Origin: Deltaproteobacteria bacterium
GTDB lineage: Bacteria; Desulfobacterota; Desulfobulbia; Desulfobulbales; Desulfocapsaceae
Direction of reading: 5' to 3'
Assembly: GCA_002747805.1 (NCBI GenBank)
Contig: PDQP01000050.1
Span: 1 to 52,221 of the forward strand
DNA: 52,221 bases
Part shown: positions 1 to 52,221 of the stretch, piece by piece
Layout of the letters: every line of letters begins with the position of its first letter
Position numbering within the stretch: position 1 is the first letter of the stretch
Made by a program: the position numbers and the translations under genes
The notes under the pieces: model-generated
The model's input: only the letters and a program-made list of their open reading frames with translations
The model's database searches: none
What the model was told of the DNA's origin: nothing

Positions 1-222
1 CTGGCCGGACGGGTCAACGATATTTTATCGACTTTAAGCGAGCGTGAGGAAAAGATTATCCGGCTCCGCTTCGGCATCGGCGAAAAGGCGGAATATACCT
101 TGGAGGAAATCGGCAAACGTTTCAATGTCTCCCGCGAGCGGATCAGACAGATTGAGAAAAAGGCCCTGAACCGGCTGCGGCATTCAAGCAGACGGGAAAA
201 GCTGAAATTTTTTATTGATTAA
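1..222 (+). CDS. rpoD: RNA polymerase sigma-70 family factor, RpoD-like, C-terminal fragment (region 4); the 5' part lies outside the window
   Basis: Frame +1 is open from the window edge to TAA at 220-222. The translation ...LSEREEKIIRLRFGIGEKAEYTLEEIGKRFNVSRERIRQIEKKALNRLRHSSRREKLKFFID matches the sigma-70 region 4.2 HTH and the RpoD-type tail (LRHPSRS..L..FLD). Confidence 0.7.
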   Translation: MAGRVNDILSTLSEREEKIIRLRFGIGEKAEYTLEEIGKRFNVSRERIRQIEKKALNRLRHSSRREKLKFFID

Positions 223-280
223 AGCTTTACCACCCCGGCAGGTTATTTTCCTGTCATAAAATTCCTCTAAATGATGCCGG

Positions 281-1168
281 ATGAAAATTTTTAATTTATT
301 GCTGTCTGTTTTTTTATTCTCCGCTTTAACCGCAGGGCCGTGTCTTGCCCTTGATTTACATACCAAATTCCGTAAGCAAAGAGAAAAACAAAGAGAGACC
401 TATACCAAAGATACCGGCAATATTCCTGACGGCGTAATGATTCCAGAGCTGATCCCCCTGCTTTATCAGGGCGGCGAAAAGCTGAAATACGATATTTCAT
501 GGACTGGCGGGGTAAAAATCGGTGAGGCCTTGATTGAGATAAAAAAGATTGCCGGAAAGGAAGATACCTATAACCTGAAAGTCAGAATTACCAGTAAAAA
601 CGGTGCCTTTTCCCTGGTATATCCGGTTGATGACCGTCATATTACCACCGTTCAAGGGCCGGAAAGACTGCCGATCAGGCATGAGTCCTGGCAAAAGGAG
701 GGCTTTGGCTACCGGTCGCATAAGATTACAGAATATAACCAGAAAACCGGCAAATATACCTATTGGAGCAATGATAAGCCGCCGCGTTATTTCACCGTCA
801 GCGGCAAGACCCAGAACGAGTTTTCCGGCTTTATGGCCAGCAGGCTGATGCCTTTTCAGCCGGGCAAACCCTTTGTGGTGCCGACCTGGGCTGACAAGAT
901 GCGGGTCAAGGTGGTGGTGGAGACCGGGCAGACGGAAAGGCTGAAAAAAACCATTCTGGGCGAAGTGGACACCATTAAGATAATGCCCATTCTGACCTTT
1001 AGCGGCACCTACGACCAGAGGGGAGATACCACCATCTGGTACACCAATGATAAATGCCGGGTGCCGGTGCAGGTCAATTCAAAGATCGTTATCGGCTCTC
1101 TTAATGCAACACTGGTTGGATGGGAAAATCCGGCCTGCGGCATCTATCCGCCTGTTAAGCGGTATTAA
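281..1168 (+). CDS. Secreted DUF3108-like protein
   Basis: 295-aa ORF with an N-terminal signal peptide (MKIFNLLLSVFLFSALTAGPCLA). The beta-rich body (YDISWTGGVKIGEALIEI...) recalls the DUF3108 family. Its function is unknown. Confidence 0.6.
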   Translation: MKIFNLLLSVFLFSALTAGPCLALDLHTKFRKQREKQRETYTKDTGNIPDGVMIPELIPLLYQGGEKLKYDISWTGGVKIGEALIEIKKIAGKEDTYNLKVRITSKNGAFSLVYPVDDRHITTVQGPERLPIRHESWQKEGFGYRSHKITEYNQKTGKYTYWSNDKPPRYFTVSGKTQNEFSGFMASRLMPFQPGKPFVVPTWADKMRVKVVVETGQTERLKKTILGEVDTIKIMPILTFSGTYDQRGDTTIWYTNDKCRVPVQVNSKIVIGSLNATLVGWENPACGIYPPVKRY

Positions 1169-1189
1169 CTATCTGTAATGGAGTAAGAT

Positions 1190-1282
1190 ATGCCATCAAT
1201 ATCAATGTTTTACGGTTTAATTATTTATATGTACTACCCTGTATCTAGATTCAATAAGGAAAATTTACGGAGAAAAATATGA
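1190..1282 (+). pseudogene. Truncated DUF4160-family gene remnant
   Basis: 30-codon ORF behind a GGAG RBS. Its first 16 aa (MPSISMFYGLIIYMYY) match the conserved DUF4160 N-terminus (MPTISMFYGIIIRMYF...). It then diverges and stops before the HxH region. The stop overlaps the hicB ATG (ATGA). Confidence 0.5.
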
Positions 1283-1488
1283 TTAGAACTTTTACCCTAG
1301 ACTACTGGATTGATGACGGATGGTATGTAGGAAAACTTCGTGAAGTTCCCGGCGTCTTTAGCCAGGGAGAAACCTTTGAAGAATTGAAACAAAACATTCA
1401 GGATGCCTTTATTCTCATGTCTAAAGAGATGCCGTCAATTCCTGTCCAAAATTTTAAATCGGCTGAACTGCAAATGGAAGTGTTGTGA
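1279..1488 (+). CDS. hicB: HicB-family (UPF0150) antitoxin
   Basis: 69 aa. MIRTFTLDYWIDDGWYVGKLREVPGVFSQGETFEELKQNIQDAF is typical of the HicB/UPF0150 N-terminal domain. It overlaps the downstream hicA start by 4 nt. Confidence 0.75.
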   Translation: MIRTFTLDYWIDDGWYVGKLREVPGVFSQGETFEELKQNIQDAFILMSKEMPSIPVQNFKSAELQMEVL

Positions 1489-1661
1489 AGCGTAAAAATT
1501 TTATCAAAGAACTTATCTCTGAGGGCTGTTACTTGAAACGCCATGGCAGCAGACACGATATTTACGCTAATCCCACAAACGGAAAACAAACATCTGTTCC
1601 AAGACACCCGGAAATTAAAGAGAGTTTATGCAGGTTGATAAGACAGCAACTAGGAGTATGA
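1485..1661 (+). CDS. hicA: HicA-family (YcfA-like) mRNA interferase toxin
   Basis: 58-aa GTG-start ORF absent from the supplied track because it is under 60 aa. The translation VKRKNFIKELISEGCYLKRHGSRHDIYANPTNGKQTSVPRHPEIKESLCRLIRQQLGV carries the HicA signature (G..L.R..GSHH.IY..P..G....VPRH.EI). The GTG overlaps the hicB stop (GTGA). Confidence 0.75.
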   Translation: MKRKNFIKELISEGCYLKRHGSRHDIYANPTNGKQTSVPRHPEIKESLCRLIRQQLGV

Positions 1662-1731
1662 TACTGTTAAAATCCGTTTCACTTACCGGTGAGTTTTGCA
1701 GTATAAGAAAAAACAAGAGATAGGATTAAAA

Positions 1732-2622
1732 ATGACCAAACATACCGTAACTACCACTGATTTTAAGGGCTTAAATCTTGTCCATCGGGGCAAGGTGCGG
1801 GATATGTATGAAATTCCCGGTCATGATGATAAACTGCTGATGGTGGCAAGCGACCGCATATCGGCCTATGATGTGGTGATGAACGAGCCGGTGCCGGGCA
1901 AGGGGCGGATTTTGACACAGCTATCGCTATTCTGGTTCAAATTACTGGATGGCATAGTTGAAAATCATCTGATTACGGCAGATACCGCCGAATATCCTGA
2001 GCCATGTCTTCCCTATGCAGATATTTTGCATGGCCGTTCCATGCTGGTAAAAAAAACGCAGCCGCTGCCGGTGGAATGTATCGTCCGCGGTTATATTTCC
2101 GGCTCATTCTGGCAGGCTTATCAAAAGTCCAGTCTGGTGTGCGGCTTTGAACTGCCGCCTGATATGCAGGAATCAGATAAATTTCCGGAGCCGCTCTTCA
2201 CCCCGTCCACCAAGGCGGCCAGCGGCCATGATGAAAATATTTCTCTTGCCCAAATGGCAGAAATTATCGGAGAAGAACGTGCCGGACAAATTGCCGGAAT
2301 CTGCACCAATTTATACAAGACTGCGGCCGATTATGCCGCCTCCAGGGGCGTAATTATCGCCGACACCAAGTTTGAGCTTGGCCTTGCCGGTGATAAATTG
2401 ATCCTGATTGACGAGGTGCTGACCCCTGATTCCTCACGGTTCTGGCCGCTGGATGAATACCAGCCAGGACAAGGGCAGCCAAGTTTTGATAAACAATTTT
2501 TACGGGATTATCTGTCCTCACTTGACTGGGATAAAACTCCTCCGGCCCCTTCCCTGCCGCAGGAAATTATTGATAAAACGGCCTTGCGTTATCAGCAGGC
2601 CCTTGAACTTATAACCAGATAA
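1732..2622 (+). CDS. purC: Phosphoribosylaminoimidazole-succinocarboxamide synthase (SAICAR synthetase)
   Basis: GKVRDMYE...[15 protein letters not shown]...IADTKFELG...[14 protein letters not shown] are classic PurC motifs. Start trimmed to the ATG at 1732 (MTKHTV...). The track ORF begins at an upstream TTG. Confidence 0.9.
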
Positions 2623-2642
2623 CACAACTAATTGGAATAAAA

Positions 2643-3935
2643 ATGAATTTTGTTAAGGAACTAGAATGGCGCGGCATGATTCACGATCTTATGCCCGGCA
2701 CTGAAGAGCAGCTGGAAAAGGAAATGACTGCGGCCTATGTGGGCATTGATCCCACCGCCGATTCCCTGCATATCGGCCATTTGGTCGGGGTAATGATGCT
2801 CAAACACTTCCAGCTTGCCGGTCATAAGCCGCTGGCCCTGATTGGTGGTGCCACCGGCATGATTGGCGATCCTTCCGGCAAGTCGGCGGAACGCAACCTG
2901 CTCGATGAGCAAACCCTGAGACATAACGAGGCCGGCATCAAAAAGCAGCTAAGCAAGTTTCTGGATTTTGAATCAGATCAGCCAAATGCGGCGGAACTGG
3001 TCAATAATTATGACTGGATGAAGGATTTTAGTTTTCTTGATTTTATCCGGGACATTGGCAAGCATATCACGGTCAATTATATGATGGCCAAGGACAGCGT
3101 AAAAAAACGGCTCGGCGAGGATGCCAAAATGGGGCTGTCTTTCACCGAGTTTTCGTACCAATTGGTTCAGGGAACCGATTATCTGCATCTCTACCGTAAA
3201 AAAAACTGCAAACTGCAGATGGGCGGCTCCGATCAATGGGGCAATATTACCACCGGTACGGAACTTATCCGCCGCAAGGAAGGCGGTGAGGCCTTTGCCA
3301 TTACCTGCCCGCTGATCACCAAGGCGGACGGCGGCAAGTTCGGCAAGACCGAAAGCGGTAATATCTGGCTCGACCCGGAGCGGACCACCCCGTATAAATT
3401 CTATCAATTCTGGCTTAATGTTTCCGATGAGGATGCGGCAAGGTATATCAAGATTTTCACCCTGCTGGGCAAAGATGAAATTGCCGCACTGGTCAAGGAG
3501 CAGGAAGAGGCGCCGCATTTAAGGCCCCTGCAAAAAAGCCTGGCCCGGGAAATTACCTGCATGGTTCATTCTGAAGCTGAATATCTAAAAGCTGTTGAGG
3601 CATCGCAGATCTTATTTGGCAAGGCAACCGCAGCAAGTCTTGCCAAACTGGATGAAGCCACCTTTCTTTCGGTATTTGAGGGCGTACCGACCTTTGAGAT
3701 AGAACGGGCAAAACTTGAGCAGGGGATTCAGATAGTAGAACTGCTTGCCGCCGAGACCAAAATTTTCCCCAGCAAGGGCGAAGTCCGCCGTACCATCAAG
3801 GGCGGGGGGCTGAGCATGAACAAGGAAAGGATCAGCGGGCAGGAATATCTGGTAACTACGGCCGCCCTGATTAACGGCTGTTATATTTTATTTCAGAAAG
3901 GCAAGAAAAATTATTTTATAGTCAAGGCGGTATAA
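2643..3935 (+). CDS. tyrS: Tyrosine--tRNA ligase
   Basis: 430 aa with the class I HIGH motif (DSLHIGHL), a KMSKS-like KFGKT motif and a C-terminal S4 domain. Confidence 0.95.
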
Positions 3936-3940
3936 AGTTC

Positions 3941-3970
3941 AGGCACTCCATCCATCATGCTGGAGTGCCT
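3941..3970. terminator. Perfect 10-bp hairpin between convergent tyrS and the chemosensory cluster
   Basis: AGGCACTCCA-N10-TGGAGTGCCT lies 6 nt after the tyrS stop and 15 nt after the minus-strand stop at 3985. There is no clear U-tract on either strand. Confidence 0.45.
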
Positions 3971-3984
3971 TGCAAAACATGCCC

Positions 3985-5709
3985 TCAGATACCGGCTTTA
4001 AGATTTTCGGGAAATCTGCCGGAAACCGCAAAGTCATTAACCACATTTTGATGAATTTGCAGGGCCGCATCCACTATTTGCCTGAGGTGAGAGGTTGCAT
4101 CGGCGGATAAATCCTGAAAGCTGCCGCCATAGCCGACGAAGTTAGCCGAATCATTATTCATAACCCATTGGATTTTAATCAATACTTCGGTAAGCATTTT
4201 CAGATCATAGCCATTTTCATCCACAGAAGCTATATTCAGCCGATCACCAGGCTCAATCTGAATATCTTCATGTTCATTTTTCATAATCACAAAGCCAAGC
4301 CCGGATTCCGACAGGTTCACCACTCCAGCCGGCATGGAAACTCCCATACCGGACACGCTAAGAACCAGTCTGGGCCCGGTCTTCATGGTAAAGTAAATCC
4401 GCTGATGCCGCCTCTTTTGAATAAATTCCGAGGCAACCCTTCTCACCTTGCCGCCATCGGACAAGACCGTGCAATCAAGCCCAAGATGGCTGCTGACGGT
4501 CTGCACAATCTCGGTCGGCGAGGCCTCGGTATCAGCAAGGCCGTCCTGTTCCACCTTTTCAATATCATCACTTACCATACAGGTTGAAGGCTGCTTGATG
4601 ATAATCCTGCCGGACTTGCCCTTGAAATATCTCAGTGCCTCAAGGGAACATGCAGCACCGGACAGCATGGTCAGGGCAAACTTGCCGGTAAAAATATCGG
4701 CAACCGAACAAATAAGGGCATCTATACCGGATTCATCCGCCGCCGAAGGCATCCCCGAATTAATCAGGAAGAAATTACCCTCATTTTCCGCCAGCTGATC
4801 AACCATGCCGGGCGTACCAATATAGCTGTAACCAGCGAGCAGAGGAACTTCGGAAGAAGCAGGCAGCACCGGAATACGGCAAATCTGGTTGATATAAACC
4901 ACCAAGGGCAAAACAAGGGCCTCCGGCATCTCCTGAACCACCAGCACCGTGCCGTCAAAGCCGCCCGGAAATCTGGTAAAAACATTAAACAGCTCGGCAA
5001 TACCGCCGGCACCGGACAAGACCAGCAATAACTGACCACAGGGGATATTGTGTCCAGCCGGTTTCACTTGAGTTGCCATACTGTATGACGGGGCGTTTAA
5101 TCTGGTAAATTCGCCAATCCTCGCCCTGGCTGCCTTATGTATGGTCTTGATAAACCTGTGCTGAACCTCGTCTTCCTTATGCTCACGGGTGGGTTTGACC
5201 AGAAAATCCACCGCACCAAAGCGGAGAAAATCGATAATGGTATTTTGGGAACGGTTACTAAGGTTGCTGACAATAATCACCGGACATGGATGACTGAGCA
5301 TCAGATGCTTTAATACCGAGGTGCCGCCCATGCCGGGCATATTGACATCAAGAGTGATAACATCCGGTTTTACCTCCCTCGTCTTCTGCAGGGCCTCATC
5401 GCCGTCAGCCGCCTCGCCAACCACCTCCAGGGTGCCGTCCGACTCAATCATCTTCTTGATAATACGCCTGAAAAGTTTTGAGTCATCGACTATCAAAACC
5501 CGTTTTCTGCGGTCTGGATCATCCTCACATCCGGCCTCCAGCAGCCGGTTCTTGATGGCGACATCCGAGCTGATAATATCATCCGGCTTTTCCTTGGAAA
5601 TGGTGATCATAAAACCGCATTCCCGGCAGTTAAAGCTCTGAAACTTATCTTTTATATTGACCAGATCCACATCGTAGCGGGAACCGCAGTCTTCACAAAA
5701 AACAATCAT
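3985..5709 (-). CDS. Four-domain signalling protein: zinc ribbon, REC, degenerate CheB-like methylesterase domain and PilZ
   Basis: N-terminal CxxC...CxxC ribbon (MIVFCEDCGSRYDV...FNCRECGF). REC domain (RVLIVDDSKLFRR...PDVITLDVNMPGMGG...VKP). CheB-like domain in which LSGAGG, QEMP and SGAACS replace GASTGG, QHMP and GMGNDG. C-terminal PilZ with intact RRHQR and NLSESG motifs. Confidence 0.8.
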   Translation of the reverse strand: MIVFCEDCGSRYDVDLVNIKDKFQSFNCRECGFMITISKEKPDDIISSDVAIKNRLLEAGCEDDPDRRKRVLIVDDSKLFRRIIKKMIESDGTLEVVGEAADGDEALQKTREVKPDVITLDVNMPGMGGTSVLKHLMLSHPCPVIIVSNLSNRSQNTIIDFLRFGAVDFLVKPTREHKEDEVQHRFIKTIHKAARARIGEFTRLNAPSYSMATQVKPAGHNIPCGQLLLVLSGAGGIAELFNVFTRFPGGFDGTVLVVQEMPEALVLPLVVYINQICRIPVLPASSEVPLLAGYSYIGTPGMVDQLAENEGNFFLINSGMPSAADESGIDALICSVADIFTGKFALTMLSGAACSLEALRYFKGKSGRIIIKQPSTCMVSDDIEKVEQDGLADTEASPTEIVQTVSSHLGLDCTVLSDGGKVRRVASEFIQKRRHQRIYFTMKTGPRLVLSVSGMGVSMPAGVVNLSESGLGFVIMKNEHEDIQIEPGDRLNIASVDENGYDLKMLTEVLIKIQWVMNNDSANFVGYGGSFQDLSADATSHLRQIVDAALQIHQNVVNDFAVSGRFPENLKAGI

Positions 5710-5783
5710 ATTATAAGCCTCCGCAGGCGGGCCATGGTTATTTATGATGGTTCAAACCGCTGAAAAACAAGGCGGCAAAAATT

Positions 5784-6203
5784 TTATTTGTCCTGGGCAG
5801 AATATCTTACCTGCTTGAGATATGATTTCAGGGCCTTGTAATCATCTTCAAAAATATCCAGAAATTTGGCTCCTATTTTCATCCGCCCTTCACTTTCACT
5901 AACCCAGGCGACCTCAACGATTGCCGTCAGGGGTGCGGCGACACGTTGATCATCAACCAGCATGGATACCCCCTTGCGGTGATGCTGCCAGCCGGAAATA
6001 TCCACAGAAATACAGAGATGATCACCTTTTTTATAGTCGCCCGCCAGACAAAAGCAGATGCCGTCCTCACTCAGGTTCTCCAAGGCGGCCTTCTCGCCGG
6101 GCCCGGCGGCCATCGGATAGGCAAGACGCTTAACCGAGAGTTCTCCGCCCTTTTTTATCCTTACCTTTTCCCGCAGTTTTCTGTCCTCTGCCTTGTCTGA
6201 CAT
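5784..6203 (-). CDS. Stand-alone PilZ-domain protein
   Basis: 139 aa with the RxxxR motif (REKVR) and the D/NxSxxG motif (NLSEDG) at PilZ-typical spacing. Confidence 0.7.
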   Translation of the reverse strand: MSDKAEDRKLREKVRIKKGGELSVKRLAYPMAAGPGEKAALENLSEDGICFCLAGDYKKGDHLCISVDISGWQHHRKGVSMLVDDQRVAAPLTAIVEVAWVSESEGRMKIGAKFLDIFEDDYKALKSYLKQVRYSAQDK

Positions 6204-6220
6204 AAATAATTTACCGATTT

Positions 6221-7252
6221 TTATTTCAGGATGGTATCAATACCCTTAATCCCCGTCAAGGATGCCTTTTTAGCAAAGCTGTCATCAACCAGCCCCTCTA
6301 CCCTTTCATCATCAACCAGACCAAATTGTTTCATCACCTTTGCCATATACTGAAATTCCTCATCCAGCGGCACATACTTGTCAAAAACAATCCGGTTTTC
6401 ATTGGGGCTGGTCAGGGCATATTCAACCAGATCCGCCGGTTGATTCCAATAGGAAGCGGCTATTGCCGCCGCCTCCGGCAGATTCTTTTTTGCCCACATG
6501 CCCGAACGCACCGCCCCTGCAACCAGCTTTTCCACCTGCTCCGGGTGCTGCTCGATAAAGTCTTGCCTGACCAGCATCAGATTGCAGATAAAGCCGGGCC
6601 ACACATCCTCGGCATAGGTAAACACAGTGGAATCGCCGTTTTGCAAGGTCTTGGCCGCAAAAGGCTCGCCGACATAATAGGCATCAAGCGCCCCGGATGA
6701 CAAGGCGGCCGGCATATCGGGCGGATTCATCTCCACCACCTTCAATCTGCCGCCGAGACCGTATTTCTCGGCCAGCAGTCTAACGCTCAAATTATGGCCG
6801 GAATACCGCATCGGCACCGCCACCGTCAGCCCGGCCAAATCTTCCATTTTCTCGGCCTTTAGCTCCTTGCGGACAACAAAGGTGCTTTCATGCCGATTGC
6901 CGATATAGACCACCTTGACATCCTCACCCTGCTGCCGCAGCACAATAGCCAAGGGGGCAATGATAAAGGCCGCCTCAATATTGCCGTTGCGCAGGGCCTC
7001 GCCCATCTCGGCAAAGGAAGCAAATTTAACCGCAGAAAAACGAAGGCCCTCCCCTTCCCTGGATGCATAATCCAAAAGCGGGGCGGCCAGATTGGTGATA
7101 ACCGGCATATAGCCCATATGCACTACCTCACGGCCGCCGGAATCGAAATTGACCCGGTAGTGCAGAAAACTGATAAAAACAAACCAGCCCGCCAGAATAA
7201 CCCCAACCAGTACACTTCTCGGCACACGTGCCAGATAATTATTAAACGGCAT
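6221..7252 (-). CDS. ABC transporter substrate-binding protein, NitT/TauT (NMT1-like) family, membrane-anchored
   Basis: The body matches the SsuA/NrtA/NMT1-like fold (GYMPVITNLAAPL..., AAFIIAPLAIVL). Start trimmed to M34 (MPFNNYLARVPRSVLVGVILAGWFVFISF, a TM anchor). The longer track ORF would run through the upstream ATPase gene. Confidence 0.75.
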   Translation of the reverse strand: MPFNNYLARVPRSVLVGVILAGWFVFISFLHYRVNFDSGGREVVHMGYMPVITNLAAPLLDYASREGEGLRFSAVKFASFAEMGEALRNGNIEAAFIIAPLAIVLRQQGEDVKVVYIGNRHESTFVVRKELKAEKMEDLAGLTVAVPMRYSGHNLSVRLLAEKYGLGGRLKVVEMNPPDMPAALSSGALDAYYVGEPFAAKTLQNGDSTVFTYAEDVWPGFICNLMLVRQDFIEQHPEQVEKLVAGAVRSGMWAKKNLPEAAAIAASYWNQPADLVEYALTSPNENRIVFDKYVPLDEEFQYMAKVMKQFGLVDDERVEGLVDDSFAKKASLTGIKGIDTILK

Positions 7253-8033
7253 CGGGAACCCCCAGCATAAAAAACACCTCTTTCCGCAGTTTAAGCAGCT
7301 CCGGCTCCTCGGTAATATGCCGCGGATGAGGATGCACCAGTTTATGGTCAAGCTGCACCGCCGCCGGTCTGCCGCTTAAAATCACAATGCGGTCTCCCAT
7401 CACCAGGGCATCATCAATATCATGGGTTACAAAAATAACGCTTTTACCAGTGTATAAGTGCATCATCACCACTTCTTCCCGCATCCTCATATGGGTCAGG
7501 AAGTCAAGGCCGGTAAAAGGCTCGTCCATAAACAGGGTGCGGGGATCAACCGCCAGGGCTCTGGCCAGCTCCACCCGCCGCTGCATCCCGCCGGAAAGCT
7601 CGTATGGATAACGCTGACCGGCTCCAGTCAGCTCCACCATATCGATATATTCCTGAATCTTGTTATTTCTTTCCTCTTCGTCCTTGATATTCCTAAGTCC
7701 CAGGCCGACATTTTGCTGAACCGTCATCCAGGGCAGCAAGGCACTATGCTGATAGACAAAGATATGATCGGAACTGGGGCCTCTCATGGGTTTTCCGTCC
7801 ACCAGCACCTCTCCGGCCGTAGCCTGCTCAAAACCGGCAATAATCCTGAGCAGGGTCGATTTGCCGCAGCCGGACGGGCCGAGGATGCAGACCATCTCCC
7901 CTTCTTCAAACTCAAGATTGATGTCTTCCAGAATCCGCAGCCTCTTGCCGGGACTGCTGCTTTCAAGTTCTCTCGATTTGCGTCTTTTTTCAGTGTACTC
8001 CTTGCACAAACCGGAAATAACAATATGACTCAT
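7242..8033 (-). CDS. ABC transporter ATP-binding protein (NitT/TauT family)
   Basis: Walker A GPSGCGKST, signature LSGGMQRR, Walker B LFMDEPF and H-loop VTHD. Confidence 0.9.
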   Translation of the reverse strand: MSHIVISGLCKEYTEKRRKSRELESSSPGKRLRILEDINLEFEEGEMVCILGPSGCGKSTLLRIIAGFEQATAGEVLVDGKPMRGPSSDHIFVYQHSALLPWMTVQQNVGLGLRNIKDEEERNNKIQEYIDMVELTGAGQRYPYELSGGMQRRVELARALAVDPRTLFMDEPFTGLDFLTHMRMREEVVMMHLYTGKSVIFVTHDIDDALVMGDRIVILSGRPAAVQLDHKLVHPHPRHITEEPELLKLRKEVFFMLGVPDAV

Positions 8034-8119
8034 GGCAATAATCTCCGTCCGGCAATTACGGCAGCACCCAAAAGTACACCAAGACCAACTTTTTTCAAGC
8101 TACTAAACATATTATTCAT
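8030..8119 (-). CDS. Possible 29-aa hydrophobic micro-protein between the permease and ATPase genes
   Basis: ATG...TGA ORF encoding MNNMFSSLKKVGLGVLLGAAVIAGRRLLP. Its TGA overlaps the ATPase ATG (ATGA), consistent with translational coupling. It has one predicted TM span. No convincing SD sequence was seen. Confidence 0.25.
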   Translation of the reverse strand: MNNMFSSLKKVGLGVLLGAAVIAGRRLLP

Positions 8120-8170
8120 AAATAAAAATATCAACTTAAATCCCAAATCCCCAATCCCCAAAGGACCACC

Positions 8171-8947
8171 CTAACGGGACAGATTCGCCCAGGAAACCGA
8201 ATCACTTTTTCCCAGCCATTTCATTACCATATCAAGGCCGAGACCAGTCAGGCCAATCACCACCATACCGGCCATCACATAATCCATCCTCAAGGCATTA
8301 CGTGAATCCAGAATCAGGTAGCCAAGGCCGGAATCAACCGCAATCATCTCGGCCGCCACCACCACCAGCCAGGCAATGCCCAGGGTAATCCGCAGGGCAG
8401 TAAGCACCGAGGGCAGCATGGCCGGAACAATAATCCGGTTGACAATCTCCCAGGTGGTCAGCCCGAAATTGGCCGCAACCTGAAAGTAGGTCGGCTTGAT
8501 TGATTTAACCGCAAGGGTGGTAGAGACCACCAGCGGAAAAAAACTTGACAGGAAAATAAGAAAAACGGCAGGCATATCACCAATGCCGAACCAGAGCATC
8601 GCCAAAGGAATCCAGGCCAGGGGAGAAATGGGCCGCATAAACTGGATAATCGGGTTAAAGGCATCCATCAGGTTCTGACTGCGGCCAAAGAGCATCCCCA
8701 GGGGAACCGCAAACAGGATGGCAAGATAAAAACCGGCCGTTACCCTGAACAGACTGGCTATGGTATGCTTAATCATGGAGCCGTTTAAGGTTAGTTCCCA
8801 AATACTGGCAACCACTCTTAAAGGCCCGGGGAAGACCTGGCTGCTCCAGCCGCCGAAAGCACTAGCCAGAAACCAGACCAGGGTAACACCGCAAAAAGTA
8901 ACGAAAGGTAAAAAAAAACTTCTCGGCAATATTTTCATGGCAAACAA
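8171..8947 (-). CDS. ABC transporter permease (NitT/TauT family)
   Basis: 258 aa with about six hydrophobic spans and a BPD-transport core similar to TauC/SsuC (AAEMIAVDSGLGYLILDSRN). Confidence 0.85.
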   Translation of the reverse strand: MFAMKILPRSFFLPFVTFCGVTLVWFLASAFGGWSSQVFPGPLRVVASIWELTLNGSMIKHTIASLFRVTAGFYLAILFAVPLGMLFGRSQNLMDAFNPIIQFMRPISPLAWIPLAMLWFGIGDMPAVFLIFLSSFFPLVVSTTLAVKSIKPTYFQVAANFGLTTWEIVNRIIVPAMLPSVLTALRITLGIAWLVVVAAEMIAVDSGLGYLILDSRNALRMDYVMAGMVVIGLTGLGLDMVMKWLGKSDSVSWANLSR

Positions 8948-8982
8948 ACTACAAATTGATAAAAAATTACTTCATACCCCTG

Positions 8983-9942
8983 CTAATTACTGCCTGCAGG
9001 TAAAAGCCTGACAATCTCCTTAGCCAGCTCCACATGCTGCAAACCGGCCATACTTTTGCGGTCATAGGCGATAGCCGGCAGGGAAACAATCTGGGATTCC
9101 TTGATCTTGCTGTCATCGGCAATGATGGTGTCAAGCATCCTGTCGCCATATAGTTCCCGCAGCTTGGTATAAATGAGCTTGGATGCGACCTCTTCCTTTC
9201 TATACATGGTAATCAGCACCCGGAAAACCAGATCCGGATTGATCTTGCCGTGCATCAGGTTAATCAGCTTCTGAATCTTTTTCACCCCGTCAGCGGCCAG
9301 AAACTCACAAGGACAGGGGATAATCGCCATTCTGGAAGCGGTCAGGGCATTCAAGGTAAAAAATTCAATGGCCGGCGGCGTATCAATCAGGATATAATCA
9401 AACTCATCCTTCAATAAATTCAGCCTGTCCCGCAAGAGAAACTCAAAAAACCTTTTCCCGAAATGTCTCTTGTTCAAAAGGGACATATTCACATTTGACG
9501 GCAGGATAAATAAACCGGCATAACGGGTTGGAATGATATAATCGCCGAAACTATCCGCACCAGAATCAACCATTTCAAAAAAAGAATTACGGTTGCGGTA
9601 GCCAAGGGCAAGACTGAGGTTGGCCTGAGCATCAAAGTCAATCAGCAGCACCTTTTTCTTCAGCAAAACCAGGGATAAACCAAGATTAAGACAGGTGGTA
9701 GTCTTGGCCACCCCGCCCTTCTGATTGGTTACGGTAATCACCGTTTGCCTAGGCAACTGCTGCAGGGCAAGCTCCCGGTCAAAAAAATTCAGGCCGCCCT
9801 TTTCCTCACCCGCCTTAACCAGCTCAACCTTACCCTTGCACTGCTTGCAACGAAGCCGGTCAAGATTTTCCGGAACCTTGCCGCTCTTTAATTTGTGCCG
9901 CTTACCGCACCCTGTGCATACAATGAACATTTTTTTCCCCAT
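8983..9942 (-). CDS. ParA/MinD-family ATPase with an N-terminal four-Cys zinc ribbon
   Basis: CTGCGKRHKL...LRCKQCKGK ribbon followed by the deviant Walker A (TNQKGGVAKTTT) and LLIDFDAQANLS. The start may instead be the ATG at 9930 (MFIVC...), which has a GGGGA RBS. Confidence 0.8.
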   Translation of the reverse strand: MGKKMFIVCTGCGKRHKLKSGKVPENLDRLRCKQCKGKVELVKAGEEKGGLNFFDRELALQQLPRQTVITVTNQKGGVAKTTTCLNLGLSLVLLKKKVLLIDFDAQANLSLALGYRNRNSFFEMVDSGADSFGDYIIPTRYAGLFILPSNVNMSLLNKRHFGKRFFEFLLRDRLNLLKDEFDYILIDTPPAIEFFTLNALTASRMAIIPCPCEFLAADGVKKIQKLINLMHGKINPDLVFRVLITMYRKEEVASKLIYTKLRELYGDRMLDTIIADDSKIKESQIVSLPAIAYDRKSMAGLQHVELAKEIVRLLPAGSN

Positions 9943-9967
9943 CTAACTAAATTTTTCGTCAGCCAGC

Positions 9968-11068
9968 CTACGCCATGTGCAGATGTCCCCGAACGGTCTC
10001 CAATATAGCACCAGGTATGGCATGATCATTAACCACCCGATCCACCACCTGCTGCTGAATGGCATTTTCGGTAAGATTGGGAAAGACACAATAATGATTG
10101 TCATGGGCCATGGTAACACCGCCGTATTCACGGATATTAGCCAGCCCCATTGCCCCGTCATCGCCGATACCGCCAAGCAGCACCCCGGCAATAAACCCGT
10201 CAAAGGACTCGGCCGCTGAATTATAAAGCATGTCAATGGGCTTATCTACCGCTTCACCCACCATAACCGCATATTTTTCATCGCCGATATGATCAAGGAC
10301 CAGGGAATTTTCATTGGAACCTATATAGCAAACCCCCGGCTCAATAATGGTGTCTTCCTGCAGGGCCTTGATTCTCCAGGAGACAAACTTGTCAAACTCC
10401 TCGACAAAGGAAGGCAGAATCTTATTGGAAATTGACTGAATAACAATGATGCTGGTCTGCGGCATCCGCATCATATGGGCCATTGTCCGAATAACCGTAT
10501 TCGGCCCGCACAGGTTAGTCCCCATCAGCACCAAGGCCTCGGGAGCCGCCCCGCCGCCTGCCGCCCCCGCCTCATCCGCCGCAAAAATCGGCAGCTTGGC
10601 CCGGCGGATATTATCCACATTGACCGAGGCCGCCATCTTGACCCGTTCGATGATTCTCTCCCGCCCTTCATTCAAATCCCGGGAAACTGCACCGGAAGGC
10701 TTAGGCACAAAATCAACCACGCCAAGCCTCAAGGCCTCAAAGGTAACCGCCCCGTCAGTAAACAAGGAGCTTAATACCACAATGGGAATCTGACACTTGA
10801 TCATCACATGCCTGGTGGTGCTAATACCGTTCATCACCGGCATATCCATATCCAGGGTAATCACGTCCGGTTTTAGCTCTTTTGCCTTTTCCAAGCCGAG
10901 CAAGCCATTTTTCGCATCGCCGACCACCTCAATCATGGGGTCGGAATTCAATATATCGGATACGGCCCGGCGCATCACGCCTGCATCATCTACGACCAGA
11001 ACTCTAATTTTATCTTCCATGCTCAACCTGCTCAACCAAGTGGTTAGATTTTCAAGGTGATAAATCAC
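9968..11068 (-). CDS. REC plus degenerate CheB-like methylesterase-domain protein
   Basis: REC domain (IRVLVVDDAGVMRR...DVITLDMDMPVMNG...VPKP). CheB-like domain in which GTNLCG and IQSIS replace GASTGG and TQHMP, while GIGDDG is retained. GTG start at 11068, with an alternative ATG at 11020 (MEDKIRVLVVDD). Confidence 0.8.
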   Translation of the reverse strand: MIYHLENLTTWLSRLSMEDKIRVLVVDDAGVMRRAVSDILNSDPMIEVVGDAKNGLLGLEKAKELKPDVITLDMDMPVMNGISTTRHVMIKCQIPIVVLSSLFTDGAVTFEALRLGVVDFVPKPSGAVSRDLNEGRERIIERVKMAASVNVDNIRRAKLPIFAADEAGAAGGGAAPEALVLMGTNLCGPNTVIRTMAHMMRMPQTSIIVIQSISNKILPSFVEEFDKFVSWRIKALQEDTIIEPGVCYIGSNENSLVLDHIGDEKYAVMVGEAVDKPIDMLYNSAAESFDGFIAGVLLGGIGDDGAMGLANIREYGGVTMAHDNHYCVFPNLTENAIQQQVVDRVVNDHAIPGAILETVRGHLHMA

Positions 11069-11073
11069 CAGAC

Positions 11074-12522
11074 CTAGGCCGGATCGCTCACCATTTTCGC
11101 CTCCGCCCGCTCAACAATAATCCTGACCAGTTCAGAACCAAGGCTGCTGTCGGGGGCAACCAAAGCATCCGGGCATTTTTCCAGGGCCGATTCCGCCATT
11201 TCCTTAACCAGACAGGTTTCCGGCTGCTGGATCAGGAGACCAGCTCGGCTATGCTGCAGTTCGTTCATGCCGTCAGTGCCGTCAGTAGAGGCCCCCGACA
11301 AAACTACGCCCATGCAGTCCGCCCCCATCACTTCCGCCATGGAAATCATCAGCATATCGCCTGCACCGCGGCGGTCAGGAAAGGATGAAGGAGTAAGATG
11401 AAGACTATAACCATCTCCGCCCTTCTCAATCTTGGCATACTCAAGACCGGAAACCAGATAACATACTCCCCCCTCCAGAGGCATGCCGTCCGTTGCCCTT
11501 TTAACCGGAATCTGGCTATGTGAACCGATATAGCTGACAAAGGCATCCACATGCTCAGGATCGGCATAAAGCACCACCATAAAGGCGGCCCCAAGACCAG
11601 CAGGTATCTGGGGGATAACCTTCAGCAAGGTACCGTATCCTCCCTCGGCGGCCACCATACAGACCGCAAAATCCATGGGCCTGCCGCCTTCATCACCCTG
11701 CTGATCCAGCTTTTCAGTCCGAATATAGCGTACAGAATTGATGGACACATCGGCCGCCAACTGCACCTTCTTACGGATGAGCTGTTTTTGTTTTTCCTTG
11801 TCCTCCCCGCTCAGGCTGGAAGGCTTGGGGATAAAGTCAACCGCCCCGTATTTCAGGGTATCAAAGGTAATGGTCGCCCCCTCATGGGTCATGGCACTGA
11901 CCATGACCGTGGGAATCGGAAAGCGGATCATAATCCTCTTCAAGGCGGCCACCCCATCCATCACCGGCATATTGATATCCATGGTGATCACATCGGGATG
12001 CACCTTGGGAATAAGCTCCAGGGCCTCCTCGCCATCGGCGGCGTTGCCGACTATAATAAACTCCTCCTCGCCGAAAATCGAGGCCAGGGCCTTGCGCATC
12101 ATGGACGAATCATCAACTACCAGCACCCTGATCCGCCGATCTCTTTCCTTAAGTCCGGTCTCCTGGGCAGCATCGCCTGATCCGGCGGCCGTCTCGCCCT
12201 CATCCTGTTTACGGCAGGCCTCCATGATCAGATGCTGCCAGTTCAGGGTGATGGTTTTTTTATCCGGTTTTTCCCCCATTCGGAATTCAAAACTGCCCTG
12301 ATTCCAGCCCATGATGGTATAAAAGGCATCCTCGCCGACCACATCGCCCACCTCGGCATGAACAATCTCGCCTTCAACCAGATAAACCTTGCCGTTCCTG
12401 CTGCCCTTGCTGACCACAATGGCCGCCGTGGTGCCGCCGATACAGCTCATCTGCAGTATATCGGGAAGCTGAACGCTTAAGGTGCCAATAAATCCGCTAT
12501 CTTTTCCTTCAGAGTTACTCAT
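11074..12522 (-). CDS. PATAN (DUF4388), REC and degenerate CheB-like domain protein
   Basis: N-terminus LSVQLPDILQMSCIGGTTAAIVV...GKVYLVEGEIVHAEVGDVVGEDAFYTIMGWNQGSFEF matches the DUF4388/PATAN pattern. It is followed by REC (IRVLVVDDSSMMRK...DVITMDINMPVMDG...IPKP). The CheB-like domain has AAEGGY and VLYAD in place of GASTGG and TQHMP. The start overlaps the cheA stop by 8 nt. Confidence 0.8.
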   Translation of the reverse strand: MSNSEGKDSGFIGTLSVQLPDILQMSCIGGTTAAIVVSKGSRNGKVYLVEGEIVHAEVGDVVGEDAFYTIMGWNQGSFEFRMGEKPDKKTITLNWQHLIMEACRKQDEGETAAGSGDAAQETGLKERDRRIRVLVVDDSSMMRKALASIFGEEEFIIVGNAADGEEALELIPKVHPDVITMDINMPVMDGVAALKRIMIRFPIPTVMVSAMTHEGATITFDTLKYGAVDFIPKPSSLSGEDKEKQKQLIRKKVQLAADVSINSVRYIRTEKLDQQGDEGGRPMDFAVCMVAAEGGYGTLLKVIPQIPAGLGAAFMVVLYADPEHVDAFVSYIGSHSQIPVKRATDGMPLEGGVCYLVSGLEYAKIEKGGDGYSLHLTPSSFPDRRGAGDMLMISMAEVMGADCMGVVLSGASTDGTDGMNELQHSRAGLLIQQPETCLVKEMAESALEKCPDALVAPDSSLGSELVRIIVERAEAKMVSDPA

Positions 12523-15500
12523 TTTCAGTCATCGGTAAAAGTTCGCCAATTTTCAGATTCTGTCTGCCAATGGTCAAATTGACCAGTTCGTGAATATCAA
12601 GGATCAGCGATATCCGGCCGTCTCCAAGGATGGTTGCACCGGAAAATCCTTTATTATCACGAAGATAATCGGGAAGCGGCTTAATAACCACCTCTTCCTG
12701 ACCACGCAGGTCATCAACCACCAGACCCACCCGGCCGCTGCCGGAACTGACAATCACCACAAAAGGTCTTTCATTTTCAGCCGCCCGGGCAGAAGAGGCA
12801 AGATTAAAGACACCGGACAGGCGGATCAGCGGAATGGCACTATCACGCAGGTAAATAACCTCATTGCCCTTGATACTGTTAATTTCCCCCTTACGCACCC
12901 GCAGGGTTTCATCAACGGCAATCAATGGAATGGTGAACAAGGCACCGCCCACATTAACCAGCAGGGCCTTAATTACGGCCAGAGTAAGCGGAATCTTGAT
13001 TCTGAAACGGGTGCCTTCGCCGGGGCTGGAATCAATCTCCAGGGTACCGTTAAGGTTTTCCAGATTTTTCCTGACCACATCCATACCCACCCCGCGGCCG
13101 GAAGTACGGGTAATCTTGGCAGCGGTGGAAAAGCCAGGCCGCATAATCAGCTCGATAATCTCCTTATAGCTCATCCGGGCAAGCTGGTCGGGTGTAACCA
13201 GATTCTTCTCAAGGGCAATGGCCTTAATCACCTCCGGCTCAAGCCCCTTACCGTCATCCTCCACCTCGATAACCACATGGCTGCCCTCATGGTAGGCATC
13301 AAGTTTCAAAAGCCCCCGTTCATTCTTGCCCAGTCTCTGACGTTCAGCCACCGTCTCGATACCATGATCCACCGCATTTCTGATCACATGGACAAGCGGA
13401 TCGGCAATTTCCTCAATAATCATCTTATCCAGTTCGGTATCTGCACCCATGATTTCAAGGCGTACATCCTTATCAGTGCCATGTACCAGATCCCTAATCA
13501 GCCTCGGATAGCGGTTAAAAAGCTGGGAGATGGGCAGCATCCGCACCTTCATCACACTTTCCTGCAAATCGTTTGCCACCCGGCCAAGGGCAACGATTGC
13601 CTCGTTGAGTTTGAAGGAAAAGCCCCTGACCTCCTTAAAATATTTTTTGTTGATGGACGGATTATGCTGGAGCTGGGCCTCAAGCCGTCTCATCTCATTA
13701 TACAGCTGGGAAAACCAGGCCCGGTTGATGACCAGCTCTCCGGCCTGGTTAAGCAGTTCGTCAATCTTGGCAGCATCAATACGCAGGCTCTGCCTTAAAA
13801 CCTTTTCGCGGTCGGAAATATCAGCAGCCTGTTTGCTGCCGGACTTACGCATCTCTTCACGGCGTTTTTCCACCCTTTTCTCAAGGTCGGTTTTGGCGGC
13901 GGCTGCACTTTTTTCATCCTCAGCGGCCCCGTCCTCGGCAGGCGGTTTGGGCTGCTTACTCTCTCCGGCATCAGCGGTCTTGACCTCAGTTTCGACAGGC
14001 GGTTTGACTTCCCTGTCAGCAGTCTTGCTCTTTGTCTCAGCAGGCGGCTTAACTTCCTGAACAGCGGCCTTGGCCTCGGCAGGCGGCTTAACTTCCGCCT
14101 CCTTCTGCTTGGTCTCATCAACCGCCGCAGCCAACACAGGCTCCTGAATAGCAGGTTCCTGAATAGCCGGTTCAGACGGCAGCTCAAGATCAAGCGGCTG
14201 CACTTCATCATCCGGCAAAGACGGCGTTTTGCCGCCAATGCCCAAGGCACTGTCAAGGGCCGAACTCAGGCGGTCAACCACCGCACCTTCATCCGCCGCC
14301 AGGCCGTCTGCCAAATCATCCGCCAGCGGATCATAAAAATCACCGCTGTCATCACCCAAGTCATCGTAGGACAAAAGCTCATCCATCCGATCCTTTAAGG
14401 TCTCCTCTCCTGCTCCGCCGTCAAGTTCAGGCTCACCCATCAGTTCAAGCTCACTCGGCAAGGCTGACGGCTTTTCAGCGGCCATAATTTCACTTTCATC
14501 CGCAGTCTCACCGCCCACAGTCTCTGCCGGTTCAACGCTGACCGCTTCCTCCGCCTCATCATCAGTTTTTTCGGCGAGAGGAGGAAAAATTTCAGTTATT
14601 TTAGAGAGATACTTCTTTACACATTCGCCCAGATGCTCAAAACAGTCATCTTTAAGACCATCCTTAACCCCGTCTTCAATATCCTTTAGCCATTCATCAT
14701 AGATATCCGTCAGCTTCTCATAGCCCATATAATTGGCAGCGGCCCTCATCCTGACCACCAATTCACGGATTTCGGCAACGCCTTCGGAAGGGTCTTCCGC
14801 CCCGTCAAACTTTACACCGACCGCCTCAATCTTGGCAAAATTCTCCCTGATCTGCTCAAGAAAAATTACAAATAACTCGGTATCATTCTGCTCATCATAA
14901 TCGCCATGATCCTGCTCAACAGCAACATCATCACTGACCGACAGGCGTTCTACACCCTCAAGTTTTTCAAAACTCTTCATAATGGCGTCAAAATAAATAT
15001 TGACCCCGTTTTCCAGAATCTCCTCAAGAGCAGGTGCCTCGTTTAGAAAAAACCGTTCCTGATAGCCCTCCAGCTTTCTTTGCCAGCCGTCATAAAAGGT
15101 TCCCAGTTTTTCATAGCCCATATAATTGGCCGAGGCCTGCAACTCATGGATTCTTTCATTGATCAGCTCAATCTGGGAGGAGCGGTTTTCAGAGGCCGGA
15201 ATCTGCAGGGCAATATCCCGAATTTCCAGCAGATTACTCTTTAGCTGCTCAATGAAAATGGTATATAACTCTTCGTCCTCCTCTTCCTGGGCATAGACCT
15301 CACCGATTTCCACCGTATCGCTTTCCCAGGACTCATCATGGTCAACCGGAGATATATCGCCAATCGGCGACAGTTCTTCATCCACCGGGGCCTCGTCCGT
15401 TCCATCCCAATCGGATTCGGCGGCAATACCGCCATGCTCGTCAAGGTCGAAAGATAATTCATCCTCATCATCCGGGGCCTGAGCCGCACCCGGGCTTATC

Positions 15501-16495
15501 TCATCCTGATCAAAGTTAAGCCCTTCGTCATCATCATCGGGAAACATCTCCTCAAGACCAAGGGTCAGTTCATCTCCGGCCGCATTCCGGCTGGCCCCTT
15601 CCGCCTCATATTCGACTTCTGCCTTGGCTGCAATATCATCATGTTCATCAAAAACCTGCTCGTCGGCAGCAGCCTCTTCATCGGGCAGCATCTCATCCAG
15701 CCCAAGGGTAAGCTCCTCCCCGGCATCGTCAGACAAAGCTGGTTCATCAACCTGATCATCGGCAGCCTCAGGTTTATCATCAAGAGCATCAGGTTCAGCA
15801 GCGGCTAACTGTTCATCAGGCTCATCCTGAACAACGGATTCCTCTTCAAGCTCGGCTGCCAGCCGCTTAACCGCCTCATCAGCGGTATCTTCATCGGCAA
15901 ACAGCTCATCCACACCCAGCTCCAGATCATCGGCCTCTGCTCCGGCTGCATCAACGCCGTCAGCCGCCGGAGCATCACTTAGGTCAACCACATCATCAAG
16001 GGTCAGATCGACCTGATCCACCTCATCATCGGCAAAGGCCTGTTCTTCAATCTCCGGCTTAGCCTCTTCGGCATCAGCCTTTTTATCCTGCTCAAAATAA
16101 CTGAGAATATCGGCCAGAATATCTTCGGTATCGGTTAATTCCTCGTGGTTTTTCGCCACATCATCAATCAGCAGGGCCATCCGGTCCTTGCCGCTGATCA
16201 GGGTATCAATCAGGGCCGAATTTACCTCCAGCTCCCCCTGCCGCACTGCTTCCAGCAGGTTTTCCAGCTTATGGGCAAGCTCGCTGGTTACTTTCAGGCC
16301 CAAGTAGGCCGAGGAACCCTTAATGGTATGGGCATCTCTAAAGATGTCATCAATTATTTCCCTGTTTTCCGGCTCTTCCTCAAGTCTGATCAGGTTCGCT
16401 TCCATTTCGTCCAGGTGTTCACCAGCTTCGGCGATAAACTCTGGAAGCAGTTCCATATCAATCATTTTAAGCTCCTCGCTAAAAGGGAAATCCAT
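12515..16495 (-). CDS. cheA: Chemotaxis histidine kinase CheA, 1326 aa, with extra HPt-like modules and long acidic/proline-rich linkers
   Basis: P1 HPt (FRDAHTIKGSSAYLG), a dimerisation region, an HATPase domain (N box IRNAVDHG, G1 DDGKG, G2 GRGVGMD) and a C-terminal CheW-like P5 domain. About 800 aa of additional sequence lie between P1 and P3. Confidence 0.9.
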   Translation of the reverse strand: MDFPFSEELKMIDMELLPEFIAEAGEHLDEMEANLIRLEEEPENREIIDDIFRDAHTIKGSSAYLGLKVTSELAHKLENLLEAVRQGELEVNSALIDTLISGKDRMALLIDDVAKNHEELTDTEDILADILSYFEQDKKADAEEAKPEIEEQAFADDEVDQVDLTLDDVVDLSDAPAADGVDAAGAEADDLELGVDELFADEDTADEAVKRLAAELEEESVVQDEPDEQLAAAEPDALDDKPEAADDQVDEPALSDDAGEELTLGLDEMLPDEEAAADEQVFDEHDDIAAKAEVEYEAEGASRNAAGDELTLGLEEMFPDDDDEGLNFDQDEISPGAAQAPDDEDELSFDLDEHGGIAAESDWDGTDEAPVDEELSPIGDISPVDHDESWESDTVEIGEVYAQEEEDEELYTIFIEQLKSNLLEIRDIALQIPASENRSSQIELINERIHELQASANYMGYEKLGTFYDGWQRKLEGYQERFFLNEAPALEEILENGVNIYFDAIMKSFEKLEGVERLSVSDDVAVEQDHGDYDEQNDTELFVIFLEQIRENFAKIEAVGVKFDGAEDPSEGVAEIRELVVRMRAAANYMGYEKLTDIYDEWLKDIEDGVKDGLKDDCFEHLGECVKKYLSKITEIFPPLAEKTDDEAEEAVSVEPAETVGGETADESEIMAAEKPSALPSELELMGEPELDGGAGEETLKDRMDELLSYDDLGDDSGDFYDPLADDLADGLAADEGAVVDRLSSALDSALGIGGKTPSLPDDEVQPLDLELPSEPAIQEPAIQEPVLAAAVDETKQKEAEVKPPAEAKAAVQEVKPPAETKSKTADREVKPPVETEVKTADAGESKQPKPPAEDGAAEDEKSAAAAKTDLEKRVEKRREEMRKSGSKQAADISDREKVLRQSLRIDAAKIDELLNQAGELVINRAWFSQLYNEMRRLEAQLQHNPSINKKYFKEVRGFSFKLNEAIVALGRVANDLQESVMKVRMLPISQLFNRYPRLIRDLVHGTDKDVRLEIMGADTELDKMIIEEIADPLVHVIRNAVDHGIETVAERQRLGKNERGLLKLDAYHEGSHVVIEVEDDGKGLEPEVIKAIALEKNLVTPDQLARMSYKEIIELIMRPGFSTAAKITRTSGRGVGMDVVRKNLENLNGTLEIDSSPGEGTRFRIKIPLTLAVIKALLVNVGGALFTIPLIAVDETLRVRKGEINSIKGNEVIYLRDSAIPLIRLSGVFNLASSARAAENERPFVVIVSSGSGRVGLVVDDLRGQEEVVIKPLPDYLRDNKGFSGATILGDGRISLILDIHELVNLTIGRQNLKIGELLPMTENE

Positions 16496-16528
16496 CCCCT
16501 TTTTTTACTCAAAACAATACCCTAACTA

Positions 16529-17182
16529 TCAATCCTGCAAGTCTCCCGGCCAAGTCTTATCTCCAGCCATGGCCTTATTGTCCACAATCAGAATATCATA
16601 CAGCTTGAAATTCGTCATAAAATATTCAATGGTCTCCAGCTCTTCCCGCACCGCCATAATATCTTCTTCCTGCGGGGCCGAATCCTCCTCACCCTGCTTA
16701 GTCTCCCGGCCATCGGTAAGCTGTTCAAGCACCGGCCCTGCCCGCTGGATGGTCTTCCAGACCAGCAGTACCACCTCCTGAAAGTTAGTGGAAAGGTCGT
16801 TAAGGGATTTGCCGATCCCGTCCATCTCGGGACAGGCATATTCCGGCACCGACAATTCCAGATCGCCGTCTGCTATCCGGCAGGCAAATTTCGACATTTC
16901 ACCCGCAGGACGCAGGATAAAACGGTATAACATAATCAGGGCGGCAACGCCTCCGGCCAAAATCAGGGCCAAACAAATCAGGATAGAAGCCCGCATCCCC
17001 AGAAGCAGGGAGGAGGCCGCCGCATCGCCGCCGCGGGAAACAGCCGAGACCAGGCTGGCAGCAAAATCAGCACTGCCGAGGCGAAGGGTCAGCCAGCCGG
17101 CGGCCAACAGGGGGACAATCAAGGTCAGGATGAAAAGTACCCAGATAAAAACATGCGTTTTCCGTAATTGAAGCCTTGCCAT
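16529..17182 (-). CDS. Two-TM HAMP-domain protein without a recognisable output domain
   Basis: Start trimmed to MARLQLRK... at 17182 (GGAG RBS), because the longer track ORF overlaps cheY. Two hydrophobic spans are followed by a HAMP signature (FILRPAGEMSKFACRIADGDLELSVPEY) and an acidic tail of about 90 aa. Confidence 0.65.
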   Translation of the reverse strand: MARLQLRKTHVFIWVLFILTLIVPLLAAGWLTLRLGSADFAASLVSAVSRGGDAAASSLLLGMRASILICLALILAGGVAALIMLYRFILRPAGEMSKFACRIADGDLELSVPEYACPEMDGIGKSLNDLSTNFQEVVLLVWKTIQRAGPVLEQLTDGRETKQGEEDSAPQEEDIMAVREELETIEYFMTNFKLYDILIVDNKAMAGDKTWPGDLQD

Positions 17183-17243
17183 TTCACTCCTGCCCTGAAA
17201 GACCGCACCGTTAATTGAACGTAAATAAAATAAACCCGAAAAC

Positions 17244-17588
17244 CTAAATAAGTTCCAGCAGCTGATCAAGATTATGCTTGTTGACAAAACCCAAGGCACC
17301 GACCTCAGCCGCCCGGCCGCTGTACTGCTCCTTATCCAGATTTGAAAAGAAGACAATCCTGGCCCCGGAATCAAGGGTCATAATTTCCCTTGCCGCCGAA
17401 AATCCATCCATATCACGCATGGTTACATCCATAATAACCAGTTCCGGCCGATGCTGGTCATACATATCGATAGCCTCGCGGCCGTTTCTTGCCTCGGCGG
17501 CAATCTGGTATCCCTTCTTTTCCAGCAGATTACGAACCATTTTACGCATGATTGATGAATCATCAACTATCATTATCTGTTTGCTCAT
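17244..17588 (-). CDS. cheY: Single-domain response regulator CheY
   Basis: 114 aa with IMIVDDSSIMRK, the phospho-acceptor context LVIMDVTM and a conserved K in FVNKH. Confidence 0.9.
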   Translation of the reverse strand: MSKQIMIVDDSSIMRKMVRNLLEKKGYQIAAEARNGREAIDMYDQHRPELVIMDVTMRDMDGFSAAREIMTLDSGARIVFFSNLDKEQYSGRAAEVGALGFVNKHNLDQLLELI

Positions 17589-17634
17589 TGCCCGGATTTC
17601 CTTCCCTGTTAAATAAAACGCAATAAAAAAACAC

Positions 17635-18138
17635 CTACTCAGCCATTGCCTTCAGGTGCTTAATCTCGTCTGTGTGCAGAATACGGCCAAAGTTAAGCAG
17701 AATCAAAAGACGCTCATCAATCTCACACACTCCGTCTATATATTGACTTTCAAGACCGGCGGTAACAATTTCCGGCGGCGGTTCAATGGTTTTGGTAAGA
17801 ATTTTCAAGACCTTGGTTACTGAATCAACCCGAAAGCCGGTAATCCGGCCTTCAATTTCAAGGATCAGGATCCAGACCTTCTCCTCATCCTCTTCCGCCT
17901 TTTTCTGCAGCAGGTTCAGCCTCTTACGCAGATCGATAACCGGAATAATATTACCGCGCAGGTTAATCACCCCTTCCACAAAGGCAGGAGAATTGGGAAT
18001 GGAGGTAATGGCCGCATCACGGATAATTTCCCTGACCTTTAGAATTTCCACTCCGAACAGTTCCGTTCCGATGGAAAAACCAACCAGCTGCATGGAATCT
18101 TCAATGACAGTTTTCTGACCTGTACTCGTAACGTCCAT
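17635..18138 (-). CDS. cheW: Chemotaxis coupling protein CheW
   Basis: 167 aa with QLVGFSIGTELFGVEILKVREI...VINLRGNIIPVIDLRKRL, typical of the CheW fold. Confidence 0.9.
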   Translation of the reverse strand: MDVTSTGQKTVIEDSMQLVGFSIGTELFGVEILKVREIIRDAAITSIPNSPAFVEGVINLRGNIIPVIDLRKRLNLLQKKAEEDEEKVWILILEIEGRITGFRVDSVTKVLKILTKTIEPPPEIVTAGLESQYIDGVCEIDERLLILLNFGRILHTDEIKHLKAMAE

Positions 18139-18237
18139 CGTTACTCCTTAAATTTTACTGGTTAAAATCCGCAAAAGGCAGGCAAGGCCAAAACCTTTTG
18201 CGGATTTTCTTGCATAAAAAACACCCAGCCCGAAAAA

Positions 18238-20826
18238 CTAGGCACCGGCCTCGATCTTAAACTTACGAACCTCATCGGCAAGTTCAGTCGAGAGCTTTCT
18301 CATGTTCTCGGAAATGTTAATAACCTCACCGGCTCCGTTATAGGTGTTTTCCGCCTGAGCTGCACCTTCCTCGGTGGCGGCCACAACCCGCTTGGAACGT
18401 CCGGCCTGAGCGGCAGTCAGCTGGTCAATAGATTCTGAACGGGAAACAACCTCACGCATATCACCATCAGCTTCCTGGGCCAGGCGGTTAGAGTTTTCCA
18501 CCAGTTTATCGATGTTTTCAACCTGCTGAACCAGACGGCCAAGGGCCTCTTCCGCAGCAGCCCGTCTGGCACCCTGCTGACCGGCCATATTCATAATCTC
18601 GGATGAAAAGGCGTTTACTTCGGCCATAATGTTCTGCACTGACTTGGAACTTTCAGACAGGGAGTCTGCAACTCTGGTAATATCTTCAATAGCCTGAATG
18701 TTACCCTGACCACCCTGGGAGATTTTCTCCAGAGCAAGCTGGGACTGATTAGACAGCTTGGTACCGTCCTCAACCCTCTTGGTTGAGTCCTTAATCAGCT
18801 TGGTAATCTCGTTGGCCGCATCCGCAGAACGCTGGGCCAGCTTACCAACCTCGTCTGCAACCACAGCAAAACCCTTACCGTGTTCACCGGCACGGGCGGC
18901 CTCAATGGCGGCGTTCAGGGCCAGCAGGTTGGTCTGTTCGGTAATTTCGGTAATAACCGAGATGATCTCTGAAATCTGTTCGGATGATTCGGCAATGGCC
19001 TGCATACCTTGCACGGTGGCGTTTACCGTATCACGACCCTCTTGTGCGGCCTGCAGCACTTCCTGACCCTGCTCGCGGGAGCTTTTGGCTGCCTCGGCCA
19101 GCAGATTAACCGCTTCCCGCATGGCATCCACAGCGGCGGTGGCTTCCTGCACCGATTCTCCCTGCTTGGTTGCGGTAGCCACAACCTTACCACCAGTCTC
19201 ACCCATATCGGAAACCCTGGCGATAACCGTGTTAGCTTCCTCTTTCTGCGAACCTGTAGCATCCGCCACCTGCTCCATGGAGCTAACCAGTTCCTGAAGT
19301 CTGGCACCGGAGTCGGTAGCTTCCTGCTTCTGGGCGGCGGCGTTGCTGGCAACCTCACCGGCAGTCTTACCCATTTCGGAAATCAGACCCTGCATTTCCT
19401 GCATCATGGCAAGGTTCTTCTCGGCACGATCTCGGTTGGCCTGGGCACGCTGGGCCACGTTACCGGCACTGCTTTCAACCGCAATTGATGAACTATTAAC
19501 CAGGGTAAAGGAACGCCTTAGCTCCTGAATCAGCTCGTTAACGGCGGCGGCCATATCACCGACCTCGTCCTTACTTTCAACCGCCACGTTCTGGGTAAAG
19601 TCACGATTAGCAGCAACCCTTTGCACCGTACGGGCAATCCTTACAATCGGGTTAGCAACGGTACGGGCAGTAAACAGCCAAATAAAAATTGCCGCCACCA
19701 GAATAACCAGGGTAATAACCAGCACCGTGGTCATAGCCTGATTCTGAAACTCAGCAATACGGATGGAGGAGGCCAGAATATCTTCCTCGTAGGCACCAGC
19801 CGAAATAACCAGGTGCCAGGGAGCAAAATAGGCAAAGTGTACGGTTTTCTTTTTGGCTACCGGGTCGCCCGGGTTTTGCCACATATAGGTTTGAGAACCA
19901 AACTCGCCCTCTCTTAGTGACTTGGCCGCCTCAATCCTTTCCTTAACGATCAGGGTTCCAGTCTCAACGTCCTTGATGTTAGAAATATCCTCACCATCAC
20001 GCTTACCATTTCTTGAAACAAGATAAACACCCTTTTCATCAAGAACGGTAATATAACCAGATTTACCAATGGTAACATCATATAATGACTGCCGGATGTC
20101 CTTATCAATCTCGATCAGTTCACCGACATAGATGGCACCGATAACCTGACGATTGCTATCAAAAATAGGAGCATATACGTTTTGGTATAATCGGCCAACC
20201 ACCTCACTCATACCCCGGAAGGTATCTCCTCTTAATACCGTGGAAATTACCGGATTTTCCTTACCATCCGGCTTGGTGCGGGGGATATAGGTGCCGACCG
20301 CCCGGCTACCGTCCGCCTTACGGATAGTGGTGGCCACCCGCAGCATATCACCGGCATCATTCATCCTTTGAAAGATGGTAACATCAATCCCGCTGTTAAT
20401 CCTTTTAACCTCATCAACAATATTCAGGCCGGATTCACCGCCCGCCTGAGTCTGACCAAACCAGAGGGAAGGCAGGCTGACCGGTACCGTGGAACCGGTA
20501 AACTGGTTAACCGCATTCCAGCGGACATTTTCGCCAGTCAGATCCAGGCTAACACTGCCCTCACGGCCAATAAAGTCCTTGGCATGTTCCATTGCTGTAT
20601 TAAGTTCTCTGACAACAACATCATACTCAAACTTGATGGTCTCATAGGAAGTCTTAACAATCCGGTCAACTGAACGGTATGCAATTTTGGACGTGTCATC
20701 ACGAGCATGCTCCTGCACCTGCAAACCGGAGAAATAGTTAACAACTGAAACAACGATCAAGGGGACAATGGTAAGAAGAATACCGATTGTCAGCAATTTT
20801 GGTACCAGCCTAAGATTCTTTAGCAT
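18238..20826 (-). CDS. Methyl-accepting chemotaxis protein with a large Cache-type periplasmic sensor and HAMP
   Basis: 862 aa. TM1 is followed by a periplasmic region of about 340 aa with Cache-like motifs, then TM2, HAMP and the signalling hairpin tip [34 protein letters not shown]. Confidence 0.9.
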
Positions 20827-21247
20827 GAGCGACCTTCCTTTTTTTGAATTACAAAAAAATGTTTCATAAATGCCAAAATGAAGAGCGGCCCGAAGCCGGA
20901 GGACTTAAGCACCAGCAGCACGGGACAGAACACTCTCCATCAAAACCTGCGGTCAGGCAAGGGCCGACCAACATTTCCCAGCCATTTTCCAACCAACAGA
21001 AGCGGATTATACGGAAAAAAAAATTATATGCAACAGAAAATATCAAGCCGCCGCCCTTGATCCCGATTTTACTGCCCGGTTAAATTCCTCATTGATTTTT
21101 AATAACCTGGTATTATTGTCAGATGATGGCCGGGGCTTTTCTGCAAGGAGCTGCCCTGGCCGCCGATGGAATTGAAAACAAAGCATTTTTCAGTCTGCGG
21201 CAGAATCTGAAATTCGAATATAAAATTCAAATGGCAGGAGACATGAT

Positions 21248-22084
21248 ATGTGGGAATATACGGATAAGGTGCAGCAGCATTTTCTGCATCCGCAAAATGT
21301 GGGCGAGATAGAAAACCCGGACGGCATGGGGGATGTGGGATCTCTGGCCTGCGGCGATGCCCTTAAGCTGACCCTGAGGATTGATGATAATGATATTATC
21401 ACCGATGCCAAGTTCAAGACCTTCGGCTGTGCCAGTGCCATCGCCTCTTCCTCGGTCTTGACCGAGATGATTAAGGGCATGTCCATTGATGAGGCGGCCA
21501 GGGTTACTAATGATGATATAGCCGAGCAGCTAGGCGGCCTGCCTAGAGAAAAGATGCACTGTTCGGTGATGGGGCGGGAGGCACTGGAGGCCGCCATTGC
21601 CGATTATCGGGGCATGGTGCTGCCCATGGCCGAGGGCGAGGTGGTTTGTGAGTGCTTTGGCGTAACCGATCTGGAAGTGATACGAGCGGTTAAGGAATCG
21701 GGGCTGAAATCGGTGGAGGAAATCACCAATTTTACCAAGGCCGGCGGCGGCTGCGGCAAGTGTGAGGATAATCTGCGGCGGCTGCTTCAGGAGACCATCT
21801 CCGGCCAGGCTGAAAACGGCGGCGGCGGGGCAAAACCCAGGCGGATGACCGCCCTGCAGAAAATCAAAAAGATTGAGGAAGTAATTGAAAAGCAGATTCG
21901 GCCCGGCCTGAAAAAGGACGGCGGGGATATTGAGCTGGTGGATGTGGACGGCGACTTTGTCAGTGTTTCACTGCTGGGTAATTGTACTAGCTGTAAGCAG
22001 TCCGGCACCACCATCAAGGAATATGTGGAGAAGAAACTGCGGGAGCTGGTGCTGGAATCACTGATTGTTGAGGAGGCCGAGTAG
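21248..22084 (+). CDS. nifU: NifU-type Fe-S cluster scaffold (IscU-like, BFD-like [2Fe-2S] and NifU C-terminal domains)
   Basis: YTDKVQQHFLHPQNVGEI...GSLACGDALKL...FKTFGCASAIASSS, a central CECFGV...GGGCGKCE region and a C-terminal LLGNCTSCKQS motif. Confidence 0.9.
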   Translation: MWEYTDKVQQHFLHPQNVGEIENPDGMGDVGSLACGDALKLTLRIDDNDIITDAKFKTFGCASAIASSSVLTEMIKGMSIDEAARVTNDDIAEQLGGLPREKMHCSVMGREALEAAIADYRGMVLPMAEGEVVCECFGVTDLEVIRAVKESGLKSVEEITNFTKAGGGCGKCEDNLRRLLQETISGQAENGGGGAKPRRMTALQKIKKIEEVIEKQIRPGLKKDGGDIELVDVDGDFVSVSLLGNCTSCKQSGTTIKEYVEKKLRELVLESLIVEEAE

Positions 22085-23272
22085 ATGATTAAGGATGATC
22101 AGATTATCTATCTGGATAATAATGCCACCACCAGGGTTGCCCCGGAGGTGCTGGAGGCGATGATGCCTTATCTTGCCGATTATTATGGCAATCCATCCAG
22201 TATGCACGCCTTCGGCGGCCAGGTGGAGGCGGCAGTGCAGCGGGCAAGGGAGGAGGTGGCCGGACTGCTGGGGGCAGAGCCTGCGGAGATTACCTTTACC
22301 AGCTGCGGCACCGAAAGCGATTCTACGGCTATCTTGTCGGCCATGCGTACCTTTCCCGAACGGCGGCATATTATCACCACCAGGGTTGAGCATCCGGCGG
22401 TGAAAAGCCTGTGTGAAAGCCTGGCCGCCATGACCGGACATAAATATCGGGTAACTGCCCTCAAGGTTAATGATGACGGCACTCTGGATATGGATGCCTA
22501 CCGTGAGGCTCTGGGCGATGATACCGCCATTGTCTCGGTGATGTGGGCCAATAACGAGACCGGAGTAATCTTTCCGGTGCCGGAAATGGCAAGGCTGGCA
22601 AAGGAAAGAGGAGTGCTTTTTCATACCGATGCGGTGCAGGCGGTGGGCAAGATTCCCATCAATCTTGGGGAACTGGAGGTGGATTTTCTGTCCATGTCCG
22701 GGCATAAACTCCATGCACCAAAGGGGGTCGGGGTCTTATATGTGCGGCGCGGCACCATGTTTGTTCCCTTTCTGACCGGCGGCCATCAGGAGAAGGGGCG
22801 GCGCGGCGGCACCGAAAATGTGGCTTCCATTGTTGCCCTGGGGCGGGCCTGCCGCCTGGCCGGAGAGAATATGGCGGCGGAAAATACCAAGGTCAGGGCC
22901 TTGCGCGATCGTCTGGAAGAGGGGCTGCTGGCCTCGATTCCCAAGGCGATCTTAAATGGCCATAAGACCATGCGGCTGCCCAATACCACCAATATAAGTT
23001 TTGAGTATGTGGAGGGCGAGGCCATTTTGCTTTATATGAACGAGTTTAATATCTGTGCCTCTTCCGGCTCCGCCTGTACTTCCGGCTCGCTGGAGCCTTC
23101 CCATGTACTGCGGGCGATGGGCGTACCTTTTACGGCGGCTCATGGTTCCATCCGGTTTTCCCTGTCGATTTATAATACCGAGGAAGAGATTGATTTTGTG
23201 CTGGAGAAGATGCCGGGGATTATTGCATCACTTAGGGAAATGTCGCCGTTTTGGCCGGGGGATAAGCCGTGA
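22085..23272 (+). CDS. nifS: Cysteine desulfurase NifS (class V aminotransferase)
   Basis: IYLDNNATT..., the PLP lysine context SMSGHKLHAPKGVG and the active-site loop ASSGSACTSGS. The start abuts the nifU stop. Confidence 0.9.
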   Translation: MIKDDQIIYLDNNATTRVAPEVLEAMMPYLADYYGNPSSMHAFGGQVEAAVQRAREEVAGLLGAEPAEITFTSCGTESDSTAILSAMRTFPERRHIITTRVEHPAVKSLCESLAAMTGHKYRVTALKVNDDGTLDMDAYREALGDDTAIVSVMWANNETGVIFPVPEMARLAKERGVLFHTDAVQAVGKIPINLGELEVDFLSMSGHKLHAPKGVGVLYVRRGTMFVPFLTGGHQEKGRRGGTENVASIVALGRACRLAGENMAAENTKVRALRDRLEEGLLASIPKAILNGHKTMRLPNTTNISFEYVEGEAILLYMNEFNICASSGSACTSGSLEPSHVLRAMGVPFTAAHGSIRFSLSIYNTEEEIDFVLEKMPGIIASLREMSPFWPGDKP

Positions 23273-24195
23273 TTGTGGTCGAACCTTCATTTGAGTTTCA
23301 GGATAAGCTGGATGCGGCCGGAATTGCGGTGCGGCTGGAGGCATGCGGGCGGATTTGCTATAAAAGCGAGGACAAGATTACCGAGGATTCGGCGGTTCCC
23401 TTTGTTAAACGCCTTGCCTCTTACGGCCATAATTCGGTGCTGGAGATGGCGGTGGTTACGGTGCAGGTAGATTGCACCGAGCAGGAGGCGGGCCGCTTTT
23501 TTGCCTTGCAGCCGAAGTTTTTGGTGGTTGACCAGTATCAGGGCGGGCTGCTGCTGACCGGCTCGGTCAGGAGTTTTCGGGAGCTGGGTAAAAGATGTCC
23601 TGATGCGGGGGCGGTTAGGGCGGCGATTGCCCTGTTGGCCGAGCGTCATCCCTGGCTGTATGAGGGGATTTATGAGGCCGGGGCAGCGGTTGATCCGGCA
23701 ATCAGGGTAAGGAAGGTACGGCTTGACGAGGTGGAATCCCTGCCGGATGAACTGCTGATGCGGCACCGTTATATGGGGGTGAAATTTATTGTTAACCGAG
23801 CGGTCAGCCATGAACTGGTCAGGCACCGCACCTGCTCCTTTTTGCAGGAAAGCCAGCGATATTGTAATTATAACCGTGAAAAGTTCGGCGGCCAGGTGAG
23901 TTTTGTCAGGCCGGTGTTTTTTAGGGAGGGCAGTGAGGAATACCGGATTTGGCTGGCGGCCATGCAGGAGGCGGAAGCAAGGTATCTGAAACTGCTGGAG
24001 ACCTCATCACCGCAGGCGGCCAGAACGGTGCTGCCCAATAGCTGCAAGACCGAGATTATTGTCTATTGCAGCCTTGAGGAATGGCGGCATATTATCAGGC
24101 TGAGAACTCCCAAAAATGCTGATCCCTCGATGCGGGAGATTATGCTGGGGGCAGCAGAGGAATTTGCAGGAAGATATGCTGTGATGGGGGGTTAG
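23269..24195 (+). CDS. thyX: FAD-dependent thymidylate synthase ThyX
   Basis: ThyX motif VRHRTCSFLQESQRY, plus GHNSVLEM and ARTVLPNSCKTEIIV. The GTG start overlaps the nifS TGA (GTGA). Confidence 0.85.
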   Translation: MIVVEPSFEFQDKLDAAGIAVRLEACGRICYKSEDKITEDSAVPFVKRLASYGHNSVLEMAVVTVQVDCTEQEAGRFFALQPKFLVVDQYQGGLLLTGSVRSFRELGKRCPDAGAVRAAIALLAERHPWLYEGIYEAGAAVDPAIRVRKVRLDEVESLPDELLMRHRYMGVKFIVNRAVSHELVRHRTCSFLQESQRYCNYNREKFGGQVSFVRPVFFREGSEEYRIWLAAMQEAEARYLKLLETSSPQAARTVLPNSCKTEIIVYCSLEEWRHIIRLRTPKNADPSMREIMLGAAEEFAGRYAVMGG

Positions 24196-24374
24196 CTTCT
24201 TGCCTTTTAATGATTGGAATGACGGCTATGATAATCAGTTGGCACTCCAGACTTGTTGACAAAACAAACTTCTTTATTGTAATACTCTAATATTATTTAA
24301 TATATTTTCACAACAAACAATATCTCAGCATTTTTGAAACACTGCCCTTGATTTTAATCATCGGGAGGAAAAAC

Positions 24375-25388
24375 ATGCACGTTCTTGTTACCGGCGGTGC
24401 CGGATATATTGGCTCTCATACCTGCCTGGAACTGATGGAAGCAGGGCATCAGGTTACGGTGGTGGATAATTTTTGTAATTCCAGCCCGGAATCCTTAAGC
24501 AGAGTGCAGGAAATCACTGGTAAAAGCCTCACCCTATACGAGGCAGATTTGCTTGATCAAGAGGCTTTGAACAAGGTTTTCCGCAAGCTATTGGTGCCTG
24601 CCGAGGCGGTGATTCATTTTGCCGGATTAAAGGCGGTCGGTGAATCGGTGGCAAAGCCTTGGGAATATTACCATAACAATATCAGCGGCACCCTGGTTTT
24701 GCTTGACCAGATGCGGCAGGCAGGAGTGAAAAACCTGGTTTTCAGTTCATCGGCAACCGTTTACGGCGATCCGGCATCGGTACCCATCACCGAGGATTTC
24801 CCGCTATCCTGCACCAATCCATATGGCAGAACCAAGCTGATGATTGAGGAAATTTTAACTGATATGGCAATTGCCGATCCGGCCTTAAATATTGCCCTGC
24901 TCAGATATTTTAATCCGGTCGGCGCCCATAAAAGCGGCAAAATAGGAGAAGATCCGTCTGGAATCCCCAATAATCTTATGCCGTATATCTCTCAGGTGGC
25001 GGTGGGCAAGCTAAAGGAAGTATCGGTTTTTGGTGATGATTATAACACCAGGGACGGTACGGGGGTGCGTGATTATATTCATGTGGTAGATCTGGCAAAA
25101 GGTCATGTCTGTGCCATTAACAAACTGGCCGAAAATCCGGGACGGGTGGTTTATAACCTGGGGACAGGCAAGGGATACTCGGTACTGGAGATGATACGGG
25201 CCTTTCAGCAGGCATCCGGCCGAGAGATCCGTTATAAAATTGCCCCGAGGCGGGCAGGAGATATTGCCAAATGTTATGCCGACTCGCAGCTTGCCTTAAA
25301 GGAACTGGGCTGGCAGGCAATTTACGGCATAGATGATATGTGCCGCGACACCTGGAACTGGCAGCAGCAAAACCCTGACGGTTATTAG
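24375..25388 (+). CDS. galE: UDP-glucose 4-epimerase
   Basis: [15 protein letters not shown] Rossmann motif, SSSATVYG and a catalytic YxxxK (YGRTK). Start trimmed to the ATG at 24375, behind a GGGAGG RBS. Confidence 0.9.
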
Positions 25389-25574
25389 GCAGAAACTATT
25401 TTTCCCTGATAGATGCGGGGCTGATTTACCTTGGTTCCGGCTTAAAATTTTTCATTGACATTTTAACCAACGATTTTTATTCGTATGCACTACTTAAGTT
25501 GATGATACTGTTTTTTCAACCAAATGAGTCTAAATCTAAAAATTTCTTTTATTTATAGTTAGTTGAGGTATGCC

Positions 25575-27434
25575 ATGACAGAGAAAAAAAGTTATGAATT
25601 TCAGGCAGAAACCAAAAGGCTGCTGGATATTGTTATTAACTCCCTTTATACTGAGCGTGATGTTTTTCTGCGGGAGCTGATTTCCAATGCTGCTGATGCC
25701 CTGGAAAAATTCAGGTATGAACGGGTAACGGCGGAAGATGTCTTTGATGACCATTTAGAGCTTGAGATCAATATCAAGCTCGATGAAGAGAAAAAGACCC
25801 TGACCATCGTTGATACCGGAATAGGTATGACCAAGGCCGAGCTGGAGCAGAATCTTGGCACCATTGCCCACTCCGGTTCCGGCAATTTTTTGGCTGAACT
25901 GGCCGAGGCCGCCCAAAATGATGTCAACCTGATTGGTCAATTCGGAGTTGGTTTCTATTCGGCCTTTATGGTCGGCGCCAAGGTAACTGTGCAGAGCCGT
26001 TCCTGGGACGGCAGTGAGGGGCATCAATGGCAGTCGGACGGGGCCGGCAGCTTTACCATCAGCGAGGAGCCGGGCCTGCATCGAGGCACCAGAATTATTA
26101 TCGAGCTAAAGGAAGATGCCAAGGATTATGCCCAGAAATGGAAGATTGAATCAATTATCAAGCAATATTCGGCCTTTGTCCCCTTTCCCATCAAACTTGA
26201 GGAAGAGGTGGTCAATACGGTCAAGGCCCTGTGGACCAGAAACCGCAATGAGATAACCGATGAAGAATATAATGAATTTTATAAATTTGTCGGTACGGCC
26301 AGCGGCGATCCGCTCTATCGGCTGCATTTTTCAGCCGATGCACCGCTTGCCATCAACGCCCTGCTCTTTGTTCCCAAGGAAAATTTTGAGGTGCTGGGTT
26401 TTGGCCGGGTTGATCCCGGGGTAAATCTCTATTGTCAGCGGATTCTGATCGACCAGCATTCAGAAACCATCCTGCCGGAATGGCTACGCTTTCTGAAGGG
26501 CGTAGTCGATAGCGAAGACCTGCCGCTTAATATCTCGCGTCAGGCCCTGCAGGATAATGCCCTGGTTGCCAAAATCAGAAAGGTAATCACCAAAAGATTT
26601 TTGAAATATCTTGACGAGCAGGCCAAAAAGGATCATGACACCTATCTTGAGTTTTGGCGGACTTTTGGCATTTATGTAAAGGAAGGCATCACTTCCGACT
26701 TTGAGTTCAAGGACGAGCTGGGCAAACTGGTACGGTTTGAATCTTCCAAGTCAGAGCCGGAAAAACCAGTATCTCTGGCCGATTATGTGCTGCGCATGGC
26801 TCCCGATCAGGAAGAGATTTACTATATCAATGGGCCAAGCCGGGCCGCAGTGGAATCCGGGCCGTATATCGAGATGTTTAAGAAAAACGATATTGAAATC
26901 ATTTATACCCTGGAACCCATTGATGACTTTGTTTTAAGCCATCTGGGCGAATTTGACGGCAAAAAGCTGGTTTCGGCAGATCGTGCCGATTTGAAGCTGC
27001 CCAAAAATAATGAAGAAAAGACCGATGAAGACCAGGCCGAGGCCCCCGATAAGCCGGATGAACTGCTGGGCTGGATGAAGGAAACTTTGGGAGACAAGGT
27101 TGCTCAGGTGATTAAGTCCAGGCGGCTGGTGGATGCACCGGCCATGATTGTCAATCAGGACGGCTATATGACCTCGACCATGGAAAGGGTGCTGGCGGCT
27201 TCCCGTCAGGACGGCATCATGGGCGGCGAAAAATCCAAAAAGAACCTGGAAGTTAATTTGACCAATCCTTTAATCCTGCATCTGGCAGAACTAAAGGACC
27301 ATGATGCTGACTTTGCTGCTGAGGCCCTGTGGCAGATTTATGATAATGCCATGCTGCAGGCCGGTTTAAGTGTTGACCCGCTGGAGATGGTAAAGCGTAA
27401 TTACCGCATACTTTCCCGGGCGGTTAAGCAGTAG
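25575..27434 (+). CDS. htpG: Molecular chaperone HtpG (Hsp90)
   Basis: YEFQAETKRLLDIVINSLYTERDVFLRELISNAADA... and GQFGVGFYSAFMV are Hsp90 signatures. Start taken at MTEKKS. Confidence 0.95.
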   Translation: MTEKKSYEFQAETKRLLDIVINSLYTERDVFLRELISNAADALEKFRYERVTAEDVFDDHLELEINIKLDEEKKTLTIVDTGIGMTKAELEQNLGTIAHSGSGNFLAELAEAAQNDVNLIGQFGVGFYSAFMVGAKVTVQSRSWDGSEGHQWQSDGAGSFTISEEPGLHRGTRIIIELKEDAKDYAQKWKIESIIKQYSAFVPFPIKLEEEVVNTVKALWTRNRNEITDEEYNEFYKFVGTASGDPLYRLHFSADAPLAINALLFVPKENFEVLGFGRVDPGVNLYCQRILIDQHSETILPEWLRFLKGVVDSEDLPLNISRQALQDNALVAKIRKVITKRFLKYLDEQAKKDHDTYLEFWRTFGIYVKEGITSDFEFKDELGKLVRFESSKSEPEKPVSLADYVLRMAPDQEEIYYINGPSRAAVESGPYIEMFKKNDIEIIYTLEPIDDFVLSHLGEFDGKKLVSADRADLKLPKNNEEKTDEDQAEAPDKPDELLGWMKETLGDKVAQVIKSRRLVDAPAMIVNQDGYMTSTMERVLAASRQDGIMGGEKSKKNLEVNLTNPLILHLAELKDHDADFAAEALWQIYDNAMLQAGLSVDPLEMVKRNYRILSRAVKQ

Positions 27435-27446
27435 CCTTTATACTGC

Positions 27447-27466
27447 CGGCAAACAATGCCGTTTTT
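27447..27466 (+). terminator. Weak intrinsic terminator or attenuator after htpG
   Basis: 5-bp stem CGGCA-N5-TGCCG followed by TTTTT. The stem is short, so the call is uncertain. Confidence 0.3.
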
Positions 27467-27478
27467 ACAGGAGTATTC

Positions 27479-28117
27479 ATGTTTGATTTTTTAGGTTCTA
27501 CCATCGGCAAAAAGATGCTTATGGCCGCTTCCGGGCTATGCCTGATTTTATTTCTCTGCGTCCATGCCGCCGGTAATATCACCATTTTTGTCGGCAGTGA
27601 ACTCTTTCAGGGTTACGCGGATAATCTGCATAGTCATCCGGTGATTGTCTTTTGTTTTCGGGTGGGTCTCACGGCCATCTTTGCCATTCATATTATGCTT
27701 GGCTTAAAATTATGGCTGGCTGGCAGAAAAGAGGGAAAAAACCGTTATATTGTCAATAAATGGGCCAGCAGAAATTCTCTTGCTATGTCCACCATGCCCT
27801 ATACCGGTATCCTGCTGCTGGTTTTCGTTCTGGTTCATGTTTTTGACTTTGCCGTGGCTCCCGGACATGATGACAAGATTTCCCAGGTGGTTGCTGAGGT
27901 GCTGGGCAATTACGGCATGGTTATTTTTTATCTTCTTGGTTTTACTGCTCTTTTTATTCATCTGAGCCACGGTTTCTGGTCGATGCTGCAAACCTTCGGT
28001 CTCAACCACCCCCGTTATAATGCTGCTATCACCTGTGCAACCTATTTAGTCCCCGGATTTTTCCTGTGTTTTTTTAGCGTGCTTGCCCTTTATTTGCTGA
28101 CCGCAGGCAGTTATTAG
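27479..28117 (+). CDS. sdhC: Succinate dehydrogenase/fumarate reductase cytochrome b subunit (single five-helix anchor type)
   Basis: 212-aa polytopic protein with conserved His residues in its TM helices. It sits directly upstream of the flavoprotein and Fe-S subunit genes. Confidence 0.8.
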   Translation: MFDFLGSTIGKKMLMAASGLCLILFLCVHAAGNITIFVGSELFQGYADNLHSHPVIVFCFRVGLTAIFAIHIMLGLKLWLAGRKEGKNRYIVNKWASRNSLAMSTMPYTGILLLVFVLVHVFDFAVAPGHDDKISQVVAEVLGNYGMVIFYLLGFTALFIHLSHGFWSMLQTFGLNHPRYNAAITCATYLVPGFFLCFFSVLALYLLTAGSY

Positions 28118-28156
28118 CCTTGCCGCATAAGGCCGTAAATTTTTATTGGTAATATC

Positions 28157-30085
28157 ATGGAACTAAAATCAAATATACCAGAGGGGCCGCTGGAAAAAAA
28201 ATGGGATAATCACCAGTTTGCCAGCAAGCTGGTCAATCCGGCTAATCGGCGGAAGTATAGTATTATTGTAGTCGGCACCGGCCTGGCTGGCGGTGCTGCC
28301 TCGGCAACCCTGGCCGAACAGGGCTATAATGTAAAGACTTTTTGTATTCAGGACAGTCCGCGCCGGGCCCATTCCATTGCCGCTCAGGGCGGTATCAATG
28401 CCGCCAAAAATTATCAGAATGACGGCGATTCAGTCTTCCGGCTGTTTTATGACACCATCAAAGGCGGTGATTTCCGCTCCCGTGAGGCCAATGTCTACCG
28501 CCTGGCCCAGGTCAGCAATCAGATCATCGACCAATGCGTGGCCCAGGGCGTACCCTTTGCCCGTGAATACGGCGGCACCCTGGCCAACCGTTCCTTTGGC
28601 GGCGCGCAGGTCAGCCGTACCTTTTATGCCCGCGGGCAGACCGGACAGCAGCTTCTGCTTGGGGCATATTCCGCCCTTTCCCGTCAGATTCATGCCGGAC
28701 GGGTAAAGATGTACACCCGCCGCGAGATGATGGATGTAGTGGTAGCGGGCGGCCGGGCCAGGGGGATTACCGTCCGCAATATTATTACCGGCGAGCTTGA
28801 AAGCCATGCCGCCGATCTGGTTATTCTGGCTACTGGCGGCTACGGCAATGTCTATTTTCTTTCCACCAATGCCATGGCTTCCAATGTAACGGCGGCCTTT
28901 CGTGCCTATAAAAAGGGGGCCGGTTTTGCCAATCCATCCTTTGTGCAGATTCACCCGACCTGTATTCCGGTGCATGGCGATTTTCAGTCCAAGCTGACCC
29001 TGATGTCGGAATCACTGCGTAATGACGGCCGGGTCTGGGTGCCGAAAAAACCTGGAGATACCAGAAACCCGGGCGATATTCCCGAAGCAGAGCGTGATTA
29101 TTATCTGGAGAGCAAATATCCCGGTTTTGGTAATCTGGTGCCTCGTGATGTGGCTTCCCGTAATGCCAAGGAACAATGCGATCTGGGCAAGGGGGTCGGC
29201 TCAACCGGGCTGGCGGTTTATCTGGATTTTGCTGATGCCATCAAGCGGGACGGCGAAGAGGTGATCTTCCGTAAATACGGCAATCTCTTCCAGATGTACG
29301 AAAAAATTGTCGATGCCGACCCGATGAAGGAGCCGATGATGATTTATCCGGCGGTTCACTATACCATGGGCGGGCTGTGGGTTGATTATAATTTGATGAC
29401 CACTATTCCCGGGCTTTTTGCCATTGGTGAGTGCAATTTTTCTGATCACGGGGCAAACCGGCTGGGGGCCTCGGCTTTGATGCAGGGGCTGGCGGACGGC
29501 TATTTTGTTATTTCCACTTGCGTTGCCAACTATCTGGGCCGCAATCAGCTAGAGGCGGCGGATGAAAACCAGCCGGAATTTCTTGATTCCCGCCGTGAGG
29601 TAGAGGAACGTATCCAGCGGCTTCTGAAAAACAGCGGCGGCACTTCTTCCGGCAAGAGTACCGTTGATGAAATTCATAAGGAACTGGGGCGGTTAATGTG
29701 GGATCACTGCGGCATGGCCCGCAATAAACAGGGTCTGGAACAGGCTCTGGGCGAGCTGCCCGCCATCCGGCAAAAATTTTGGGATACGGTCTATATCCCC
29801 GGCGGCACCAAGGAAATTAACCAGTCCCTGGAACGGGCCGGGCGGGTGGCCGATTTCCTTGAATTTGCCGAGATTATGATTCGCGATGCCCTGGCAAGGG
29901 AAGAGTCCTGCGGCTGCCATCTGCGCGAGGAGAGCCAGACCGAGGAAAATGAGGCCAGGCGGGACGATCAAAATTTCTCCCACGTTGCAGTATGGGAGCA
30001 TACCGGCGAAGATAGTGAGCCGAGGCTCCATAAGGAACAGCTCACCTTTGAAAATGTTACCCCTTCCCAGCGTAGTTATAAATAA
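28157..30085 (+). CDS. sdhA: Succinate dehydrogenase/fumarate reductase flavoprotein subunit
   Basis: FAD-binding [17 protein letters not shown], the covalent-FAD His context [14 protein letters not shown] and the active site HPT...ESLRNDGR. Confidence 0.9.
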
Positions 30086-30106
30086 TAAGCAGACAGGAAA
30101 AGCGGC

Positions 30107-30862
30107 ATGAGTGAAATAAATTTGACCCTGAAAATATGGCGGCAGCCGGACAGTGAAGCCAAGGGAAAGCTCGAGACCTACCCGCTGGAAAATATCACCA
30201 CTGATATGTCCTTTCTGGAGATGCTGGATGTGCTGAATGAAAAGCTGACCCATGAGGGCATCGATCCGGTCGCCTTTGACCATGACTGCCGCGAGGGGAT
30301 TTGCGGCATGTGCGGGGCGGTGGTCAACGGCGTGGCACATGGGCCGGAAAAAGAGACTACCCTGTGTCAGCTGCACATGCGTCATTTCAGGGACGGCGAT
30401 ACCATTGTCATTGAACCCTTTCGTTCCAGGGCCTATCCCGTCCGCAAGGATTTGATCGTTGACCGCTCGGCCCTGGACCGTATTATTCAGTCGGGCGGCT
30501 ATGTCAATGTTAATACCGGCGGTGCCCCGGATGCCAATGCCATGCCGGTTTCCTCCATCCAGGCGGAACTTGCCATGGATGCGGCGGCCTGTATCGGCTG
30601 CGGCTCCTGCGTGGCCTCCTGCCCGAATGGATCGGCCATGCTTTTTACTTCGGCCAAGGTCAGCCAGCTTGCCCTGCTGCCGCAGGGTCAGGTTGAACGT
30701 AAGGAGCGGGCCAAGGCGATGGTTGCCCAAATGGATGGTGAGGGTTTTGGGCATTGTACCAATACTAGGGAATGTGAGGCGGTTTGTCCCAAGGGGATTT
30801 CCATCAGCAATATCGCCCGCCTTAACCGTGAATATTTAAGCGGCATTTTGCTTGGCAGATAA
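30107..30862 (+). CDS. sdhB: Succinate dehydrogenase/fumarate reductase iron-sulfur subunit
   Basis: [2Fe-2S] [10 protein letters not shown], plus [12 protein letters not shown] and [15 protein letters not shown] cluster motifs. Confidence 0.9.
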
Positions 30863-30872
30863 AAGGATCAGC

Positions 30873-31256
30873 ATGAAAAATGTAATCAGATATTTTACGG
30901 CGGCGGTTATCCTCTTGATGACCGGCTGCTACCAGGCCCCAATTCGGCATCTTGCGTCAGATGCATCCCTGATAAAGGCCGGCAACAGCCGTCAGGATGT
31001 CCTGCTTCTGCTTGGTGAGCCGGATACACAACAGAATCTGGCGGACGGCAGCGAGGAATGGATATATTATGAAGAACGCCTGTCTACCATGCAAAAGATG
31101 CCGCTGGTTGGAGAGGCGTTCAGTGCGGACGGCTATGGCCTGATCCGCATTATCTTAAATGACGGCGTGGTAAGTTCCTGTGAATACAGCTCTTTCAGAA
31201 AGGATGAGCTTGGCTGGGAAGATGATTATTCCTGGCAGCAAGAGGCTGGGCAATAA
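30873..31256 (+). CDS. Small lipoprotein, BamE/SmpA-OmlA-like
   Basis: Lipobox LLMTGC after a signal peptide. The SRQDVLLLLGEPD...EEWIYY pattern resembles BamE. Start trimmed to MKNVIRYF. Confidence 0.5.
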   Translation: MKNVIRYFTAAVILLMTGCYQAPIRHLASDASLIKAGNSRQDVLLLLGEPDTQQNLADGSEEWIYYEERLSTMQKMPLVGEAFSADGYGLIRIILNDGVVSSCEYSSFRKDELGWEDDYSWQQEAGQ

Positions 31257-31257
31257 A

Positions 31258-31905
31258 GTGGCCGGGGATTTATCCACCATCAGAAAAAAGATGGTTTATG
31301 AGCAGCTGGTAAGCCGCGGCATTACCCATCAGCAGACCCTGGCGGCCATGATGGAAGTGCCGCGTCATCTATTTGTTGATGATGCCTTGAGGGGCCGGGC
31401 CTACGGCGATCACCCCCTGCCCATTGCCGGCGGCCAAACCATTTCCCAGCCGTTTATTGTCGCCTGGATGACCCAGATGCTTGACCTTAAGGGCGGCGAA
31501 AAGGTGCTGGAAATCGGCACTGGTTCCGGTTATCAGGCGGCGGTGTTGTCCAGAATCTGCGGAAGTGTCTATACGGTTGAGCGGGTCAACTCACTATTGG
31601 CCGGAGCTAGAAGGATATTTTCCGGTCTACGTTATTATAATATTCAGGCCAGACTGGATGACGGCACCGCCGGCTGGAAGGAATATGCCCCCTTTGATGC
31701 TATTATGGTAACGGCAGGAGGGCCGGAGATACCGGAGCCGCTTATTGACCAGCTAGCCGAAGCTGGCCGGATGGTGATTCCCGTGGGCGGCCGGGAAGTT
31801 CAATCCCTTCAGCTAGTCAAAAAGGAAGACGGAAAAATATCCGTTCAAAATCTGCAGGAAGTTCGTTTTGTCAATTTAATAGGTAAATATGGCTGGTCAA
31901 AATAA
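31258..31905 (+). CDS. pcm: Protein-L-isoaspartate O-methyltransferase
   Basis: VPRHLFV..., GQTISQPFIVAWMTQ and the SAM motif VLEIGTGSGYQAAVL. The GTG start at 31258 lies just after the preceding stop; an alternative ATG lies 11 codons downstream at 31291 (MVYEQL). Confidence 0.85.
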   Translation: MAGDLSTIRKKMVYEQLVSRGITHQQTLAAMMEVPRHLFVDDALRGRAYGDHPLPIAGGQTISQPFIVAWMTQMLDLKGGEKVLEIGTGSGYQAAVLSRICGSVYTVERVNSLLAGARRIFSGLRYYNIQARLDDGTAGWKEYAPFDAIMVTAGGPEIPEPLIDQLAEAGRMVIPVGGREVQSLQLVKKEDGKISVQNLQEVRFVNLIGKYGWSK

Positions 31906-32509
31906 AACGGCGGACAGGCAAGCTGGTCTGCTAAGAAGAACCTACGATGCCTGCATGGAGTGGATCGCTTCCCCCTACGGTCTGTGGGTGCTTTTTATTA
32001 TCGCCTTTGCCGAATCATCATTTTTCCCCATTCCGCCGGATGTTTTTTTGATTGCCCTCTGCGTCAGTGTCCCGGCCAAATCTTTCAAATATGCCGCCAT
32101 CTGTACGGCAGGGTCGGTACTTGGCGGCGGCTTTGGTTACGGGCTGGGCATGTGGTTTATGGACAGTATAGGGCAAGATATTCTTAACTGGTATCATCTG
32201 GCGGAAAAATATGACCGGGTGCAGCAGCTCTACGGGCAATACAATGCCTGGGCAACCTTTGCGGCCGGATTTACCCCCCTGCCCTACAAGCTGTTTACCA
32301 TTACCGCCGGGGCCTTTAAGGTGGATTTTTCTATTTTTATGCTCGCCTCGCTACTGGCAAGGGCCGGCCGTTTTATGCTGGTGGCAGCCCTGATCTGGAA
32401 ATTCGGCGGTGCCGTCAAATACTATATCGACCGCTATTTCAATCTGCTTTCCATAATCTTTATGGTGCTGCTGATAGGCGGGTTTATCCTGATCAAATTT
32501 TTTTTATGA
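31889..32509 (+). CDS. YqaA/DedA-family (SNARE-associated domain) membrane protein
   Basis: 206 aa with the FAESSFFPIPPDVFLIAL motif, GGGFGYGLG and FTPLPYKLFTITAG. It overlaps the pcm end by 17 nt. Confidence 0.7.
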   Translation: MAGQNKTADRQAGLLRRTYDACMEWIASPYGLWVLFIIAFAESSFFPIPPDVFLIALCVSVPAKSFKYAAICTAGSVLGGGFGYGLGMWFMDSIGQDILNWYHLAEKYDRVQQLYGQYNAWATFAAGFTPLPYKLFTITAGAFKVDFSIFMLASLLARAGRFMLVAALIWKFGGAVKYYIDRYFNLLSIIFMVLLIGGFILIKFFL

Positions 32510-32540
32510 TAAAACTGGTTTGATATATTTTTGTGGGATA

Positions 32541-32823
32541 GGGCAGAAATGGATTCTGCCCCTACGTGGATTGAGGCGGTTTCCATATCCGCCCATAATG
32601 ATTCTATCCGGCCGTAATGGATTGGGGCAGAAATTGATTCTGCCCCTACAGGAATTGCGACCGAACGTAGGGGCGGATTCCATATCCGCCCGAATATATT
32701 GTCTGCGTCTGATAAAAAAAATCAATTTGGGCAGAAATTGATTCTGCCCCTACGTGATAATTTGGGCAGAAATGGATTCTGCCAATGCGTCATAAAATGT
32801 AGGGGCGGATTCCATATCCGCCC
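32541..32823. repeat. Cluster of REP-like 25-nt palindromic elements of two subtypes in both orientations
   Basis: Subtype A, GGGCAGAAAT(G/T)GATTCTGCCCCTAC, occurs at 32541-32565, 32624-32649 and 32729-32753, with a truncated copy at 32764-32783. Subtype B, GTAGGGGCGGATTCCATATCCGCCC, occurs at 32667-32691 and 32799-32823, with a degenerate copy at 32573-32594. The cluster lies between the convergent yqaA-like gene and mfd. Confidence 0.85.
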
Positions 32824-32861
32824 GTAATATAAAGAGGTACGGAAAAAAATGCTGAAATGAG

Positions 32862-35800
32862 CTAAGATACCAGTGCTGCAAGTTCATCAAGAATGGCTGA
32901 AACGGCCATCAAAATACCCTCAGTAGTAGTTGCTTTGGTATTAACCACCAGCCGTCCATCCGGGACAAGCCGAAGCTCCGGTTTGGAGCCGGTATTCTTT
33001 TGCTCCAGCCAGGCGGTAAGTTTGGCCGGAGCAACGGCCGTATTAGCGGTAAAACTAAAAATCAGATTGCCGGCCCCCCTTTCCAGCTTACCCATGCCCA
33101 GCCGGATCATCTTTCTTTTCAACCCGACCACGGCAAAAAGATTATTGGTCTCAGCAGGCAGGGGGCCGAATCTATCCTCAAGCTCATCGGCAAGCTCATC
33201 ATGCTCTGCAGCAGGTAAGGCAGAAAGAGCTGATATTCTTCTATAAATCATATAACGCTGGGAAACATCCTGAATATAATCTTCCGGTATATAGGCAGGA
33301 ATCTGCAAGTTGATTTCAGGCTCAATCTCCTCGGACGGTCTTTCTCCGCCGCCGGCTTTTAGTTCCAGCACGGTCTTTTGCAGCAGGTCAAGATATAGAT
33401 CATAACCGATGGCAGCGATATTACCGCTTTGTGAAATGCCGAGCAGATTGCCGCCGCCCCGAATCTGCAAATCGCTCATGGCCAGCTTAAAACCGCCGCC
33501 CAGCTCGCTGCAGTCCATCAAGGCCCGAAGCCGCTCTCTGGAATCCTTGCTTAATGCCTCAAGAGAAGGCACCAGCAGATAGGCATAGGATTGCAGGTTT
33601 GAACGCCCGACCCGGCCCCGCAGCTGGTATATTTCCGCCATTCCCAGCCGATCGGCCCGGTCGATAATAATGGTATTGGCCGTGGGAATATCCAGCCCCG
33701 ATTCAATAATGGTGGTGCAAAGCAGGACATCGATATTTTTATTGACAAAGGAGACCATGATCTCCTCAAGCTCGCTGCCGGTCATCTGCCCATGGGCAAC
33801 CGCCAGCCTGGCCTCCGGCACCAATTTCTGGATACGGGCGGCCATCTGATGAATTGATTTTACCCGGTTATGGACAAAAAATACCTGCCCGCCGCGGTGC
33901 ATCTCCTTCAAGACCGCCTCTTTTATAACCAGATCATCATACTGGGCAACAAAGGTCTTGACCGGCCGACGATGCTCCGGCGGCGTGGAGATCACCGAAA
34001 GATCGCGTATGCCGAGAAGCGACATCTGCAGGGTTCTTGGGATAGGGGTGGCGGTCAGGGTCAGGATGTCCACATCTGCCTTGATTTTCTTGATTTTTTC
34101 CTTATGAGCCACCCCGAAACGATGCTCTTCATCCACAATCAGCAGCCCCAAATCCTGATAAACAATGTCCTTGGAGAGCAACCTATGAGTGCCGATGATA
34201 ATGTTAATTTCTCCGGCCGCCAGTTCCCGGATAATCTTTTTCTGCTCACTGCTGCTTCTAAAGCGGTTGATACAGGCGATTTTGACCGGAAAACCCTGCA
34301 GGCGGTCGATAAAGGTCTTGGCATGTTGTTCGGACAAAACCGTGGTCGGCACCAGCACCGCCACCTGACCGCCGTCTTCCACCACCTTGAAGGCGGCCCG
34401 CACCGCCACCTCGGTCTTGCCATAGCCCACATCGCCGCAAATCAGGCGGTCGGTGGACTTTGCCGAAGTAAGATCATCAATGGTATCATTGATCGCCTTT
34501 AACTGCCCGGGCGTTTCATCATAGGGAAAGGACTCTTCAAGTTCATGGTACAGGGAAGCTGGCGGAGAAAACTGCCTGCCCTGCTGCATCTCCCGTCTGG
34601 CATAGATGTCCAATAGCTCCTGGGCCACCTTCCAGACCTCTTCTTTTACCTTGTTTTTAACGTTTTTCCAGTTCTGGCTGCCAAGTTTATCTATCCTGGG
34701 CTGCTGATCGGAAAGGCCCTCATAACGGCTGATCAGGTTCAAACGGTCAACAGGCAGATAGAGCTTGTCGCCATCCCGATATTCCAGCAGCATAAAGTCA
34801 TTTTTTACCCCTTGAATTTCCATGGCGGAAAGGCCAAGATACAGCCCCAGACCATGATCCCGGTGTACTACAATGTCGCCTTCCTTAAGTTCAGCAAAAC
34901 GTACCGGCTCACCCTTTACCCGGCGGCCTTTTTTAGAGGCTCCGCCCAGCCGCATCTCGCCGAACAACTCACTTTCGGACAGGAAATGGATATTTTCACT
35001 GGGAAGAGAAAAACCGCCGGATAGCGGGTAATCACAGAGCAGCAATTCGCCGGATGGAATATGCCGCACCGCCCCGGCATTAACCGGCGGCCCTATTAAC
35101 CGGACGTTATGATGAAACCTTGCCAAAAGCTCGGCCAGATTCTTGGTCCGCTTGGGCGAACGGCAGCAGATTACCACCTGCTGATCCTGCCGCTGCCAGT
35201 CCAGGATCTGGTCGGTAAGCGGGGCCAGCAGCCCGTGCTGACGGCGCTGCATACTGATATTTTGCTTGAGTAGCTGATGATCCTGGGTATTACACGGCAT
35301 TTCCTGCTGGCCGGGAGCCGGAAAACCGCCACAATGAATCTGACCAAAATGCAAAAAATTTTCTTCTAGCTGCCCGCCGGATAAAAACAGTTCATCCGGC
35401 GGCAGGGCTGGCCGATTATGCTGCCGGGCCTCACGGTAATTGGCCTCGATCCGCTCTTCCACCAGCGAAACGGTTTGCCTGGCCGCCTGCCGATCATAAA
35501 AGAAAAGGGCAGTATCCTCAGCCAGATAATCAAAAATAGATGAGCAGCTTCGGTAAAAAAGGGGCAGAAAAAATTCAATGCCGGTGAAATGCTGCCGACT
35601 GGCAAGCTGCTCTTCCAGTCGGCCGACCAGCTCTTCATCCCACTGGTTTTCATCGGCCAGCCTTATAAAATAACTAATTGTTTCTTCGAGTTTTTTTTCG
35701 TCAGGGAAAATAACATCATGCACCGGCAGCAAAAATGCTTCTTCCAGCTCCCGGTACGATCTTTGTGAAACCGGATCAAAACAGCGGATGCTCTCCACCG

Positions 35801-36380
35801 TATCACCAAAGAAATCAAGCCGAATCGGGGCCTCGACTATATCTGCCTGGTAAGGAAACGGCGGCGGGAAAATATCAATGATGCCGCCCCGTACCGAATA
35901 ATCCCCCACCGATTTAACCAGAGATGTCCGCTCATAACCGAGCCGATCAAGGCTTTGGATTAGCCGCTCATGCTCGCATTCATTTTCCGCCATCACCAGC
36001 TCGGCCAGATTACTGAGCAGGTTTTTGGGTATTACCCGCCTCATCAGGGCCTCAATGGAGGCCACCACGATACAAGGCTCAGTAGCTGATTCCAGCAGAT
36101 ATAAACCAGCAAGGAGGGCTGCCGTAGTTTGCTGATCGGGAGAAAGCGGGGTATAGGGCGGAATTTCATAACCGGGAAAGGAAATCACCCGGCTAGGTGA
36201 AAACAATTTTAGATCCTGCTCGGCCAGTGGCACCTGATGCTCATCAGGGACAATAACGCAACAATTTCGTCCGGAAGCGGCAATACCGCTGACCACCAGA
36301 GACGGCGAGCCGCCCCGCAGTCCGGTCAAAACAGTTTCCCCTCCCGGCGTAAGGCTAATATTCTCGATTATTTCCTGCAT
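32862..36380 (-). CDS. mfd: Transcription-repair coupling factor Mfd
   Basis: 1172 aa with the superfamily-2 helicase core (DRLICGDVGYGKTEVA, LLIVDEEHRFG, TLTATPIPRT, QLRGRVGRS) and a C-terminal TRCF domain. Confidence 0.95.
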   Translation of the reverse strand: MQEIIENISLTPGGETVLTGLRGGSPSLVVSGIAASGRNCCVIVPDEHQVPLAEQDLKLFSPSRVISFPGYEIPPYTPLSPDQQTTAALLAGLYLLESATEPCIVVASIEALMRRVIPKNLLSNLAELVMAENECEHERLIQSLDRLGYERTSLVKSVGDYSVRGGIIDIFPPPFPYQADIVEAPIRLDFFGDTVESIRCFDPVSQRSYRELEEAFLLPVHDVIFPDEKKLEETISYFIRLADENQWDEELVGRLEEQLASRQHFTGIEFFLPLFYRSCSSIFDYLAEDTALFFYDRQAARQTVSLVEERIEANYREARQHNRPALPPDELFLSGGQLEENFLHFGQIHCGGFPAPGQQEMPCNTQDHQLLKQNISMQRRQHGLLAPLTDQILDWQRQDQQVVICCRSPKRTKNLAELLARFHHNVRLIGPPVNAGAVRHIPSGELLLCDYPLSGGFSLPSENIHFLSESELFGEMRLGGASKKGRRVKGEPVRFAELKEGDIVVHRDHGLGLYLGLSAMEIQGVKNDFMLLEYRDGDKLYLPVDRLNLISRYEGLSDQQPRIDKLGSQNWKNVKNKVKEEVWKVAQELLDIYARREMQQGRQFSPPASLYHELEESFPYDETPGQLKAINDTIDDLTSAKSTDRLICGDVGYGKTEVAVRAAFKVVEDGGQVAVLVPTTVLSEQHAKTFIDRLQGFPVKIACINRFRSSSEQKKIIRELAAGEINIIIGTHRLLSKDIVYQDLGLLIVDEEHRFGVAHKEKIKKIKADVDILTLTATPIPRTLQMSLLGIRDLSVISTPPEHRRPVKTFVAQYDDLVIKEAVLKEMHRGGQVFFVHNRVKSIHQMAARIQKLVPEARLAVAHGQMTGSELEEIMVSFVNKNIDVLLCTTIIESGLDIPTANTIIIDRADRLGMAEIYQLRGRVGRSNLQSYAYLLVPSLEALSKDSRERLRALMDCSELGGGFKLAMSDLQIRGGGNLLGISQSGNIAAIGYDLYLDLLQKTVLELKAGGGERPSEEIEPEINLQIPAYIPEDYIQDVSQRYMIYRRISALSALPAAEHDELADELEDRFGPLPAETNNLFAVVGLKRKMIRLGMGKLERGAGNLIFSFTANTAVAPAKLTAWLEQKNTGSKPELRLVPDGRLVVNTKATTTEGILMAVSAILDELAALVS

Positions 36381-36430
36381 AAGAAGGGCCGACTGCCTTC
36401 GCCGCAGCCGACCTTTGGTGAGTTGGTCAA

Positions 36431-39115
36431 CTAGAAACGGCCGCCGATGGTAAAATCCCAGACCGATTGATCCTCATCATCTTCAGGATCAAGATTATAA
36501 CCCCAGACTAACCGAAGCGGCCCCAAGGGCGAGAGCCATTTCAGCTCTACGCCAGCCGTCCGTTTGGTACCCTCGCCCTCATATTCATCATCGGCAAAGA
36601 CCCGGCCAGTATCATAAAAAATCAGACCGTAGATACCCTGCTCCTTAAACAGGGGAAAGATCCAGGCAACATTGCCGTACCACATTCTCTCGCCGCCGAC
36701 CCGTTCCCCGGAAACAGGATCGCGGGGGCTGATCTTGCCGTACTCAAAGCCGCGGATGGTATTCATGCCGCCAAGATAAAATCTTTCATAGACCGGCAGT
36801 TTATCTTCTTCATTTTCAAAGACTTGTCCGGCCGCCCCCCTAATATTAAACACGGTACCGGCAAACAGGGGAAAATACCAGTCCGAGGATGCCTCAACCT
36901 TGGTAAACTGGGCATCGCCGCCAAAAGGGCCACCGGCATATTTGACGCTGACCAGATTTTTTGACCCCTCCGAGGCGACAAACATACGGTTCCTGGTATC
37001 ACGCACCAGAGACATCTTAACTGCACTGGTTACGTTAATATCCGCCGATTTTTTAATCAGGTAAGAGGCATCTTCCGAGACATCCGACAGGGTGGTATCC
37101 GTATAGCCGTACTTGCCGAATACCCGCCATTTTTCCCAGATCGGATAACCAATTCTGAGCGCACCGCCGGTTGATTCCCTGGTGTAATCGTCATATTCCC
37201 GCTGGCTGCGAAAGAGATCCGCCCCCCAGGACAGCTGGGAATCATTGACCCGCGGGTTGGTATAGCTGAGATTATATCTGGAACTGCTGCCGCCTACATT
37301 GGCGCCAAGTGCCAGTTTATCGCCGCGGCCAAGAAAGTTTGATTCTGCAATCTGGCCCATAAAAACCAGGTGATCGACCGAACTATAACCGGCACCAATG
37401 CTAAAGCTGCCGGTACTTTTTTCCTTAACATCAATCAGCACATCCATCATACCCGGGCTAAGGGTCGGCTCTGGGGTTACGCTAACTTCCTCAAAAAATT
37501 CCAGCCGCTGCAGGGCCCGGTTGCTTTCCCTTAGGGCCTTGGAATTAAAGATCCCGCCCTCTTCAATGGTTAGCTCCCTTCTGATTACATTATCACGGGT
37601 GCGGCTGTTACCCCGAATCGAAATGCGGTTTAAGTGAACCAGCTCGCCCTTTCTAATCTCAATCACCAGATCCACCCGGCCATCGGCAGCAGACTTGTTC
37701 ATAACCGGATTTATATCGGCAAAGGCATAGCCCTTTTCCGCATAAAGATCAGTGATTTTCAGCATATCATCCCGCAAAGTCCGGCGGCTTAGATATTCCT
37801 CCTTTCTGGTTTCCATCAGATCAACCAGCTCCTGCCGATCAACAATCAGATCACCCTTAACCTCGACCGTACCGATTTTGAACCTCGGCCCTTCGTCAAT
37901 CTTAAAGGTAACATAGAGCCACTTTCCTTCCTGAACTATCTGCGGCTCGCCGACCCTGGCCTCCAGAAAGCCGTGATTATGATAAAAGGCGGCCAGCCGT
38001 CCGGCATCCTGTCTAACCTGATCCGGTTTAAGCAGCCCTGAGGAAGTGAGCCAGGACATAAACCATTTTTCACCGGTTTTTATCTGATCCTCAAGCTCAT
38101 CATCATCAAAGCTCTTGTTTCCTTCAAATTTTATTTCTTTAATATATATTTTGTCGCCTTCATCAATCTTGTATTCCACCACCGCCTCTCCCGCATCGGG
38201 ATAGCTGATATCCGCCTCCACCTTGGTATCATAATAACCCTTGGCCTTGTACAGGGCCTTGATCGCCTCGGCTCCCTGGTTAATCTTGACCGGATTTAAG
38301 ATTTCCTGCTCCTTTACTCCGGTAACATCAATTAGTTCCTGCTCCTTAAGGTCATCATGGCCGCTATAGGTAAGCGAGCTGATCACCGGTTTTTCAACCA
38401 CCCGGAAAATCACCTTTTTTCCCAGAGAATCATCGGCGACCTCAATCTGGACATCATCAAAATAGCCCATCTTGTAAATGGCTTTCAAATCCTCACGGAG
38501 CAGGGCCGGATTATAGGGAAGACCGGCCCTGGTCTTGATTCTTCTCAGAATGGCACCGGAATCGATCCTTTTATTGCCTGCCGGAGCAATGCTGGCCACC
38601 ACCGCCCGCTGACGGCTGTATCCGGCCATCCGGTCAGATAAATCGGCAGCAGCCTGTTCCAGTTCATCCATCCCCTTGCCCTGACGGGAAAAATAGACCG
38701 GATTTGCCGGATTCATGGCATCAAACATTTTTAGATCGAGACTAAAATCACTGCCAATCATGGTAAGATTGCCAGCCACGATATTGCTGGTGCCAGTGTC
38801 TTCGGCAATGCGGGCCAGCTGCCTGGCTGAAGGCGGCCAGGCATTCTGATAGTCAGCAAGATTTCCGGCCTGGGTGCGGCCAAGAATCATAAAGGTATCC
38901 GTATCCAGACTATCTGCAAAAAAATCATCAACCAAGGCAGTTAGCTCTTCGGCCGGCTGGCTGCTGCCTGCCGAAACCGTAACCTTGACCGGCAGAAATA
39001 AGGTTTCCCTGGTTACCGCCTGTCCTAGGGCCACAGTCAACAGAACCGCCGTCATAGCTGCCAGCCAAATTTTGCAAACCGAACCAACTCCCCTTTTTAT
39101 TGTGCATGAGTTCAT
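36431..39115 (-). CDS. bamA: Outer membrane protein assembly factor BamA, with an N-terminal extension
   Basis: 894 aa with POTRA repeats and a C-terminal 16-strand barrel ending in ...WDFTIGGRF (aromatic beta-signal). RGFEYGKISPRD and YLGGMNTIRGF are Omp85 motifs. Confidence 0.9.
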   Translation of the reverse strand: MNSCTIKRGVGSVCKIWLAAMTAVLLTVALGQAVTRETLFLPVKVTVSAGSSQPAEELTALVDDFFADSLDTDTFMILGRTQAGNLADYQNAWPPSARQLARIAEDTGTSNIVAGNLTMIGSDFSLDLKMFDAMNPANPVYFSRQGKGMDELEQAAADLSDRMAGYSRQRAVVASIAPAGNKRIDSGAILRRIKTRAGLPYNPALLREDLKAIYKMGYFDDVQIEVADDSLGKKVIFRVVEKPVISSLTYSGHDDLKEQELIDVTGVKEQEILNPVKINQGAEAIKALYKAKGYYDTKVEADISYPDAGEAVVEYKIDEGDKIYIKEIKFEGNKSFDDDELEDQIKTGEKWFMSWLTSSGLLKPDQVRQDAGRLAAFYHNHGFLEARVGEPQIVQEGKWLYVTFKIDEGPRFKIGTVEVKGDLIVDRQELVDLMETRKEEYLSRRTLRDDMLKITDLYAEKGYAFADINPVMNKSAADGRVDLVIEIRKGELVHLNRISIRGNSRTRDNVIRRELTIEEGGIFNSKALRESNRALQRLEFFEEVSVTPEPTLSPGMMDVLIDVKEKSTGSFSIGAGYSSVDHLVFMGQIAESNFLGRGDKLALGANVGGSSSRYNLSYTNPRVNDSQLSWGADLFRSQREYDDYTRESTGGALRIGYPIWEKWRVFGKYGYTDTTLSDVSEDASYLIKKSADINVTSAVKMSLVRDTRNRMFVASEGSKNLVSVKYAGGPFGGDAQFTKVEASSDWYFPLFAGTVFNIRGAAGQVFENEEDKLPVYERFYLGGMNTIRGFEYGKISPRDPVSGERVGGERMWYGNVAWIFPLFKEQGIYGLIFYDTGRVFADDEYEGEGTKRTAGVELKWLSPLGPLRLVWGYNLDPEDDEDQSVWDFTIGGRF

Positions 39116-39275
39116 AAAGTTATACCCTGTTGTTTATTGATGGTTTATTTATGGCTAATTAAACTTAAAAAAACTGAAATTACAAATGCATAATATATAA
39201 TGCCGCTTGTTAGGGCCAAAAATTCCGCCCATTATGCCATGTTTGAAAGAAAATGAAAAGGGACATATTCAGTTT

Positions 39276-40034
39276 ATGAAAAAACGCCAGAGCCATTTAG
39301 GGGCCGATCTGATCAGGGCGGCAGCCAGCCTGCTCTTTCCCTCAAGCTGTCTTTGCTGCGGAATTTTTTTGCCGCTGGAACAAAAAATATGCCGAAACTG
39401 CCTTGACCAGTTGCCGGTAATTTCTATTACCGATCCGGTCTGCCGCCGCTGCGGCCGCCCGTTTAGGGGCATAACCGGAACCAATCATCTTTGCGGCAGA
39501 TGTCTTGGTAGCCCAGCTCCACTTAGCTCGGTCTACTCCATCGCCCTATATGTTGAACCGGTGAAGACTGCTTTGAAAAGACTTAAATATCAAGGTGATA
39601 CCACAGGCATTCCCCTGCTGGCCGCCTGCCTTGAGCAAAGCGGTTTTTCCCTGACCGGGGCAGTTAGCTGCAGGCTGGACTATATCATACCGGTACCGCT
39701 GCATATCAAAAGGCTAAGAAAACGGGGAGTTAACCAAAGCCTGATGTTAGCCAAAAAATTATTCCCTGAACACAAAAATATAATCAGGCCAGAATTGCTT
39801 AAAAGACGCATAAACACCATTTCCCAAACCTTTCTTGACAAAAAAGAAAGAAGGCTAAACCTGAAAAATGCCTTTCAGGCCGGGCCGAAAAACCAGCTTG
39901 CAGGCAAAAATATTTGCCTGATTGATGATATTTATACCACTGGTTCGACTCTGGATGAATGTGCTAAAACCTTAATTAAATCAGGAGTTAATGAGGTACA
40001 CGCCATTACCATTGCCCGCACTTCCGCCAGATAA
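39276..40034 (+). CDS. comF: ComF-family phosphoribosyltransferase-like protein
   Basis: N-terminal Cys-rich zinc motif (CLCCG...CRNC...CRRCG...CGRC) and a C-terminal PRTase motif (ICLIDDIYTTGSTL). Start taken at MKKRQS. Confidence 0.8.
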   Translation: MKKRQSHLGADLIRAAASLLFPSSCLCCGIFLPLEQKICRNCLDQLPVISITDPVCRRCGRPFRGITGTNHLCGRCLGSPAPLSSVYSIALYVEPVKTALKRLKYQGDTTGIPLLAACLEQSGFSLTGAVSCRLDYIIPVPLHIKRLRKRGVNQSLMLAKKLFPEHKNIIRPELLKRRINTISQTFLDKKERRLNLKNAFQAGPKNQLAGKNICLIDDIYTTGSTLDECAKTLIKSGVNEVHAITIARTSAR

Positions 40035-40548
40035 TCCTAAGATTTGAGCAAAACCCCAAAAAAATATTTTTTGGTTTTATCCATACTTGTCTAGATGCCC
40101 GTAGTTGCGTTCGTAGTTGCGATAATTGCCTTTATATTTTAAGTATTATCAAGATAAATACAGTAAATTTTATTAAATTTTATTTTTTTTAAGTTTAATT
40201 AAATGATTAAACTGTGAAAAAACAGCCGGGCGGCCAGCCTATTATCCCATTATACCGAATAAATTGACAAGGTTTATCAAGACCACATCAAGACAAGGAT
40301 TTACAAGGCGGTAAGAGAGAAAAACCAAGAAATAACAAGCAATTATCATTGTGGAAATATTGGAAAGGCCGTTTATAGAAAGTTTCTGCAAACGGACTTT
40401 GACCAAAGATGGAAATTGGATTTTATCAGCGTGCGTGCTGGGGGGTGCGTTTCGGCCCCGGCGGCCTACTTTTCAAGTGAATCACTTATGATGATGAAAA
40501 AAATAAAAAATAAAAAATAAAATTCCAACTCCATATTAGGAAGCTTTG
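40035..40548. other. Candidate replication origin (oriC) upstream of dnaA
   Basis: 514-bp non-coding region containing a strongly AT-rich block of about 85 bp (40131-40215). It has one near-consensus DnaA box, TTATCCATA, at 40077-40085. A repeated 9-mer, TTATCAAGA, occurs at 40146-40154 and 40274-40282. A direct repeat, GTAGTTGCG, occurs at 40101-40109 and 40113-40121. Confidence 0.45.
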
Positions 40549-41862
40549 ATGAACTGGGAAGAAACCAAGGAACAATTAAAAACTGCCGTTGACAGCAGTG
40601 AATACAATCTATGGATAAAACCCATCGAGTGTGCCAAAGTTGAGGATCATAAGCTGCATCTTAGCTGCCCGGACCGTTATTTTTCCGCCTTTGTCAGTCG
40701 CAAATATCTTGGCTTGATTCAGGAAAAGGCAAGGGAAATAACCGGCAAACCATATCAGGTCAGTCTGGATGGTGATAAGGGCTGCCCGAAAAAAAACGGG
40801 CCCAGACCGATGATGCTGCCGGGGATGCCGTCTGGCGGCTCTAGGATCAGAAACCTGCATCCGCGTTATACCTTCGATGAGTTTATGGTCGGGGAAAGCA
40901 ATATTTTGGCTCAGTCAGCCTGCAAGGCCGTCTCCAGCCGCGATGAATCCGTTTCCCCCTGCCTGTTTATGAATGCCGGCACCGGACTTGGCAAAAGCCA
41001 CCTAACCCATGCCGTCGCCCATCAGGTACTGGCAGAGATGCCCTTTACCAGACTTCATTATCTGACCGCCCGGCAGTTTTCCGCCGAGATGGTCAAGGGC
41101 ATCATGAACCAACAGATAGAGGAATTTAAGCAAAAATATCAAGAACATTGCGATATTCTCCTGCTTGAGGACGTGCATACCCTGGCCGGTAAAAAAAAGA
41201 CCCAGGAAGAGCTGAACGGGCTGGTGGACGCCATGATTAAAAGCGGCAAAAGAGTAATATTTACCGCCAAACATGCCCCGCATGAACTGGATGGAATTGA
41301 CGGTGAGCTATGCTCAAGGATGACCAACGGCCTGGTTACCGCCATCAAGGCGCCGGATCTGACTACCCGCAAAAGAATTGTAGCCAGCAAGGCCGCCCAG
41401 CAGACCCTTGAACTGGAAGAGGAATTTATTGAGCTGCTTGCCGGTAATATCAAGGGGGACGTAAGGAAAATAGAATCTGCGGTAGCTGCCCTTAAGGTCA
41501 GAGCAAACCTTGACGGGGTGATTGATAAGCAGCTAGTACAGGAAATTGTCAGTTCGGTCGCCGGGGTGGTTACAGCCCTTACTCCGGCGGTGATATGCGA
41601 ATTTATCAGCAGCCAGTTCAAGGTCAGCGTTAAGGATCTGCAGTCAAAATCCCGCAAAAGAAAAATTACCTATCCGCGCCAGCTTGCCATGTATCTAAGC
41701 CGGAAATACACCAGCGACTCCCTGGCCGACATCGGCAGGGTCTTTAACCGCGATCATTCCACGGTGCTTTACTCAATCCGGGTAATCTCCGATCTGGCCA
41801 GAAGGGATCAGTCCGCCTCAGCGCAGCTTGACTTATTAAACCAGAAGGTCCAGCAGCTATGA
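40549..41862 (+). CDS. dnaA: Chromosomal replication initiator protein DnaA
   Basis: N-terminus WEETKEQLK...YNLWIKPI, AAA+ Walker A GTGLGKSHL, Walker B LLLEDVH and a C-terminal DNA-binding helix (YPRQLAMYLSRKYT..SLADIGRVFNRDHSTVLYS). ATG at 40549 behind an AGGAAG RBS. Confidence 0.95.
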   Translation: MNWEETKEQLKTAVDSSEYNLWIKPIECAKVEDHKLHLSCPDRYFSAFVSRKYLGLIQEKAREITGKPYQVSLDGDKGCPKKNGPRPMMLPGMPSGGSRIRNLHPRYTFDEFMVGESNILAQSACKAVSSRDESVSPCLFMNAGTGLGKSHLTHAVAHQVLAEMPFTRLHYLTARQFSAEMVKGIMNQQIEEFKQKYQEHCDILLLEDVHTLAGKKKTQEELNGLVDAMIKSGKRVIFTAKHAPHELDGIDGELCSRMTNGLVTAIKAPDLTTRKRIVASKAAQQTLELEEEFIELLAGNIKGDVRKIESAVAALKVRANLDGVIDKQLVQEIVSSVAGVVTALTPAVICEFISSQFKVSVKDLQSKSRKRKITYPRQLAMYLSRKYTSDSLADIGRVFNRDHSTVLYSIRVISDLARRDQSASAQLDLLNQKVQQL

Positions 41863-42789
41863 CAGGTAGCGGATTTCTCCGGCATTCTCGGTTTTTTCGC
41901 TGCCGTCATCAAACTGCATCAGCAGGCTGCCGTCCGGCTGCACGCCTTTGACCAGAGCCTTATACAAGGGATTTTTTATCACATCAAAACCGTAGGCTAC
42001 TCTTTTACCCACGGTATCAGTAAGGCTCCGCCAGGAAGAAACGACTGAATATTGGTTGTTTCTGCCGTATTGTCCGCTTTGCAGCCAAAAGTCCTCATCA
42101 AAATACAATCTGCCAAGCTCCCATCTTAAATGGGCAAAAAAGGAGCAGGCAAAATCTTTCAGGTCAATCTCCTTACCCGCGGCCAAGGCAAGACAGGCGG
42201 CCAAGCCTTCAAGCTCATCCGGGAAGATTTTATTGTTTAGGTTAATGCCGAAACCAATCAGATCATACTGCTCGCCAAATTTGGGATCGGTAAAACTCTC
42301 CACCAGAAAACCGGCCAGTTTTCTGCCGTCAATCAAAATATCATTGACCCATCTTATGGCAGCGGATGTGCCGCCGAAATCATGAACTGCCCGGCAGCAG
42401 GCCACCCCGGCCGCCATCGGAATCAAGCCCCGAGCCTGCTCCAGCAGACTGCCCACATGAACCAGACAGCCCCAAAGACCGCCCGGCGGGGCATGCCAGC
42501 GTCTGGCAAAACGCCCTCTGGGCTGCTCCAGTTCCCGGGCCAGAATCACCGCACCATTTTGAAAGGAAATATTTTTATCCACACACCGCCCAATCTGCTG
42601 ACGGGCAAAGTCCATGGCCCTTGGCAGTTTATCATGCCAAATCACCTGAGAGGCAACAAAACCGCCGCGGCGGTAAATCAGCTCGGCCTGGCTGCCGAAC
42701 TGCTGTTTTTTCGGTTCAAGCTGATATCTTTCAATATGACCGGCAATATCATCGGGGCTTAACATCTTGGTAAGGTAATCTAGGGGCAA
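41857..42789 (-). CDS. birA: Biotin--protein ligase family protein (BirA-like, no obvious N-terminal HTH)
   Basis: The GRFARRWHAPPGGLW motif corresponds to the BPL signature GRGRxGRxWxSPxG. It is followed by a RWVNDILIDGRKLAGFLVE-type beta strand. The 3' end overlaps the dnaA stop by 6 nt (convergent genes). Confidence 0.75.
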   Translation of the reverse strand: MPLDYLTKMLSPDDIAGHIERYQLEPKKQQFGSQAELIYRRGGFVASQVIWHDKLPRAMDFARQQIGRCVDKNISFQNGAVILARELEQPRGRFARRWHAPPGGLWGCLVHVGSLLEQARGLIPMAAGVACCRAVHDFGGTSAAIRWVNDILIDGRKLAGFLVESFTDPKFGEQYDLIGFGINLNNKIFPDELEGLAACLALAAGKEIDLKDFACSFFAHLRWELGRLYFDEDFWLQSGQYGRNNQYSVVSSWRSLTDTVGKRVAYGFDVIKNPLYKALVKGVQPDGSLLMQFDDGSEKTENAGEIRYLS

Positions 42790-43271
42790 TTAGACTGAGG
42801 TTTTGTTTCCATATATTCTTCAATTATTCGAAAAATTCCTTGTTTGTCTTTTTCAACAATCATATAATAATTCTTATCGGTATAGCATTTTATAACTGAA
42901 TAACGAGCCGCCTTGATTTTTGCTCTTTTACCGTTTGTTTTGATTTGAATTTTGCTAAATTTATTAATATCACCCTTTGCCTTTGCTAGGGGCATAACTT
43001 GTTTTACTAAAGATTTCCATTTTATTCCGTCTAATTCCATCTTTTTAATTTGGGCGTTTGGATAGATGCGGGTCGCCCTAATTATTGCGTCATCAGCATA
43101 AAGTTCAACAACAGATTCATCAAATTTATTACTTAAATCAACATACCTTTCAAAGAAAGCATTTGCCTCTTCTTTGGTAATTTCGTTTGCGGATAAAAAT
43201 ACCGGCATAAAAAGAAAAGCGAATGGCATACAAACTAAAAATAACTTTTTCATTAAGGATTTCCTTGTCAA
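42780..43271 (-). CDS. AT-rich hypothetical secreted or lipid-anchored protein (NTF2/SnoaL-like fold guess)
   Basis: 163-aa ORF with a signal peptide (MKKLFLVCMPFAFLFMPVFLSANE). It is Lys/Ile/Asn-rich and visibly much more AT-rich than its flanks. No recognisable catalytic motif was seen. Confidence 0.55.
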   Translation of the reverse strand: MTRKSLMKKLFLVCMPFAFLFMPVFLSANEITKEEANAFFERYVDLSNKFDESVVELYADDAIIRATRIYPNAQIKKMELDGIKWKSLVKQVMPLAKAKGDINKFSKIQIKTNGKRAKIKAARYSVIKCYTDKNYYMIVEKDKQGIFRIIEEYMETKPQSNCP

Positions 43272-43284
43272 AAGTGCTTACGCT

Positions 43285-43944
43285 CTATTTATCCCAATCG
43301 GCCTTGACCTTGGCAATAACCTTCTGGATAAGTTCAACCTTTTCCGGCGGGCAGACCCCGATCAGCGGCTGACCCTGCTCAACCGATACCCCCGGCTTAA
43401 AATAAACCGCATAAATCACCCCGTCCACACCGGTATAATTTACCGGCGTATCCCGCTTCATCAGCGACATGGTCAGCACCTCATCTCCTCTGGAAACGGC
43501 TACGGATTTAAGCCCCTTTTTATCCAGTCTGGCCTGAATATCCATGGAGAAAAAATACTTGGCCGTCTCCGGGGCCGGAAATAAAAACAAAACATCCTTC
43601 AAGATATTTTCGATTACTTCCTTTTTTTTCAGCGGGTGGCGGATGGTCAGTAATTTTTCGCCCGCCTCGACAAACCTGCCGTTAATTTCCGAACGGACAA
43701 AGGATACTACCCCGTTAATACCAGCAGTTATCAGCCGGGGATTTCTTTCCCTAGTAATCTCGTACAGGCTGGTGCCGGGGATATGCTGCCACTCACCGCC
43801 CGGTGCCTCGACCTCGTCTCCCTCCTGCACCTGGAATTTTACCACGCCGGTACGGGTGGAAAAAACATCCACATAATCATAGGGATCCGAGCGGTATTTG
43901 GTCAAAATATCATCAAAATCTATCTCGTTATTTATGTTTGTCAT
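43285..43944 (-). CDS. Biotinyl/lipoyl-attachment-domain protein (orphan carrier-like protein)
   Basis: The C-terminal half, VSRGDEVLTMSLMKRDTPVNYTGVDGVIYAVYFKPGVSVEQGQPLIGV, aligns with the BCCP hybrid-barrel pattern (GD.L...EAMKM......G.V......G..V..G.PL). The Lys is retained within SLMKR. The N-terminal half looks like a second barrel without the Lys. Confidence 0.6.
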   Translation of the reverse strand: MTNINNEIDFDDILTKYRSDPYDYVDVFSTRTGVVKFQVQEGDEVEAPGGEWQHIPGTSLYEITRERNPRLITAGINGVVSFVRSEINGRFVEAGEKLLTIRHPLKKKEVIENILKDVLFLFPAPETAKYFFSMDIQARLDKKGLKSVAVSRGDEVLTMSLMKRDTPVNYTGVDGVIYAVYFKPGVSVEQGQPLIGVCPPEKVELIQKVIAKVKADWDK

Positions 43945-44034
43945 TGTAATTTATAAGGTAATAGTTAGCCGATTCGGCGGCACTTACTGAAACGAAATTT
44001 TATAACTGTAACCGCAGGTTCTGGCAAGTAATCA

Positions 44035-44063
44035 TTTACAAGCAGGCAAATCATGGCTATAAT
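44035..44063 (+). promoter_or_regulatory. Near-consensus sigma-70 promoter for the ydbH operon
   Basis: TTTACA at 44035-44040, a 17-nt spacer and TATAAT at 44058-44063. The -10 element ends 40 nt upstream of the ydbH ATG. Confidence 0.5.
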
Positions 44064-44102
44064 TATCTGAAATTAAATGAAATATCAACCAGATAATCAG
44101 AG

Positions 44103-46619
44103 ATGAAATCTAAACTAACCATTTTCCTGCTCATTCTTGCCTTTATCGCTGCCCTGTCGGCTGCCGGGCTGCCTTTTCTGGTCAATCGGCTGATTTTGCC
44201 CAAGGCTGCCGCCATGATTCCGGCCGATCAGGCCGAGCTTGTCATCACCAGCATATCGCCGCATCGGCTGACGGCCTCGATCAGTATCAGCAATCACCAG
44301 GCCCCGTCAATCAGCCTGCCCAGGCTGGTCATTGACTATTCACCTATGGATTTATTGCGCGGCAGATTAAACAGCCTGCTTATTCAACATGCCGGAATTA
44401 AAATAAATATAGCGGACGGCATGATAGCAGGAATATCTGGTTCAAAAGCAGGGAAGGATGCCGAAGAGCAACACGATCTGGAAAAAATTCTCTCCAGCCT
44501 GCCGGTCAGCATTGACCAGATAAGATTTAAGGATTGCAATATCTTCATCAATCAAGACGGACAAAGGCAAAAAATCATCCATCTTAACGGCCTGCTGACC
44601 GCTGACTACCAAAGGCGGCCGAGGTGGAAAAATGCCCTGAAAAAACTGCGGCTTAAACTCTCTGCCTCAGGCGGTCTCACCTGGCAGGCGGCGGCGGAAC
44701 TTCAGGATAAGGCGGGCCATTACCGGCTGGCTTATCAAGGCAGTCTGGATGGCATCCCGCCCGTAATTGCCCCGCTTATCCCAAGCAAGATCAAGGTTAA
44801 AGCGGGAAAATTAAATACTTACCTTAGCCTGAATTTGAACAAAAAAAACCTGCAGCCGCAGCTTATTGACGGCGGGATTAAGGCCGAAAATCTATTGCTG
44901 GCACAAGATAATTTGTCTATTAGTTTGGGCGATAGCGGGCAGGAACTGCTGCATTTTTCAGGCAGCCCGAAAAAAATACATTACCGGCTGACCGGATTTA
45001 GGCAAATTTCCCCGCTTCCCTTACATTTCGCCGCCTCTGGAGAGATAAAACCTGACCAGACAACCGCAATCACCGGCAAATACCAAATCGAATCACCGCT
45101 GATAACAGGACAGGCGGCCATATCCGGCAGCTATCAGTTCACCGCCGCAAAGGACGGCTTTACCGGCCTCCTGACTGCCGAAAATAAGGAGCCGGTCAGC
45201 ATCAAACTAGCCGGAACTGCAATAGACTTTTCGCCAATGCAGCTAGTAATCAAGGCAAATCAAAAAAAGGGCCGCTTAACTGCTTCACTAAAGGCAGCTC
45301 TACAAGACCTTGGTATTTCAGCAGCGGAATTTAAGGCCGCCGTCAAAAACATCCAGACCAAGGCCGAGATAACCCTTGAAAAGGGTAAGCTAAAAGGCCG
45401 GATCAACCAGGCCGTTACGGCGGTAAATCTTCCGGCAGCCGGGCTGCAAATTAACTCGGTTTCACTAAACCTGCCGCTGCAGCTTGAGCCAGGAAAAGAT
45501 GCCCTGCCCAAAGGTGAAGGCAGCCTGAAAATAGACAAAATTATCTATAATAAACAGCATCTTGCCTCTCTTAGCGGCAGCCTGAATTACAGTTCTGCAG
45601 GGGCCGGATTATCGGCCAGGCTGACCACGCCGCTGCAAAAGGATTTCGGGGCGGAAATAACCGCCCGCTCCAATTATAAAAAGCATCAATTTGCCCTGAA
45701 TATTGCCGAAACCGGTTTTAATTCCGAGACCTTGGCCGCCATTTTCCCCATACCGGATAACATCACTTTTAACGGCAGGCTGGCGGCCAAGGCCCAGCTT
45801 GGCTCTTCCGGCCCTGCCTCTGCCAGCCTGATGCTTAGTCAAACCAATATAGATTTTCCCGAAAGTAAGGCCGGGATTTACGGCATTAAAACCCGCCTTG
45901 AGCTGGCCGATCTATTTCAGAGCCGCAGCAAGCCAAGCCAGCTTCTTACCATCGAAAAGATCGAGTCGGGAGACATCCGGCTAAGTAATGCCAAAATCAC
46001 CTACCGCATTGAAAGTCCTAAGGAAATCTTTATAGAGAAAACCAGGGTTGACTGGTGCGGCGGCAAGGTGGAATCCGGCAGTCTGGCCCTGTCAAGCGAT
46101 ATAGCCGAGCTTGATACCACCCTGTATTGCGACCGGCTGGACTTTGCCATGCTGCTGAACCAGTTCGGCATTGAAGGCACCGAAGGAACCGGCTCCCTAA
46201 ACGGCAGGCTGCCGGTTCATTTTTCGGAAAAAGGCATTTTCCTTGATGACGGTTTTCTCTTTTCCACTCCGGGCAAGAGCGGTATAGTACATTTTAACAA
46301 TCTGGAAATGATCCGTTCGGGTATGCCGGCACTTGACCAGACTGCGGCTCTGGAGTATTCTGTCCGGGCCTTGCAGAATTTTGCCTATGACTGGTCGAGG
46401 CTGACCTTCAAAAGCCGCGGCGACCAGCTGACCCTCGGTATGGAACTGCAAGGCAAACCGGCGGTGCCGTTGCCTTTTGGCTATAAAAACGGGCAGCTAG
46501 TCAGCGACCCGAAGGGCGGCCTGCAGCATCCGCTCAGGCTGGATGTTAATTTTAACCTGCCGCAGGAAGATATTTTCCGGATCGGCAGAAACCTGCAGAC
46601 CTTTAAGGAGAATCTGTGA
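44103..46619 (+). CDS. ydbH: AsmA-like intermembrane lipid-transport protein, YdbH family
   Basis: 838 aa with an N-terminal TM anchor and a long beta-rich repeat body. The C-terminus resembles the DctA-YdbH domain (LNGRLPVHFSEKGIFLDDGFLFSTPGKSGIVHF). Synteny with ynbE and ydbL supports the call. Confidence 0.7.
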   Translation: MKSKLTIFLLILAFIAALSAAGLPFLVNRLILPKAAAMIPADQAELVITSISPHRLTASISISNHQAPSISLPRLVIDYSPMDLLRGRLNSLLIQHAGIKINIADGMIAGISGSKAGKDAEEQHDLEKILSSLPVSIDQIRFKDCNIFINQDGQRQKIIHLNGLLTADYQRRPRWKNALKKLRLKLSASGGLTWQAAAELQDKAGHYRLAYQGSLDGIPPVIAPLIPSKIKVKAGKLNTYLSLNLNKKNLQPQLIDGGIKAENLLLAQDNLSISLGDSGQELLHFSGSPKKIHYRLTGFRQISPLPLHFAASGEIKPDQTTAITGKYQIESPLITGQAAISGSYQFTAAKDGFTGLLTAENKEPVSIKLAGTAIDFSPMQLVIKANQKKGRLTASLKAALQDLGISAAEFKAAVKNIQTKAEITLEKGKLKGRINQAVTAVNLPAAGLQINSVSLNLPLQLEPGKDALPKGEGSLKIDKIIYNKQHLASLSGSLNYSSAGAGLSARLTTPLQKDFGAEITARSNYKKHQFALNIAETGFNSETLAAIFPIPDNITFNGRLAAKAQLGSSGPASASLMLSQTNIDFPESKAGIYGIKTRLELADLFQSRSKPSQLLTIEKIESGDIRLSNAKITYRIESPKEIFIEKTRVDWCGGKVESGSLALSSDIAELDTTLYCDRLDFAMLLNQFGIEGTEGTGSLNGRLPVHFSEKGIFLDDGFLFSTPGKSGIVHFNNLEMIRSGMPALDQTAALEYSVRALQNFAYDWSRLTFKSRGDQLTLGMELQGKPAVPLPFGYKNGQLVSDPKGGLQHPLRLDVNFNLPQEDIFRIGRNLQTFKENL

Positions 46620-46828
46620 TGACAAAAAAAACAGTTATTCTAACGCTTTTGGCATGGACGGCTCTGGTATTTGCCGGCTGCACCCGTCATCAGGTGGAGA
46701 TAAAGCCGGTGGAAATAAAGCCCATCCATATCACGGTTGATGTAAATGTAAAAATCGACAAGGAACTTGATGATTTCTTTGGCGAACTTGATGAGGCCGC
46801 TGGCGAGGCCGCCGAAACTAAAGAGTAA
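46619..46828 (+). CDS. ynbE: YnbE-family small lipoprotein
   Basis: Lipobox VFAGC, then the VEIKPVEIKPIHITVDVNVKIDKELDDFF pattern typical of YnbE. The ATG overlaps the ydbH TGA by 1 nt. Confidence 0.7.
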   Translation: MTKKTVILTLLAWTALVFAGCTRHQVEIKPVEIKPIHITVDVNVKIDKELDDFFGELDEAAGEAAETKE

Positions 46829-46840
46829 ACAGGAGACAAT

Positions 46841-47212
46841 ATGAAGAATATAAAGAAGATATGGCTGTCTGCCGTCATTATAATCAGCATTATGCTGACT
46901 GCCGCGGCTGGTTTTGCAAATGCCGTTCAAGACCGGATGAAGGCAAGGATACCAGAGATTACTGCCCTGAAAAACAAGGGGATAATTGGTGAAAACAACT
47001 TGGGATTTCTGGCCTATGTCGGCACAGCCAAGGAGCAGGAAGCCCTGATCAAGGCGGAAAATGATGACCGCCGGGCAGTCTATCAAAACATCGCCGCTAA
47101 AACCGGCACTGATGCCGCGGTGGTGGGCCAGCGGCGGGCCGCCCAGATTGCCCAGAAAGGACCGAAAGGTCAATGGTATCAGGATGGTGCCGGCAAGTGG
47201 CGCCAAAAATAG
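46841..47212 (+). CDS. ydbL: YdbL (DUF1318) periplasmic protein
   Basis: Signal peptide, then RMKARIPEITALKNKGIIGENNLGFL...ENDDRRAVYQNIAAKTG, characteristic of DUF1318. Confidence 0.75.
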   Translation: MKNIKKIWLSAVIIISIMLTAAAGFANAVQDRMKARIPEITALKNKGIIGENNLGFLAYVGTAKEQEALIKAENDDRRAVYQNIAAKTGTDAAVVGQRRAAQIAQKGPKGQWYQDGAGKWRQK

Positions 47213-47215
47213 CCG

Positions 47216-47938
47216 ATGGCCGAAGATACCCTGTTTAAGTCGGGAGACATTCAGGAAGACTTTGTTTTCAACGGCCGGGTAGCCAGGGTCTTTGATGATA
47301 TGATTGGCCGATCGGTACCCTTTTATCGGCAGGTTATTTTAGCTGCGGCCAGGATACTCGACCGGTTTCTAAAAGACGGGGACAAGGTGGTTGACCTGGG
47401 GTGTGCCACTGGTACCACCTTGATTGAACTGGCCCGTCTTTTAGAGCATAAATCTCTTTTTTATACGGGCATTGATAATTCTGCTGCCATGCTGGACAAG
47501 GCCCGGCTAAAGGCTGATTATACCGATGGCGGAAATTTTGAGTTTATCAGGCAGGATATTACCGAGCTTAACCTTGTGCCTGATGCCCTGATTCTTAATT
47601 ATACCCTGCAGTTTATCCGGCCCTTAAAAAGGGCTGATTTTGTGCAGCATCTCTTTAACCAGTTAAGGCCGGGCGGCGTTTTGATTTTAAGTGAAAAGAC
47701 CATCCAGCATGACAGCTTATTAAACCGTGAATTTATTGATATTTACCATGATTTCAAAAAGGAAATGGGCTATTCGGAACTAGAGATTGCCAAAAAACGT
47801 GAAGCCCTTGAAAATGTTCTGATTCCCTTTTCCATTGCTGAAAATACCGCCCTGTTGGAAAAGGCCGGTTTCACTCCGGTTACTGTTTTTTTTCAGTGGT
47901 TCAATTTCGCCTCTCTGGTTGCAGTAAAACCGCAATAA
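47216..47938 (+). CDS. cmoA: Carboxy-S-adenosyl-L-methionine synthase CmoA
   Basis: F.GRVARVFDDMIGRSVPFY, DLGCATG, NYTLQFI, LSEK and YHDFKKEMGYSELEIAKKREALENVL match E. coli CmoA along the whole length. Confidence 0.9.
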   Translation: MAEDTLFKSGDIQEDFVFNGRVARVFDDMIGRSVPFYRQVILAAARILDRFLKDGDKVVDLGCATGTTLIELARLLEHKSLFYTGIDNSAAMLDKARLKADYTDGGNFEFIRQDITELNLVPDALILNYTLQFIRPLKRADFVQHLFNQLRPGGVLILSEKTIQHDSLLNREFIDIYHDFKKEMGYSELEIAKKREALENVLIPFSIAENTALLEKAGFTPVTVFFQWFNFASLVAVKPQ

Positions 47939-47953
47939 CCCTCCGGCTAATCA

Positions 47954-48913
47954 ATGGATTATCTGCAATATCTGCCCGCCTCGGTTAAGGCCGATCAGGT
48001 TTTGGCTGTACATAAGGAAAGAAAGAGGTGGGTAAATCAAAATAAAAAAGGTTTTCTGCGTTACCGCAACCCGTATCAAGAGCTGTCAGGATTTAGGGCC
48101 GGGCGGGTGGACTGTTCCCAACAAGCAGTATTGATCGGCCAGGCAGATGAAATTTCACCGCAGAAGCAGCAGTTTATCAAGGAGCAGCTAAAAAAATTTA
48201 TGCCCTGGCGCAAGGGGCCTTTTTCGGTTTTCGGCACCTATATTGATGCCGAATGGCGAAGCGATTGGAAATGGCAGCGGGTTATGCCGCATCTTCCCGA
48301 TCTTAAAGGCAAAATCATTGCCGACCTTGGCTGCAGCAATGGTTATTATATGTTTAGGATGACCACGCTGGAGCCGAAATTTATTCTTGGGCTGGAACCT
48401 TCTGTCCAGCATTATTACTGCTTTAAGGCCCTAAATAAAATGGCCGGTTTTAAGCATCTGCAGATAGACCTGCTGGGAGTTGAGCATATCTCATATTTCC
48501 CGGAATGTTTTGATATAATCTTTTTGATGGGGATTATTTACCACCGCTCATCGCCAATCGAGGTGCTAAGAGATACCTGCCGGGCCTTAAGACCCGGCGG
48601 CACCCTGATTATCGAATCCCAAGGTATTTATGGAGAGGAGCCGGTCGCCCTGTTTCCGGCCAAAACCTATGCCAAGGTGCCGGGGACCTATTTTGTTCCT
48701 ACCGGCAAATGCCTTGAAAACTGGCTGGCCCGGGCAGGTTTTACCGAAATAAAACATCTTGATTCAACCCCGATGTCTTCCAGCGAGCAGCGGCAAACCG
48801 ACTGGATGAATTTTGAATCATATGCGGATTTTATCAATCCCGATAATCCCGGGCTTACCATTGAGGGTTATCCGGCCCCAATCAGAATTCTGCTTAGCGG
48901 AAAGAAAAAATAG
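47954..48913 (+). CDS. cmoB: tRNA U34 carboxymethyltransferase CmoB
   Basis: PWRKGPFSVFGTYIDAEWRSDWKWQRV and DLGCSNGYY are CmoB signatures. The gene is adjacent to cmoA. Confidence 0.9.
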   Translation: MDYLQYLPASVKADQVLAVHKERKRWVNQNKKGFLRYRNPYQELSGFRAGRVDCSQQAVLIGQADEISPQKQQFIKEQLKKFMPWRKGPFSVFGTYIDAEWRSDWKWQRVMPHLPDLKGKIIADLGCSNGYYMFRMTTLEPKFILGLEPSVQHYYCFKALNKMAGFKHLQIDLLGVEHISYFPECFDIIFLMGIIYHRSSPIEVLRDTCRALRPGGTLIIESQGIYGEEPVALFPAKTYAKVPGTYFVPTGKCLENWLARAGFTEIKHLDSTPMSSSEQRQTDWMNFESYADFINPDNPGLTIEGYPAPIRILLSGKKK

Positions 48914-48988
48914 CATCGGCCAGTGATTTTGGCTATCTAATGCAGAAATAGCCGAATTATCTTACGAAAATTTTTTTTTTGGAAATAT

Positions 48989-49588
48989 ATGAATAAAAAA
49001 GATAATAAAATCTCCCACCAAACAATGCTCAATATCTTAAATGATTTATCACCATTTAATCATGCTTGTTTAATAGGGTTTGCCACGGTATTTTTTATGC
49101 CTTTTATATTTGGCTCACATTTTTCTGATTACCAGGGGGTTACTCCATTTACCCAATCCATGACAGCCGCCTCCGGCAGAATCAGATTATTGAATGATAG
49201 TGTGATGCTGTATTTCATTTTTGTTTTCATTCTTGTTTTTCTGGCTTATTTATTCAAGGGATTATCAGATAAGGTGGTTATGGAATTCAAGCAGGCTGCT
49301 CGTCCTCACCGCAGAAAAAATAGAGAGACTGACAATCCTCAAAGAACCATTTTTTTTACCGCATGCTTTTTAATGTTTATCAATTTTTCCTGGGTATGGG
49401 CGTTTACTTTTAGCTCCATTGGAAAATCCAGAATTATAAGCAGTATTTTAAGTGGTTCAGAGTTTTTTATTGCCGTATATATTTTATCTGGTTTTTTAGC
49501 CAATTTATATTTATTTGTCTATGCACTTTTAATGATGGAAGCAAGAAAACATATCGTTTTTATAGAAAATAGTTCGGCGGCACCATAA
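48989..49588 (+). CDS. AT-rich hypothetical polytopic membrane protein
   Basis: 199-aa ORF with about four hydrophobic spans. It has no recognisable family motif and is visibly AT-rich relative to its neighbours. Confidence 0.5.
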   Translation: MNKKDNKISHQTMLNILNDLSPFNHACLIGFATVFFMPFIFGSHFSDYQGVTPFTQSMTAASGRIRLLNDSVMLYFIFVFILVFLAYLFKGLSDKVVMEFKQAARPHRRKNRETDNPQRTIFFTACFLMFINFSWVWAFTFSSIGKSRIISSILSGSEFFIAVYILSGFLANLYLFVYALLMMEARKHIVFIENSSAAP

Positions 49589-49617
49589 AACTAGTTCAAT
49601 ACAGGCAACGGTGTTGC

Positions 49618-49650
49618 GGTCTGCACTCCATCAGTAACAGAATGCAGACC
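49618..49650. terminator. Hairpin between convergent genes
   Basis: 8-bp stem GGTCTGCA-N17-TGCAGACC followed by AAAA. A second short GC palindrome (GGGCTAGCCC) lies at 49662-49671. There is no strong U-tract. Confidence 0.35.
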
Positions 49651-49674
49651 AAAACCACGGGCGGGCTAGCCCGG

Positions 49675-50208
49675 CTATCTGGCAAGCCTGACCCATGAAG
49701 CCTGCGGCCCCTTATCGCCCATACTTTCGCCGTAAGCCACCCGATCGCCTTCGTTTAGATCATCAATTTTGACATCCTTTAAGGCGTTTTCATGGAAATA
49801 GACCTCCCTTTCATCCATACCGGTAATAAAGCCATATGATTCATGGGGCGAGACCTTGCTGATCATGCCGTGCCTGTCGCCATCAGGGCCGCCCTCAACA
49901 TGTTTAATATTTTTCCTTTTCTTTCTTAAATTCTCCTTTAATTGAAGGGATAAGACATCAAAGGACTCAACCAGGGCCGCCCGAACCGAACCGCCCTTTC
50001 GGGCCACCACCACCGTATCCCCCGGCACTGTGGCAACCAGCTTGATTTCAAAGCCGCCCTCCTTATGATGAGCGGTCTCTTCAATAGTAACTCTTAAATG
50101 AAGCACAAAGCCTGCATAATGACGGATTAATTTTTCCTTTTCCTCTTCTATCCTGGTCTGCCATCCCTTCTTTAATTCAACATTACGGGTTTCAATCTTA
50201 AGTTCCAT
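49675..50208 (-). CDS. hpf: Ribosome hibernation factor (HPF/RaiA family) fused to a C-terminal cold-shock domain
   Basis: N-terminus MELKIETRNVELKKGWQTRIEEEKEKLIRHYAGFVLHLRVTIE...EIKLVATVPGDTVVVARK matches the S30AE/HPF fold pattern. The C-terminus GMISKVSPHESYGFITGMDEREVYFHENAL...LNEGDRVAY...KGPQASWVRL aligns with CspA (YGFIT / VFVHFSAI / L.EGQ.V.F / KGPAA). Start at 50208 behind a GGAGG RBS. Confidence 0.75.
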   Translation of the reverse strand: MELKIETRNVELKKGWQTRIEEEKEKLIRHYAGFVLHLRVTIEETAHHKEGGFEIKLVATVPGDTVVVARKGGSVRAALVESFDVLSLQLKENLRKKRKNIKHVEGGPDGDRHGMISKVSPHESYGFITGMDEREVYFHENALKDVKIDDLNEGDRVAYGESMGDKGPQASWVRLAR

Positions 50209-50495
50209 AAGTTTCCTCCAATAAATGCCCGGCAACAGCCAAGGCTATAATATCCCCGCCGCAGGTCATCTGTCAGACGGGCCAGCTTATAAGCCATAGG
50301 TACCAGATAAAGATTCTTTTGGAAATAAAAATGAGGCATAATGAAATAGCGGAGGTGTTAGACCGATCTTGTAAACGGCTCGGTACCGCGGGAAGTCCTG
50401 ACCAGAAAAATATTGCAATTATCGCTGAAATCTGGCATCAGTTTTTAGTTTACAAAATATACAAGTATATGGTAGTAAACCTTTCCAAATTGGCG

Positions 50496-50572
50496 GGTCC
50501 CGTAGCTCAGCAGGATAGAGCACCAGATTCCTAATCTGGGTGTCGCAGGTTCGAATCCTGCCGGGATCACCA
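50496..50572 (+). tRNA. tRNA-Arg (anticodon CCT)
   Basis: Manual cloverleaf. The 7-bp acceptor stem is GGTCCCG/CGGGATC with one G-T pair. D arm GCTC-AGCAGGATA-GAGC. Anticodon arm CCAGA-TTCCTAA-TCTGG. Variable loop GTGTC. T arm GCAGG-TTCGAAT-CCTGC. Discriminator A with an encoded CCA. Confidence 0.9.
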
Positions 50573-50867
50573 TTTTTTTTGGGGAAGTTCAAAATCGAAC
50601 CATCACCTTTAGTAATTCCTGCAGGTTTCGTATGGCAAAACGGCTCCTTTTTACGAAACCATCGTTACTTGCCACAAGTTAAAATCATTTTACCTCGTTG
50701 ATTTACGGGCGGTATAGAAAAATGATAGGTATTGCCTGCATTTTCCGCCGTTAAAAAGCGTAAATTTGAATCGCGGAAAACTAATTTTTTGGTACTTCCA
50801 CCTACAGTTTCAAGTTGCCCATGCGGAGAATAACCTATATAATCACCGCAAATAATGCGGAGATTAT

Positions 50868-51998
50868 ATGTGGATTTATGAAGAAAAAGACTGGCCGAAC
50901 TTTATCTGGAACAATGAAACCATCTTGCCGCTGCTTGCAGAAGCACGGCATCAGCAGGGACGCTTGCTGGGCAAAGTGGAGGAGCTTGGTTTTGCCGTTC
51001 GGCAAGAGGCAACTCTTGATATACTGACCGCTGATGTTGTAACCTCCTCGGCCATAGAGGGCGAAAGGTTTGATACCGATGAGGTAAGATCATCTATTGC
51101 CGGAAAGCTGGGAATTCCCCTGCCCAGGGAGGTTGCAGTTGGGCGGGGTGTTGACGGTATGGTCGAGATGATGCTGGATGCAGTGCAAAACTGCCGAAAA
51201 CCGCTGACCGCAGAGCGTTTATTCGGCTGGCATGCAGCTCTTTTTCCAACAGGCAGGAGCGGTATGCACCGCATTACTGTCGCCGGATGGCGGGTTGCAG
51301 AGGCAGGAGCCATGCAGGTTGTATCGGGGCCGATAGGACATGAAAAGGTGCATTATGAGGCGCCGGAGGCATCTATGCTTGATGCGGAAATGACAAAATT
51401 TCTCTTATGGTTTGAAGCAAAATTAAGCCTTGATCCGGTTATTAAAGCAGGCATTGCCCATTTATGGTTTGTTACTCTCCATCCCTTTGAAGACGGAAAT
51501 GGACGGATTGCACGGGCAATTTCAGATATGGTGCTGGCCAGGGCAGACGGGACTTCCGGCCGCTTTTATTCCATGTCCAGGCAGATCGAAAACGAACGCA
51601 GGGAATATTATACCCGTCTTGAGAGGCAACAGAGGGGCGGTCTTGATATTACCCCATGGCTGTTATGGTTTTTGACCTGTTTTTCCCATGCTGTTGATGA
51701 TGCAGAAAGTACGCTTGCCTTGGTTCTTTTCAAAGCAAGGTTGTGGAATTTTATCAGTCAATTCCGTATAAATAAGCGGCAGACCCTTATGATAAGCCGC
51801 CTGCTTGACGGGTTTGAGGGTAAGCTGACCACCTCTAAATATGCTAAAATCACCAAATGCTCACCAGATACCGCCCTGAGGGATATTAGAGAGCTGGTTG
51901 CCCAAAATATTTTTGTGCAGAACCCGGGCGGCGGGCGGAGTACAAGTTACCGCCTGATAACGGCAGATGAGGTAAAATATTTCTTAAGGGAATCTTGA
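50868..51998 (+). CDS. Fic-family protein with N-terminal DUF4172, class II (auto-inhibited) AMPylase-type
   Basis: Fic active-site motif HPFEDGNGRIAR at 51480-51515. An N-terminal inhibitory-helix motif (S/T)xxxE(G/N), here SSAIEG, lies at 51045-51062. A winged-helix-like C-terminus is present. Confidence 0.9.
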   Translation: MWIYEEKDWPNFIWNNETILPLLAEARHQQGRLLGKVEELGFAVRQEATLDILTADVVTSSAIEGERFDTDEVRSSIAGKLGIPLPREVAVGRGVDGMVEMMLDAVQNCRKPLTAERLFGWHAALFPTGRSGMHRITVAGWRVAEAGAMQVVSGPIGHEKVHYEAPEASMLDAEMTKFLLWFEAKLSLDPVIKAGIAHLWFVTLHPFEDGNGRIARAISDMVLARADGTSGRFYSMSRQIENERREYYTRLERQQRGGLDITPWLLWFLTCFSHAVDDAESTLALVLFKARLWNFISQFRINKRQTLMISRLLDGFEGKLTTSKYAKITKCSPDTALRDIRELVAQNIFVQNPGGGRSTSYRLITADEVKYFLRES

Positions 51999-52095
51999 AT
52001 AATTGTTTCTTCCAGATTATCGATGGATTCGTAAAAACTCCGCTCTACTTCGCCTAAGGGGCTTGAACGGCATTGCCCCTACATAAATTTCAACC

Positions 52096-52221
52096 GTAGG
52101 GGCGGCTTCCATATCCGACCGTAATGGATTAGGGCAGAAATAGATTCTGCCCCTACGTGGGTGGTAATGTAGGGGCGGATTCTATATCCGCCCTTTAGAT
52201 TTATATATGAATGGATTAGGG
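52096..52221. repeat. Second cluster of the same REP-like palindromic elements, running off the window end
   Basis: Subtype B variants at 52096-52120 (GTAGGGGCGGCTTCCATATCCGACC) and 52169-52193 (GTAGGGGCGGATTCTATATCCGCCC). Subtype A at 52131-52156. The linker GTAATGGATT precedes an A copy, as at 32614-32623, and a related AATGGATTAGGG at 52210-52221 may start another copy. Confidence 0.8.

What the first reader, a model, noticed from the sequence alone, without database searches (positions are those of the whole stretch)
3985..20826. 17-kb single-strand chemosensory supercluster without CheR, combining Che core, ParA, ABC importer and PilZ modules
Thirteen co-oriented minus-strand genes are separated by gaps of at most 137 bp, and two pairs overlap (12515/12522 and 7242/7252). 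In order they are a Cache-MCP, CheW, CheY, a HAMP-only membrane protein, a 1326-aa CheA, PATAN-REC-CheB-like, REC-CheB-like, a zinc-ribbon ParA/MinD ATPase, permease, ATPase and SBP of a NitT/TauT-type ABC system, PilZ, and zinc-ribbon-REC-CheB-like-PilZ. No CheR, CheZ/CheC/CheX/CheD or flagellar genes are visible, and none of the three CheB-like domains looks catalytically competent. Canonical chemotaxis adaptation by methylation and demethylation therefore seems absent. At the same time the number of REC receivers (four) and of c-di-GMP-type effector domains (two) is unusually high. I do not recognise this combination as any described Che pathway class. It looks like a dedicated signalling machine with an output other than flagellar rotation.
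Basis: partly seen in the sequence, partly recalled or inferred. Interest (0 to 1): 0.85.

Follow-up and report, generated by a model that had tools for sequence, protein, structure and literature searches.

The report
Chemosensory operon with three dead CheBs
This is a real 13-gene bacterial "chemical-sensing" operon, conserved across sulfate-reducing Desulfobacterota and present in part in a cable bacterium, in which the usual memory enzymes have been replaced by three catalytically dead look-alikes and which carries its own transporter, positioning ATPase and c-di-GMP sensors.

Summary
Window 3985-20826 (minus strand) carries 13 co-oriented genes with gaps of at most 137 bp and two overlaps.

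- **CheB-like domains.** All three keep the CheB fold and a phosphorylatable receiver Asp. All three lack the Ser-His-Asp triad (A/Y/D, N/S/D, G/E/S-or-C). They fall into three paralogue types that recur across related clusters.
- **Missing genes.** No CheR, CheC/D/X/Z, flagellar or pilus gene lies in the 52-kb window. No CheR lies within 10 kb of the related clusters tested (L088-L090 were not screened). Canonical che loci in the same data set do have one.
- **Conservation.** The full gene order recurs in Desulfobulbus rhabdoformis and a related MAG. A core (MCP-CheW-CheY-HAMP-CheA, dead CheBs, Zn-ribbon ParA, ABC permease/ATPase/binding protein) recurs in Desulfobacterales. The che part is seen in a cable bacterium. 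Three Zn-ParA homologues picked without regard to context all sat in this cluster.
- **CheA.** It carries two His-less pseudo-Hpt modules.

My reading is a methylation-independent chemosensory machine. I infer that its output runs through a PATAN domain (type IV pilus or polarity) and PilZ (c-di-GMP), that a ParA positions the array, and that a transporter feeds in a signal. I found no description in the literature. I rate it a new variant of a known kind.

The parts
18238..20826 (-). Transmembrane chemoreceptor (862 aa). Layout: TM1, periplasmic Cache_3-Cache_2, TM2, HAMP, then a very long signalling hairpin with arms of about 210 and 214 aa (about 58-60 heptads). There is no C-terminal pentapeptide.
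   Evidence: Pfam, (Cache_3-Cache_2 3e-61, MCPsignal 9.2e-42, HAMP 3.6e-12). TM helices at 11-29 and 367-385. Arm lengths and a single strict methylation-consensus match. Orthologue alignment.
17635..18138 (-). CheW coupling protein (167 aa).
   Evidence: Pfam CheW 4.9e-36. It is 54-81% identical to the CheW of the related clusters.
17244..17588 (-). Single-domain CheY-like receiver (114 aa). It has DD at 9-10 and a phospho-acceptor Asp in 'VIMDVTM'.
   Evidence: Pfam Response_reg 3e-26. Sequence.
16529..17182 (-). HAMP-only membrane protein (217 aa from Met65; the ORF extends to a TTG at 17374). It has two TM helices, a loop of about 37 aa, a HAMP domain and a C-terminal tail of about 80 aa.
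   Evidence: Pfam HAMP 1.2e-4. TM helices. A protein of this type sits between CheY and CheA in L082, L083, L085, L086, L087 and L088.
12515..16495 (-). CheA histidine kinase (1326 aa; 1316 aa in another gene call). Order of parts: Hpt, acidic linker, two pseudo-Hpt modules, linker, dimerisation domain, ATPase, CheW-like P5. It has no receiver domain.
   Evidence: Pfam. Best PDB matches are CheA structures 6s1k and 1b3q. The linker at aa 130-400 is 38% Asp+Glu.
16172..16453 (-). True Hpt (P1) domain of CheA, aa 15-108, with the phospho-His in 'DAHTIKGSSAYLGL'.
   Evidence: Pfam Hpt 1.3e-18. Motif scan.
14546..15304 (-). Two pseudo-Hpt modules of CheA (about aa 398-520 and 530-650), with the motif L[RK][AS]SANYMGY. 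The phospho-His position is not conserved among orthologues.
   Evidence: hhalign of the pseudo-Hpt alignment against the Hpt alignment: probability 99.1%, E 1.9e-18. Motif table across 15 CheAs. Single sequences get no Pfam hit.
11074..12522 (-). PATAN(DUF4388)-REC-CheB-like protein (482 aa), 'type A' pseudo-CheB. The nucleophile loop is GAAEGGYG. The triad positions read Ala/Tyr/Asp.
   Evidence: Pfam. Alignment to CheB structure 6ymz. Triad table. AlphaFold model (pLDDT 77) matches full-length CheB 1a2o/6ymz (target-normalised TM-score 0.80-0.84) and the CheB catalytic domains 1chd/3sft (0.87-0.91). The former active-site loops are invariant in 15 orthologues.
9968..11020 (-). REC-CheB-like protein (350 aa from Met17; the ORF starts at 11068), 'type B' pseudo-CheB. 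The nucleophile loop is GTNLCGPN. The triad positions read Asn/Ser/Asp.
   Evidence: Pfam. Triad tables. This gene is immediately upstream of the Zn-ParA gene in every locus that has one.
8983..9942 (-). Zinc-ribbon ParA/Soj-type ATPase (315-319 aa). It has CxxC...CxxC at the N-terminus and a deviant Walker A, KGGVAKT.
   Evidence: Pfam AAA_31 2.4e-43, CbiA, Zn_ribbon_4. Best PDB matches are Soj/ParA. 120 of 120 best homologues keep the Walker A and 117 of 120 keep the Zn ribbon. Three homologues picked without regard to context all lie in the same che cluster.
8171..8947 (-). ABC importer permease of the NitT/TauT family.
   Evidence: Pfam BPD_transp_1. NCBIfam matches to SaoP, NtrB, TauC and SsuC are all below their cut-offs.
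7242..8033 (-). ABC importer ATPase.
   Evidence: Pfam ABC_tran 3.2e-33. NCBIfam matches are sub-threshold.
6221..7252 (-). Membrane-anchored substrate-binding protein (343 aa), NMT1_2/SsuA-like. Its substrate is unknown.
   Evidence: Pfam NMT1_2 1.3e-24. SsuA_fam scores 120.8 bits against a cut-off of 163.5. PDB matches 3un6 and TauA 6ssy. N-terminal TM helix.
5784..6203 (-). Stand-alone PilZ protein (139 aa) with REKVR and NLSEDG motifs.
   Evidence: Pfam PilZ scores 28.3 bits against a cut-off of 22.5. Motifs read. Orthologues are at the same position in L082 and L083.
3985..5709 (-). Zn-ribbon-REC-CheB-like-PilZ protein (574 aa), 'type C' pseudo-CheB. The nucleophile loop is LSGAGGIA. The triad positions read Gly/Glu/Ser or Gly/Glu/Cys, depending on the alignment. 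The PilZ domain has RRHQR and NLSESG motifs.
   Evidence: Pfam. Triad tables. The PilZ motif residues R433, R437, S467 and G470 are invariant or nearly so in 12 orthologues. Its Zn ribbon aligns with that of the ParA.
20827..21247 (-). A 420-bp divergent intergenic region upstream of the receptor gene; the likely promoter region. It holds TTGCAT-16 nt-TATAAT near 21005-21035 and an AAGGAAGG ribosome-binding site before the ATG.
   Evidence: Read directly from the sequence. The consensus scan listed only a weaker site at 21122-21095. Not tested experimentally.

Best explanation
**Shown**
- This is one operon-like unit that encodes a complete chemoreceptor array: a Cache receptor, CheW and CheA.
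- CheA can in principle feed four receiver domains that keep the phospho-acceptor Asp. These are one CheY and three REC-CheB-like proteins.
- The three CheB-like domains keep the CheB fold. For type A this is shown by sequence and by a structure model that also reproduces the closed REC/catalytic-domain packing; for types B and C by sequence profile only. Types A and C also keep conserved former active-site loops.
- All three have lost the Ser-His-Asp triad, so they cannot demethylate receptors.
- No methyltransferase (CheR) is encoded in cis, here or in the relatives tested.
- A Zn-ribbon ParA ATPase, a NitT/TauT-type ABC importer with a membrane-tethered binding protein, and PilZ domains with intact c-di-GMP-binding motifs are conserved members of the cluster.

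**Inferred**
- The dead CheBs act as phosphorylation-gated binding modules. They may bind the receptor or the array, giving occupancy-based feedback or acting as phosphate sinks in place of covalent adaptation.
- They also carry output domains. PATAN would couple the array to the type IV pilus motor or to the polarity machinery, as in cyanobacterial PatA-type regulators. PilZ would gate the response by c-di-GMP.
- The ParA positions or segregates the arrays, as ParC and PpfA do in other bacteria.
- The ABC system supplies a transport-linked or binding-protein-linked input, possibly relayed by the HAMP-only membrane protein.
- The single-domain CheY may still talk to flagella in flagellated hosts.
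For: **Domains.**

**Triad loss.** Loss is seen in all three proteins and is conserved within each orthologue group. Only 3 of the 120 best homologues of the PATAN protein keep S-H-D.

**Fold and conserved loops.**
- The model of the PATAN protein superposes on full-length CheB (1a2o/6ymz, target-normalised TM-score 0.80-0.84).
- The former active-site loops are the invariant parts of the domain (E293 G294 G295 G297; S409 G410 G415; Q432 P434 C437).
- The same holds for type C.

**Receivers.** The receiver Asp is present in every one.

**CheR.**
- None among the window ORFs scanned.
- A tblastn with CheR hits 11 canonical che loci. It hits none of L001-L010, L012 or L082-L087.

**Synteny.**
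- Complete 13-gene order in L082 and L083; 12 of 13 genes in L085.
- The core is present in L086, L003, L006 and L007. L012 has che genes and pseudo-CheBs but no Zn-ParA or ABC genes.
- The che part is present in L087, which ends before any ParA/ABC position.

**Output and partners.**
- PATAN binds PilB1 and PilC, and cyanobacterial Tax systems lack CheR and CheB (bioRxiv 10.1101/2021.06.11.447907).
- A cable bacterium (a group I recall as non-flagellated) carries the che part of the cluster.
- PilZ motifs are intact.
- The ParA is Soj-like with a deviant Walker A.
Against: - No pilus, gliding or polarity gene lies in the window. The PATAN-to-pilus link is an analogy only.
- In one relative, flagellin and FlgK genes abut the cluster. 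A normal CheY is present.
- A CheR or an active CheB elsewhere in the genome was not testable.
- A few members of the type A family keep Ser and Asp (S-Y-D). Desulfobacterales type B proteins read T/S-E-D. Residual or altered catalysis in the wider family cannot be excluded.
- The receptor has some Glu/Gln pairs that could in principle be methylated.
- Co-transcription is inferred only from spacing. The terminator and promoter scans were no better than shuffled sequence.
Confidence: 0.55

Rival explanations
1. This is an ordinary flagellar chemotaxis pathway. CheY-P is the only motor output. Adaptation is done by a CheR and an active CheB encoded elsewhere. The dead CheBs are accessory phosphate sinks or array components.
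For: A canonical single-domain CheY, CheW, CheA and a transmembrane receptor are present. Flagellin and FlgK genes lie directly downstream of the orthologous cluster in L083. A CheX gene lies near the cluster in L088. As I recall, multi-receiver phosphate sinks are known in other bacteria.
Against: The che part of the cluster is retained in Ca. Electronema, a cable bacterium; as I recall, cable bacteria glide and lack flagella. PATAN, PilZ, ParA and ABC genes are conserved members rather than passengers. No CheR lies within 10 kb in the related loci tested, whereas canonical che loci in the same data set have one adjacent.
Confidence: 0.25
2. This is an 'alternative cellular function' system whose output is not motility. 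It would control c-di-GMP-dependent surface behaviour or matrix production, or the activity of the co-encoded transporter, much as the Wsp and Dif systems control non-motility outputs.
For: There are two PilZ domains with intact motifs. EAL-HDOD, cNMP-PilZ and further PilZ genes lie next to the Desulfobacterales versions. The ABC importer, plus a TauE permease and a second HAMP protein in L088-L090 and (HAMP plus TauE) in L085, is invariably linked. As I recall, Che systems without CheR and CheB exist (Dif).
Against: There is no diguanylate cyclase, phosphodiesterase or transcription-factor output in the window cluster. PATAN domains are so far tied to pilus-based motility. A ParA for array positioning is typical of motility-type arrays.
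Confidence: 0.15
3. The cluster is a chance juxtaposition of independent operons (che genes, a ParA, an ABC transporter, PilZ genes) with no shared function.
For: The largest gap (137 bp) separates the permease and ATPase genes. A hairpin plus T-run lies at the end of the receptor gene. Co-transcription was not measured.
Against: The same gene set recurs in more than 10 loci, down to about 40-50% protein identity. Where the order is shuffled (L085, L088-L090), membership is retained. Two gene pairs overlap.
Confidence: 0.05

Closest known systems
Cyanobacterial Tax/Pix chemosensory systems (Synechocystis PixG/PixH/PixI/PixJ/PixL; PatA-type PATAN-REC regulators)
   Same: A PATAN-REC regulator and a single-domain CheY sit together with CheW, a receptor and CheA. 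No CheR and no active CheB are present (for the cyanobacterial side; here).
   Different: - Here PATAN-REC is fused to a CheB-like domain, and two further dead CheBs are present.
- CheA has no C-terminal receiver.
- The receptor has a periplasmic Cache sensor rather than a photoreceptor.
- ParA, ABC importer and PilZ genes are part of the unit.
- No pilus genes are nearby.
Pseudomonas aeruginosa Pil-Chp system (ChpA, PilG/PilH, PilI, PilJ, PilK, ChpB); recalled from my own knowledge
   Same: The CheA carries multiple Hpt-like modules. Orthologues here alternate up to three Hpt and two pseudo-Hpt modules and give faint FimL_C hits. There are several competing receivers.
   Different: Pil-Chp has an active CheR (PilK) and CheB (ChpB), a receiver on ChpA and no PATAN domain. 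Here the extra modules lack the phospho-His and the CheBs are dead.
CheB protein-glutamate methylesterase (Salmonella 1A2O, Pectobacterium 6YMZ)
   Same: The REC plus catalytic-domain architecture and fold are retained. For the type A protein the matches are sequence E 7.5e-41 and target-normalised TM-score 0.80-0.84.
   Different: Ser164, His190 and Asp286 are replaced (A/Y/D, N/S/D, G/E/S-or-C). PATAN, Zn-ribbon or PilZ domains are added. There is no partner CheR in cis.
ParA-like ATPases in che clusters: Vibrio ParC/ParP and Rhodobacter sphaeroides PpfA; recalled from my own knowledge
   Same: A ParA/Soj-type ATPase with a deviant Walker A is encoded inside the che cluster and is strictly linked to it.
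   Different: It has an N-terminal MJ0042-type zinc ribbon. No ParP-like partner is present. Orthology to ParC or PpfA was not tested. It is always followed by ABC transporter genes.
c-di-GMP inputs to chemotaxis: YcgR, MapZ-CheR1, the Azospirillum Tlp1 PilZ domain, Caulobacter Cle proteins; recalled from my own knowledge
   Same: PilZ domains with intact binding motifs are placed inside a chemosensory pathway.
   Different: Here PilZ is fused to a receiver plus a dead CheB. It is not fused to a receptor and does not act on CheR or on the motor.
Che pathways without methylation adaptation (Myxococcus Dif; Helicobacter pylori); recalled from my own knowledge
   Same: There is no CheR and no active CheB in the pathway.
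   Different: Those systems simply lack CheB. This one keeps three conserved CheB-derived pseudoenzymes.

Membership tests
Chemosensory (Che) pathway core | A receptor with an MCP signalling domain, CheW, and a CheA with Hpt, dimerisation, HATPase_c and P5 domains | tested here: met
   Pfam hits all lie above the gathering cut-offs. The CheA P3-P5 region matches CheA structures at E 2.7e-99.
Chemosensory (Che) pathway core | Receiver domain(s) with a phospho-acceptor Asp | tested here: met
   The Asp56-equivalent is present in all three REC-CheB-like proteins and their orthologues. CheY carries 'MDVTM'.
CheB methylesterase | Receiver plus CheB_methylest fold | tested here: met
   Pfam PF01339 at 1.2e-31, 5.5e-28 and 7.5e-15. 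The type A model matches 1a2o and 6ymz. Fold was modelled for type A only.
CheB methylesterase | Catalytic triad Ser164-His190-Asp286 | tested here: not met
   The triads read A/Y/D, N/S/D and G/E/S-or-C. The loss is conserved in orthologues. The three proteins are therefore not filed as CheB enzymes.
Methylation-based adaptation (CheR/CheB) | A CheR methyltransferase associated with the pathway | tested here: not met
   Tested in cis only. No PF01739 hit among the window ORFs scanned. A CheR tblastn gives hits in 11 canonical loci but none in the window, L001-L010, L012 or L082-L087. L088-L090 were fetched later and were not screened. A genome-wide search was not possible.
Methylation-based adaptation (CheR/CheB) | Conserved methylation-site consensus or a C-terminal pentapeptide on the receptor | tested here: inconclusive
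   There is one strict consensus match, and it is not conserved among orthologues. Some partly conserved E/Q pairs exist. No xWxxF tail is present.
Tfp-class / cyanobacterial Tax-like chemosensory system | A PATAN-REC regulator plus a single-domain CheY in the cluster, without CheR or an active CheB | tested here: met
.
Tfp-class / cyanobacterial Tax-like chemosensory system | A hybrid CheA with a C-terminal receiver | tested here: not met
   No Response_reg hit in the 1326-aa CheA.
Tfp-class / cyanobacterial Tax-like chemosensory system | Class assignment by MiST/Wuichet-Zhulin models; linkage to pilus genes or a pilus phenotype | not testable with these tools
   The class HMMs are not available here. 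No pil genes lie in the window or in the flanks seen.
che-cluster ParA ATPases (ParC/PpfA-like) | A ParA/MinD ATPase with a deviant Walker A, encoded in che genes and conserved with them | tested here: met
   KGGVAKT is present in 120 of 120 homologues. Every context examined is this che cluster.
che-cluster ParA ATPases (ParC/PpfA-like) | Orthology to ParC or PpfA, and a ParP-type partner | not tested
   No reference sequences were at hand. The best PDB relatives are Soj/ParA. Only one short CheW is present in the cluster.
PilZ c-di-GMP receptors | A PilZ domain with RxxxR and [D/N]xSxxG motifs | tested here: met
   Pfam scores of 28.3 and 26.1 bits against a cut-off of 22.5. The motifs are REKVR/NLSEDG and RRHQR/NLSESG and are conserved in orthologues. 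Binding itself was not testable.
NitT/TauT-family ABC importer | Permease, ATPase and an NMT1/SsuA-type binding protein | tested here: met
   Substrate-level equivalogs (nitrate, taurine, sulfonate, Sao) all fall below their cut-offs, so the substrate is unknown.

The most novel reading that the evidence does not exclude
Three paralogous pseudo-CheB response regulators, which recur across related clusters, replace covalent methylation with phosphorylation-gated binding. Together with a dedicated ParA and a dedicated ABC importer with a tethered binding protein, they form a distinct, undescribed class of chemosensory machine. This machine would steer pilus- or gliding-based behaviour in Desulfobacterota. 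It would also be a candidate system behind cable-bacterium taxis.

A bolder variant is that the invariant Glu/Tyr/His of the remodelled 'AEGGYG' pocket performs a new chemistry on the receptor.
Probability: 0.3. Interest if true: 0.8.

Novelty: new variant of a known kind. Interest (0 to 1): 0.62.

Why it matters
Adaptation by receptor methylation is treated as a near-universal core of bacterial chemotaxis. Here a lineage-wide system keeps three CheB-derived proteins under clear selection while abolishing their chemistry and dropping CheR from the operon.

If these proteins are phospho-switched binders, they would be a clean natural example of enzyme-to-adaptor conversion in signalling. They would also represent an alternative adaptation or output logic.

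The same cluster hard-wires three further things into a chemoreceptor array: a ParA positioning ATPase, c-di-GMP sensors and an ABC importer. This gives a testable handle on transport-coupled sensing.

Parts of the cluster are present in a cable bacterium, and a homologue of its pseudo-CheB is encoded by a Desulfonema species (a genus I recall as filamentous and gliding). The molecular basis of taxis in these organisms is, as far as I know, poorly understood.

Current annotations call these proteins 'CheB' and 'chromosome partitioning protein'. Both names are misleading.

Tried and rejected
1. **Exact look-up of the CheA product** failed because of a different start codon. The PATAN protein worked instead.
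It missed the closest relatives and returned mostly unrelated response regulators. It was still useful, because it gave five partial clusters and 11 canonical che loci that served as CheR-positive controls.
3. **Ten literature searches** found no description of PATAN-REC-CheB, dead CheBs, or this cluster.
   - The Wuichet and Zhulin class paper and the Kjeldsen cable-bacteria paper are not held.
   - The unusual Geobacter che clusters do contain cheR and cheB, so they are a different thing.
4. **Pfam on the single pseudo-Hpt segments** gave nothing. Only profile-profile comparison showed the homology.
5. **Promoter and terminator scans** were no better than shuffled sequence. Rfam and tRNA scans found nothing in the cluster. 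Tandem repeats were trivial.
6. **The receptor methylation-site analysis** was inconclusive.
7. **SaoP/SaoA/SaoX** were considered and rejected as the identity of the ABC system, because all scores fall well below the equivalog cut-offs.
8. **A truncated receptor** was considered and rejected for the HAMP-only gene. The same short protein is conserved at the same position in six other loci.
   - CheB was validated because S164, H190 and D286 fall at the expected indices and the same columns appear in the PDB alignment.
   - CheR was validated by its positive controls.

Full report
**1. Observation**

The ORF list shows 13 minus-strand ORFs from 20826 down to 3985. With the most likely starts, the intergenic distances in gene order are:
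- 99, 46, 61 and 33 bp
- an 8-nt overlap at 12515/12522
- 5-53, 25, 35 and 137 bp
- an 11-nt overlap at 7242/7252
- 17 and 74 bp

| Gene | Size | Domains |
|---|---|---|
| Receptor | 862 aa | Cache_3-Cache_2, HAMP, MCPsignal |
| CheW | 167 aa | CheW |
| CheY | 114 aa | Response_reg |
| HAMP-only protein | 217 aa | two TM helices, HAMP |
| CheA | 1326 aa | Hpt, H-kinase_dim, HATPase_c, CheW |
| PATAN protein | 482 aa | PATAN/DUF4388, REC, CheB_methylest |
| REC-CheB-like | 350 aa | REC, CheB_methylest |
| Zn-ParA | 319 aa | Zn_ribbon_4, ParA |
| Permease | 258 aa | BPD_transp_1 |
| ATPase | 263 aa | ABC_tran |
| Binding protein | 343 aa | NMT1_2 |
| PilZ | 139 aa | PilZ |
| Zn-REC-CheB-like-PilZ | 574 aa | Zn_ribbon_4, REC, CheB_methylest, PilZ |

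Hydropathy places two TM helices around the Cache domain. It places two in the HAMP-only protein and one N-terminal anchor on the binding protein.

The rest of the window is housekeeping. It encodes PurC, TyrRS, NifU/NifS, ThyX, HtpG, Sdh/Frd, PCMT, Mfd, BamA, DnaA, CmoA/B-like methyltransferases and Fic. It contains no CheR, CheC/D/X/Z, flagellar or pilus gene.

**2. The three CheB-like domains are dead, and they are three recurring kinds**

A PDB alignment (against CheB 6ymz) and alignments anchored on E. coli CheB give the residues at Ser164/His190/Asp286:

| Protein | Triad positions | Nucleophile loop |
|---|---|---|
| PATAN protein (type A) | Ala/Tyr/Asp | GAAEGGYG |
| Middle protein (type B) | Asn/Ser/Asp | GTNLCGPN |
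| Zn-REC-CheB-like-PilZ (type C) | Gly/Glu/Ser or Cys | LSGAGGIA |

These are not random decay. Each pattern is shared by the orthologues.
- **Type A.** The motif is 'GA[AGS]EGGYG'. Of the 120 best homologues, 54 read A-Y-D, 25 S-Y-D, 24 A-H-D and 12 G-Y-D. Only 3 read S-H-D.
- **Type B.** The motif is 'GT[NTS]L.GPN', with N/T/S at the first position, then E/D/S, then D.
- **Type C.** The motif is 'SGAGG[IY]', with all three residues lost.

The former active-site loops are the most conserved parts of the domains (invariant columns). An AlphaFold model of the type A protein (mean pLDDT 77) superposes on full-length CheB. Target-normalised TM-scores are 0.80-0.84 for 1a2o/6ymz and 0.87-0.91 for the catalytic domains 1chd/3sft.

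All receivers keep the phospho-acceptor Asp. So these are CheB-derived pseudoenzymes under selection, presumably for binding.

The accessory domains swap between types in different lineages. PATAN is on type A here but on type C in Desulfobacterales. The Zn ribbon is on type C here but on type A there. This argues that the three proteins work as one module.

**3. No CheR in cis**

A tblastn with E. coli CheR found a CheR next to CheB in 11 canonical che loci that the genome scan happened to return. It found none in the window or in L001-L010, L012 and L082-L087.
- L088-L090 were fetched afterwards and were not screened.
- Genome-wide absence could not be tested.
- The receptor has no pentapeptide tail and no conserved canonical methylation site, but this evidence is weak.

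**4. Conservation**

The organism is a Desulfobulbaceae-like bacterium. Its best relatives are a 'Deltaproteobacteria bacterium' MAG at 65% identity and Desulfobulbus rhabdoformis at 61%. The same sequence also occurs on a Logan contig.

- **Full order.** All 13 genes recur in the same order in D. rhabdoformis (L082) and in MAG PDTN01 (L083). In L085, 12 of 13 recur with the transporter and type C genes shuffled.
- **Core.** It comprises receptor, CheW, CheY, HAMP protein, CheA, type A/C pseudo-CheB, type B pseudo-CheB, Zn-ParA, permease, ATPase and binding protein. It recurs, wholly or in part, in:
  - a Thermodesulfobacteriota MAG (L086)
  - a Desulfatitalea MAG (L007)
  - other Desulfobacterales (L006)
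  - a MAG binned as Gammaproteobacteria (L003)
- **Partial version.** A Syntrophobacteraceae locus (L012) has che genes and pseudo-CheBs but no Zn-ParA or ABC genes.
- **Cable bacterium.** Ca. Electronema sp. PJ (L087) carries the che part. Its CheA P3-P5 region is 61% identical and its CheW 66%. The locus ends inside the type B gene, so the ParA/ABC part is unseen there.
- **Context test.** I looked up three Zn-ParA homologues at 47-48% identity, chosen for contig length rather than context. All three lie in the same cluster, followed by a second HAMP protein, a TauE/SafE permease and the ABC genes. PilZ, cNMP-PilZ, cNMP-PATAN, Roadblock/LC7, a second ParA, CheX or EAL-HDOD genes lie nearby.

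The Zn-ParA family is large and uniform. All 120 best hits are at least 46% identical, 117 of 120 keep the Zn ribbon and 120 of 120 keep KGGVAKT.

**5. Further anatomy**

- **CheA.** It has one true Hpt ('DAHTIKGSSAYLGL') and two internal modules with the motif L[RK][AS]SANYMGY.
  - These modules are homologous to Hpt (hhalign probability 99.1%, E 1.9e-18).
  - The phospho-His position varies among orthologues, so I call them pseudo-Hpt.
  - Desulfobacterales orthologues alternate up to three Hpt and two pseudo-Hpt modules and give faint FimL_C hits. This resembles ChpA-like multi-Hpt kinases.
  - The linkers are strongly acidic.
- **PilZ domains.** Both carry RxxxR and [DN]xSxxG motifs, and these are conserved in orthologues.
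- **Zn ribbons.** The two align with each other.
- **ParA.** It is closest to Soj/ParA structures.
- **ABC system.** It belongs to the NitT/TauT family. Every substrate-specific NCBIfam model scores below its cut-off. The binding protein's best solved relatives are an uncharacterised binding protein (3un6) and TauA. The substrate is unknown.

**6. Mechanism**

*Shown:*
- a complete array-forming core
- four phosphorylatable receivers
- three catalytically dead but conserved CheB folds
- intact c-di-GMP-binding motifs
- a conserved ParA
- a conserved ABC importer

*Inferred:*
- CheA-P partitions phosphoryl groups among CheY and the three pseudo-CheBs.
- Phosphorylation opens the REC/CheB-like interface, as it does in CheB. 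This exposes a conserved cleft that binds the receptor or another partner without modifying it, giving feedback by occupancy or acting as a phosphate sink.
- PATAN takes the signal to the type IV pilus motor or to the polarity apparatus. In Synechocystis, PATAN domains bind PilB1 and PilC, and the Tax systems likewise lack CheR and CheB.
- PilZ makes the response depend on c-di-GMP.
- The Soj-like Zn-ParA positions or partitions the arrays, by analogy with ParC and PpfA (my own knowledge).
- The ABC system and its tethered binding protein provide a transport-linked input. The HAMP-only membrane protein may relay it.

*Rivals:*
- A plain flagellar pathway with CheR and CheB in trans. Flagellar genes abut the cluster in L083.
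- A non-motility, c-di-GMP- or transport-centred function.
- Chance juxtaposition, which the synteny data make very unlikely.

**7. Comparison and novelty**

The system works most like the cyanobacterial PATAN-REC/CheY Tax systems and the multi-Hpt Pil-Chp systems. It fails membership on the hybrid CheA-REC feature, and its class could not be assigned. The three proteins are not CheB enzymes, because the triad test is not met.

ParA ATPases in che clusters, PilZ inputs to chemotaxis, and CheR/CheB-less pathways are each known individually (my own knowledge). I could not find any description of the following, in ten full-text searches:
- a recurring trio of pseudo-CheB response regulators
- pseudo-Hpt modules in CheA
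- a Zn-ribbon ParA in a che cluster
- an ABC importer as a fixed member of a che cluster

The public annotations simply read 'CheB' or 'chromosome partitioning protein'.

I rate it a new variant of a known kind, of solid interest to chemotaxis and Desulfobacterota/cable-bacteria researchers. The main uncertainties are the output, and whether methylation enzymes act in trans.

Noticed in passing
window 14546-15304 (-), inside cheA: There are two pseudo-Hpt modules with the motif L[RK][AS]SANYMGY. They are homologous to Hpt, but the phospho-His position is not conserved among orthologues. Desulfobacterales orthologues alternate up to three Hpt and two pseudo-Hpt modules.
   Followed up: yes
window 15298-16105 and 13798-14545 (-), cheA linkers: The linkers are very long and low in complexity. 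Residues 130-400 are 38% Asp+Glu. There are short peptide repeats (EPAIQ; EVKPPAE) and small DNA tandem repeats at 14137-14173 and 15755-15795.
   Followed up: partly
L088, L089, L090; also the end of L085: In the Desulfobacterales versions, a second HAMP-only membrane protein and a TauE/SafE-family permease sit between the Zn-ParA and the ABC genes; L085 carries a HAMP-TauE pair at the far end of the locus instead. Around L088-L090, Roadblock/LC7, a second ParA, cNMP-PilZ, cNMP-PATAN, CheX or EAL-HDOD genes lie nearby. None of these is present in the window.
   Followed up: partly
window 8983-9942 and 3985-5709 (-), N-termini: The MJ0042-type zinc ribbons of the ParA and of the type C pseudo-CheB align with each other (BLASTP E 0.002). 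This suggests a shared partner or shared localisation signal.
   Followed up: partly
L082 16860-18098: The Desulfobulbus rhabdoformis orthologue of the last gene is only 412 aa and lacks the PilZ domain. The stand-alone PilZ gene is retained there.
   Followed up: no
window 18220-18246 (-): A 12-pair hairpin followed by a T-run overlaps the stop codon of the receptor gene. It could be an internal attenuator that sets receptor-to-kinase stoichiometry. The terminator scan overall was not above the shuffled expectation.
   Followed up: no
window ~21005-21035 (-): A sigma-70-like site, TTGCAT-16 nt-TATAAT, lies in the 420-bp divergent region between the receptor gene and nifU. It was read by eye and was not scored by the scan.
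   Followed up: no
L003 (JAHECY010000006.1): A MAG labelled Gammaproteobacteria carries the same cluster core at 43-61% identity. The explanation is either horizontal transfer or mis-binning.
   Followed up: no
window 40546-41862 (+) and 50496-50572 (+): A dnaA gene lies in the window, with BamA, Mfd and ComF-like genes upstream. A tRNA-Arg(CCT) is followed by a DUF4172-Fic gene at 50868-51998, which could mark an integration hotspot.
   Followed up: no
window 23269-24195 (+): The ThyX-like ORF (308 aa) shows two separate matches to the Thy1 profile. It may be an internally duplicated or extended ThyX.
   Followed up: no

Follow-up and report, generated by a model that had tools for sequence, protein, structure and literature searches.

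The window analysed here, the whole stretch of 52,221 nucleotides of PDQP01000050.1 from a Deltaproteobacteria bacterium (GCA_002747805.1), carries a chemosensory gene cluster in which three genes encode proteins with a receiver (REC) domain and a CheB-like domain, designated A, B and C. The genes and domains are as follows.

3985–5709, minus strand: protein A, 574 aa, with zinc ribbon, REC, triad-less CheB-like domain and PilZ domain (Pfam matches and alignments)
5611–5709, minus strand: N-terminal zinc ribbon of A, aa 1–33, CxxC...CxxC (Pfam Zn_ribbon_4, 19.3 bits, below its cut-off)
5182–5499, minus strand: receiver domain of A, aa 71–176, with DD, TLDVNMP, S and KP (Pfam Response_reg, 86 bits; sequence)
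4498–5022, minus strand: CheB-like domain of A, aa 230–404, without Ser/His/Asp at the triad positions (PF01339, 55.5 bits)
4072–4419, minus strand: C-terminal PilZ domain of A, aa 431–546, with RRHQR and NLSESG (Pfam PilZ, 26.1 bits, cut-off 22.5)
5784–6203, minus strand: stand-alone PilZ protein, 139 aa, with REKVR and NLSEDG (Pfam PilZ, 28.3 bits, cut-off 22.5)
6221–8947, minus strand: ABC transporter genes for a permease (8171–8947), an ATPase (7242–8033) and a binding protein (6221–7252) (NCBIfam)
8983–9942, minus strand: ParA/MinD-like ATPase with an N-terminal zinc ribbon (Pfam AAA_31, 148.5 bits; Zn_ribbon_4, 24.1 bits)
9968–11068, minus strand: protein B, REC and triad-less CheB-like domain, maximal ORF of 366 aa (Pfam and alignments)
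10694–11002, minus strand: receiver domain of B, aa 23–125 (Pfam, 68.3 bits)
10004–10531, minus strand: CheB-like domain of B, aa 180–355 (PF01339, 98.3 bits)
11074–12522, minus strand: protein C, 482 aa, PATAN (DUF4388), REC and triad-less CheB-like domain
12199–12474, minus strand: PATAN/DUF4388 domain of C, aa 17–108 (Pfam PF14332, 72.7 bits)
11815–12126, minus strand: receiver domain of C, aa 133–236 (Pfam, 83 bits)
11134–11664, minus strand: CheB-like domain of C, aa 287–463 (PF01339, 110.2 bits)
12515–16495, minus strand: CheA kinase, 1326 aa, with Hpt, dimerisation, HATPase and CheW domains (Pfam and synteny)
16529–17182, minus strand: small membrane protein with HAMP, likely start Met65, in an ORF extending to 17374 (Pfam HAMP, 22.7 bits)
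17244–17588, minus strand: stand-alone CheY-like receiver, 114 aa (translation)
17635–18138, minus strand: CheW (Pfam, 123.8 bits)
18238–20826, minus strand: transmembrane chemoreceptor with a periplasmic sensor region, HAMP and an MCP signalling domain

Domains of the ORFs were assigned by Pfam, and the three minus-strand ORFs of A, B and C all exist and exceed the gathering threshold for both Response_reg and CheB_methylest (PF01339, cut-off 24 bits). The start of B is most likely the ATG at 11020, giving 350 aa, rather than the GTG at 11068; its orthologues are 345–346 aa long. The gene order MCP, CheW, CheY, CheA, C, B, ParA-like, ABC transporter and PilZ is conserved across Thermodesulfobacteriota and Gammaproteobacteria. 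The 3' end of cheA and the start of gene C share 8 nt, and CheA contains a linker of ~765 aa that is acidic in composition. The small HAMP membrane protein has an orthologue of 243 aa in D. rhabdoformis. The CheY-like receiver gene occupies the same position in loci L001–L003, where a PilZ gene also follows the ABC genes, and a PilZ homologue was detected in L004, L009, L019 and L024. The ParA-like gene lies directly 3' of the B gene in ~20 of 25 orthologous loci, and the ABC genes, 50–76% identical and including a membrane-anchored binding protein of the NMT1/SsuA type, are found immediately 3' of the B or the ParA gene in almost every orthologous locus of both phyla.

The Ser-His-Asp triad of CheB is documented (PMC3180692; PMC7698151). 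The alignment register of A, B and C at the triad positions was established by pairwise phmmer comparison with the CheB proteins of Salmonella (1A2O) and P. atrosepticum (6YMZ), by a MAFFT alignment of 409 sequences with E. coli CheB (from NC_000913) as the anchor, and by hhalign comparison of the family profiles with a canonical profile of 53 members (probability 99.5% for A and 100% for B and C). The three methods gave the same register for all three proteins. In A, Ser164 and His190 of CheB correspond to Gly233 and Glu260, and Asp286 to Cys354 (hhalign and MAFFT) or Ser355 (phmmer), neither of which is an Asp. B (366-aa numbering) has Asn185 and Ser212 at the first two positions and retains the third as Asp304, and C has Ala292 and Tyr319 and retains Asp414. 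The original prediction that the triad is lost in the three proteins holds by all three alignments, as do the individual replacements that it listed for A and B; its "Ser to Glu" in C does not, since the Glu aligns with Thr165 and the nucleophile position is occupied by Ala. Among control CheBs collected in the same scan, 52 of 54 are S-H-D, and all sequences that cluster by identity with E. coli CheB are S-H-D at either threshold (53 and 55 members), so the absence of the triad from A, B and C is not due to chance. The predicted receiver motifs (a DD pair, T[LM]DxxMP, Ser/Thr and KP) can be read in all three sequences. That all three proteins combine a CheB fold and a full phospho-acceptor site with the lack of an intact Ser-His-Asp triad is supported.

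Each protein falls into its own conserved clade with its own replacement motif: SGAGG and QxMP for A, GT[TSN]LxGPNT and VQ[ED]I for B, and GAxEGGY and LY for C. About 14 close orthologues of A (42–59% identity) have SGAGG, QxMP and SGAxxCSLExL in common, and keep the phospho-acceptor site of the receiver (Asp, acidic pair, Ser/Thr and Lys) as well as the zinc-ribbon cysteines. The RxxxR (RRHQR) and [D/N]xSxxG (NLSESG) motifs of the PilZ domain, typical of c-di-GMP binding, are mostly conserved among them. In 120 homologues of B, the D, D, D, S and K of the receiver are invariant (120/120) and the C-domain carries GT[TSN]L[SGTC]GPNT, VVQ[ED]I[SA]P and TG[IV]GDDG, with Ser/Thr at the nucleophile position in 100, Glu/Asp at the His position in 119 and Asp286 in all 120. 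Representatives nearest to the C-domain of B are S-H-D in 117 of 144 alignable cases. An unconventional Ser/Thr-Glu-Asp chemistry is possible for the B family, which counts against the interpretation favoured below; the B protein of the window itself reads Asn/Ser/Asp. The C family is characterised by GA[ASG]EGGY, whose Glu and Tyr each occur in 116 of 120 members; the His position is occupied by Tyr in 93 members and by His in 26 (n = 120), the Asp is retained in 117/120, and a few members align as S-H-D (2/118) or A-H-D (24).

Within the families, the CheB-like domains are ~50–55% identical and the REC domains 65–76%, compared to 41% and 48% for canonical CheBs, giving a C-domain/REC conservation ratio of 0.71–0.77, slightly lower than the canonical 0.86. 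This level of identity, with a ratio near that of canonical CheBs, indicates that A, B and C are not decayed genes and that their C-domains are under purifying selection. The most conserved segments of each family are the former active-site loops, and the same non-catalytic motifs are found in the members of each clade, supporting, at the level of sequence, a loss of the triad that is ancient and under selection. A local triple duplication as the origin of A, B and C was considered and rejected: their C-domains share only 22–26% identity among themselves and are no nearer to each other than to E. coli CheB.

AF2 modelling of A (pLDDT 73) gave CheB 6YMZ and 1A2O as the best Foldseek matches (target TM 0.82–0.86), and the model of B (pLDDT 85.3, pTM 0.81) matched the same structures with TM 0.80–0.82. 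Both models superpose on full-length CheB, including the REC/C-domain arrangement. A, B and C resemble CheB, the glutamate methylesterase and glutamine deamidase of receptors (E. coli, Salmonella; PF01339; 1A2O, 1CHD, 6YMZ and 3SFT), in their REC-linker-C-domain architecture, in the same phospho-acceptor residues, in fold (TM 0.80–0.86 for the A and B models) and in being encoded beside cheA, cheW and mcp. Unlike CheB, none has Ser164/His190/Asp286 intact, all score below the cut-off of the NCBIfam CheB model NF001965 (190.8, 232.3 and 228.6 bits for A, B and C, cut-off 293 bits), A and C carry extra zinc-ribbon, PilZ or PATAN domains, and their cluster has neither a CheR partner nor receptors with canonical methylation sites. 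Pfam and further searches of the 52-kb window detected no CheR, and CheR lies within 10 kb in none of the 25 orthologous loci, compared to ~40 of 55 canonical control loci. On a short related contig (L028), B-like and C-like genes are found beside a CheR homologue, and the genome of the window may encode a CheR at another place; both points count against the reading favoured below. The chemoreceptor at 18238–20826 has one strict match to the methylation consensus and, from reading of its sequence, no C-terminal pentapeptide. The cluster MCP and its orthologues have no consensus match in 13 of 20 cases and at most two in the others, by an enteric-derived pattern that, applied to E. coli Tar, yields its four known sites and no others. 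With few or no such matches and no CheR in the cluster, a canonical CheB docking target is not evident.

Combining the fold, the intact receivers, the absent triad and the clade conservation, the best reading, on balance and with moderate confidence, is that A, B and C serve a conserved chemosensory pathway as non-catalytic output modules with a CheB fold, gated by phosphorylation, in agreement with the repurposing of the fold originally proposed. It is presumed that the CheA of the cluster is the phosphodonor, and the receivers of all three proteins would most likely be phosphorylated by it. In CheB, the receiver domain covers the C-domain cleft as long as it is unphosphorylated and is released upon phosphorylation. 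This regulatory logic is most likely reused here, such that the remodelled cleft, once exposed, would serve for partner binding and not for hydrolysis; with active-site clefts remodelled in a family-specific manner, A, B and C are not expected to demethylate or deamidate receptors. The CheB enzyme fold has probably been turned into a non-catalytic signalling module, and the pathway, whose cluster is devoid of CheR, probably has a non-flagellar output. The add-on domains of A and C may direct the signal and combine it with others: the PATAN domain of C suggests a link to the type IV pilus or polarity machinery, the PilZ domain of A is predicted to add a c-di-GMP input, and a putative zinc ribbon is common to A and the ParA-like ATPase of the cluster. 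Candidate partners would include the receptor array, the ParA-like ATPase, the ABC transporter, and PilZ or pilus proteins.

Receptor-binding adaptation, in which the dead CheB domains dock on the adaptation region of the receptor when phosphorylated and tune the kinase by binding alone, is possible but doubtful. It would provide feedback without methylation by analogy to CheD of B. subtilis, which acts by binding receptors. The CheB C-domain is a receptor-binding fold whose arrangement with REC is kept in the models, the genes directly follow cheA in an operon with MCP and CheW, and without CheR another adaptation mechanism would be needed. However, this idea, raised in the original prediction, is not favoured because the receptors of the cluster lack canonical methylation sites, few or no consensus matches being found with a pattern that detects every Tar site. 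Moreover, the MCP has no pentapeptide, three very different clefts are hard to fit with one common receptor target, and the PATAN, PilZ and zinc-ribbon additions suggest downstream outputs.

It is improbable that the proteins have remained enzymes, with an unusual active site or another substrate, B using Ser/Thr-Glu/Asp-Asp and C a Glu/Tyr-based site acting on a substrate other than receptor methyl-glutamate. Ser-Glu-Asp triads occur in other hydrolases, and the strong conservation of the former active-site loops, the residues kept at all three positions in most of the B family, and the near-invariant Glu and Tyr in the nucleophile loop of the C family would all suit such a role. Nevertheless, the nucleophile position varies (T/S/N in B, A/S/G in C, Gly in A), which would not be expected of a catalytic residue; B of the window reads Asn/Ser/Asp, all three residues are missing from A, and no associated methyltransferase is encoded nearby.

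Very unlikely is the proposal that the CheB-like domains are vestigial and the proteins act via their receivers only, as phosphate sinks or carriers of PATAN and PilZ. Multiple receivers in a CheA pathway are often sinks, and in each of the three families REC shows higher conservation than the C-domain, but the C-domains keep their identity across phyla with invariant family motifs and a conservation ratio near that of real CheBs, the models of A and B are confident in this domain, and the cluster already has a stand-alone CheY. An alignment artefact, with catalytic residues present but shifted in register, can hardly be credited: although the first alignment was made by eye and A is divergent (55 bits to PF01339), the three methods agree, the loops are anchored by conserved flanking residues (GG following the nucleophile, Q and MP on either side of the His, G-x-G preceding the Asp), and a shift by one residue from the expected positions would bring in no Ser, His or Asp that restores the triad.

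The favoured reading, non-catalytic output modules, can be set beside several known systems. Like ChpB and WspF of the Pseudomonas type IV pilus Chp and Wsp pathways, A, B and C are REC-CheB proteins in a chemosensory pathway, probably with non-flagellar functions. For ChpB and WspF, methylesterase activity and partner methyltransferases (PilK and WspC) have been described, unlike A, B and C, which have no triad and no nearby methyltransferase. As in the case of Vibrio ParC and R. sphaeroides PpfA, a ParA/MinD-type ATPase is encoded within the chemosensory operon; unlike these, it carries a zinc ribbon at its N-terminus, and its gene precedes those of an ABC transporter. ParA-like ATPases of che clusters, such as ParC and PpfA, position arrays, and the one here may by analogy have a similar role. 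A precedent for a chemosensory enzyme domain without catalytic residues is CheA3 of R. sphaeroides, whose degenerate catalytic domain is conserved and functional (PMC10782961), although CheA3 is a kinase and A, B and C belong to an esterase family. No CheB equivalent of such a degenerate domain, and no prior description of triad-less CheB-like proteins of this kind, was found in the literature searched.

In protein C, PATAN is directly followed by REC and the gene adjoins cheA in a che-like cluster, resembling the PatA/PixG-type PATAN-REC regulators of cyanobacterial pilus-based taxis, whose operons, like that of C, have no CheR and no true CheB. PATAN response regulators are reported to contact the type IV pilus motor in Synechocystis (bioRxiv 10.1101/2021.06.11.447907). 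The cyanobacterial proteins have no domain beyond REC, whereas in C a further conserved CheB-like domain follows it. Ca. Contendobacter encodes a REC protein of 260 aa (Pfam: REC only) in a gene adjacent to a separate REC-CheB-like gene of the C type.

The genes of A, B and C belong to one operon-like cluster that runs along the minus strand from 20826 to 3985.

Genes of the chemosensory cluster, in order of transcription
18238-20826, minus strand, transmembrane chemoreceptor (MCP)
17635-18138, minus strand, CheW
17244-17588, minus strand, stand-alone CheY
between stand-alone CheY and CheA, minus strand, small membrane protein with HAMP
12515-16495, minus strand, CheA, 1326 aa
11074-12522, minus strand, protein C: PATAN (DUF4388), REC, CheB-like
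9968-11020, minus strand, protein B: REC, CheB-like
8983-9942, minus strand, ParA-like ATPase with N-terminal zinc ribbon
6221-8947, minus strand, three ABC transporter genes: permease, ATPase and membrane-anchored NMT1/SsuA-type binding protein
5784-6203, minus strand, stand-alone PilZ protein
3985-5709, minus strand, protein A: Zn-ribbon, REC, CheB-like, PilZ

Every REC and CheB_methylest match of A, B and C in Pfam lies above the gathering threshold. The original prediction started B at 11068, but the ATG at 11020 is the probable start.

The catalytic triad of CheB is Ser-His-Asp (PMC3180692, PMC7698151), that is, Ser164, His190 and Asp286 in E. coli CheB. A, B and C were each aligned to solved CheB structures with phmmer, placed in a 409-sequence alignment of CheB-type domains including E. 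coli CheB from NC_000913, and compared, family by family, with a 53-member canonical CheB profile by profile-profile alignment (probabilities of 99.5, 100 and 100%). The register was identical by all three methods, with non-catalytic residues at triad positions.

Residues at the triad positions of E. coli CheB (B numbered on the 366-aa ORF)
Ser164: A Gly233, B Asn185, C Ala292
His190: A Glu260, B Ser212, C Tyr319
Asp286: A Cys354 or Ser355, B Asp304, C Asp414

Ser-His-Asp was present in 52 of 54 control CheBs taken from unrelated genomes in the same scan, and in all members of the identity cluster holding E. coli CheB at both thresholds tried (53 and 55 members). The triad loss described in the original prediction was therefore borne out, apart from one residue of C: the Glu of AAEGGY, formerly read as replacing the nucleophile, stands for Thr165, and the nucleophile position is occupied by Ala. 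In the receiver domains of A, B and C, the acidic pair and the phospho-acceptor Asp are all retained, as are the Ser/Thr and the Lys, in line with the intact phosphorylation site that had been proposed.

Homologue searches showed that A, B and C each have a conserved group of their own. The B family (120 matches listed, at least 48% identity, ~345 aa), found among the matches listed in Desulfobulbaceae, Desulfobacteraceae, Methylococcales and Ca. Contendobacter, is characterised by the motifs GT[T/S/N]L[S/G/T/C]GPNT, VVQ[E/D]I[S/A]P and TG[I/V]GDDG, and its invariant positions cluster in the former active-site loops. Among these 120 matches, the His190 position is Glu or Asp in 119 and His in none, and Asp286 is invariant. 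The C family carries GA[A/S/G]EGGY (among the 120 matches listed, 116 have the Glu and 116 the Tyr), with Tyr in 93 and His in 26 at the His190 position and Asp286 retained in 117. The A family comprises ~14 close orthologues with SGAGG[I/Y], QxMP and SGAxxCSLExL, and thus has none of the three triad residues; the same is true of larger, related PATAN-REC-CheB-like groups. Another group, of 412-aa proteins, displays GSSYGGYG and VLYAA. Average-linkage clustering separated the A, B and C groups cleanly from the canonical cluster. A search with the C-terminal CheB-like domain of B against a library of 1.84 billion representatives returned ~8,800 CheB-like proteins. Only some twelve clusters at 50% identity are B-like among them, and the neighbours are mostly canonical (117 of the 144 nearest alignable representatives), so that the A, B and C types are minority offshoots of a well-known family. 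The B protein of the window is itself an outlier within its family, being the sole exception to Glu/Asp at the His190 position (Ser212, codon 10433-10435) and carrying Asn three residues further on, where most members have Pro.

A CheB fold that keeps its phosphorylation site, has lost its triad and is conserved as families supports the earlier reading of A, B and C as phosphorylatable pseudo-methylesterases, and methylesterase function has very probably been lost. The favoured mechanism is that they act as phosphorylation-gated binding modules, which would reuse the regulatory design of CheB itself, where REC covers the cleft until phosphorylated. The accessory domains would then steer the outputs, namely PATAN, PilZ with intact c-di-GMP-type motifs, and the zinc ribbon in common with the ParA-like ATPase. 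In Synechocystis, a connection between PATAN and the type IV pilus motor has been described (bioRxiv 10.1101/2021.06.11.447907).

The original prediction had suggested the chemoreceptor as binding partner. This is possible, but the three clefts are very different and the receptors appear to lack methylation-type sites, both of which weaken the proposal. With the enteric-derived methylation consensus, one strict match was found in the MCP of the window (18238-20826, minus strand), and among 20 MCPs of this cluster type 13 had none and the others no more than two; the identical pattern finds exactly the four known sites of E. coli Tar. A search of the cluster MCPs for conserved Glu/Gln pairs returned almost none, and receptor binding was therefore not adopted as the main explanation. 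The C-terminal pentapeptide was also absent from receptors of this cluster type.

A minority possibility is that the B family remains catalytic through unconventional chemistry, as most of its members keep Ser/Thr, Glu/Asp and Asp at the three positions. This would be less likely for B of the window, with Asn/Ser/Asp, and for A. Decay to pseudogenes, finally, is ruled out by conservation and by intact ORFs in dozens of genomes.

Mean pairwise identity within families
B family: CheB-like domain 55%, REC 76%
C family: CheB-like domain 51%, REC 66%
A family: CheB-like domain 53%, REC 75%
Canonical CheB controls: CheB-like domain 41%, REC 48%

By these values, purifying selection acts on the CheB-like domains of all three families and, measured against REC, falls only a little short of that in real enzymes. 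Between the three proteins, the REC domains share 43-46% identity and the CheB-like domains 22-26%, no more than each shares with E. coli CheB, indicating ancient paralogues and ruling out a recent triplication. Judged by bit score, canonical CheB is nearer to B and to C than these two are to one another, which suggests, though it does not prove, that the triad was lost separately in different lineages; the versions found side by side here look long-diverged and possibly separately derived. AlphaFold models were obtained for B (pLDDT 85, pTM 0.81) and A (pLDDT 73, with the CheB-like region mostly at 75-95), and the best Foldseek matches of both were full-length CheB structures (TM 0.80-0.86). 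All three proteins score under the NCBI curated CheB cut-off, which explains why some entries are named response regulator and others CheB.

Around their B homologues, Desulfobulbus rhabdoformis and Ca. Contendobacter have a common gene order of MCP, CheW, CheY, CheA, REC-CheB-like, ABC permease, ABC ATPase, NMT1-type binding protein and PilZ. Carriers of the cluster with complete genomes include Ca. Electrothrix sp. YB6 (CP178758.1), Ca. Electronema halotolerans (OW818675.1) and D. rhabdoformis (GCA_016919065.1). A scan of species-representative genomes added 22 B-type loci with 46-52% identity and another three with ~40%, together with 55 canonical CheB loci as controls, and a tblastn matrix was built over the 25 orthologous and 55 control loci. 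A CheR homologue was found within 10 kb in none of the 25 orthologous loci, compared with ~40 of the 55 controls; no CheR-like sequence was found across the whole 52-kb window either. ABC genes follow directly downstream at 50-76% identity in almost every orthologous locus with enough sequence, so that a transporter embedded in the che cluster is kept in loci of two phyla, and a ParA-like gene comes after the B gene in ~20 of the 25. Motif scans revealed C-type and B-type genes together in at least 14 loci and an A-like PATAN-REC-CheB-like gene directly upstream of B in some; no canonical GASTGG protein was seen in any scanned orthologous locus. In Syntrophobacteraceae, each of two loci (L026 and L027) encodes three distinct response regulators of non-canonical CheB-like type, of which two have PATAN; the ParA-like and ABC genes are missing from both loci. 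A 4.8-kb Thermodesulfobacteriota contig (L028:792-4809) has the order B-like, CheY, REC-PATAN-REC-CheB-like (GAALGGY, LYMP, GTDG), CheY and CheR homologue; in this type of cluster a methyltransferase gene does adjoin the non-canonical CheB-likes. The absence of CheR is accordingly a strong tendency, and was dropped as an absolute rule.

Among the enzymes of bacterial chemotaxis, CheB is a textbook example, and proteins of the A, B and C types are labelled "CheB" or "protein-glutamate methylesterase" by automated annotation. Given whole clades without the triad, clusters without CheR and receptors without methylation sites, an adaptation system is annotated in many genomes that probably do not have it. 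The three proteins clearly illustrate how the fold of an enzyme can become a non-catalytic module under phosphorylation control, and the conserved association with genes for an ABC transporter, a ParA-like ATPase and PilZ proteins in two phyla, cable bacteria and methanotrophs included, points to an unstudied signalling pathway, of which the conserved coupling between chemosensory pathway and ABC transporter is the most intriguing point. It is conceivable, if doubtful, that these clusters, present in Thermodesulfobacteriota (cable bacteria among them) and Gammaproteobacteria, represent a class of chemosensory pathway not described before. Methylation-based adaptation would there have given way to two or three phosphorylation-gated pseudo-methylesterases, by their look three lineages derived separately from catalytic CheB, and the pathway would be functionally coupled to the ABC transporter, the ParA-like ATPase and signalling through c-di-GMP/PilZ. 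Such coupling might, for instance, connect the transport or sensing of solutes with cell polarity or with motility based on pili. In the literature searched, no description was found of triad-less CheB clades, PATAN-REC-CheB proteins or an ABC-linked che cluster. The closest precedents are degenerate enzyme domains of other kinds in che pathways, R. sphaeroides CheA3 among them (PMC10782961), and the PATAN-REC regulators; the "CheB-like" proteins mentioned in Nostoc and Pseudomonas papers are ordinary CheB homologues.

Both PilZ domains of the cluster, the stand-alone protein (5784-6203, minus strand) and that fused to A (4072-4419, minus strand), contain RxxxR and [DN]xSxxG, a sign that c-di-GMP may feed into the pathway. 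A CxxC...CxxC zinc ribbon, matching Pfam Zn_ribbon_4 with a score under its cut-off, begins both the ParA-like ATPase (8983-9942, minus strand) and A (5611-5709, minus strand), and could be a common localisation or interaction handle. The linker of CheA (12515-16495, minus strand) spans ~765 aa, 30% of them Asp and Glu, and two additional Hpt-like segments were discerned in it by eye, …IHELQASANYMGYEKL… and …RMRAAANYMGYEKL…, the second without His; self-BLAST gave no confirmation of these repeats, which recall the multi-Hpt CheAs known from the pilus and alternative-function classes. Elsewhere in the window, a DnaA homologue (40546-41862, plus strand) with Bac_DnaA, DnaA_N and DnaA_C domains, together with a cumulative GC skew minimum at ~44-46 kb, suggests that this DNA may lie near the chromosomal replication origin.

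Follow-up and report, generated by a model that had tools for sequence, protein, structure and literature searches.

Can phosphorylation and c-di-GMP act on one and the same polypeptide inside a chemosensory (Che) operon? The question was raised by an earlier note on the window (the whole stretch of 52,221 nucleotides that was analysed), which described a 574-aa protein chaining a zinc ribbon, a receiver (REC), a CheB-like domain and a PilZ domain, next to a 139-aa PilZ protein. Both ORFs were found on the minus strand as described (Table 1), in a Che operon of 13 genes that is tightly packed and conserved, of which they form the 3' end. The gene of the 574-aa regulator is the last of the operon and is convergent with tyrS, and its ATG is preceded at 8 nt by a GGAGG ribosome-binding site.

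Table 1. Features of the Che operon and of its two PilZ-bearing proteins.
Feature	Position (nt)	Strand	Residues (aa)	Basis and remarks
574-aa zinc-ribbon/REC/triad-less CheB-like/PilZ response regulator gene	3985..5709	-		ORF, Pfam, AF2 fold
N-terminal CxxC...CxxC zinc ribbon, Zn_ribbon_4 type	5596..5709	-	1-38	Pfam below cutoff, Cys conservation
Receiver domain (REC)	5182..5505	-	69-176	Pfam; D75, D76, D121 (phospho-acceptor), S148, K172
CheB-fold domain without catalytic triad	4483..5034	-	226-409	Pfam, fold alignment
C-terminal PilZ, barrel and C-terminal helix	4021..4419	-	431-546 (Pfam); helix to ~563	Pfam, AF2
RxxxR of fused PilZ (RRHQR)	4399-4413		433-437	
[D/N]hSxxG of fused PilZ (NLSESG)	4300-4317		465-470	
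139-aa stand-alone PilZ gene	5784..6203	-		ORF, Pfam, AF2; directly upstream of the 574-aa regulator gene
RxxxR of stand-alone PilZ (REKVR)	6159-6173		11-15	
[D/N]hSxxG of stand-alone PilZ (NLSEDG)	6060-6077		43-48	
SsuA/TauA-type substrate-binding protein, ABC importer	6221-7351	-		real start probably lies 3' of the TTG given in the ORF list
ABC importer ATPase	7242-8033	-		Pfam
ABC importer permease	8171-8947	-		Pfam
ParA/MinD-type ATPase with N-terminal zinc ribbon	8983..9942	-		kept in L003, L004, L021
REC-CheB-like response regulator	9968..11068	-		N/S/D at the triad positions; Ser164 and His190 replaced
PATAN(DUF4388)-REC-CheB-like response regulator	11074..12522	-		A/Y/D at the triad positions; Ser164 and His190 replaced
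CheA, 1326 aa	12515..16495	-		Hpt, ~790-aa linker, dimerisation, HATPase and CheW domains
Small HAMP protein	16529-17374	-		start uncertain; upstream part of operon
CheY	17244-17588	-		upstream part of operon
CheW	17635-18138	-		upstream part of operon
Cache3-Cache2 MCP	18238-20826	-		upstream part of operon

The four-module chain of the 574-aa regulator was confirmed by Pfam searches, the ribbon being below the cutoff and its four cysteines conserved in the family. Response_reg was found at aa 71-176 (86 bits) and CheB_methylest at aa 230-404 (55.5 bits, cutoff 24). Zn_ribbon_4 (PF13717) matched aa 1-33 with 19.3 bits, under its gathering score of 30.3, and was found at E<=0.01 in 10 of the 12 family members (best 4.9e-6). 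The cysteine pairs of the ribbon, CEDC (5-8) and CREC (28-31), are approximately 20 residues apart; C28 and C31 were invariant and C5 and C8 nearly invariant in the family alignment, and AF2 predicted four short strands in aa 2-38. The ribbon of the ParA-like ATPase is related to that of the regulator and is of the same type. The domain limits first proposed were within a few codons of Pfam and AF2 at most boundaries, but the C-terminal edge of the CheB-like domain had been set approximately 20 codons short of Pfam. In the receiver, D75, D121, S148 and K172 were invariant in 16 sequences and D76 nearly so, and a fold search gave 42% identity to the T. maritima CheB receiver. These conserved residues show that the regulator carries an intact receiver of the CheB/CheY type. 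REC was the most conserved domain of the family (mean pairwise identity 74%), followed by the zinc ribbon (64%), the CheB-like domain (56%) and PilZ, the least conserved (42%). A reading of the ORF as a pseudogene or relic was ruled out, as it is full length and is conserved at 42-59% identity in 11 further lineages; the identity kept in the CheB-like domain also contradicts it.

The CheB-like domain had been called triad-less, and this proved correct. Alignment to the CheB structures 1a2o and 6ymz placed G233, E260 and C354 or S355 at the positions of Ser164, His190 and Asp286, respectively. All three catalytic residues were missing from every full-length member of the family; the His190 column varied freely (E, S, T, R, A), and no full-length member had an acidic residue in the Asp286 column. 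The REC and CheB portion of the regulator superposed on the same two structures with target-normalised TM scores of 0.83-0.84. The score obtained with the NCBIfam CheB profile (NF001965) was only 190.8 bits compared to a cutoff of 293 bits, and all three CheB-like proteins of the operon were under this cutoff (191, 232 and 229 bits). Taken together, the alignments and the predicted model show a domain with the CheB fold, under purifying selection and lacking the Ser-His-Asp triad; the 574-aa regulator is thus related to CheB without being a CheB enzyme. The triad was also missing in all three CheB-like proteins of the operon and in all 14 found in five syntenic clusters, where His190 was lost in 14 of 14 and Ser164 in 13 of 14.

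Neither the 52-kb window nor the Che clusters at loci L003, L004, L020 and L021 yielded a CheR, and the MCP of the operon was found to have no C-terminal pentapeptide tether. A cheR or a functional cheB could be present elsewhere in the genome, beyond the 52-kb window. The operon encodes one CheA and four receiver proteins. CheA had been credited with several HPt modules, but Pfam found a single Hpt (aa 15-108), and no extra Hpt or other Pfam match was found in the linker of approximately 790 aa. The ABC importer is embedded in the Che operon, and this arrangement is kept in L003, L004 and L021. A search of the window for c-di-GMP riboswitches and other Rfam families gave a tRNA-Arg as the single match.

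Both PilZ assignments were above the gathering cutoff of the Pfam profile PF07238 (22.5 bits), with 26.1 bits for the fused domain and 28.3 bits for the 139-aa protein. The margins are small (3.6 and 5.8 bits, respectively) and were counted against the explanation preferred below. Within the fused family, the profile was found at E<=0.01 in 9 of 12 members (best 1.4e-8). The motifs RxxxR and [D/N]hSxxG, the latter as defined in 10.1101/814665 and expected approximately 20-30 residues after the former, were intact in both proteins, as the earlier note had claimed, and were 27 residues apart in each. They were also conserved among relatives. In the alignment of 12 full-length fused proteins, RxxxR was present in all 12 and [D/N]hSxxG in 11, the exception being family member P0014, in which the motif serine is replaced by cysteine. 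Among 22 stand-alone homologs, R11 and R15 were nearly invariant and N43 and G48 invariant; N[LI]SE[ED]G was present in the 12 closest homologs, and distant homologs had Gly or Ala at the position of the motif serine. AF2 predicted six strands (447-532) followed by a helix (536-563) in the fused domain, and a six-strand barrel followed by a C-terminal helix (119-137) in the stand-alone protein. In Foldseek searches, the C-terminus of the 574-aa regulator matched c-di-GMP-bound PP4397 (3kyf, E 1.6e-6), the PilZ modules matched the c-di-GMP-bound structures 3kyf, 4xrn, 4rt1, 2rde and 5vx6, and the top fold matches of the stand-alone protein were c-di-GMP-bound PilZ domains. The structure 1ywu (PA4608), which we take to be MapZ, ranked only 23rd among the fold matches of the stand-alone PilZ. 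These profiles and models show two canonical PilZ modules, whose conserved c-di-GMP-contacting motifs would bind the nucleotide.

An origin of the fused PilZ domain from the neighbouring stand-alone gene was rejected. The two are only 24% identical, and their positions also contradict such a fusion, as the stand-alone gene is upstream but the regulator has its PilZ at the C-terminus. Among proteins without the fusion, the closest to the fused domain were other stand-alone PilZ proteins (27-38% identity).

The gene order CheA, PATAN-REC-triad-less CheB, REC-triad-less CheB, zinc-ribbon ParA, sulfonate-type ABC transporter, PilZ and zinc-ribbon-REC-triad-less CheB (with or without PilZ) was conserved in Desulfobulbus-type genomes, a label that rests on the named relatives of the 574-aa family. 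The TyrS of the window was 82-85% identical to both Desulfobulbales and Desulfuromonadales, and by this protein a placement is safe only to the phylum Desulfobacterota. In relatives, stand-alone PilZ proteins and members of the 574-aa family were linked by contigs of matching length, and synteny agreed. In Desulfobulbus rhabdoformis, the stand-alone PilZ accompanies a PilZ-less version of the regulator. Fusion to PilZ is rare: clustering at 90% identity gave approximately 12 clusters, and a search of 1.84 billion representatives gave 2 fused matches. The homolog P0008 (locus L001) is located away from any Che cluster, with only an MCP adjoining, which was also counted against the preferred explanation. 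A 225-aa ORF upstream of this homolog was rejected as a hidden PilZ gene; its translation is not protein-like and had no Pfam match. When metagenome contigs were searched with the 12-member alignment, seeded on REC motifs, generic CheB-like loci were obtained, none extending past residue 410, and no new members were found. A single-protein pattern search of genome contigs, with patterns that were too specific, returned distant relatives only, mostly zinc-ribbon-only matches. No description of this Desulfobulbaceae cluster or of triad-less CheB regulators was found in literature searches.

We consider it reasonably probable that the 574-aa protein is a two-input, CheB-derived pseudo-enzyme response regulator of a pathway without methylation-based adaptation. 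Its role is best read as that of a non-enzymatic adaptor or output regulator integrating CheA phosphorylation and c-di-GMP. That the two inputs would meet on one polypeptide is what we naturally infer, because the PilZ profiles, motifs and folds, the receiver residues and the location in the Che operon all agree. The PilZ modules might instead be interaction domains blind to c-di-GMP, like P. aeruginosa PilZ and M. xanthus PlpA, which would leave an adaptor controlled by phosphorylation only. PilZ proteins that do not bind c-di-GMP have been well described (10.1101/814665; PMC8316039), and the marginal Pfam scores and the status of PilZ as the fastest-evolving domain of the protein would fit such a reading. 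We nevertheless regard it as improbable. In non-binders, RxxxR, the second motif or both have typically been lost (10.1101/814665), but in the fused proteins both are kept, with the one exception in the second motif noted above, despite 42% identity of the domain, and they are likewise kept in the 12 close stand-alone homologs. The Gly or Ala that replaces the motif serine in distant stand-alone family members also speaks for blind domains; PixB, however, binds c-di-GMP though both of its PilZ domains lack this serine (PMC8316039).

Equally doubtful is a protein serving mainly as a phosphate sink for CheA~P, set against CheY and the other two CheB-like proteins, with its dead CheB and PilZ parts tuning capacity and no separate target. 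The number of receiver proteins per CheA in the operon and the high conservation of REC agree with a sink, and CheY paralogs that act as phosphate sinks are an established feature of chemotaxis with several CheY proteins, as in Sinorhizobium and Rhodobacter, which was counted in its favour. A sink would have no need, however, for a CheB fold of 184 aa, a zinc ribbon and a PilZ domain with ligand motifs, all conserved to the degree given above. Moreover, the zinc-ribbon-REC-triad-less CheB architecture was present in 39 of 40 relatives of approximately 412 aa, which speaks for a function outside REC. Least probable is that the CheB-like domain is still an enzyme, a methylesterase or deamidase regulated by c-di-GMP and acting through alternative residues such as S232. 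This serine is next to the canonical position and invariant in the 12 full-length proteins, the SGxGG loop is similar to the GASTGG nucleophile loop, and the overall CheB fold is preserved. Against catalysis stand the free variation at His190, the non-acidic residues at Asp286 in full-length members, a score far under the NCBIfam cutoff, and the lack, in the window and in the Che clusters examined, of a CheR that would make the substrate.

The 574-aa regulator shares with CheB the REC-linker-CheB_methylest architecture and fold, the phospho-acceptor residues and a gene downstream of CheA in a Che operon. It differs by the loss of the triad, by the N-terminal zinc ribbon and the C-terminal PilZ, and by a system that, in the window, has neither a CheR partner nor a pentapeptide on its MCP. 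In P. aeruginosa, the single-domain PilZ adaptor MapZ brings c-di-GMP into chemotaxis through the adaptation-type enzyme CheR1 (PMC6370697; 10.1101/2020.02.11.943704). The 139-aa PilZ has the same fold and adjoins a CheB-type protein, but the window cluster has no CheR, and a dead CheB-like regulator is presumed to take its place as partner. Invariant motifs of its own (GWQHH, APLTAI and the D-I-x-x-D-D core of FLDIFEDD) also set the stand-alone family apart; the likeness seen here is one of fold and context. A phosphorylatable receiver and a motif-intact PilZ are found on one polypeptide in the 'cluster 10' di-domain PilZ proteins and in PixA of M. xanthus, a PilZ-REC protein that binds c-di-GMP (PMC8316039). 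In contrast to the zinc-ribbon-REC-triad-less CheB-PilZ order and the Che-operon gene described here, PixA has the order PilZ-REC, is encoded by an orphan gene outside Che clusters and has no CheB-like domain or zinc ribbon.

c-di-GMP receptors are wired directly into chemosensory signalling or adaptation in the MCP-PilZ fusion Tlp1 of Azospirillum (PMC3604760), in CheC-PilZ proteins (10.1101/814665) and in V. cholerae PlzC, which acts with CheX (PMC12799141), but the PilZ of these systems is carried by, or targets, either a receptor or a CheY-P phosphatase. None of the accessible PilZ surveys lists a CheB-type response regulator with a PilZ, and PilZ-CheB fusions were not found in literature searches. 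REC-PilZ proteins are documented, and the P. aeruginosa PilZ adaptor HapZ binds the REC of SagS at high c-di-GMP and controls phosphotransfer (10.1101/2020.02.11.943704). HapZ-SagS offers a mechanistic model for a PilZ acting on a receiver in cis or in trans, but HapZ is a stand-alone protein, its target is a hybrid histidine kinase outside the Che pathway, and the likeness considered here is that of the PilZ fold. The logic gate had been called unusual. This holds for the dead-CheB module between REC and PilZ, but not for REC-PilZ fusions or for PilZ-chemotaxis links, which are already known from PixA, Tlp1, MapZ, PlzC and CheC-PilZ.

In the proposed mechanism, CheA~P would phosphorylate D121, and the receiver would then be freed from the CheB-like face, by analogy with CheB. 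The CheB-like domain, no longer hydrolysing, would serve to bind other proteins, in all likelihood either the chemoreceptor/CheA array or a target further down the pathway with a role in motility or polarity. Binding of c-di-GMP to the C-terminal PilZ, by means of NLSESG and of the RRHQR loop, which is disordered, would be the second condition. It may alter how PilZ packs in cis against REC or the CheB-like module, as in the HapZ-REC case, or alternatively turn the long C-terminal helix into a docking site for a partner. The stand-alone PilZ probably acts in trans, as a c-di-GMP adaptor of the same pathway that would resemble MapZ acting on CheR1, and through its zinc ribbon the regulator is probably brought to the same place as the ParA-like ATPase. 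An intact motif is no guarantee of a role in this scheme, because the motility phenotype of M. xanthus PixA did not need c-di-GMP binding (PMC8316039).

c-di-GMP is known to enter chemotaxis at the receptor in Tlp1, at the methyltransferase in MapZ-CheR1 and at the CheY-P phosphatase in PlzC-CheX. The locus of the 574-aa regulator would add a fourth entry point, a response regulator derived from CheB. Its wider setting may be of greater importance, namely a conserved chemosensory operon with three or four 'CheB' proteins, all pseudo-enzymes, and no CheR. If the dead CheB domains are phosphorylation-gated binding modules, the operon would hold a natural conversion of an enzyme to an adaptor inside a signalling pathway, and also a tractable regulator with two inputs, phosphoryl and c-di-GMP. 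A bolder and rather unlikely extension is that in this Desulfobacterota clade the covalent CheR/CheB adaptation was replaced by a non-enzymatic, methylation-free system of which c-di-GMP tunes the gain or set-point. Phosphorylation would then cause three to four dead CheB paralogs to bind reversibly to the receptor array; one of these would have a PilZ and be helped by the free PilZ adaptor. Control of type IV pili or gliding might be exerted through the PATAN-bearing paralog, and the zinc-ribbon ParA may organise the system spatially. The PilZ-less and PilZ-fused forms, each beside a free PilZ, provide a ready comparison of cis and trans control by c-di-GMP. In automated annotation, these pseudo-enzymes are named 'chemotaxis response regulator CheB', which masks the loss of the triad.

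Both open reading frames proposed in the earlier note, one for a 574-aa protein joining a zinc ribbon, REC, a CheB-like domain and PilZ, and one for a free 139-aa PilZ protein, were recovered at the coordinates proposed, and profile searches placed both PilZ assignments above the Pfam cutoff (see table). A ribosome-binding site, GGAGG, lies 8 nt 5' of the fused-gene ATG (5709), and in the alignment most homologs begin MIVFCE(E/D)CG as the fused protein does. The zinc-ribbon cysteine pairs are CEDC (5-8) and CREC (28-31), and the receiver carries D75, D76, D121, S148 and K172. The c-di-GMP motifs quoted in that note were intact in the fused (RRHQR 433-437, NLSESG 465-470) and free (REKVR 11-15, NLSEDG 43-48) modules, the second motif beginning 27 residues past the first in both. 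The description of the CheB-like domain as triad-less also held: in the alignment to CheB structures 1a2o and 6ymz, Ser164, His190 and Asp286 are replaced by G233, E260 and C354 or S355, respectively.

Coordinates of features in the window (domain positions in amino acids of the fused protein)
Feature	Position	Strand	Remarks
ZnR-REC-CheB*-PilZ gene	3985..5709	-	574 aa
Zn_ribbon_4	aa 1-33		Pfam 19.3 bits, below cutoff 30.3
Response_reg	aa 71-176		Pfam 86 bits
CheB_methylest	aa 230-404		Pfam 55.5 bits, cutoff 24
PilZ	aa 431-546		Pfam 26.1 bits, cutoff 22.5
Free PilZ gene	5784..6203	-	139 aa; Pfam PilZ 28.3 bits, cutoff 22.5
ABC importer	6221-8947	-	SsuA/TauA/NitT type
Promoter match	6231-6259	-	TTGACG, 17-nt spacer, TACCAT
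ParA/MinD-type ATPase	8983-9942	-	
REC-CheB*	9968-11068	-	triad positions N/S/D
PATAN(DUF4388)-REC-CheB*	11074-12522	-	triad positions A/Y/D
CheA	12515-16495	-	1326 aa
HAMP-only small protein	16529-17374	-	
dnaA	40546-41862	+	DnaA_N, Bac_DnaA, Bac_DnaA_C
tRNA-Arg(CCT), then DUF4172-Fic/DOC gene	50496-51998	+	
ZnR, zinc ribbon; CheB*, CheB-like domain without the catalytic triad.

The AF2 model of the fused protein (mean pLDDT 73.6) began with a four-strand ribbon (aa 2-38), followed by a CheY-like receiver and a domain with the CheB fold. After a disordered linker (aa 414-436), which runs into RRHQR as expected of an apo PilZ, came a PilZ domain of six strands (aa 447-532) and a long helix (aa 536-563). 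Its REC and CheB portion superposed on full-length CheB with a target-normalised TM of 0.83-0.84, and Foldseek matched the model to c-di-GMP-bound PP4397 (3kyf, E 1.6e-6). Every available sequence and model criterion identifies its PilZ and REC domains as genuine, and the interpretation given to the protein earlier is supported at the sequence level.

The four-module architecture was found in 11 further full-length proteins (42-59% identity), one of them from a 'Desulfobulbus propionicus' MAG; PilZ-less ZnR-REC-CheB* proteins of 410-413 aa were found in Desulfobulbus rhabdoformis and two other cases. RxxxR was invariant in the 12 full-length proteins and [D/N]hSxxG was present in 11, the homolog P0014 having DVCEDG. 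Residues C28, C31, D75, D121, S148 and K172 were invariant, and D76, C5 and C8 nearly so (≥90%). Mean pairwise identity among the 12 was 0.74, 0.64, 0.56 and 0.42 for REC, ZnR, CheB* and PilZ, respectively. The motifs for the c-di-GMP ligand are thus held while the remaining PilZ domain drifts. The triad-less CheB domain, judged from its alignment, is clearly under selection, and conservation ruled out a decaying relic.

An exhaustive phmmer search of the fused-PilZ region against 1.84 billion representatives clustered at 50% identity returned 97 matches, of which only P0008, from the related locus L001, and P0014 were fused; the others, bar three, were stand-alone PilZ proteins of approximately 105-175 aa. 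The ZnR-REC-CheB* chassis was much more widely spread, and of 40 relatives between 400 and 435 aa long, 39 had this CxxC...CxxC pattern at the N-terminus. Read-through of the neighbouring pilZ gene was ruled out as the source of the fusion, since the window's two PilZ domains share only 24% identity.

The stand-alone PilZ family comprised 27 clusters, several on contigs also carrying genes from the family of the fused protein. Outside the ligand site, the family alignment showed three further invariant elements: GWQHH, APLTAI and, within FLDIFEDD, the core D-I-x-x-D-D. The model of the free protein was a six-strand barrel plus helix with a family-specific disordered insertion (aa 75-85); its best fold matches were the c-di-GMP-bound PilZ domains of Alg44, VCA0042 and MotI, and PA4608 (MapZ) came further down, at rank 23. 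The invariant motifs, together with the insertion, likely form a partner-binding surface. By its sequence signature, the family stands as a PilZ subfamily of its own, associated with this type of Che cluster.

The Che operon consists of 13 head-to-tail minus-strand genes, mostly overlapping or separated by short gaps (the largest approximately 140 nt), in the order Cache3-Cache2 MCP, CheW, CheY, small HAMP protein, CheA, PATAN-REC-CheB*, REC-CheB*, ParA/MinD-type ATPase with an N-terminal zinc ribbon, ABC permease, ABC ATPase, SsuA/TauA-type binding protein, PilZ and ZnR-REC-CheB*-PilZ. The tyrS gene is convergent with it. TyrS, together with the named relatives of the fused and free PilZ proteins, places the window in Desulfobacterota, probably in Desulfobulbales. 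In D. rhabdoformis (L004) the order from CheA to PilZ was the same, ending in ZnR-REC-CheB* without PilZ, and the PilZ protein (143 aa) was 51% identical to the free PilZ of the window. Locus L021 followed this order with HAMP and TauE genes added, and encoded the free PilZ as well as the fused form. In L003 the fused gene lay within the ABC genes, with an extra REC-PATAN-REC-CheB* and no free PilZ. The more distant L020 had PilZ, REC-CheB*, MCP, CheW, CheY, HAMP, CheA and REC-PATAN-REC-CheB*, with no ABC transporter. In L001 the fused gene was away from any Che cluster and only an MCP adjoined it.

Triad loss extended to the whole operon. NCBIfam CheB scores of the three CheB-like proteins (191, 232 and 229 bits) were all below the cutoff of 293. 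In a 5.8-billion-protein collection, only two of the 120 closest relatives (P0104 and P0117) had the canonical GASTGG/QHMP/GxDG triad, and among the CheB-like proteins of five syntenic clusters His was missing in 14/14 and Ser in 13/14. No CheR was found in the window or in the Che clusters of L003, L004, L020 and L021, and no C-terminal pentapeptide was found on the MCP of the window's cluster. By these alignments all CheB paralogs of the operon are pseudo-CheB without a complete triad; the fused protein, though related to CheB, lacks the defining feature of the enzyme. Judged from sequence, pseudo-methylesterase response regulators appear to have radiated extensively in Desulfobacterota. Source annotations label these 'CheB'.

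Recorded PilZ fusion partners include REC, GGDEF, EAL, HD-GYP, MCPsignal and CheC (10.1101/814665); 163 sequences make up a cluster of di-domain REC-PilZ proteins (10.1101/2020.02.11.943704), and the PilZ-REC protein PixA binds c-di-GMP (PMC8316039). Tlp1 (PMC3604760), MapZ (PMC6370697) and PlzC (PMC12799141) link c-di-GMP to chemotaxis. In the openly accessible literature, we found no PilZ on a CheB-type regulator, no account that treats CheB regulators lacking the triad as a class and no description of a Desulfobulbaceae cluster of this type. What is new is a dead-CheB response regulator as putative carrier of c-di-GMP into a chemosensory pathway, in the noteworthy setting of a Che operon whose CheB paralogs are all pseudo-CheB.

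Operon membership, conserved synteny and the lack of a nearby CheR are established, as are, at the level of sequence, the domain identities, the intact and selected phospho-acceptor and c-di-GMP motifs and the loss of the triad. In the proposed mechanism, CheA would phosphorylate D121, which by analogy with CheB would free the CheB-like domain to serve as a binding module and not an enzyme, and c-di-GMP on PilZ would be the second condition. The liganded PilZ may influence the REC/CheB* pair in cis, in a manner comparable to the HapZ-REC interaction; alternatively, the C-terminal helix of PilZ may become a docking site once c-di-GMP is bound, this helix having been highlighted as a candidate for protein-protein interaction (10.1101/814665). 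The free PilZ would act in trans on the ZnR-REC-CheB* chassis, by analogy with MapZ-CheR1, which would explain its adjacency to a PilZ-less regulator. The zinc ribbons of the fused protein and the ParA-like ATPase are related (pairwise E 2e-6), which suggests that the two co-localise. In cyanobacteria the type IV pilus motor is a binding partner of the PATAN domain (10.1101/2021.06.11.447907); as a lead only, the presence of PATAN on a CheB* paralog suggests that the output may concern pili or polarity rather than flagella.

That the PilZ modules are blind to c-di-GMP is unlikely given the conservation of the ligand motifs, and a role as phosphate sink only is improbable to a similar degree, because the three non-REC domains are conserved as well. 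Residual enzyme activity through S232 is less probable than either, as the His column is variable, the Asp column is non-acidic and CheR is absent.

The earlier note had credited CheA with several HPt modules; Pfam found one, followed by approximately 790 residues without a match before the dimerisation domain. Homologous CheAs of the related loci were 868 aa long at the shortest and at least 1568 aa at the longest. The HAMP-only protein between CheY and CheA is kept in L003, L020 and L021 (163-229 aa there); because the TTG listed as its start gives a 131-nt overlap with cheY, translation probably begins further into the frame. The embedded ABC importer is complete (binding protein, ATPase and permease) and is kept within the Che operon in L003, L004 and L021, the first and last of which also have a TauE-family gene close by; the importer could serve as a co-sensor or as a transport-coupled input. 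The ParA-type ATPase, whose N-terminal Cys4 ribbon is of the type in the fused protein, is conserved in syntenic clusters; it resembles ParA-like positioning proteins of chemosensory arrays, from which it differs by the ribbon it has in common with a response regulator. A sigma-70-like promoter match with an extended -10 TG, a consensus match only, lies in the 3'-terminal part of the gene for the binding protein, immediately 5' of the pilZ start, and could be an internal promoter of the PilZ and regulator pair.

Outside the operon the window holds housekeeping genes, and no GGDEF/EAL or motility genes were found in the window beyond the operon, nor a riboswitch anywhere in it. With dnaA approximately 20 kb from the operon, the replication origin may be close to the window; the GC-skew profile was not decisive on this point. 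The tRNA-Arg(CCT) and DUF4172-Fic/DOC region may mark the boundary of an integrated element.

Follow-up and report, generated by a model that had tools for sequence, protein, structure and literature searches.

A PATAN-REC response regulator with a degenerate CheB-like domain in a chemosensory module of a Desulfobulbales-like bacterium

Gene content of the chemosensory module

The target gene occupies nucleotides 11074–12522 on the reverse strand of the window, the term used here for the entire 52,221-nucleotide stretch of DNA that was analysed. As called, the open reading frame begins with ATG and encodes a 482-residue response regulator with three Pfam domains, PATAN, REC and a CheB-like domain whose catalytic triad is degenerate (hereafter CheB*). 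It lies in a module of reverse-strand genes in the order Cache-MCP, CheW, CheY, HAMP protein, CheA, PATAN-REC-CheB*, REC-CheB*, Zn-ribbon ParA-like ATPase, ABC transporter, PilZ protein and REC-CheB*-PilZ protein, an arrangement conserved in Desulfobulbales and Desulfobacterales. From Pfam matches and sequence inspection, the MCP (18238–20826) combines a Cache_3-Cache_2 sensor with HAMP and signalling domains and has no C-terminal pentapeptide. It is followed by cheW (17635–18138; Pfam E 4.9e-36) and by a cheY encoding a single REC domain of 114 residues (17244–17588; Pfam E 3e-26), which holds the same position in related loci. Between cheY and cheA is a gene for a membrane protein in which Pfam recognizes only HAMP (16529–17374; likely true start 17182, giving 217 residues), and this gene is kept at that place in L081–L085 and L087.

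The cheA gene (12515–16495) encodes 1326 residues that Pfam and repeat comparison resolve into an HPt domain, long acidic linkers, two divergent HPt-like repeats, a dimerisation domain, HATPase and a CheW domain. The first-pass annotation had counted three HPt-like modules in this kinase and taken them as a hallmark of the Tfp class. Of these, one was recovered as a Pfam Hpt domain (residues 15–108). The repeats, at about residues 405–500 and 540–640, are 38% identical to each other (E 1e-19), match the first HPt weakly (E about 5e-4, with composition statistics off) and were not detected by Pfam even at E 10; the histidine is kept in one (H450) and replaced by valine in the other (Val581). 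A C-terminal REC domain on CheA is a defining Tfp-class feature, as in ChpA and PixL, and Pfam found no REC domain in this CheA. Tfp-class kinases of the Pil-Chp and Tax systems carry several HPt domains as well as that receiver, so with a single Pfam-level HPt and no C-terminal REC the hallmark argument is weak. The earlier observation that the start of the target gene overlaps the stop of cheA holds, the overlap being 8 nt at 12515–12522 (ATGAGTAA), and overlap or abutment of cheA with the target orthologue recurs in L081, L084 and L087. In L089, the two proteins are naturally fused as CheA-PATAN-REC-CheB*, joined through a linker of approximately 170 residues. Scans for promoters and terminators gave results no better than shuffled sequence.

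Downstream of the target lies a second REC-CheB-like gene (9968–11068), identified by Pfam, with Asn-Ser-Asp at the triad positions in the triad alignment; its likely start at 11020 (350 residues) matches the start as called in L088. The next gene (8983–9942) encodes a Zn ribbon joined to a ParA/MinD-like ATPase (Pfam AAA_31, CbiA and Zn_ribbon_4). Inside the module, and kept in module loci, is a NitT/TauT-type ABC transporter (6221–8947) assigned with Pfam and NCBIfam, comprising a permease (8171–8947), an ATPase (7242–8033) and an SsuA/NMT1-like binding protein (6221–7351; likely start 7252). The gene for a stand-alone PilZ protein bearing the motifs RxxxR and NxSxxG (5784–6203) precedes that for a 574-residue protein (3985–5709) in which Pfam detects a Zn ribbon, REC, a CheB-like domain (triad Gly-Glu-Ser) and PilZ; its CxxC...CxxC and PilZ motifs are present, and it has an orthologue in L082. 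Including the target, the module thus encodes three dead CheB-like proteins, and module loci contain three to five REC-CheB* proteins per CheA with a single CheY.

Neither the 52-kb window nor any of the module loci was found to contain CheR. In a comparison of 89 loci together with the window, CheR accompanied an intact CheB in 34 of 55 loci and occurred in 5 of the 34 whose CheB-like genes are all degenerate (odds ratio 9.4, p 2e-5). The Geobacter che clusters described in PMC2577667 are of a different kind, and all of them contain CheR. A module without CheR that encodes three dead CheB-like proteins changes what the target protein is most likely to be.

The surroundings of the CheB* genes raise the possibility that the target is an adaptor for the Zn-ribbon ParA/MinD-like ATPase, positioning or partitioning the array together with its paralogues in the manner of ParP-ParC and PpfA, with phosphorylation adding control. 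In the ParC/ParP and PpfA array-positioning systems, a ParA-like ATPase is likewise encoded inside the che cluster. The ParA-like gene adjoins CheB* genes in most module loci and is their most constant neighbour, the L089 cluster is pared down to the CheA-PATAN-REC-CheB* fusion and the Zn-ribbon ParA, and Zn ribbons are shared by the ATPase, the REC-CheB*-PilZ protein and some REC-CheB* homologues. Nevertheless, the ATPase here has an N-terminal Zn ribbon unlike those systems, the cluster yielded no ParP-like protein, and the tie between ATPase and CheB* proteins is one of gene order. No connection is known between PATAN or CheB folds and ParA-type ATPases, and relatives of this PATAN subtype sit with MglB/MglA instead of ParA, so that we regard a role centred on the ATPase as quite unlikely.

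Domain architecture and loss of CheB catalysis

The DUF4388/PATAN domain (PF14332) proposed earlier from the sequence was recovered in compact form at residues 17–108 (Pfam E 3.4e-20; score 72.7 bits, cut-off 25), its extent being nucleotides 12199–12474 rather than about 12238–12489, and the peptide VYLVEGEIVHAEVGDVVGEDAFYTIMGWNQGSFEF was found in the protein. REC follows directly, at residues 130–236 (11815–12135; Pfam Response_reg match to residues 133–236, E 2.2e-23), with phospho-acceptor Asp182 and the residues DD137/138, S209 and K233 all intact. The CheB-like domain of approximately 180 residues comes next, spanning residues 285–463 (11134–11670; Pfam CheB_methylest match to residues 287–463, E 1.2e-31).

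Degeneracy of the CheB-like domain was assessed by HMMER alignment to the solved CheB structures 1A2O and 6YMZ, to which the REC and CheB fold of the target is 28–29% identical. The CheB triad is Ser164-His190-Asp286 (PMC3180692). In the target, the serine is replaced by Ala292 (VAAEGG) and the histidine by Tyr319 (VVLYADP), and the aspartate is kept as Asp414, which substantiates the proposed fusion of PATAN and REC to a degenerate CheB. Loss of serine and histidine is common to 14 of 14 orthologues, which are 48–65% identical to the target (61% for that of Desulfobulbus rhabdoformis). The fold itself appears well preserved: the AF2 model (pLDDT 87.4, pTM 0.73) superposes on full-length CheB with TM 0.74–0.79 over approximately 350 columns, Foldseek matched it to 6YMZ and 1A2O at E about 1e-29, and the CheB-like domain matched the CheB catalytic domains 1CHD and 3SFT with TM 0.87–0.91. 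The predicted fold also reproduces the closed packing of REC on the catalytic domain seen in solved CheB. The target therefore resembles CheB in its REC and CheB fold, predicted packing, intact phospho-acceptor residues and position adjoining cheA, but differs in the two triad substitutions, the additional N-terminal PATAN and the lack of a nearby CheR.

To place the protein in its family, an exhaustive representative search of a 1.84-billion-protein library was clustered at 50% identity and the best 150 clusters were taken. PATAN was joined to REC-CheB-like domains in 85 of these 150 clusters, so the architecture is widespread rather than unusual, and the family is common in sulfate reducers; the module is also present in cable bacteria (Ca. 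Electronema). The CheB-like domain was retained in all 85 PATAN-bearing clusters, and the REC residues DDDSK were intact in 66 of the 85. Ser-His-Asp was kept by none of the 85 PATAN-bearing relatives compared with 17 of the 66 without PATAN, and in another comparison by 2 of 120 members of the broad family. A profile search with PATAN alone against a 5.8-billion-protein index recovered just 19 proteins, all of them short, stand-alone DUF4388, and gave no architecture count. Scanning contigs with REC-based peptide patterns yielded mostly ordinary CheB loci (approximately 20 relevant) and missed the closest relatives, whose neighbourhoods were recovered by looking up the contigs encoding the homologues. 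CheB and PatA-type regulators are each well known. A literature search covering PATAN and CheB fusions, CheB-like proteins without the triad and chemotaxis in cable bacteria turned up no relevant work, and it produced no published study of the PATAN-REC-CheB* architecture, in line with the first-pass view that the fusion was undescribed. A CheB domain that is always dead yet conserved, and fused to PATAN together with a REC that in most members keeps its phosphorylation residues, marks a family without a description in the literature found.

Automated annotation labels homologues of the target 'chemotaxis protein CheB', and these source names, together with the retained fold and aspartate and the broad-family members that keep Ser-His-Asp, would suit an active methylesterase or deamidase. 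We consider such an activity extremely improbable for the target: the nucleophile serine is alanine and the general base histidine is tyrosine, a loss found in all orthologues; the score of 228.6 bits against the NCBIfam CheB model NF001965 falls under the cut-off of 293; and neither the window nor the module loci encode a CheR that could supply methyl esters. PATAN-REC-CheB* proteins are routinely mislabelled as CheB by annotation pipelines, and the methylesterase annotation should be corrected.

Despite the loss of its triad, the CheB-like domain is under constraint, since orthologues share on average 66% pairwise identity in this domain versus 21% in the PATAN-REC linker; the corresponding values are 67% for PATAN and 81% for REC, the most conserved domain. 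Invariant among orthologues are E293-G-G, Y319, the PSSFPxRRG and LSGxxxDG loops and QxPxxC, and these residues lie on the loops lining the CheB active site. Former active-site residues vary considerably across the wider PATAN-bearing family, and binding by the cleft may be limited to the 'AEGG' subfamily. An alternative catalytic centre formed by Glu293, Tyr319 and Cys437 was considered and set aside, because the cysteine also occurs in canonical CheB and the glutamate and tyrosine are variable across the wider PATAN-bearing family.

Strong conservation of REC would also be expected of a phosphate sink, and response regulators acting as phosphate sinks are known from other systems with several CheY proteins. 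REC-CheB* proteins would then compete for the kinase, draining CheA~P and shaping CheY~P, with the extra domains tuning localisation only, and the surplus of REC-CheB* proteins over the single CheY is compatible with such a role. A REC domain alone would suffice for this purpose, however, and neither the conserved dead CheB and PATAN domains nor the distinct decorations of the paralogues (PATAN, PilZ, Zn ribbon) would be explained, which makes it very doubtful that the target is chiefly a sink.

PATAN relatives and the pilus connection

In Synechocystis, PATAN binds PilB1 and PilC (bioRxiv 10.1101/2021.06.11.447907), and the association of PATAN with pilus steering that underlay the earlier proposal is therefore documented in the literature. 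The proposed type IV pilus (T4P) output itself fared unevenly. No T4P, mglA or mglB genes (the latter sought as MglA-like and Roadblock open reading frames) occur in the 52-kb window, nor do T4P or Mgl genes lie closer than 10 kb to the gene in L081, L082, L084 and L087, the close relatives examined, or in L083, L085 and L086; the conserved neighbours in those four close relatives are instead the ParA-like ATPase, the ABC transporter and PilZ proteins. Also speaking against a pilus output, the closest relative, L087, carries flagellin and FlgK genes approximately 9 kb away. What does favour a pilus or polarity output is the PATAN subtype, whose relatives are tied to MglB/MglA and to PilY1 and PilM. 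The nearest PATANs outside the orthologue group in a metagenome scan belong to REC-PATAN proteins (43–50% identity), and 44 of 80 metagenome loci place Roadblock (MglB-like) and MglA-like genes directly downstream of the REC-PATAN gene. These REC-PATAN/MglBA/T4P loci probably derive from few lineages, so that the independent observations are fewer than the locus count implies.

One such locus, L109, has the order PilY1, TPR, REC-PATAN, MglB, MglA, CheW-like-domain protein, PAS kinase, sigma54 regulator and PilM. Its REC-PATAN protein (9623–10321), uncharacterised like others of the T4P clusters, shares the PATAN subtype of the target, at 45% identity over 104 residues (E 3e-29) for MglB/MglA-linked REC-PATAN. 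The two kinds of protein differ in that the order is REC-PATAN in the L109 type, with no CheB-like domain, and the cluster running from pilY1 through mglB-mglA to pilM is absent from the target window; MglB/MglA-associated REC-PATAN genes sit directly upstream of mglB/mglA, a position that the target gene does not occupy. Proteins of 590–680 residues exist in which the REC-PATAN unit is joined to REC-CheB*, and these REC-PATAN-REC-CheB* proteins align colinearly with the stand-alone unit (38% identity over 207 residues, E 3e-52). Among more distant PATAN-REC-CheB* genes, an MglA-like gene lies within 6 kb in L010, L012, L013 and L017; L010 and L013 additionally have a Roadblock gene adjacent to it. 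The predicted PATAN structure is an alpha/beta fold (pLDDT 83.6) for which a fold search returned no PDB match at E<=0.001, so the fold gives no functional lead.

The cyanobacterial PatA-type PATAN-REC regulators (PixG, PixE, PilG, LsiR and Anabaena PatA) share with the target an N-terminal PATAN followed by a phosphorylatable REC, and the cyanobacterial Tax/Pix systems are similarly encoded in chemotaxis-like operons without CheR. By this comparison, the target could be a freely diffusing regulator that binds PilB/PilC directly to steer T4P, its CheB-like domain being a vestige with no role. The strong PATAN match in Pfam agrees with this, as does a TPR-MshEN-T2SSE ATPase encoded near the PATAN-REC-CheB* gene of one distant locus (L013). 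In PatA-type proteins, however, PATAN is the sole output of a two-domain design, whereas the target, from a Desulfobulbales-like organism rather than a cyanobacterium, has a dead CheB as third domain, a compact PATAN of approximately 92 residues, a kinase without REC, which also argues against a Tfp-type reading, and no pilus genes nearby, an absence shared by its close relatives. A constraint similar to that on PATAN, together with retention in every PATAN-bearing cluster, argues that the CheB* domain is not a vestige, and the CheA-fused version would be unable to leave the array. A diffusing pilus regulator of this kind is therefore unlikely.

A candidate adaptor at the receptor array

The explanation we favour, tentatively and at a little under an even chance, is that the target is a phosphorylation-gated, non-catalytic adaptor that connects the receptor array with a partner acting in polarity or on pili. 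CheA~P would phosphorylate Asp182, and phosphorylation would loosen the interface between REC and CheB*, as in CheB, exposing the conserved former active-site cleft. The cleft would then bind without hydrolysis, most likely to the receptor adaptation region or another array component, and PATAN would serve as the partner-binding output domain. Because the nearest PATAN relatives are encoded with MglB/MglA in T4P clusters, the most likely candidates for the partner are the pilus motor, whose PilB/PilC components are bound by cyanobacterial PATAN, and an MglA/MglB-type polarity module. Through the target, kinase signalling at an array located at the pole would then govern polarity or pili locally. 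A function as adaptor for the ParA-like ATPase is compatible with the array-to-polarity link and the two are not mutually exclusive.

The Frz system of Myxococcus xanthus offers a working analogy for the adaptor explanation, although no Mgl genes occur in the target window. In Frz, a Che-type kinase, FrzE, signals to the regulators FrzZ and FrzX, which act on MglA/MglB/RomR, the polarity GTPase module by which the direction of movement through pili and gliding is set. FrzF as an active CheR and FrzG as an active CheB belong to Frz, whose output regulators are not known to carry a PATAN or CheB-like domain. Should the dead domain prove to be a phospho-gated module for receptor binding, adaptation or output coupling without methylation would be indicated, and an experimentally testable path from a Che array to the MglA/MglB polarity switch would be available outside Myxococcus.

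A broader proposal, which we regard as speculative and rather improbable, is that the module represents a chemosensory class without receptor methylation, in which several dead CheB 'readers', gated by phosphorylation, would bind the adaptation region and give feedback or adaptation without covalent modification. The appended domains would wire the array to other systems, PATAN to MglA/MglB and T4P, PilZ to c-di-GMP and the Zn ribbon to the ParA-like ATPase, and the target would be the bridge between Che array and polarity GTPase.

Domain architecture and its distribution

The open reading frame at 11074-12522 (-) encodes a 482-aa protein with three Pfam matches, all well over cut-off: DUF4388/PATAN (aa 17-108, E 3.4e-20), Response_reg (REC; aa 133-236, E 2.2e-23) and CheB_methylest (aa 287-463, E 1.2e-31). 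The gene begins within the last 8 nt of the upstream cheA (ATGAGTAA), so that the start and stop codons overlap, and the first-pass annotation of a PATAN-REC-CheB-like fusion, with its DUF4388 match and cheA overlap, was therefore correct, the domain coordinates being off by a few codons. The PATAN domain is confidently predicted to adopt a small alpha/beta fold, for which a fold search returned no solved homologue at E ≤ 0.001.

A profile built from 14 orthologues (48-65% identical, Desulfobulbus rhabdoformis included) recovered 5965 proteins at E ≤ 1e-30 from 1.84 billion cluster representatives. Among the best 150, each standing for one 50%-identity cluster, 85 carried a PATAN domain, placed N-terminally in 36 (PATAN-REC-CheB*, ~470-520 aa, where CheB* denotes a CheB-like domain without the catalytic triad), internally in ~45 (REC-PATAN-REC-CheB*, ~590-700 aa) and C-terminally in four; one contained four PATAN repeats, and another, of 1809 aa, was a CheA-PATAN-REC-CheB* fusion. 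None of these 85 retained Ser-His-Asp, compared to 17 of 66 proteins without PATAN, whilst the receiver read DDDSK in 66 of the 85. The architecture is thus widespread and, among the 85 representatives, always degenerate. Of the 120 best homologues, almost all had likewise lost the triad (AYD 54, SYD 25, AHD 24, GYD 12, SHD 2), including plain REC-CheB-like proteins of ~345 aa from Desulfonema, and source records that gave a specific name usually gave 'CheB'. The PATAN-REC and CheB building blocks are each already known; the literature searched, largely from outside subscription journals, contained no description of the PATAN and CheB* combination, its obligatory catalytic death or a CheR-less module with multiple pseudo-CheB proteins.

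Loss of the catalytic triad within a conserved CheB-like domain

The CheB triad is defined as Ser164-His190-Asp286 (PMC3180692). When the protein was aligned with HMMER to two experimental structures of CheB, 1A2O (E 2.5e-38) and 6YMZ (E 7.5e-41), Ala292 fell at the position of the nucleophile Ser164 (VAAEGG vs GASTGG), Tyr319 at His190 and Asp414 at Asp286, where the Asp is kept. The NCBIfam CheB model, for which the cut-off is 293 bits, scored the protein at 228.6. Superposition of the AlphaFold2 model (pLDDT 87.4, pTM 0.73) on full-length CheB (TM 0.74-0.79 across ~350 columns) and on isolated CheB catalytic domains (TM 0.87-0.91) predicts that both the CheB fold and the closed packing of REC on the catalytic domain are retained. 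An active esterase, which would fit this overall likeness, is highly improbable beside the replaced Ser and His.

In the receiver, DD137/138, D182, S209 and K233 are all kept, and mean pairwise identity across the 14 orthologues was highest here (81%), followed by PATAN (67%), CheB* (66%), the REC-CheB* linker (55%) and the PATAN-REC linker (21%). As read from these alignments, selection maintains the CheB* domain despite triad loss. Residues invariant among the orthologues (E293-G-G, Y319, PSSFPxRRG, LSGxxxDG and QxPxxC) cluster on the loops that line the active site in the CheB structure, and this clustering suggests that the former cleft still binds something. A phosphate sink would account for the strongly conserved receiver and leave the conservation of CheB* and PATAN unexplained; we consider it very unlikely.

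A CheR-less chemosensory module

On the (-) strand the module runs from a Cache_3-Cache_2 MCP through CheW, CheY, a two-TM HAMP-only protein (16529-17374 (-)), CheA (1326 aa, 12515-16495 (-)), the PATAN-REC-CheB* protein, a second REC-CheB* (9968-11068 (-), triad Asn-Ser-Asp), a ParA/MinD-like ATPase with an N-terminal zinc ribbon (8983-9942 (-)), an ABC permease, ATPase and SsuA/NMT1-type binding protein (6221-8947 (-)) and a PilZ protein to a REC-CheB*-PilZ protein (3985-5709 (-), triad Gly-Glu-Ser) in which a CxxC...CxxC zinc ribbon sits at the N-terminus and PilZ at the C-terminus. The three CheB-like paralogues share only 28-30% identity and all miss the NCBIfam CheB cut-off, and the c-di-GMP-binding motifs RxxxR and [DN]xSxxG are intact in both PilZ domains. 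This composition is repeated in D. rhabdoformis (L081), the closest relative (L087, 65% identity), two metagenome contigs (L082 and L084), the divergent representative L086 and several Desulfobacterales MAGs, with a reduced version in Ca. Electronema (L083). No CheR was found in the window or in any of these related loci. Across 89 loci and the window, a CheR-like ORF was present in 34 of the 55 loci with an intact CheB, versus 5 of the 34 in which every CheB-like gene is degenerate (odds ratio 9.4, p 2e-5).

The HAMP-only gene, between cheY and cheA, is kept in related loci; as listed, its ORF shares 131 nt with cheY, so that translation probably begins at 17182 instead and gives 217 aa. Starts at 7252 for the binding protein and 11020 for the second CheB-like gene are likewise probable. 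The placement of the NitT/TauT-type ABC transporter inside the cluster is kept in D. rhabdoformis, several MAGs and Desulfobacterales loci, and in some relatives (L084, L086) another gene for a binding protein immediately precedes the MCP gene. The transporter may serve as a co-sensor or be a regulated target. The ParA/MinD-like ATPase is the most constant neighbour of CheB* genes across loci; that the PATAN-REC-CheB* protein is an adaptor for this ATPase in array positioning is nevertheless quite unlikely.

In L081, L084 and L087, too, the cheA and PATAN-REC-CheB* genes are overlapping or directly adjacent. In one contig only (L089, 1328-6757), where the cluster is reduced to two genes, a single 1809-aa polypeptide joins Hpt, Hpt, dimerisation domain, HATPase, CheW, a ~170-aa linker, PATAN, REC and CheB-like domain, and the Zn-ribbon ParA gene comes after it. 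Provided that this fusion is genuine, the protein's function is compatible with tethering to the kinase, and so with a place at the array. A freely diffusing pilus regulator of the PatA type, its CheB domain a mere vestige, would suit the strong PATAN match but is unlikely alongside such tethering and the conserved CheB* domain.

The multi-HPt CheA that had been taken to indicate the Tfp class proved a weak argument. Pfam detected one HPt in the window CheA and nothing in the repeats of its ~750-aa acidic, low-complexity linker (aa 130-900). These two repeats (aa ~405-500 and 540-640; 38% identity, E 1e-19, ANYMGYEKL motif) look like diverged HPt domains by sequence, but their similarity to HPt1 is only marginal, the His is kept in one (H450) and replaced by Val581 in the other, and there is no C-terminal REC.

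Pilus and polarity contexts and a putative output

The proposed type IV pilus or gliding output left no direct sign nearby. Within the window, jackhmmer started from the PilB homologue HofB of E. coli found no T2SSE ATPase, and searches seeded from related-locus proteins found no MglA-like, Roadblock, PilM or PilY1 protein; annotated neighbourhoods of close relatives (L081, L082, L084, L087) held no type IV pilus or Mgl genes. Flagellin and FlgK genes lie ~9 kb downstream of the module in L087 (20212-21461), and the module's CheY may therefore have a flagellar output.

The nearest PATANs do give indirect support for a pilus output. When metagenomes were scanned with PATAN by itself, the closest matches after the orthologue contig (43-50% identity) lay in REC-PATAN proteins of ~230-290 aa. 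Roadblock (MglB-like) and MglA-like genes immediately followed the REC-PATAN gene in 44 of 80 loci (24 of the 33 that are ≥6 kb long), and PilY1 and PilM homologues occurred in 18 and 14, respectively. In L109 (4712-16257; PATAN 45% identical to ours, E 3e-29) the order is PilY1, TPR, REC-PATAN, MglB, MglA, CheW-like-domain protein (392 aa, domain weak), PAS histidine kinase, sigma54 response regulator and PilM. This conserved arrangement, similar in ~40 further metagenome loci (L093-L144), sets an Mgl polarity module and its PATAN regulator among type IV pilus genes. These contexts agree with the reported binding of Synechocystis PATAN to PilB1 and PilC and the frequent proximity of MglA/MglB and PATAN genes (10.1101/2021.06.11.447907).

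Aligned to REC-PATAN-REC-CheB* proteins, the REC-PATAN unit is colinear with their N-terminal half (38% identity across 207 aa, E 3e-52), and by this alignment these longer proteins look like fusions of an Mgl/pilus-linked unit to a Che-array-linked one. An MglA-like gene lies ≤6 kb from PATAN-REC-CheB* in four distant loci (L010, L012, L013, L017). In L013 (1722-14415), part of a MAG from uncultured Desulfobacterales, the genes for Roadblock, MglA-like GTPase, a 532-aa protein without Pfam match and a TPR-MshEN-T2SSE ATPase diverge from HDOD, two REC-CheB*, PATAN-REC-CheB*, CheY and CheA. The cable bacterium Ca. Electronema sp. PJ (L083) has two adjacent proteins that each combine a cNMP-binding with a PATAN domain (2144-4402) ~6 kb upstream of a REC-(weak PATAN)-REC-CheB* gene and the che cluster.

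Taking together the observed architecture, lost catalysis, intact receiver, conservation and gene contexts, we tentatively favour a phospho-gated, non-catalytic adaptor, at a likelihood somewhat short of even. CheA~P would phosphorylate Asp182, the REC/CheB* interface would open as in CheB, the conserved cleft would dock onto a receptor or the array without hydrolysis, and PATAN would then engage a polarity or pilus partner, putatively MglA/MglB, PilB or PilC.

Elsewhere in the window, the cumulative GC-skew curve is lowest near 20 kb (~20000-21300), where the che operon and nifU-nifS diverge, and may reflect gene orientation rather than a replication origin; dnaA lies at 40546-41862 (+). Close to the contig end, 50868-51998 (+) encodes a protein with DUF4172 and Fic/DOC domains.
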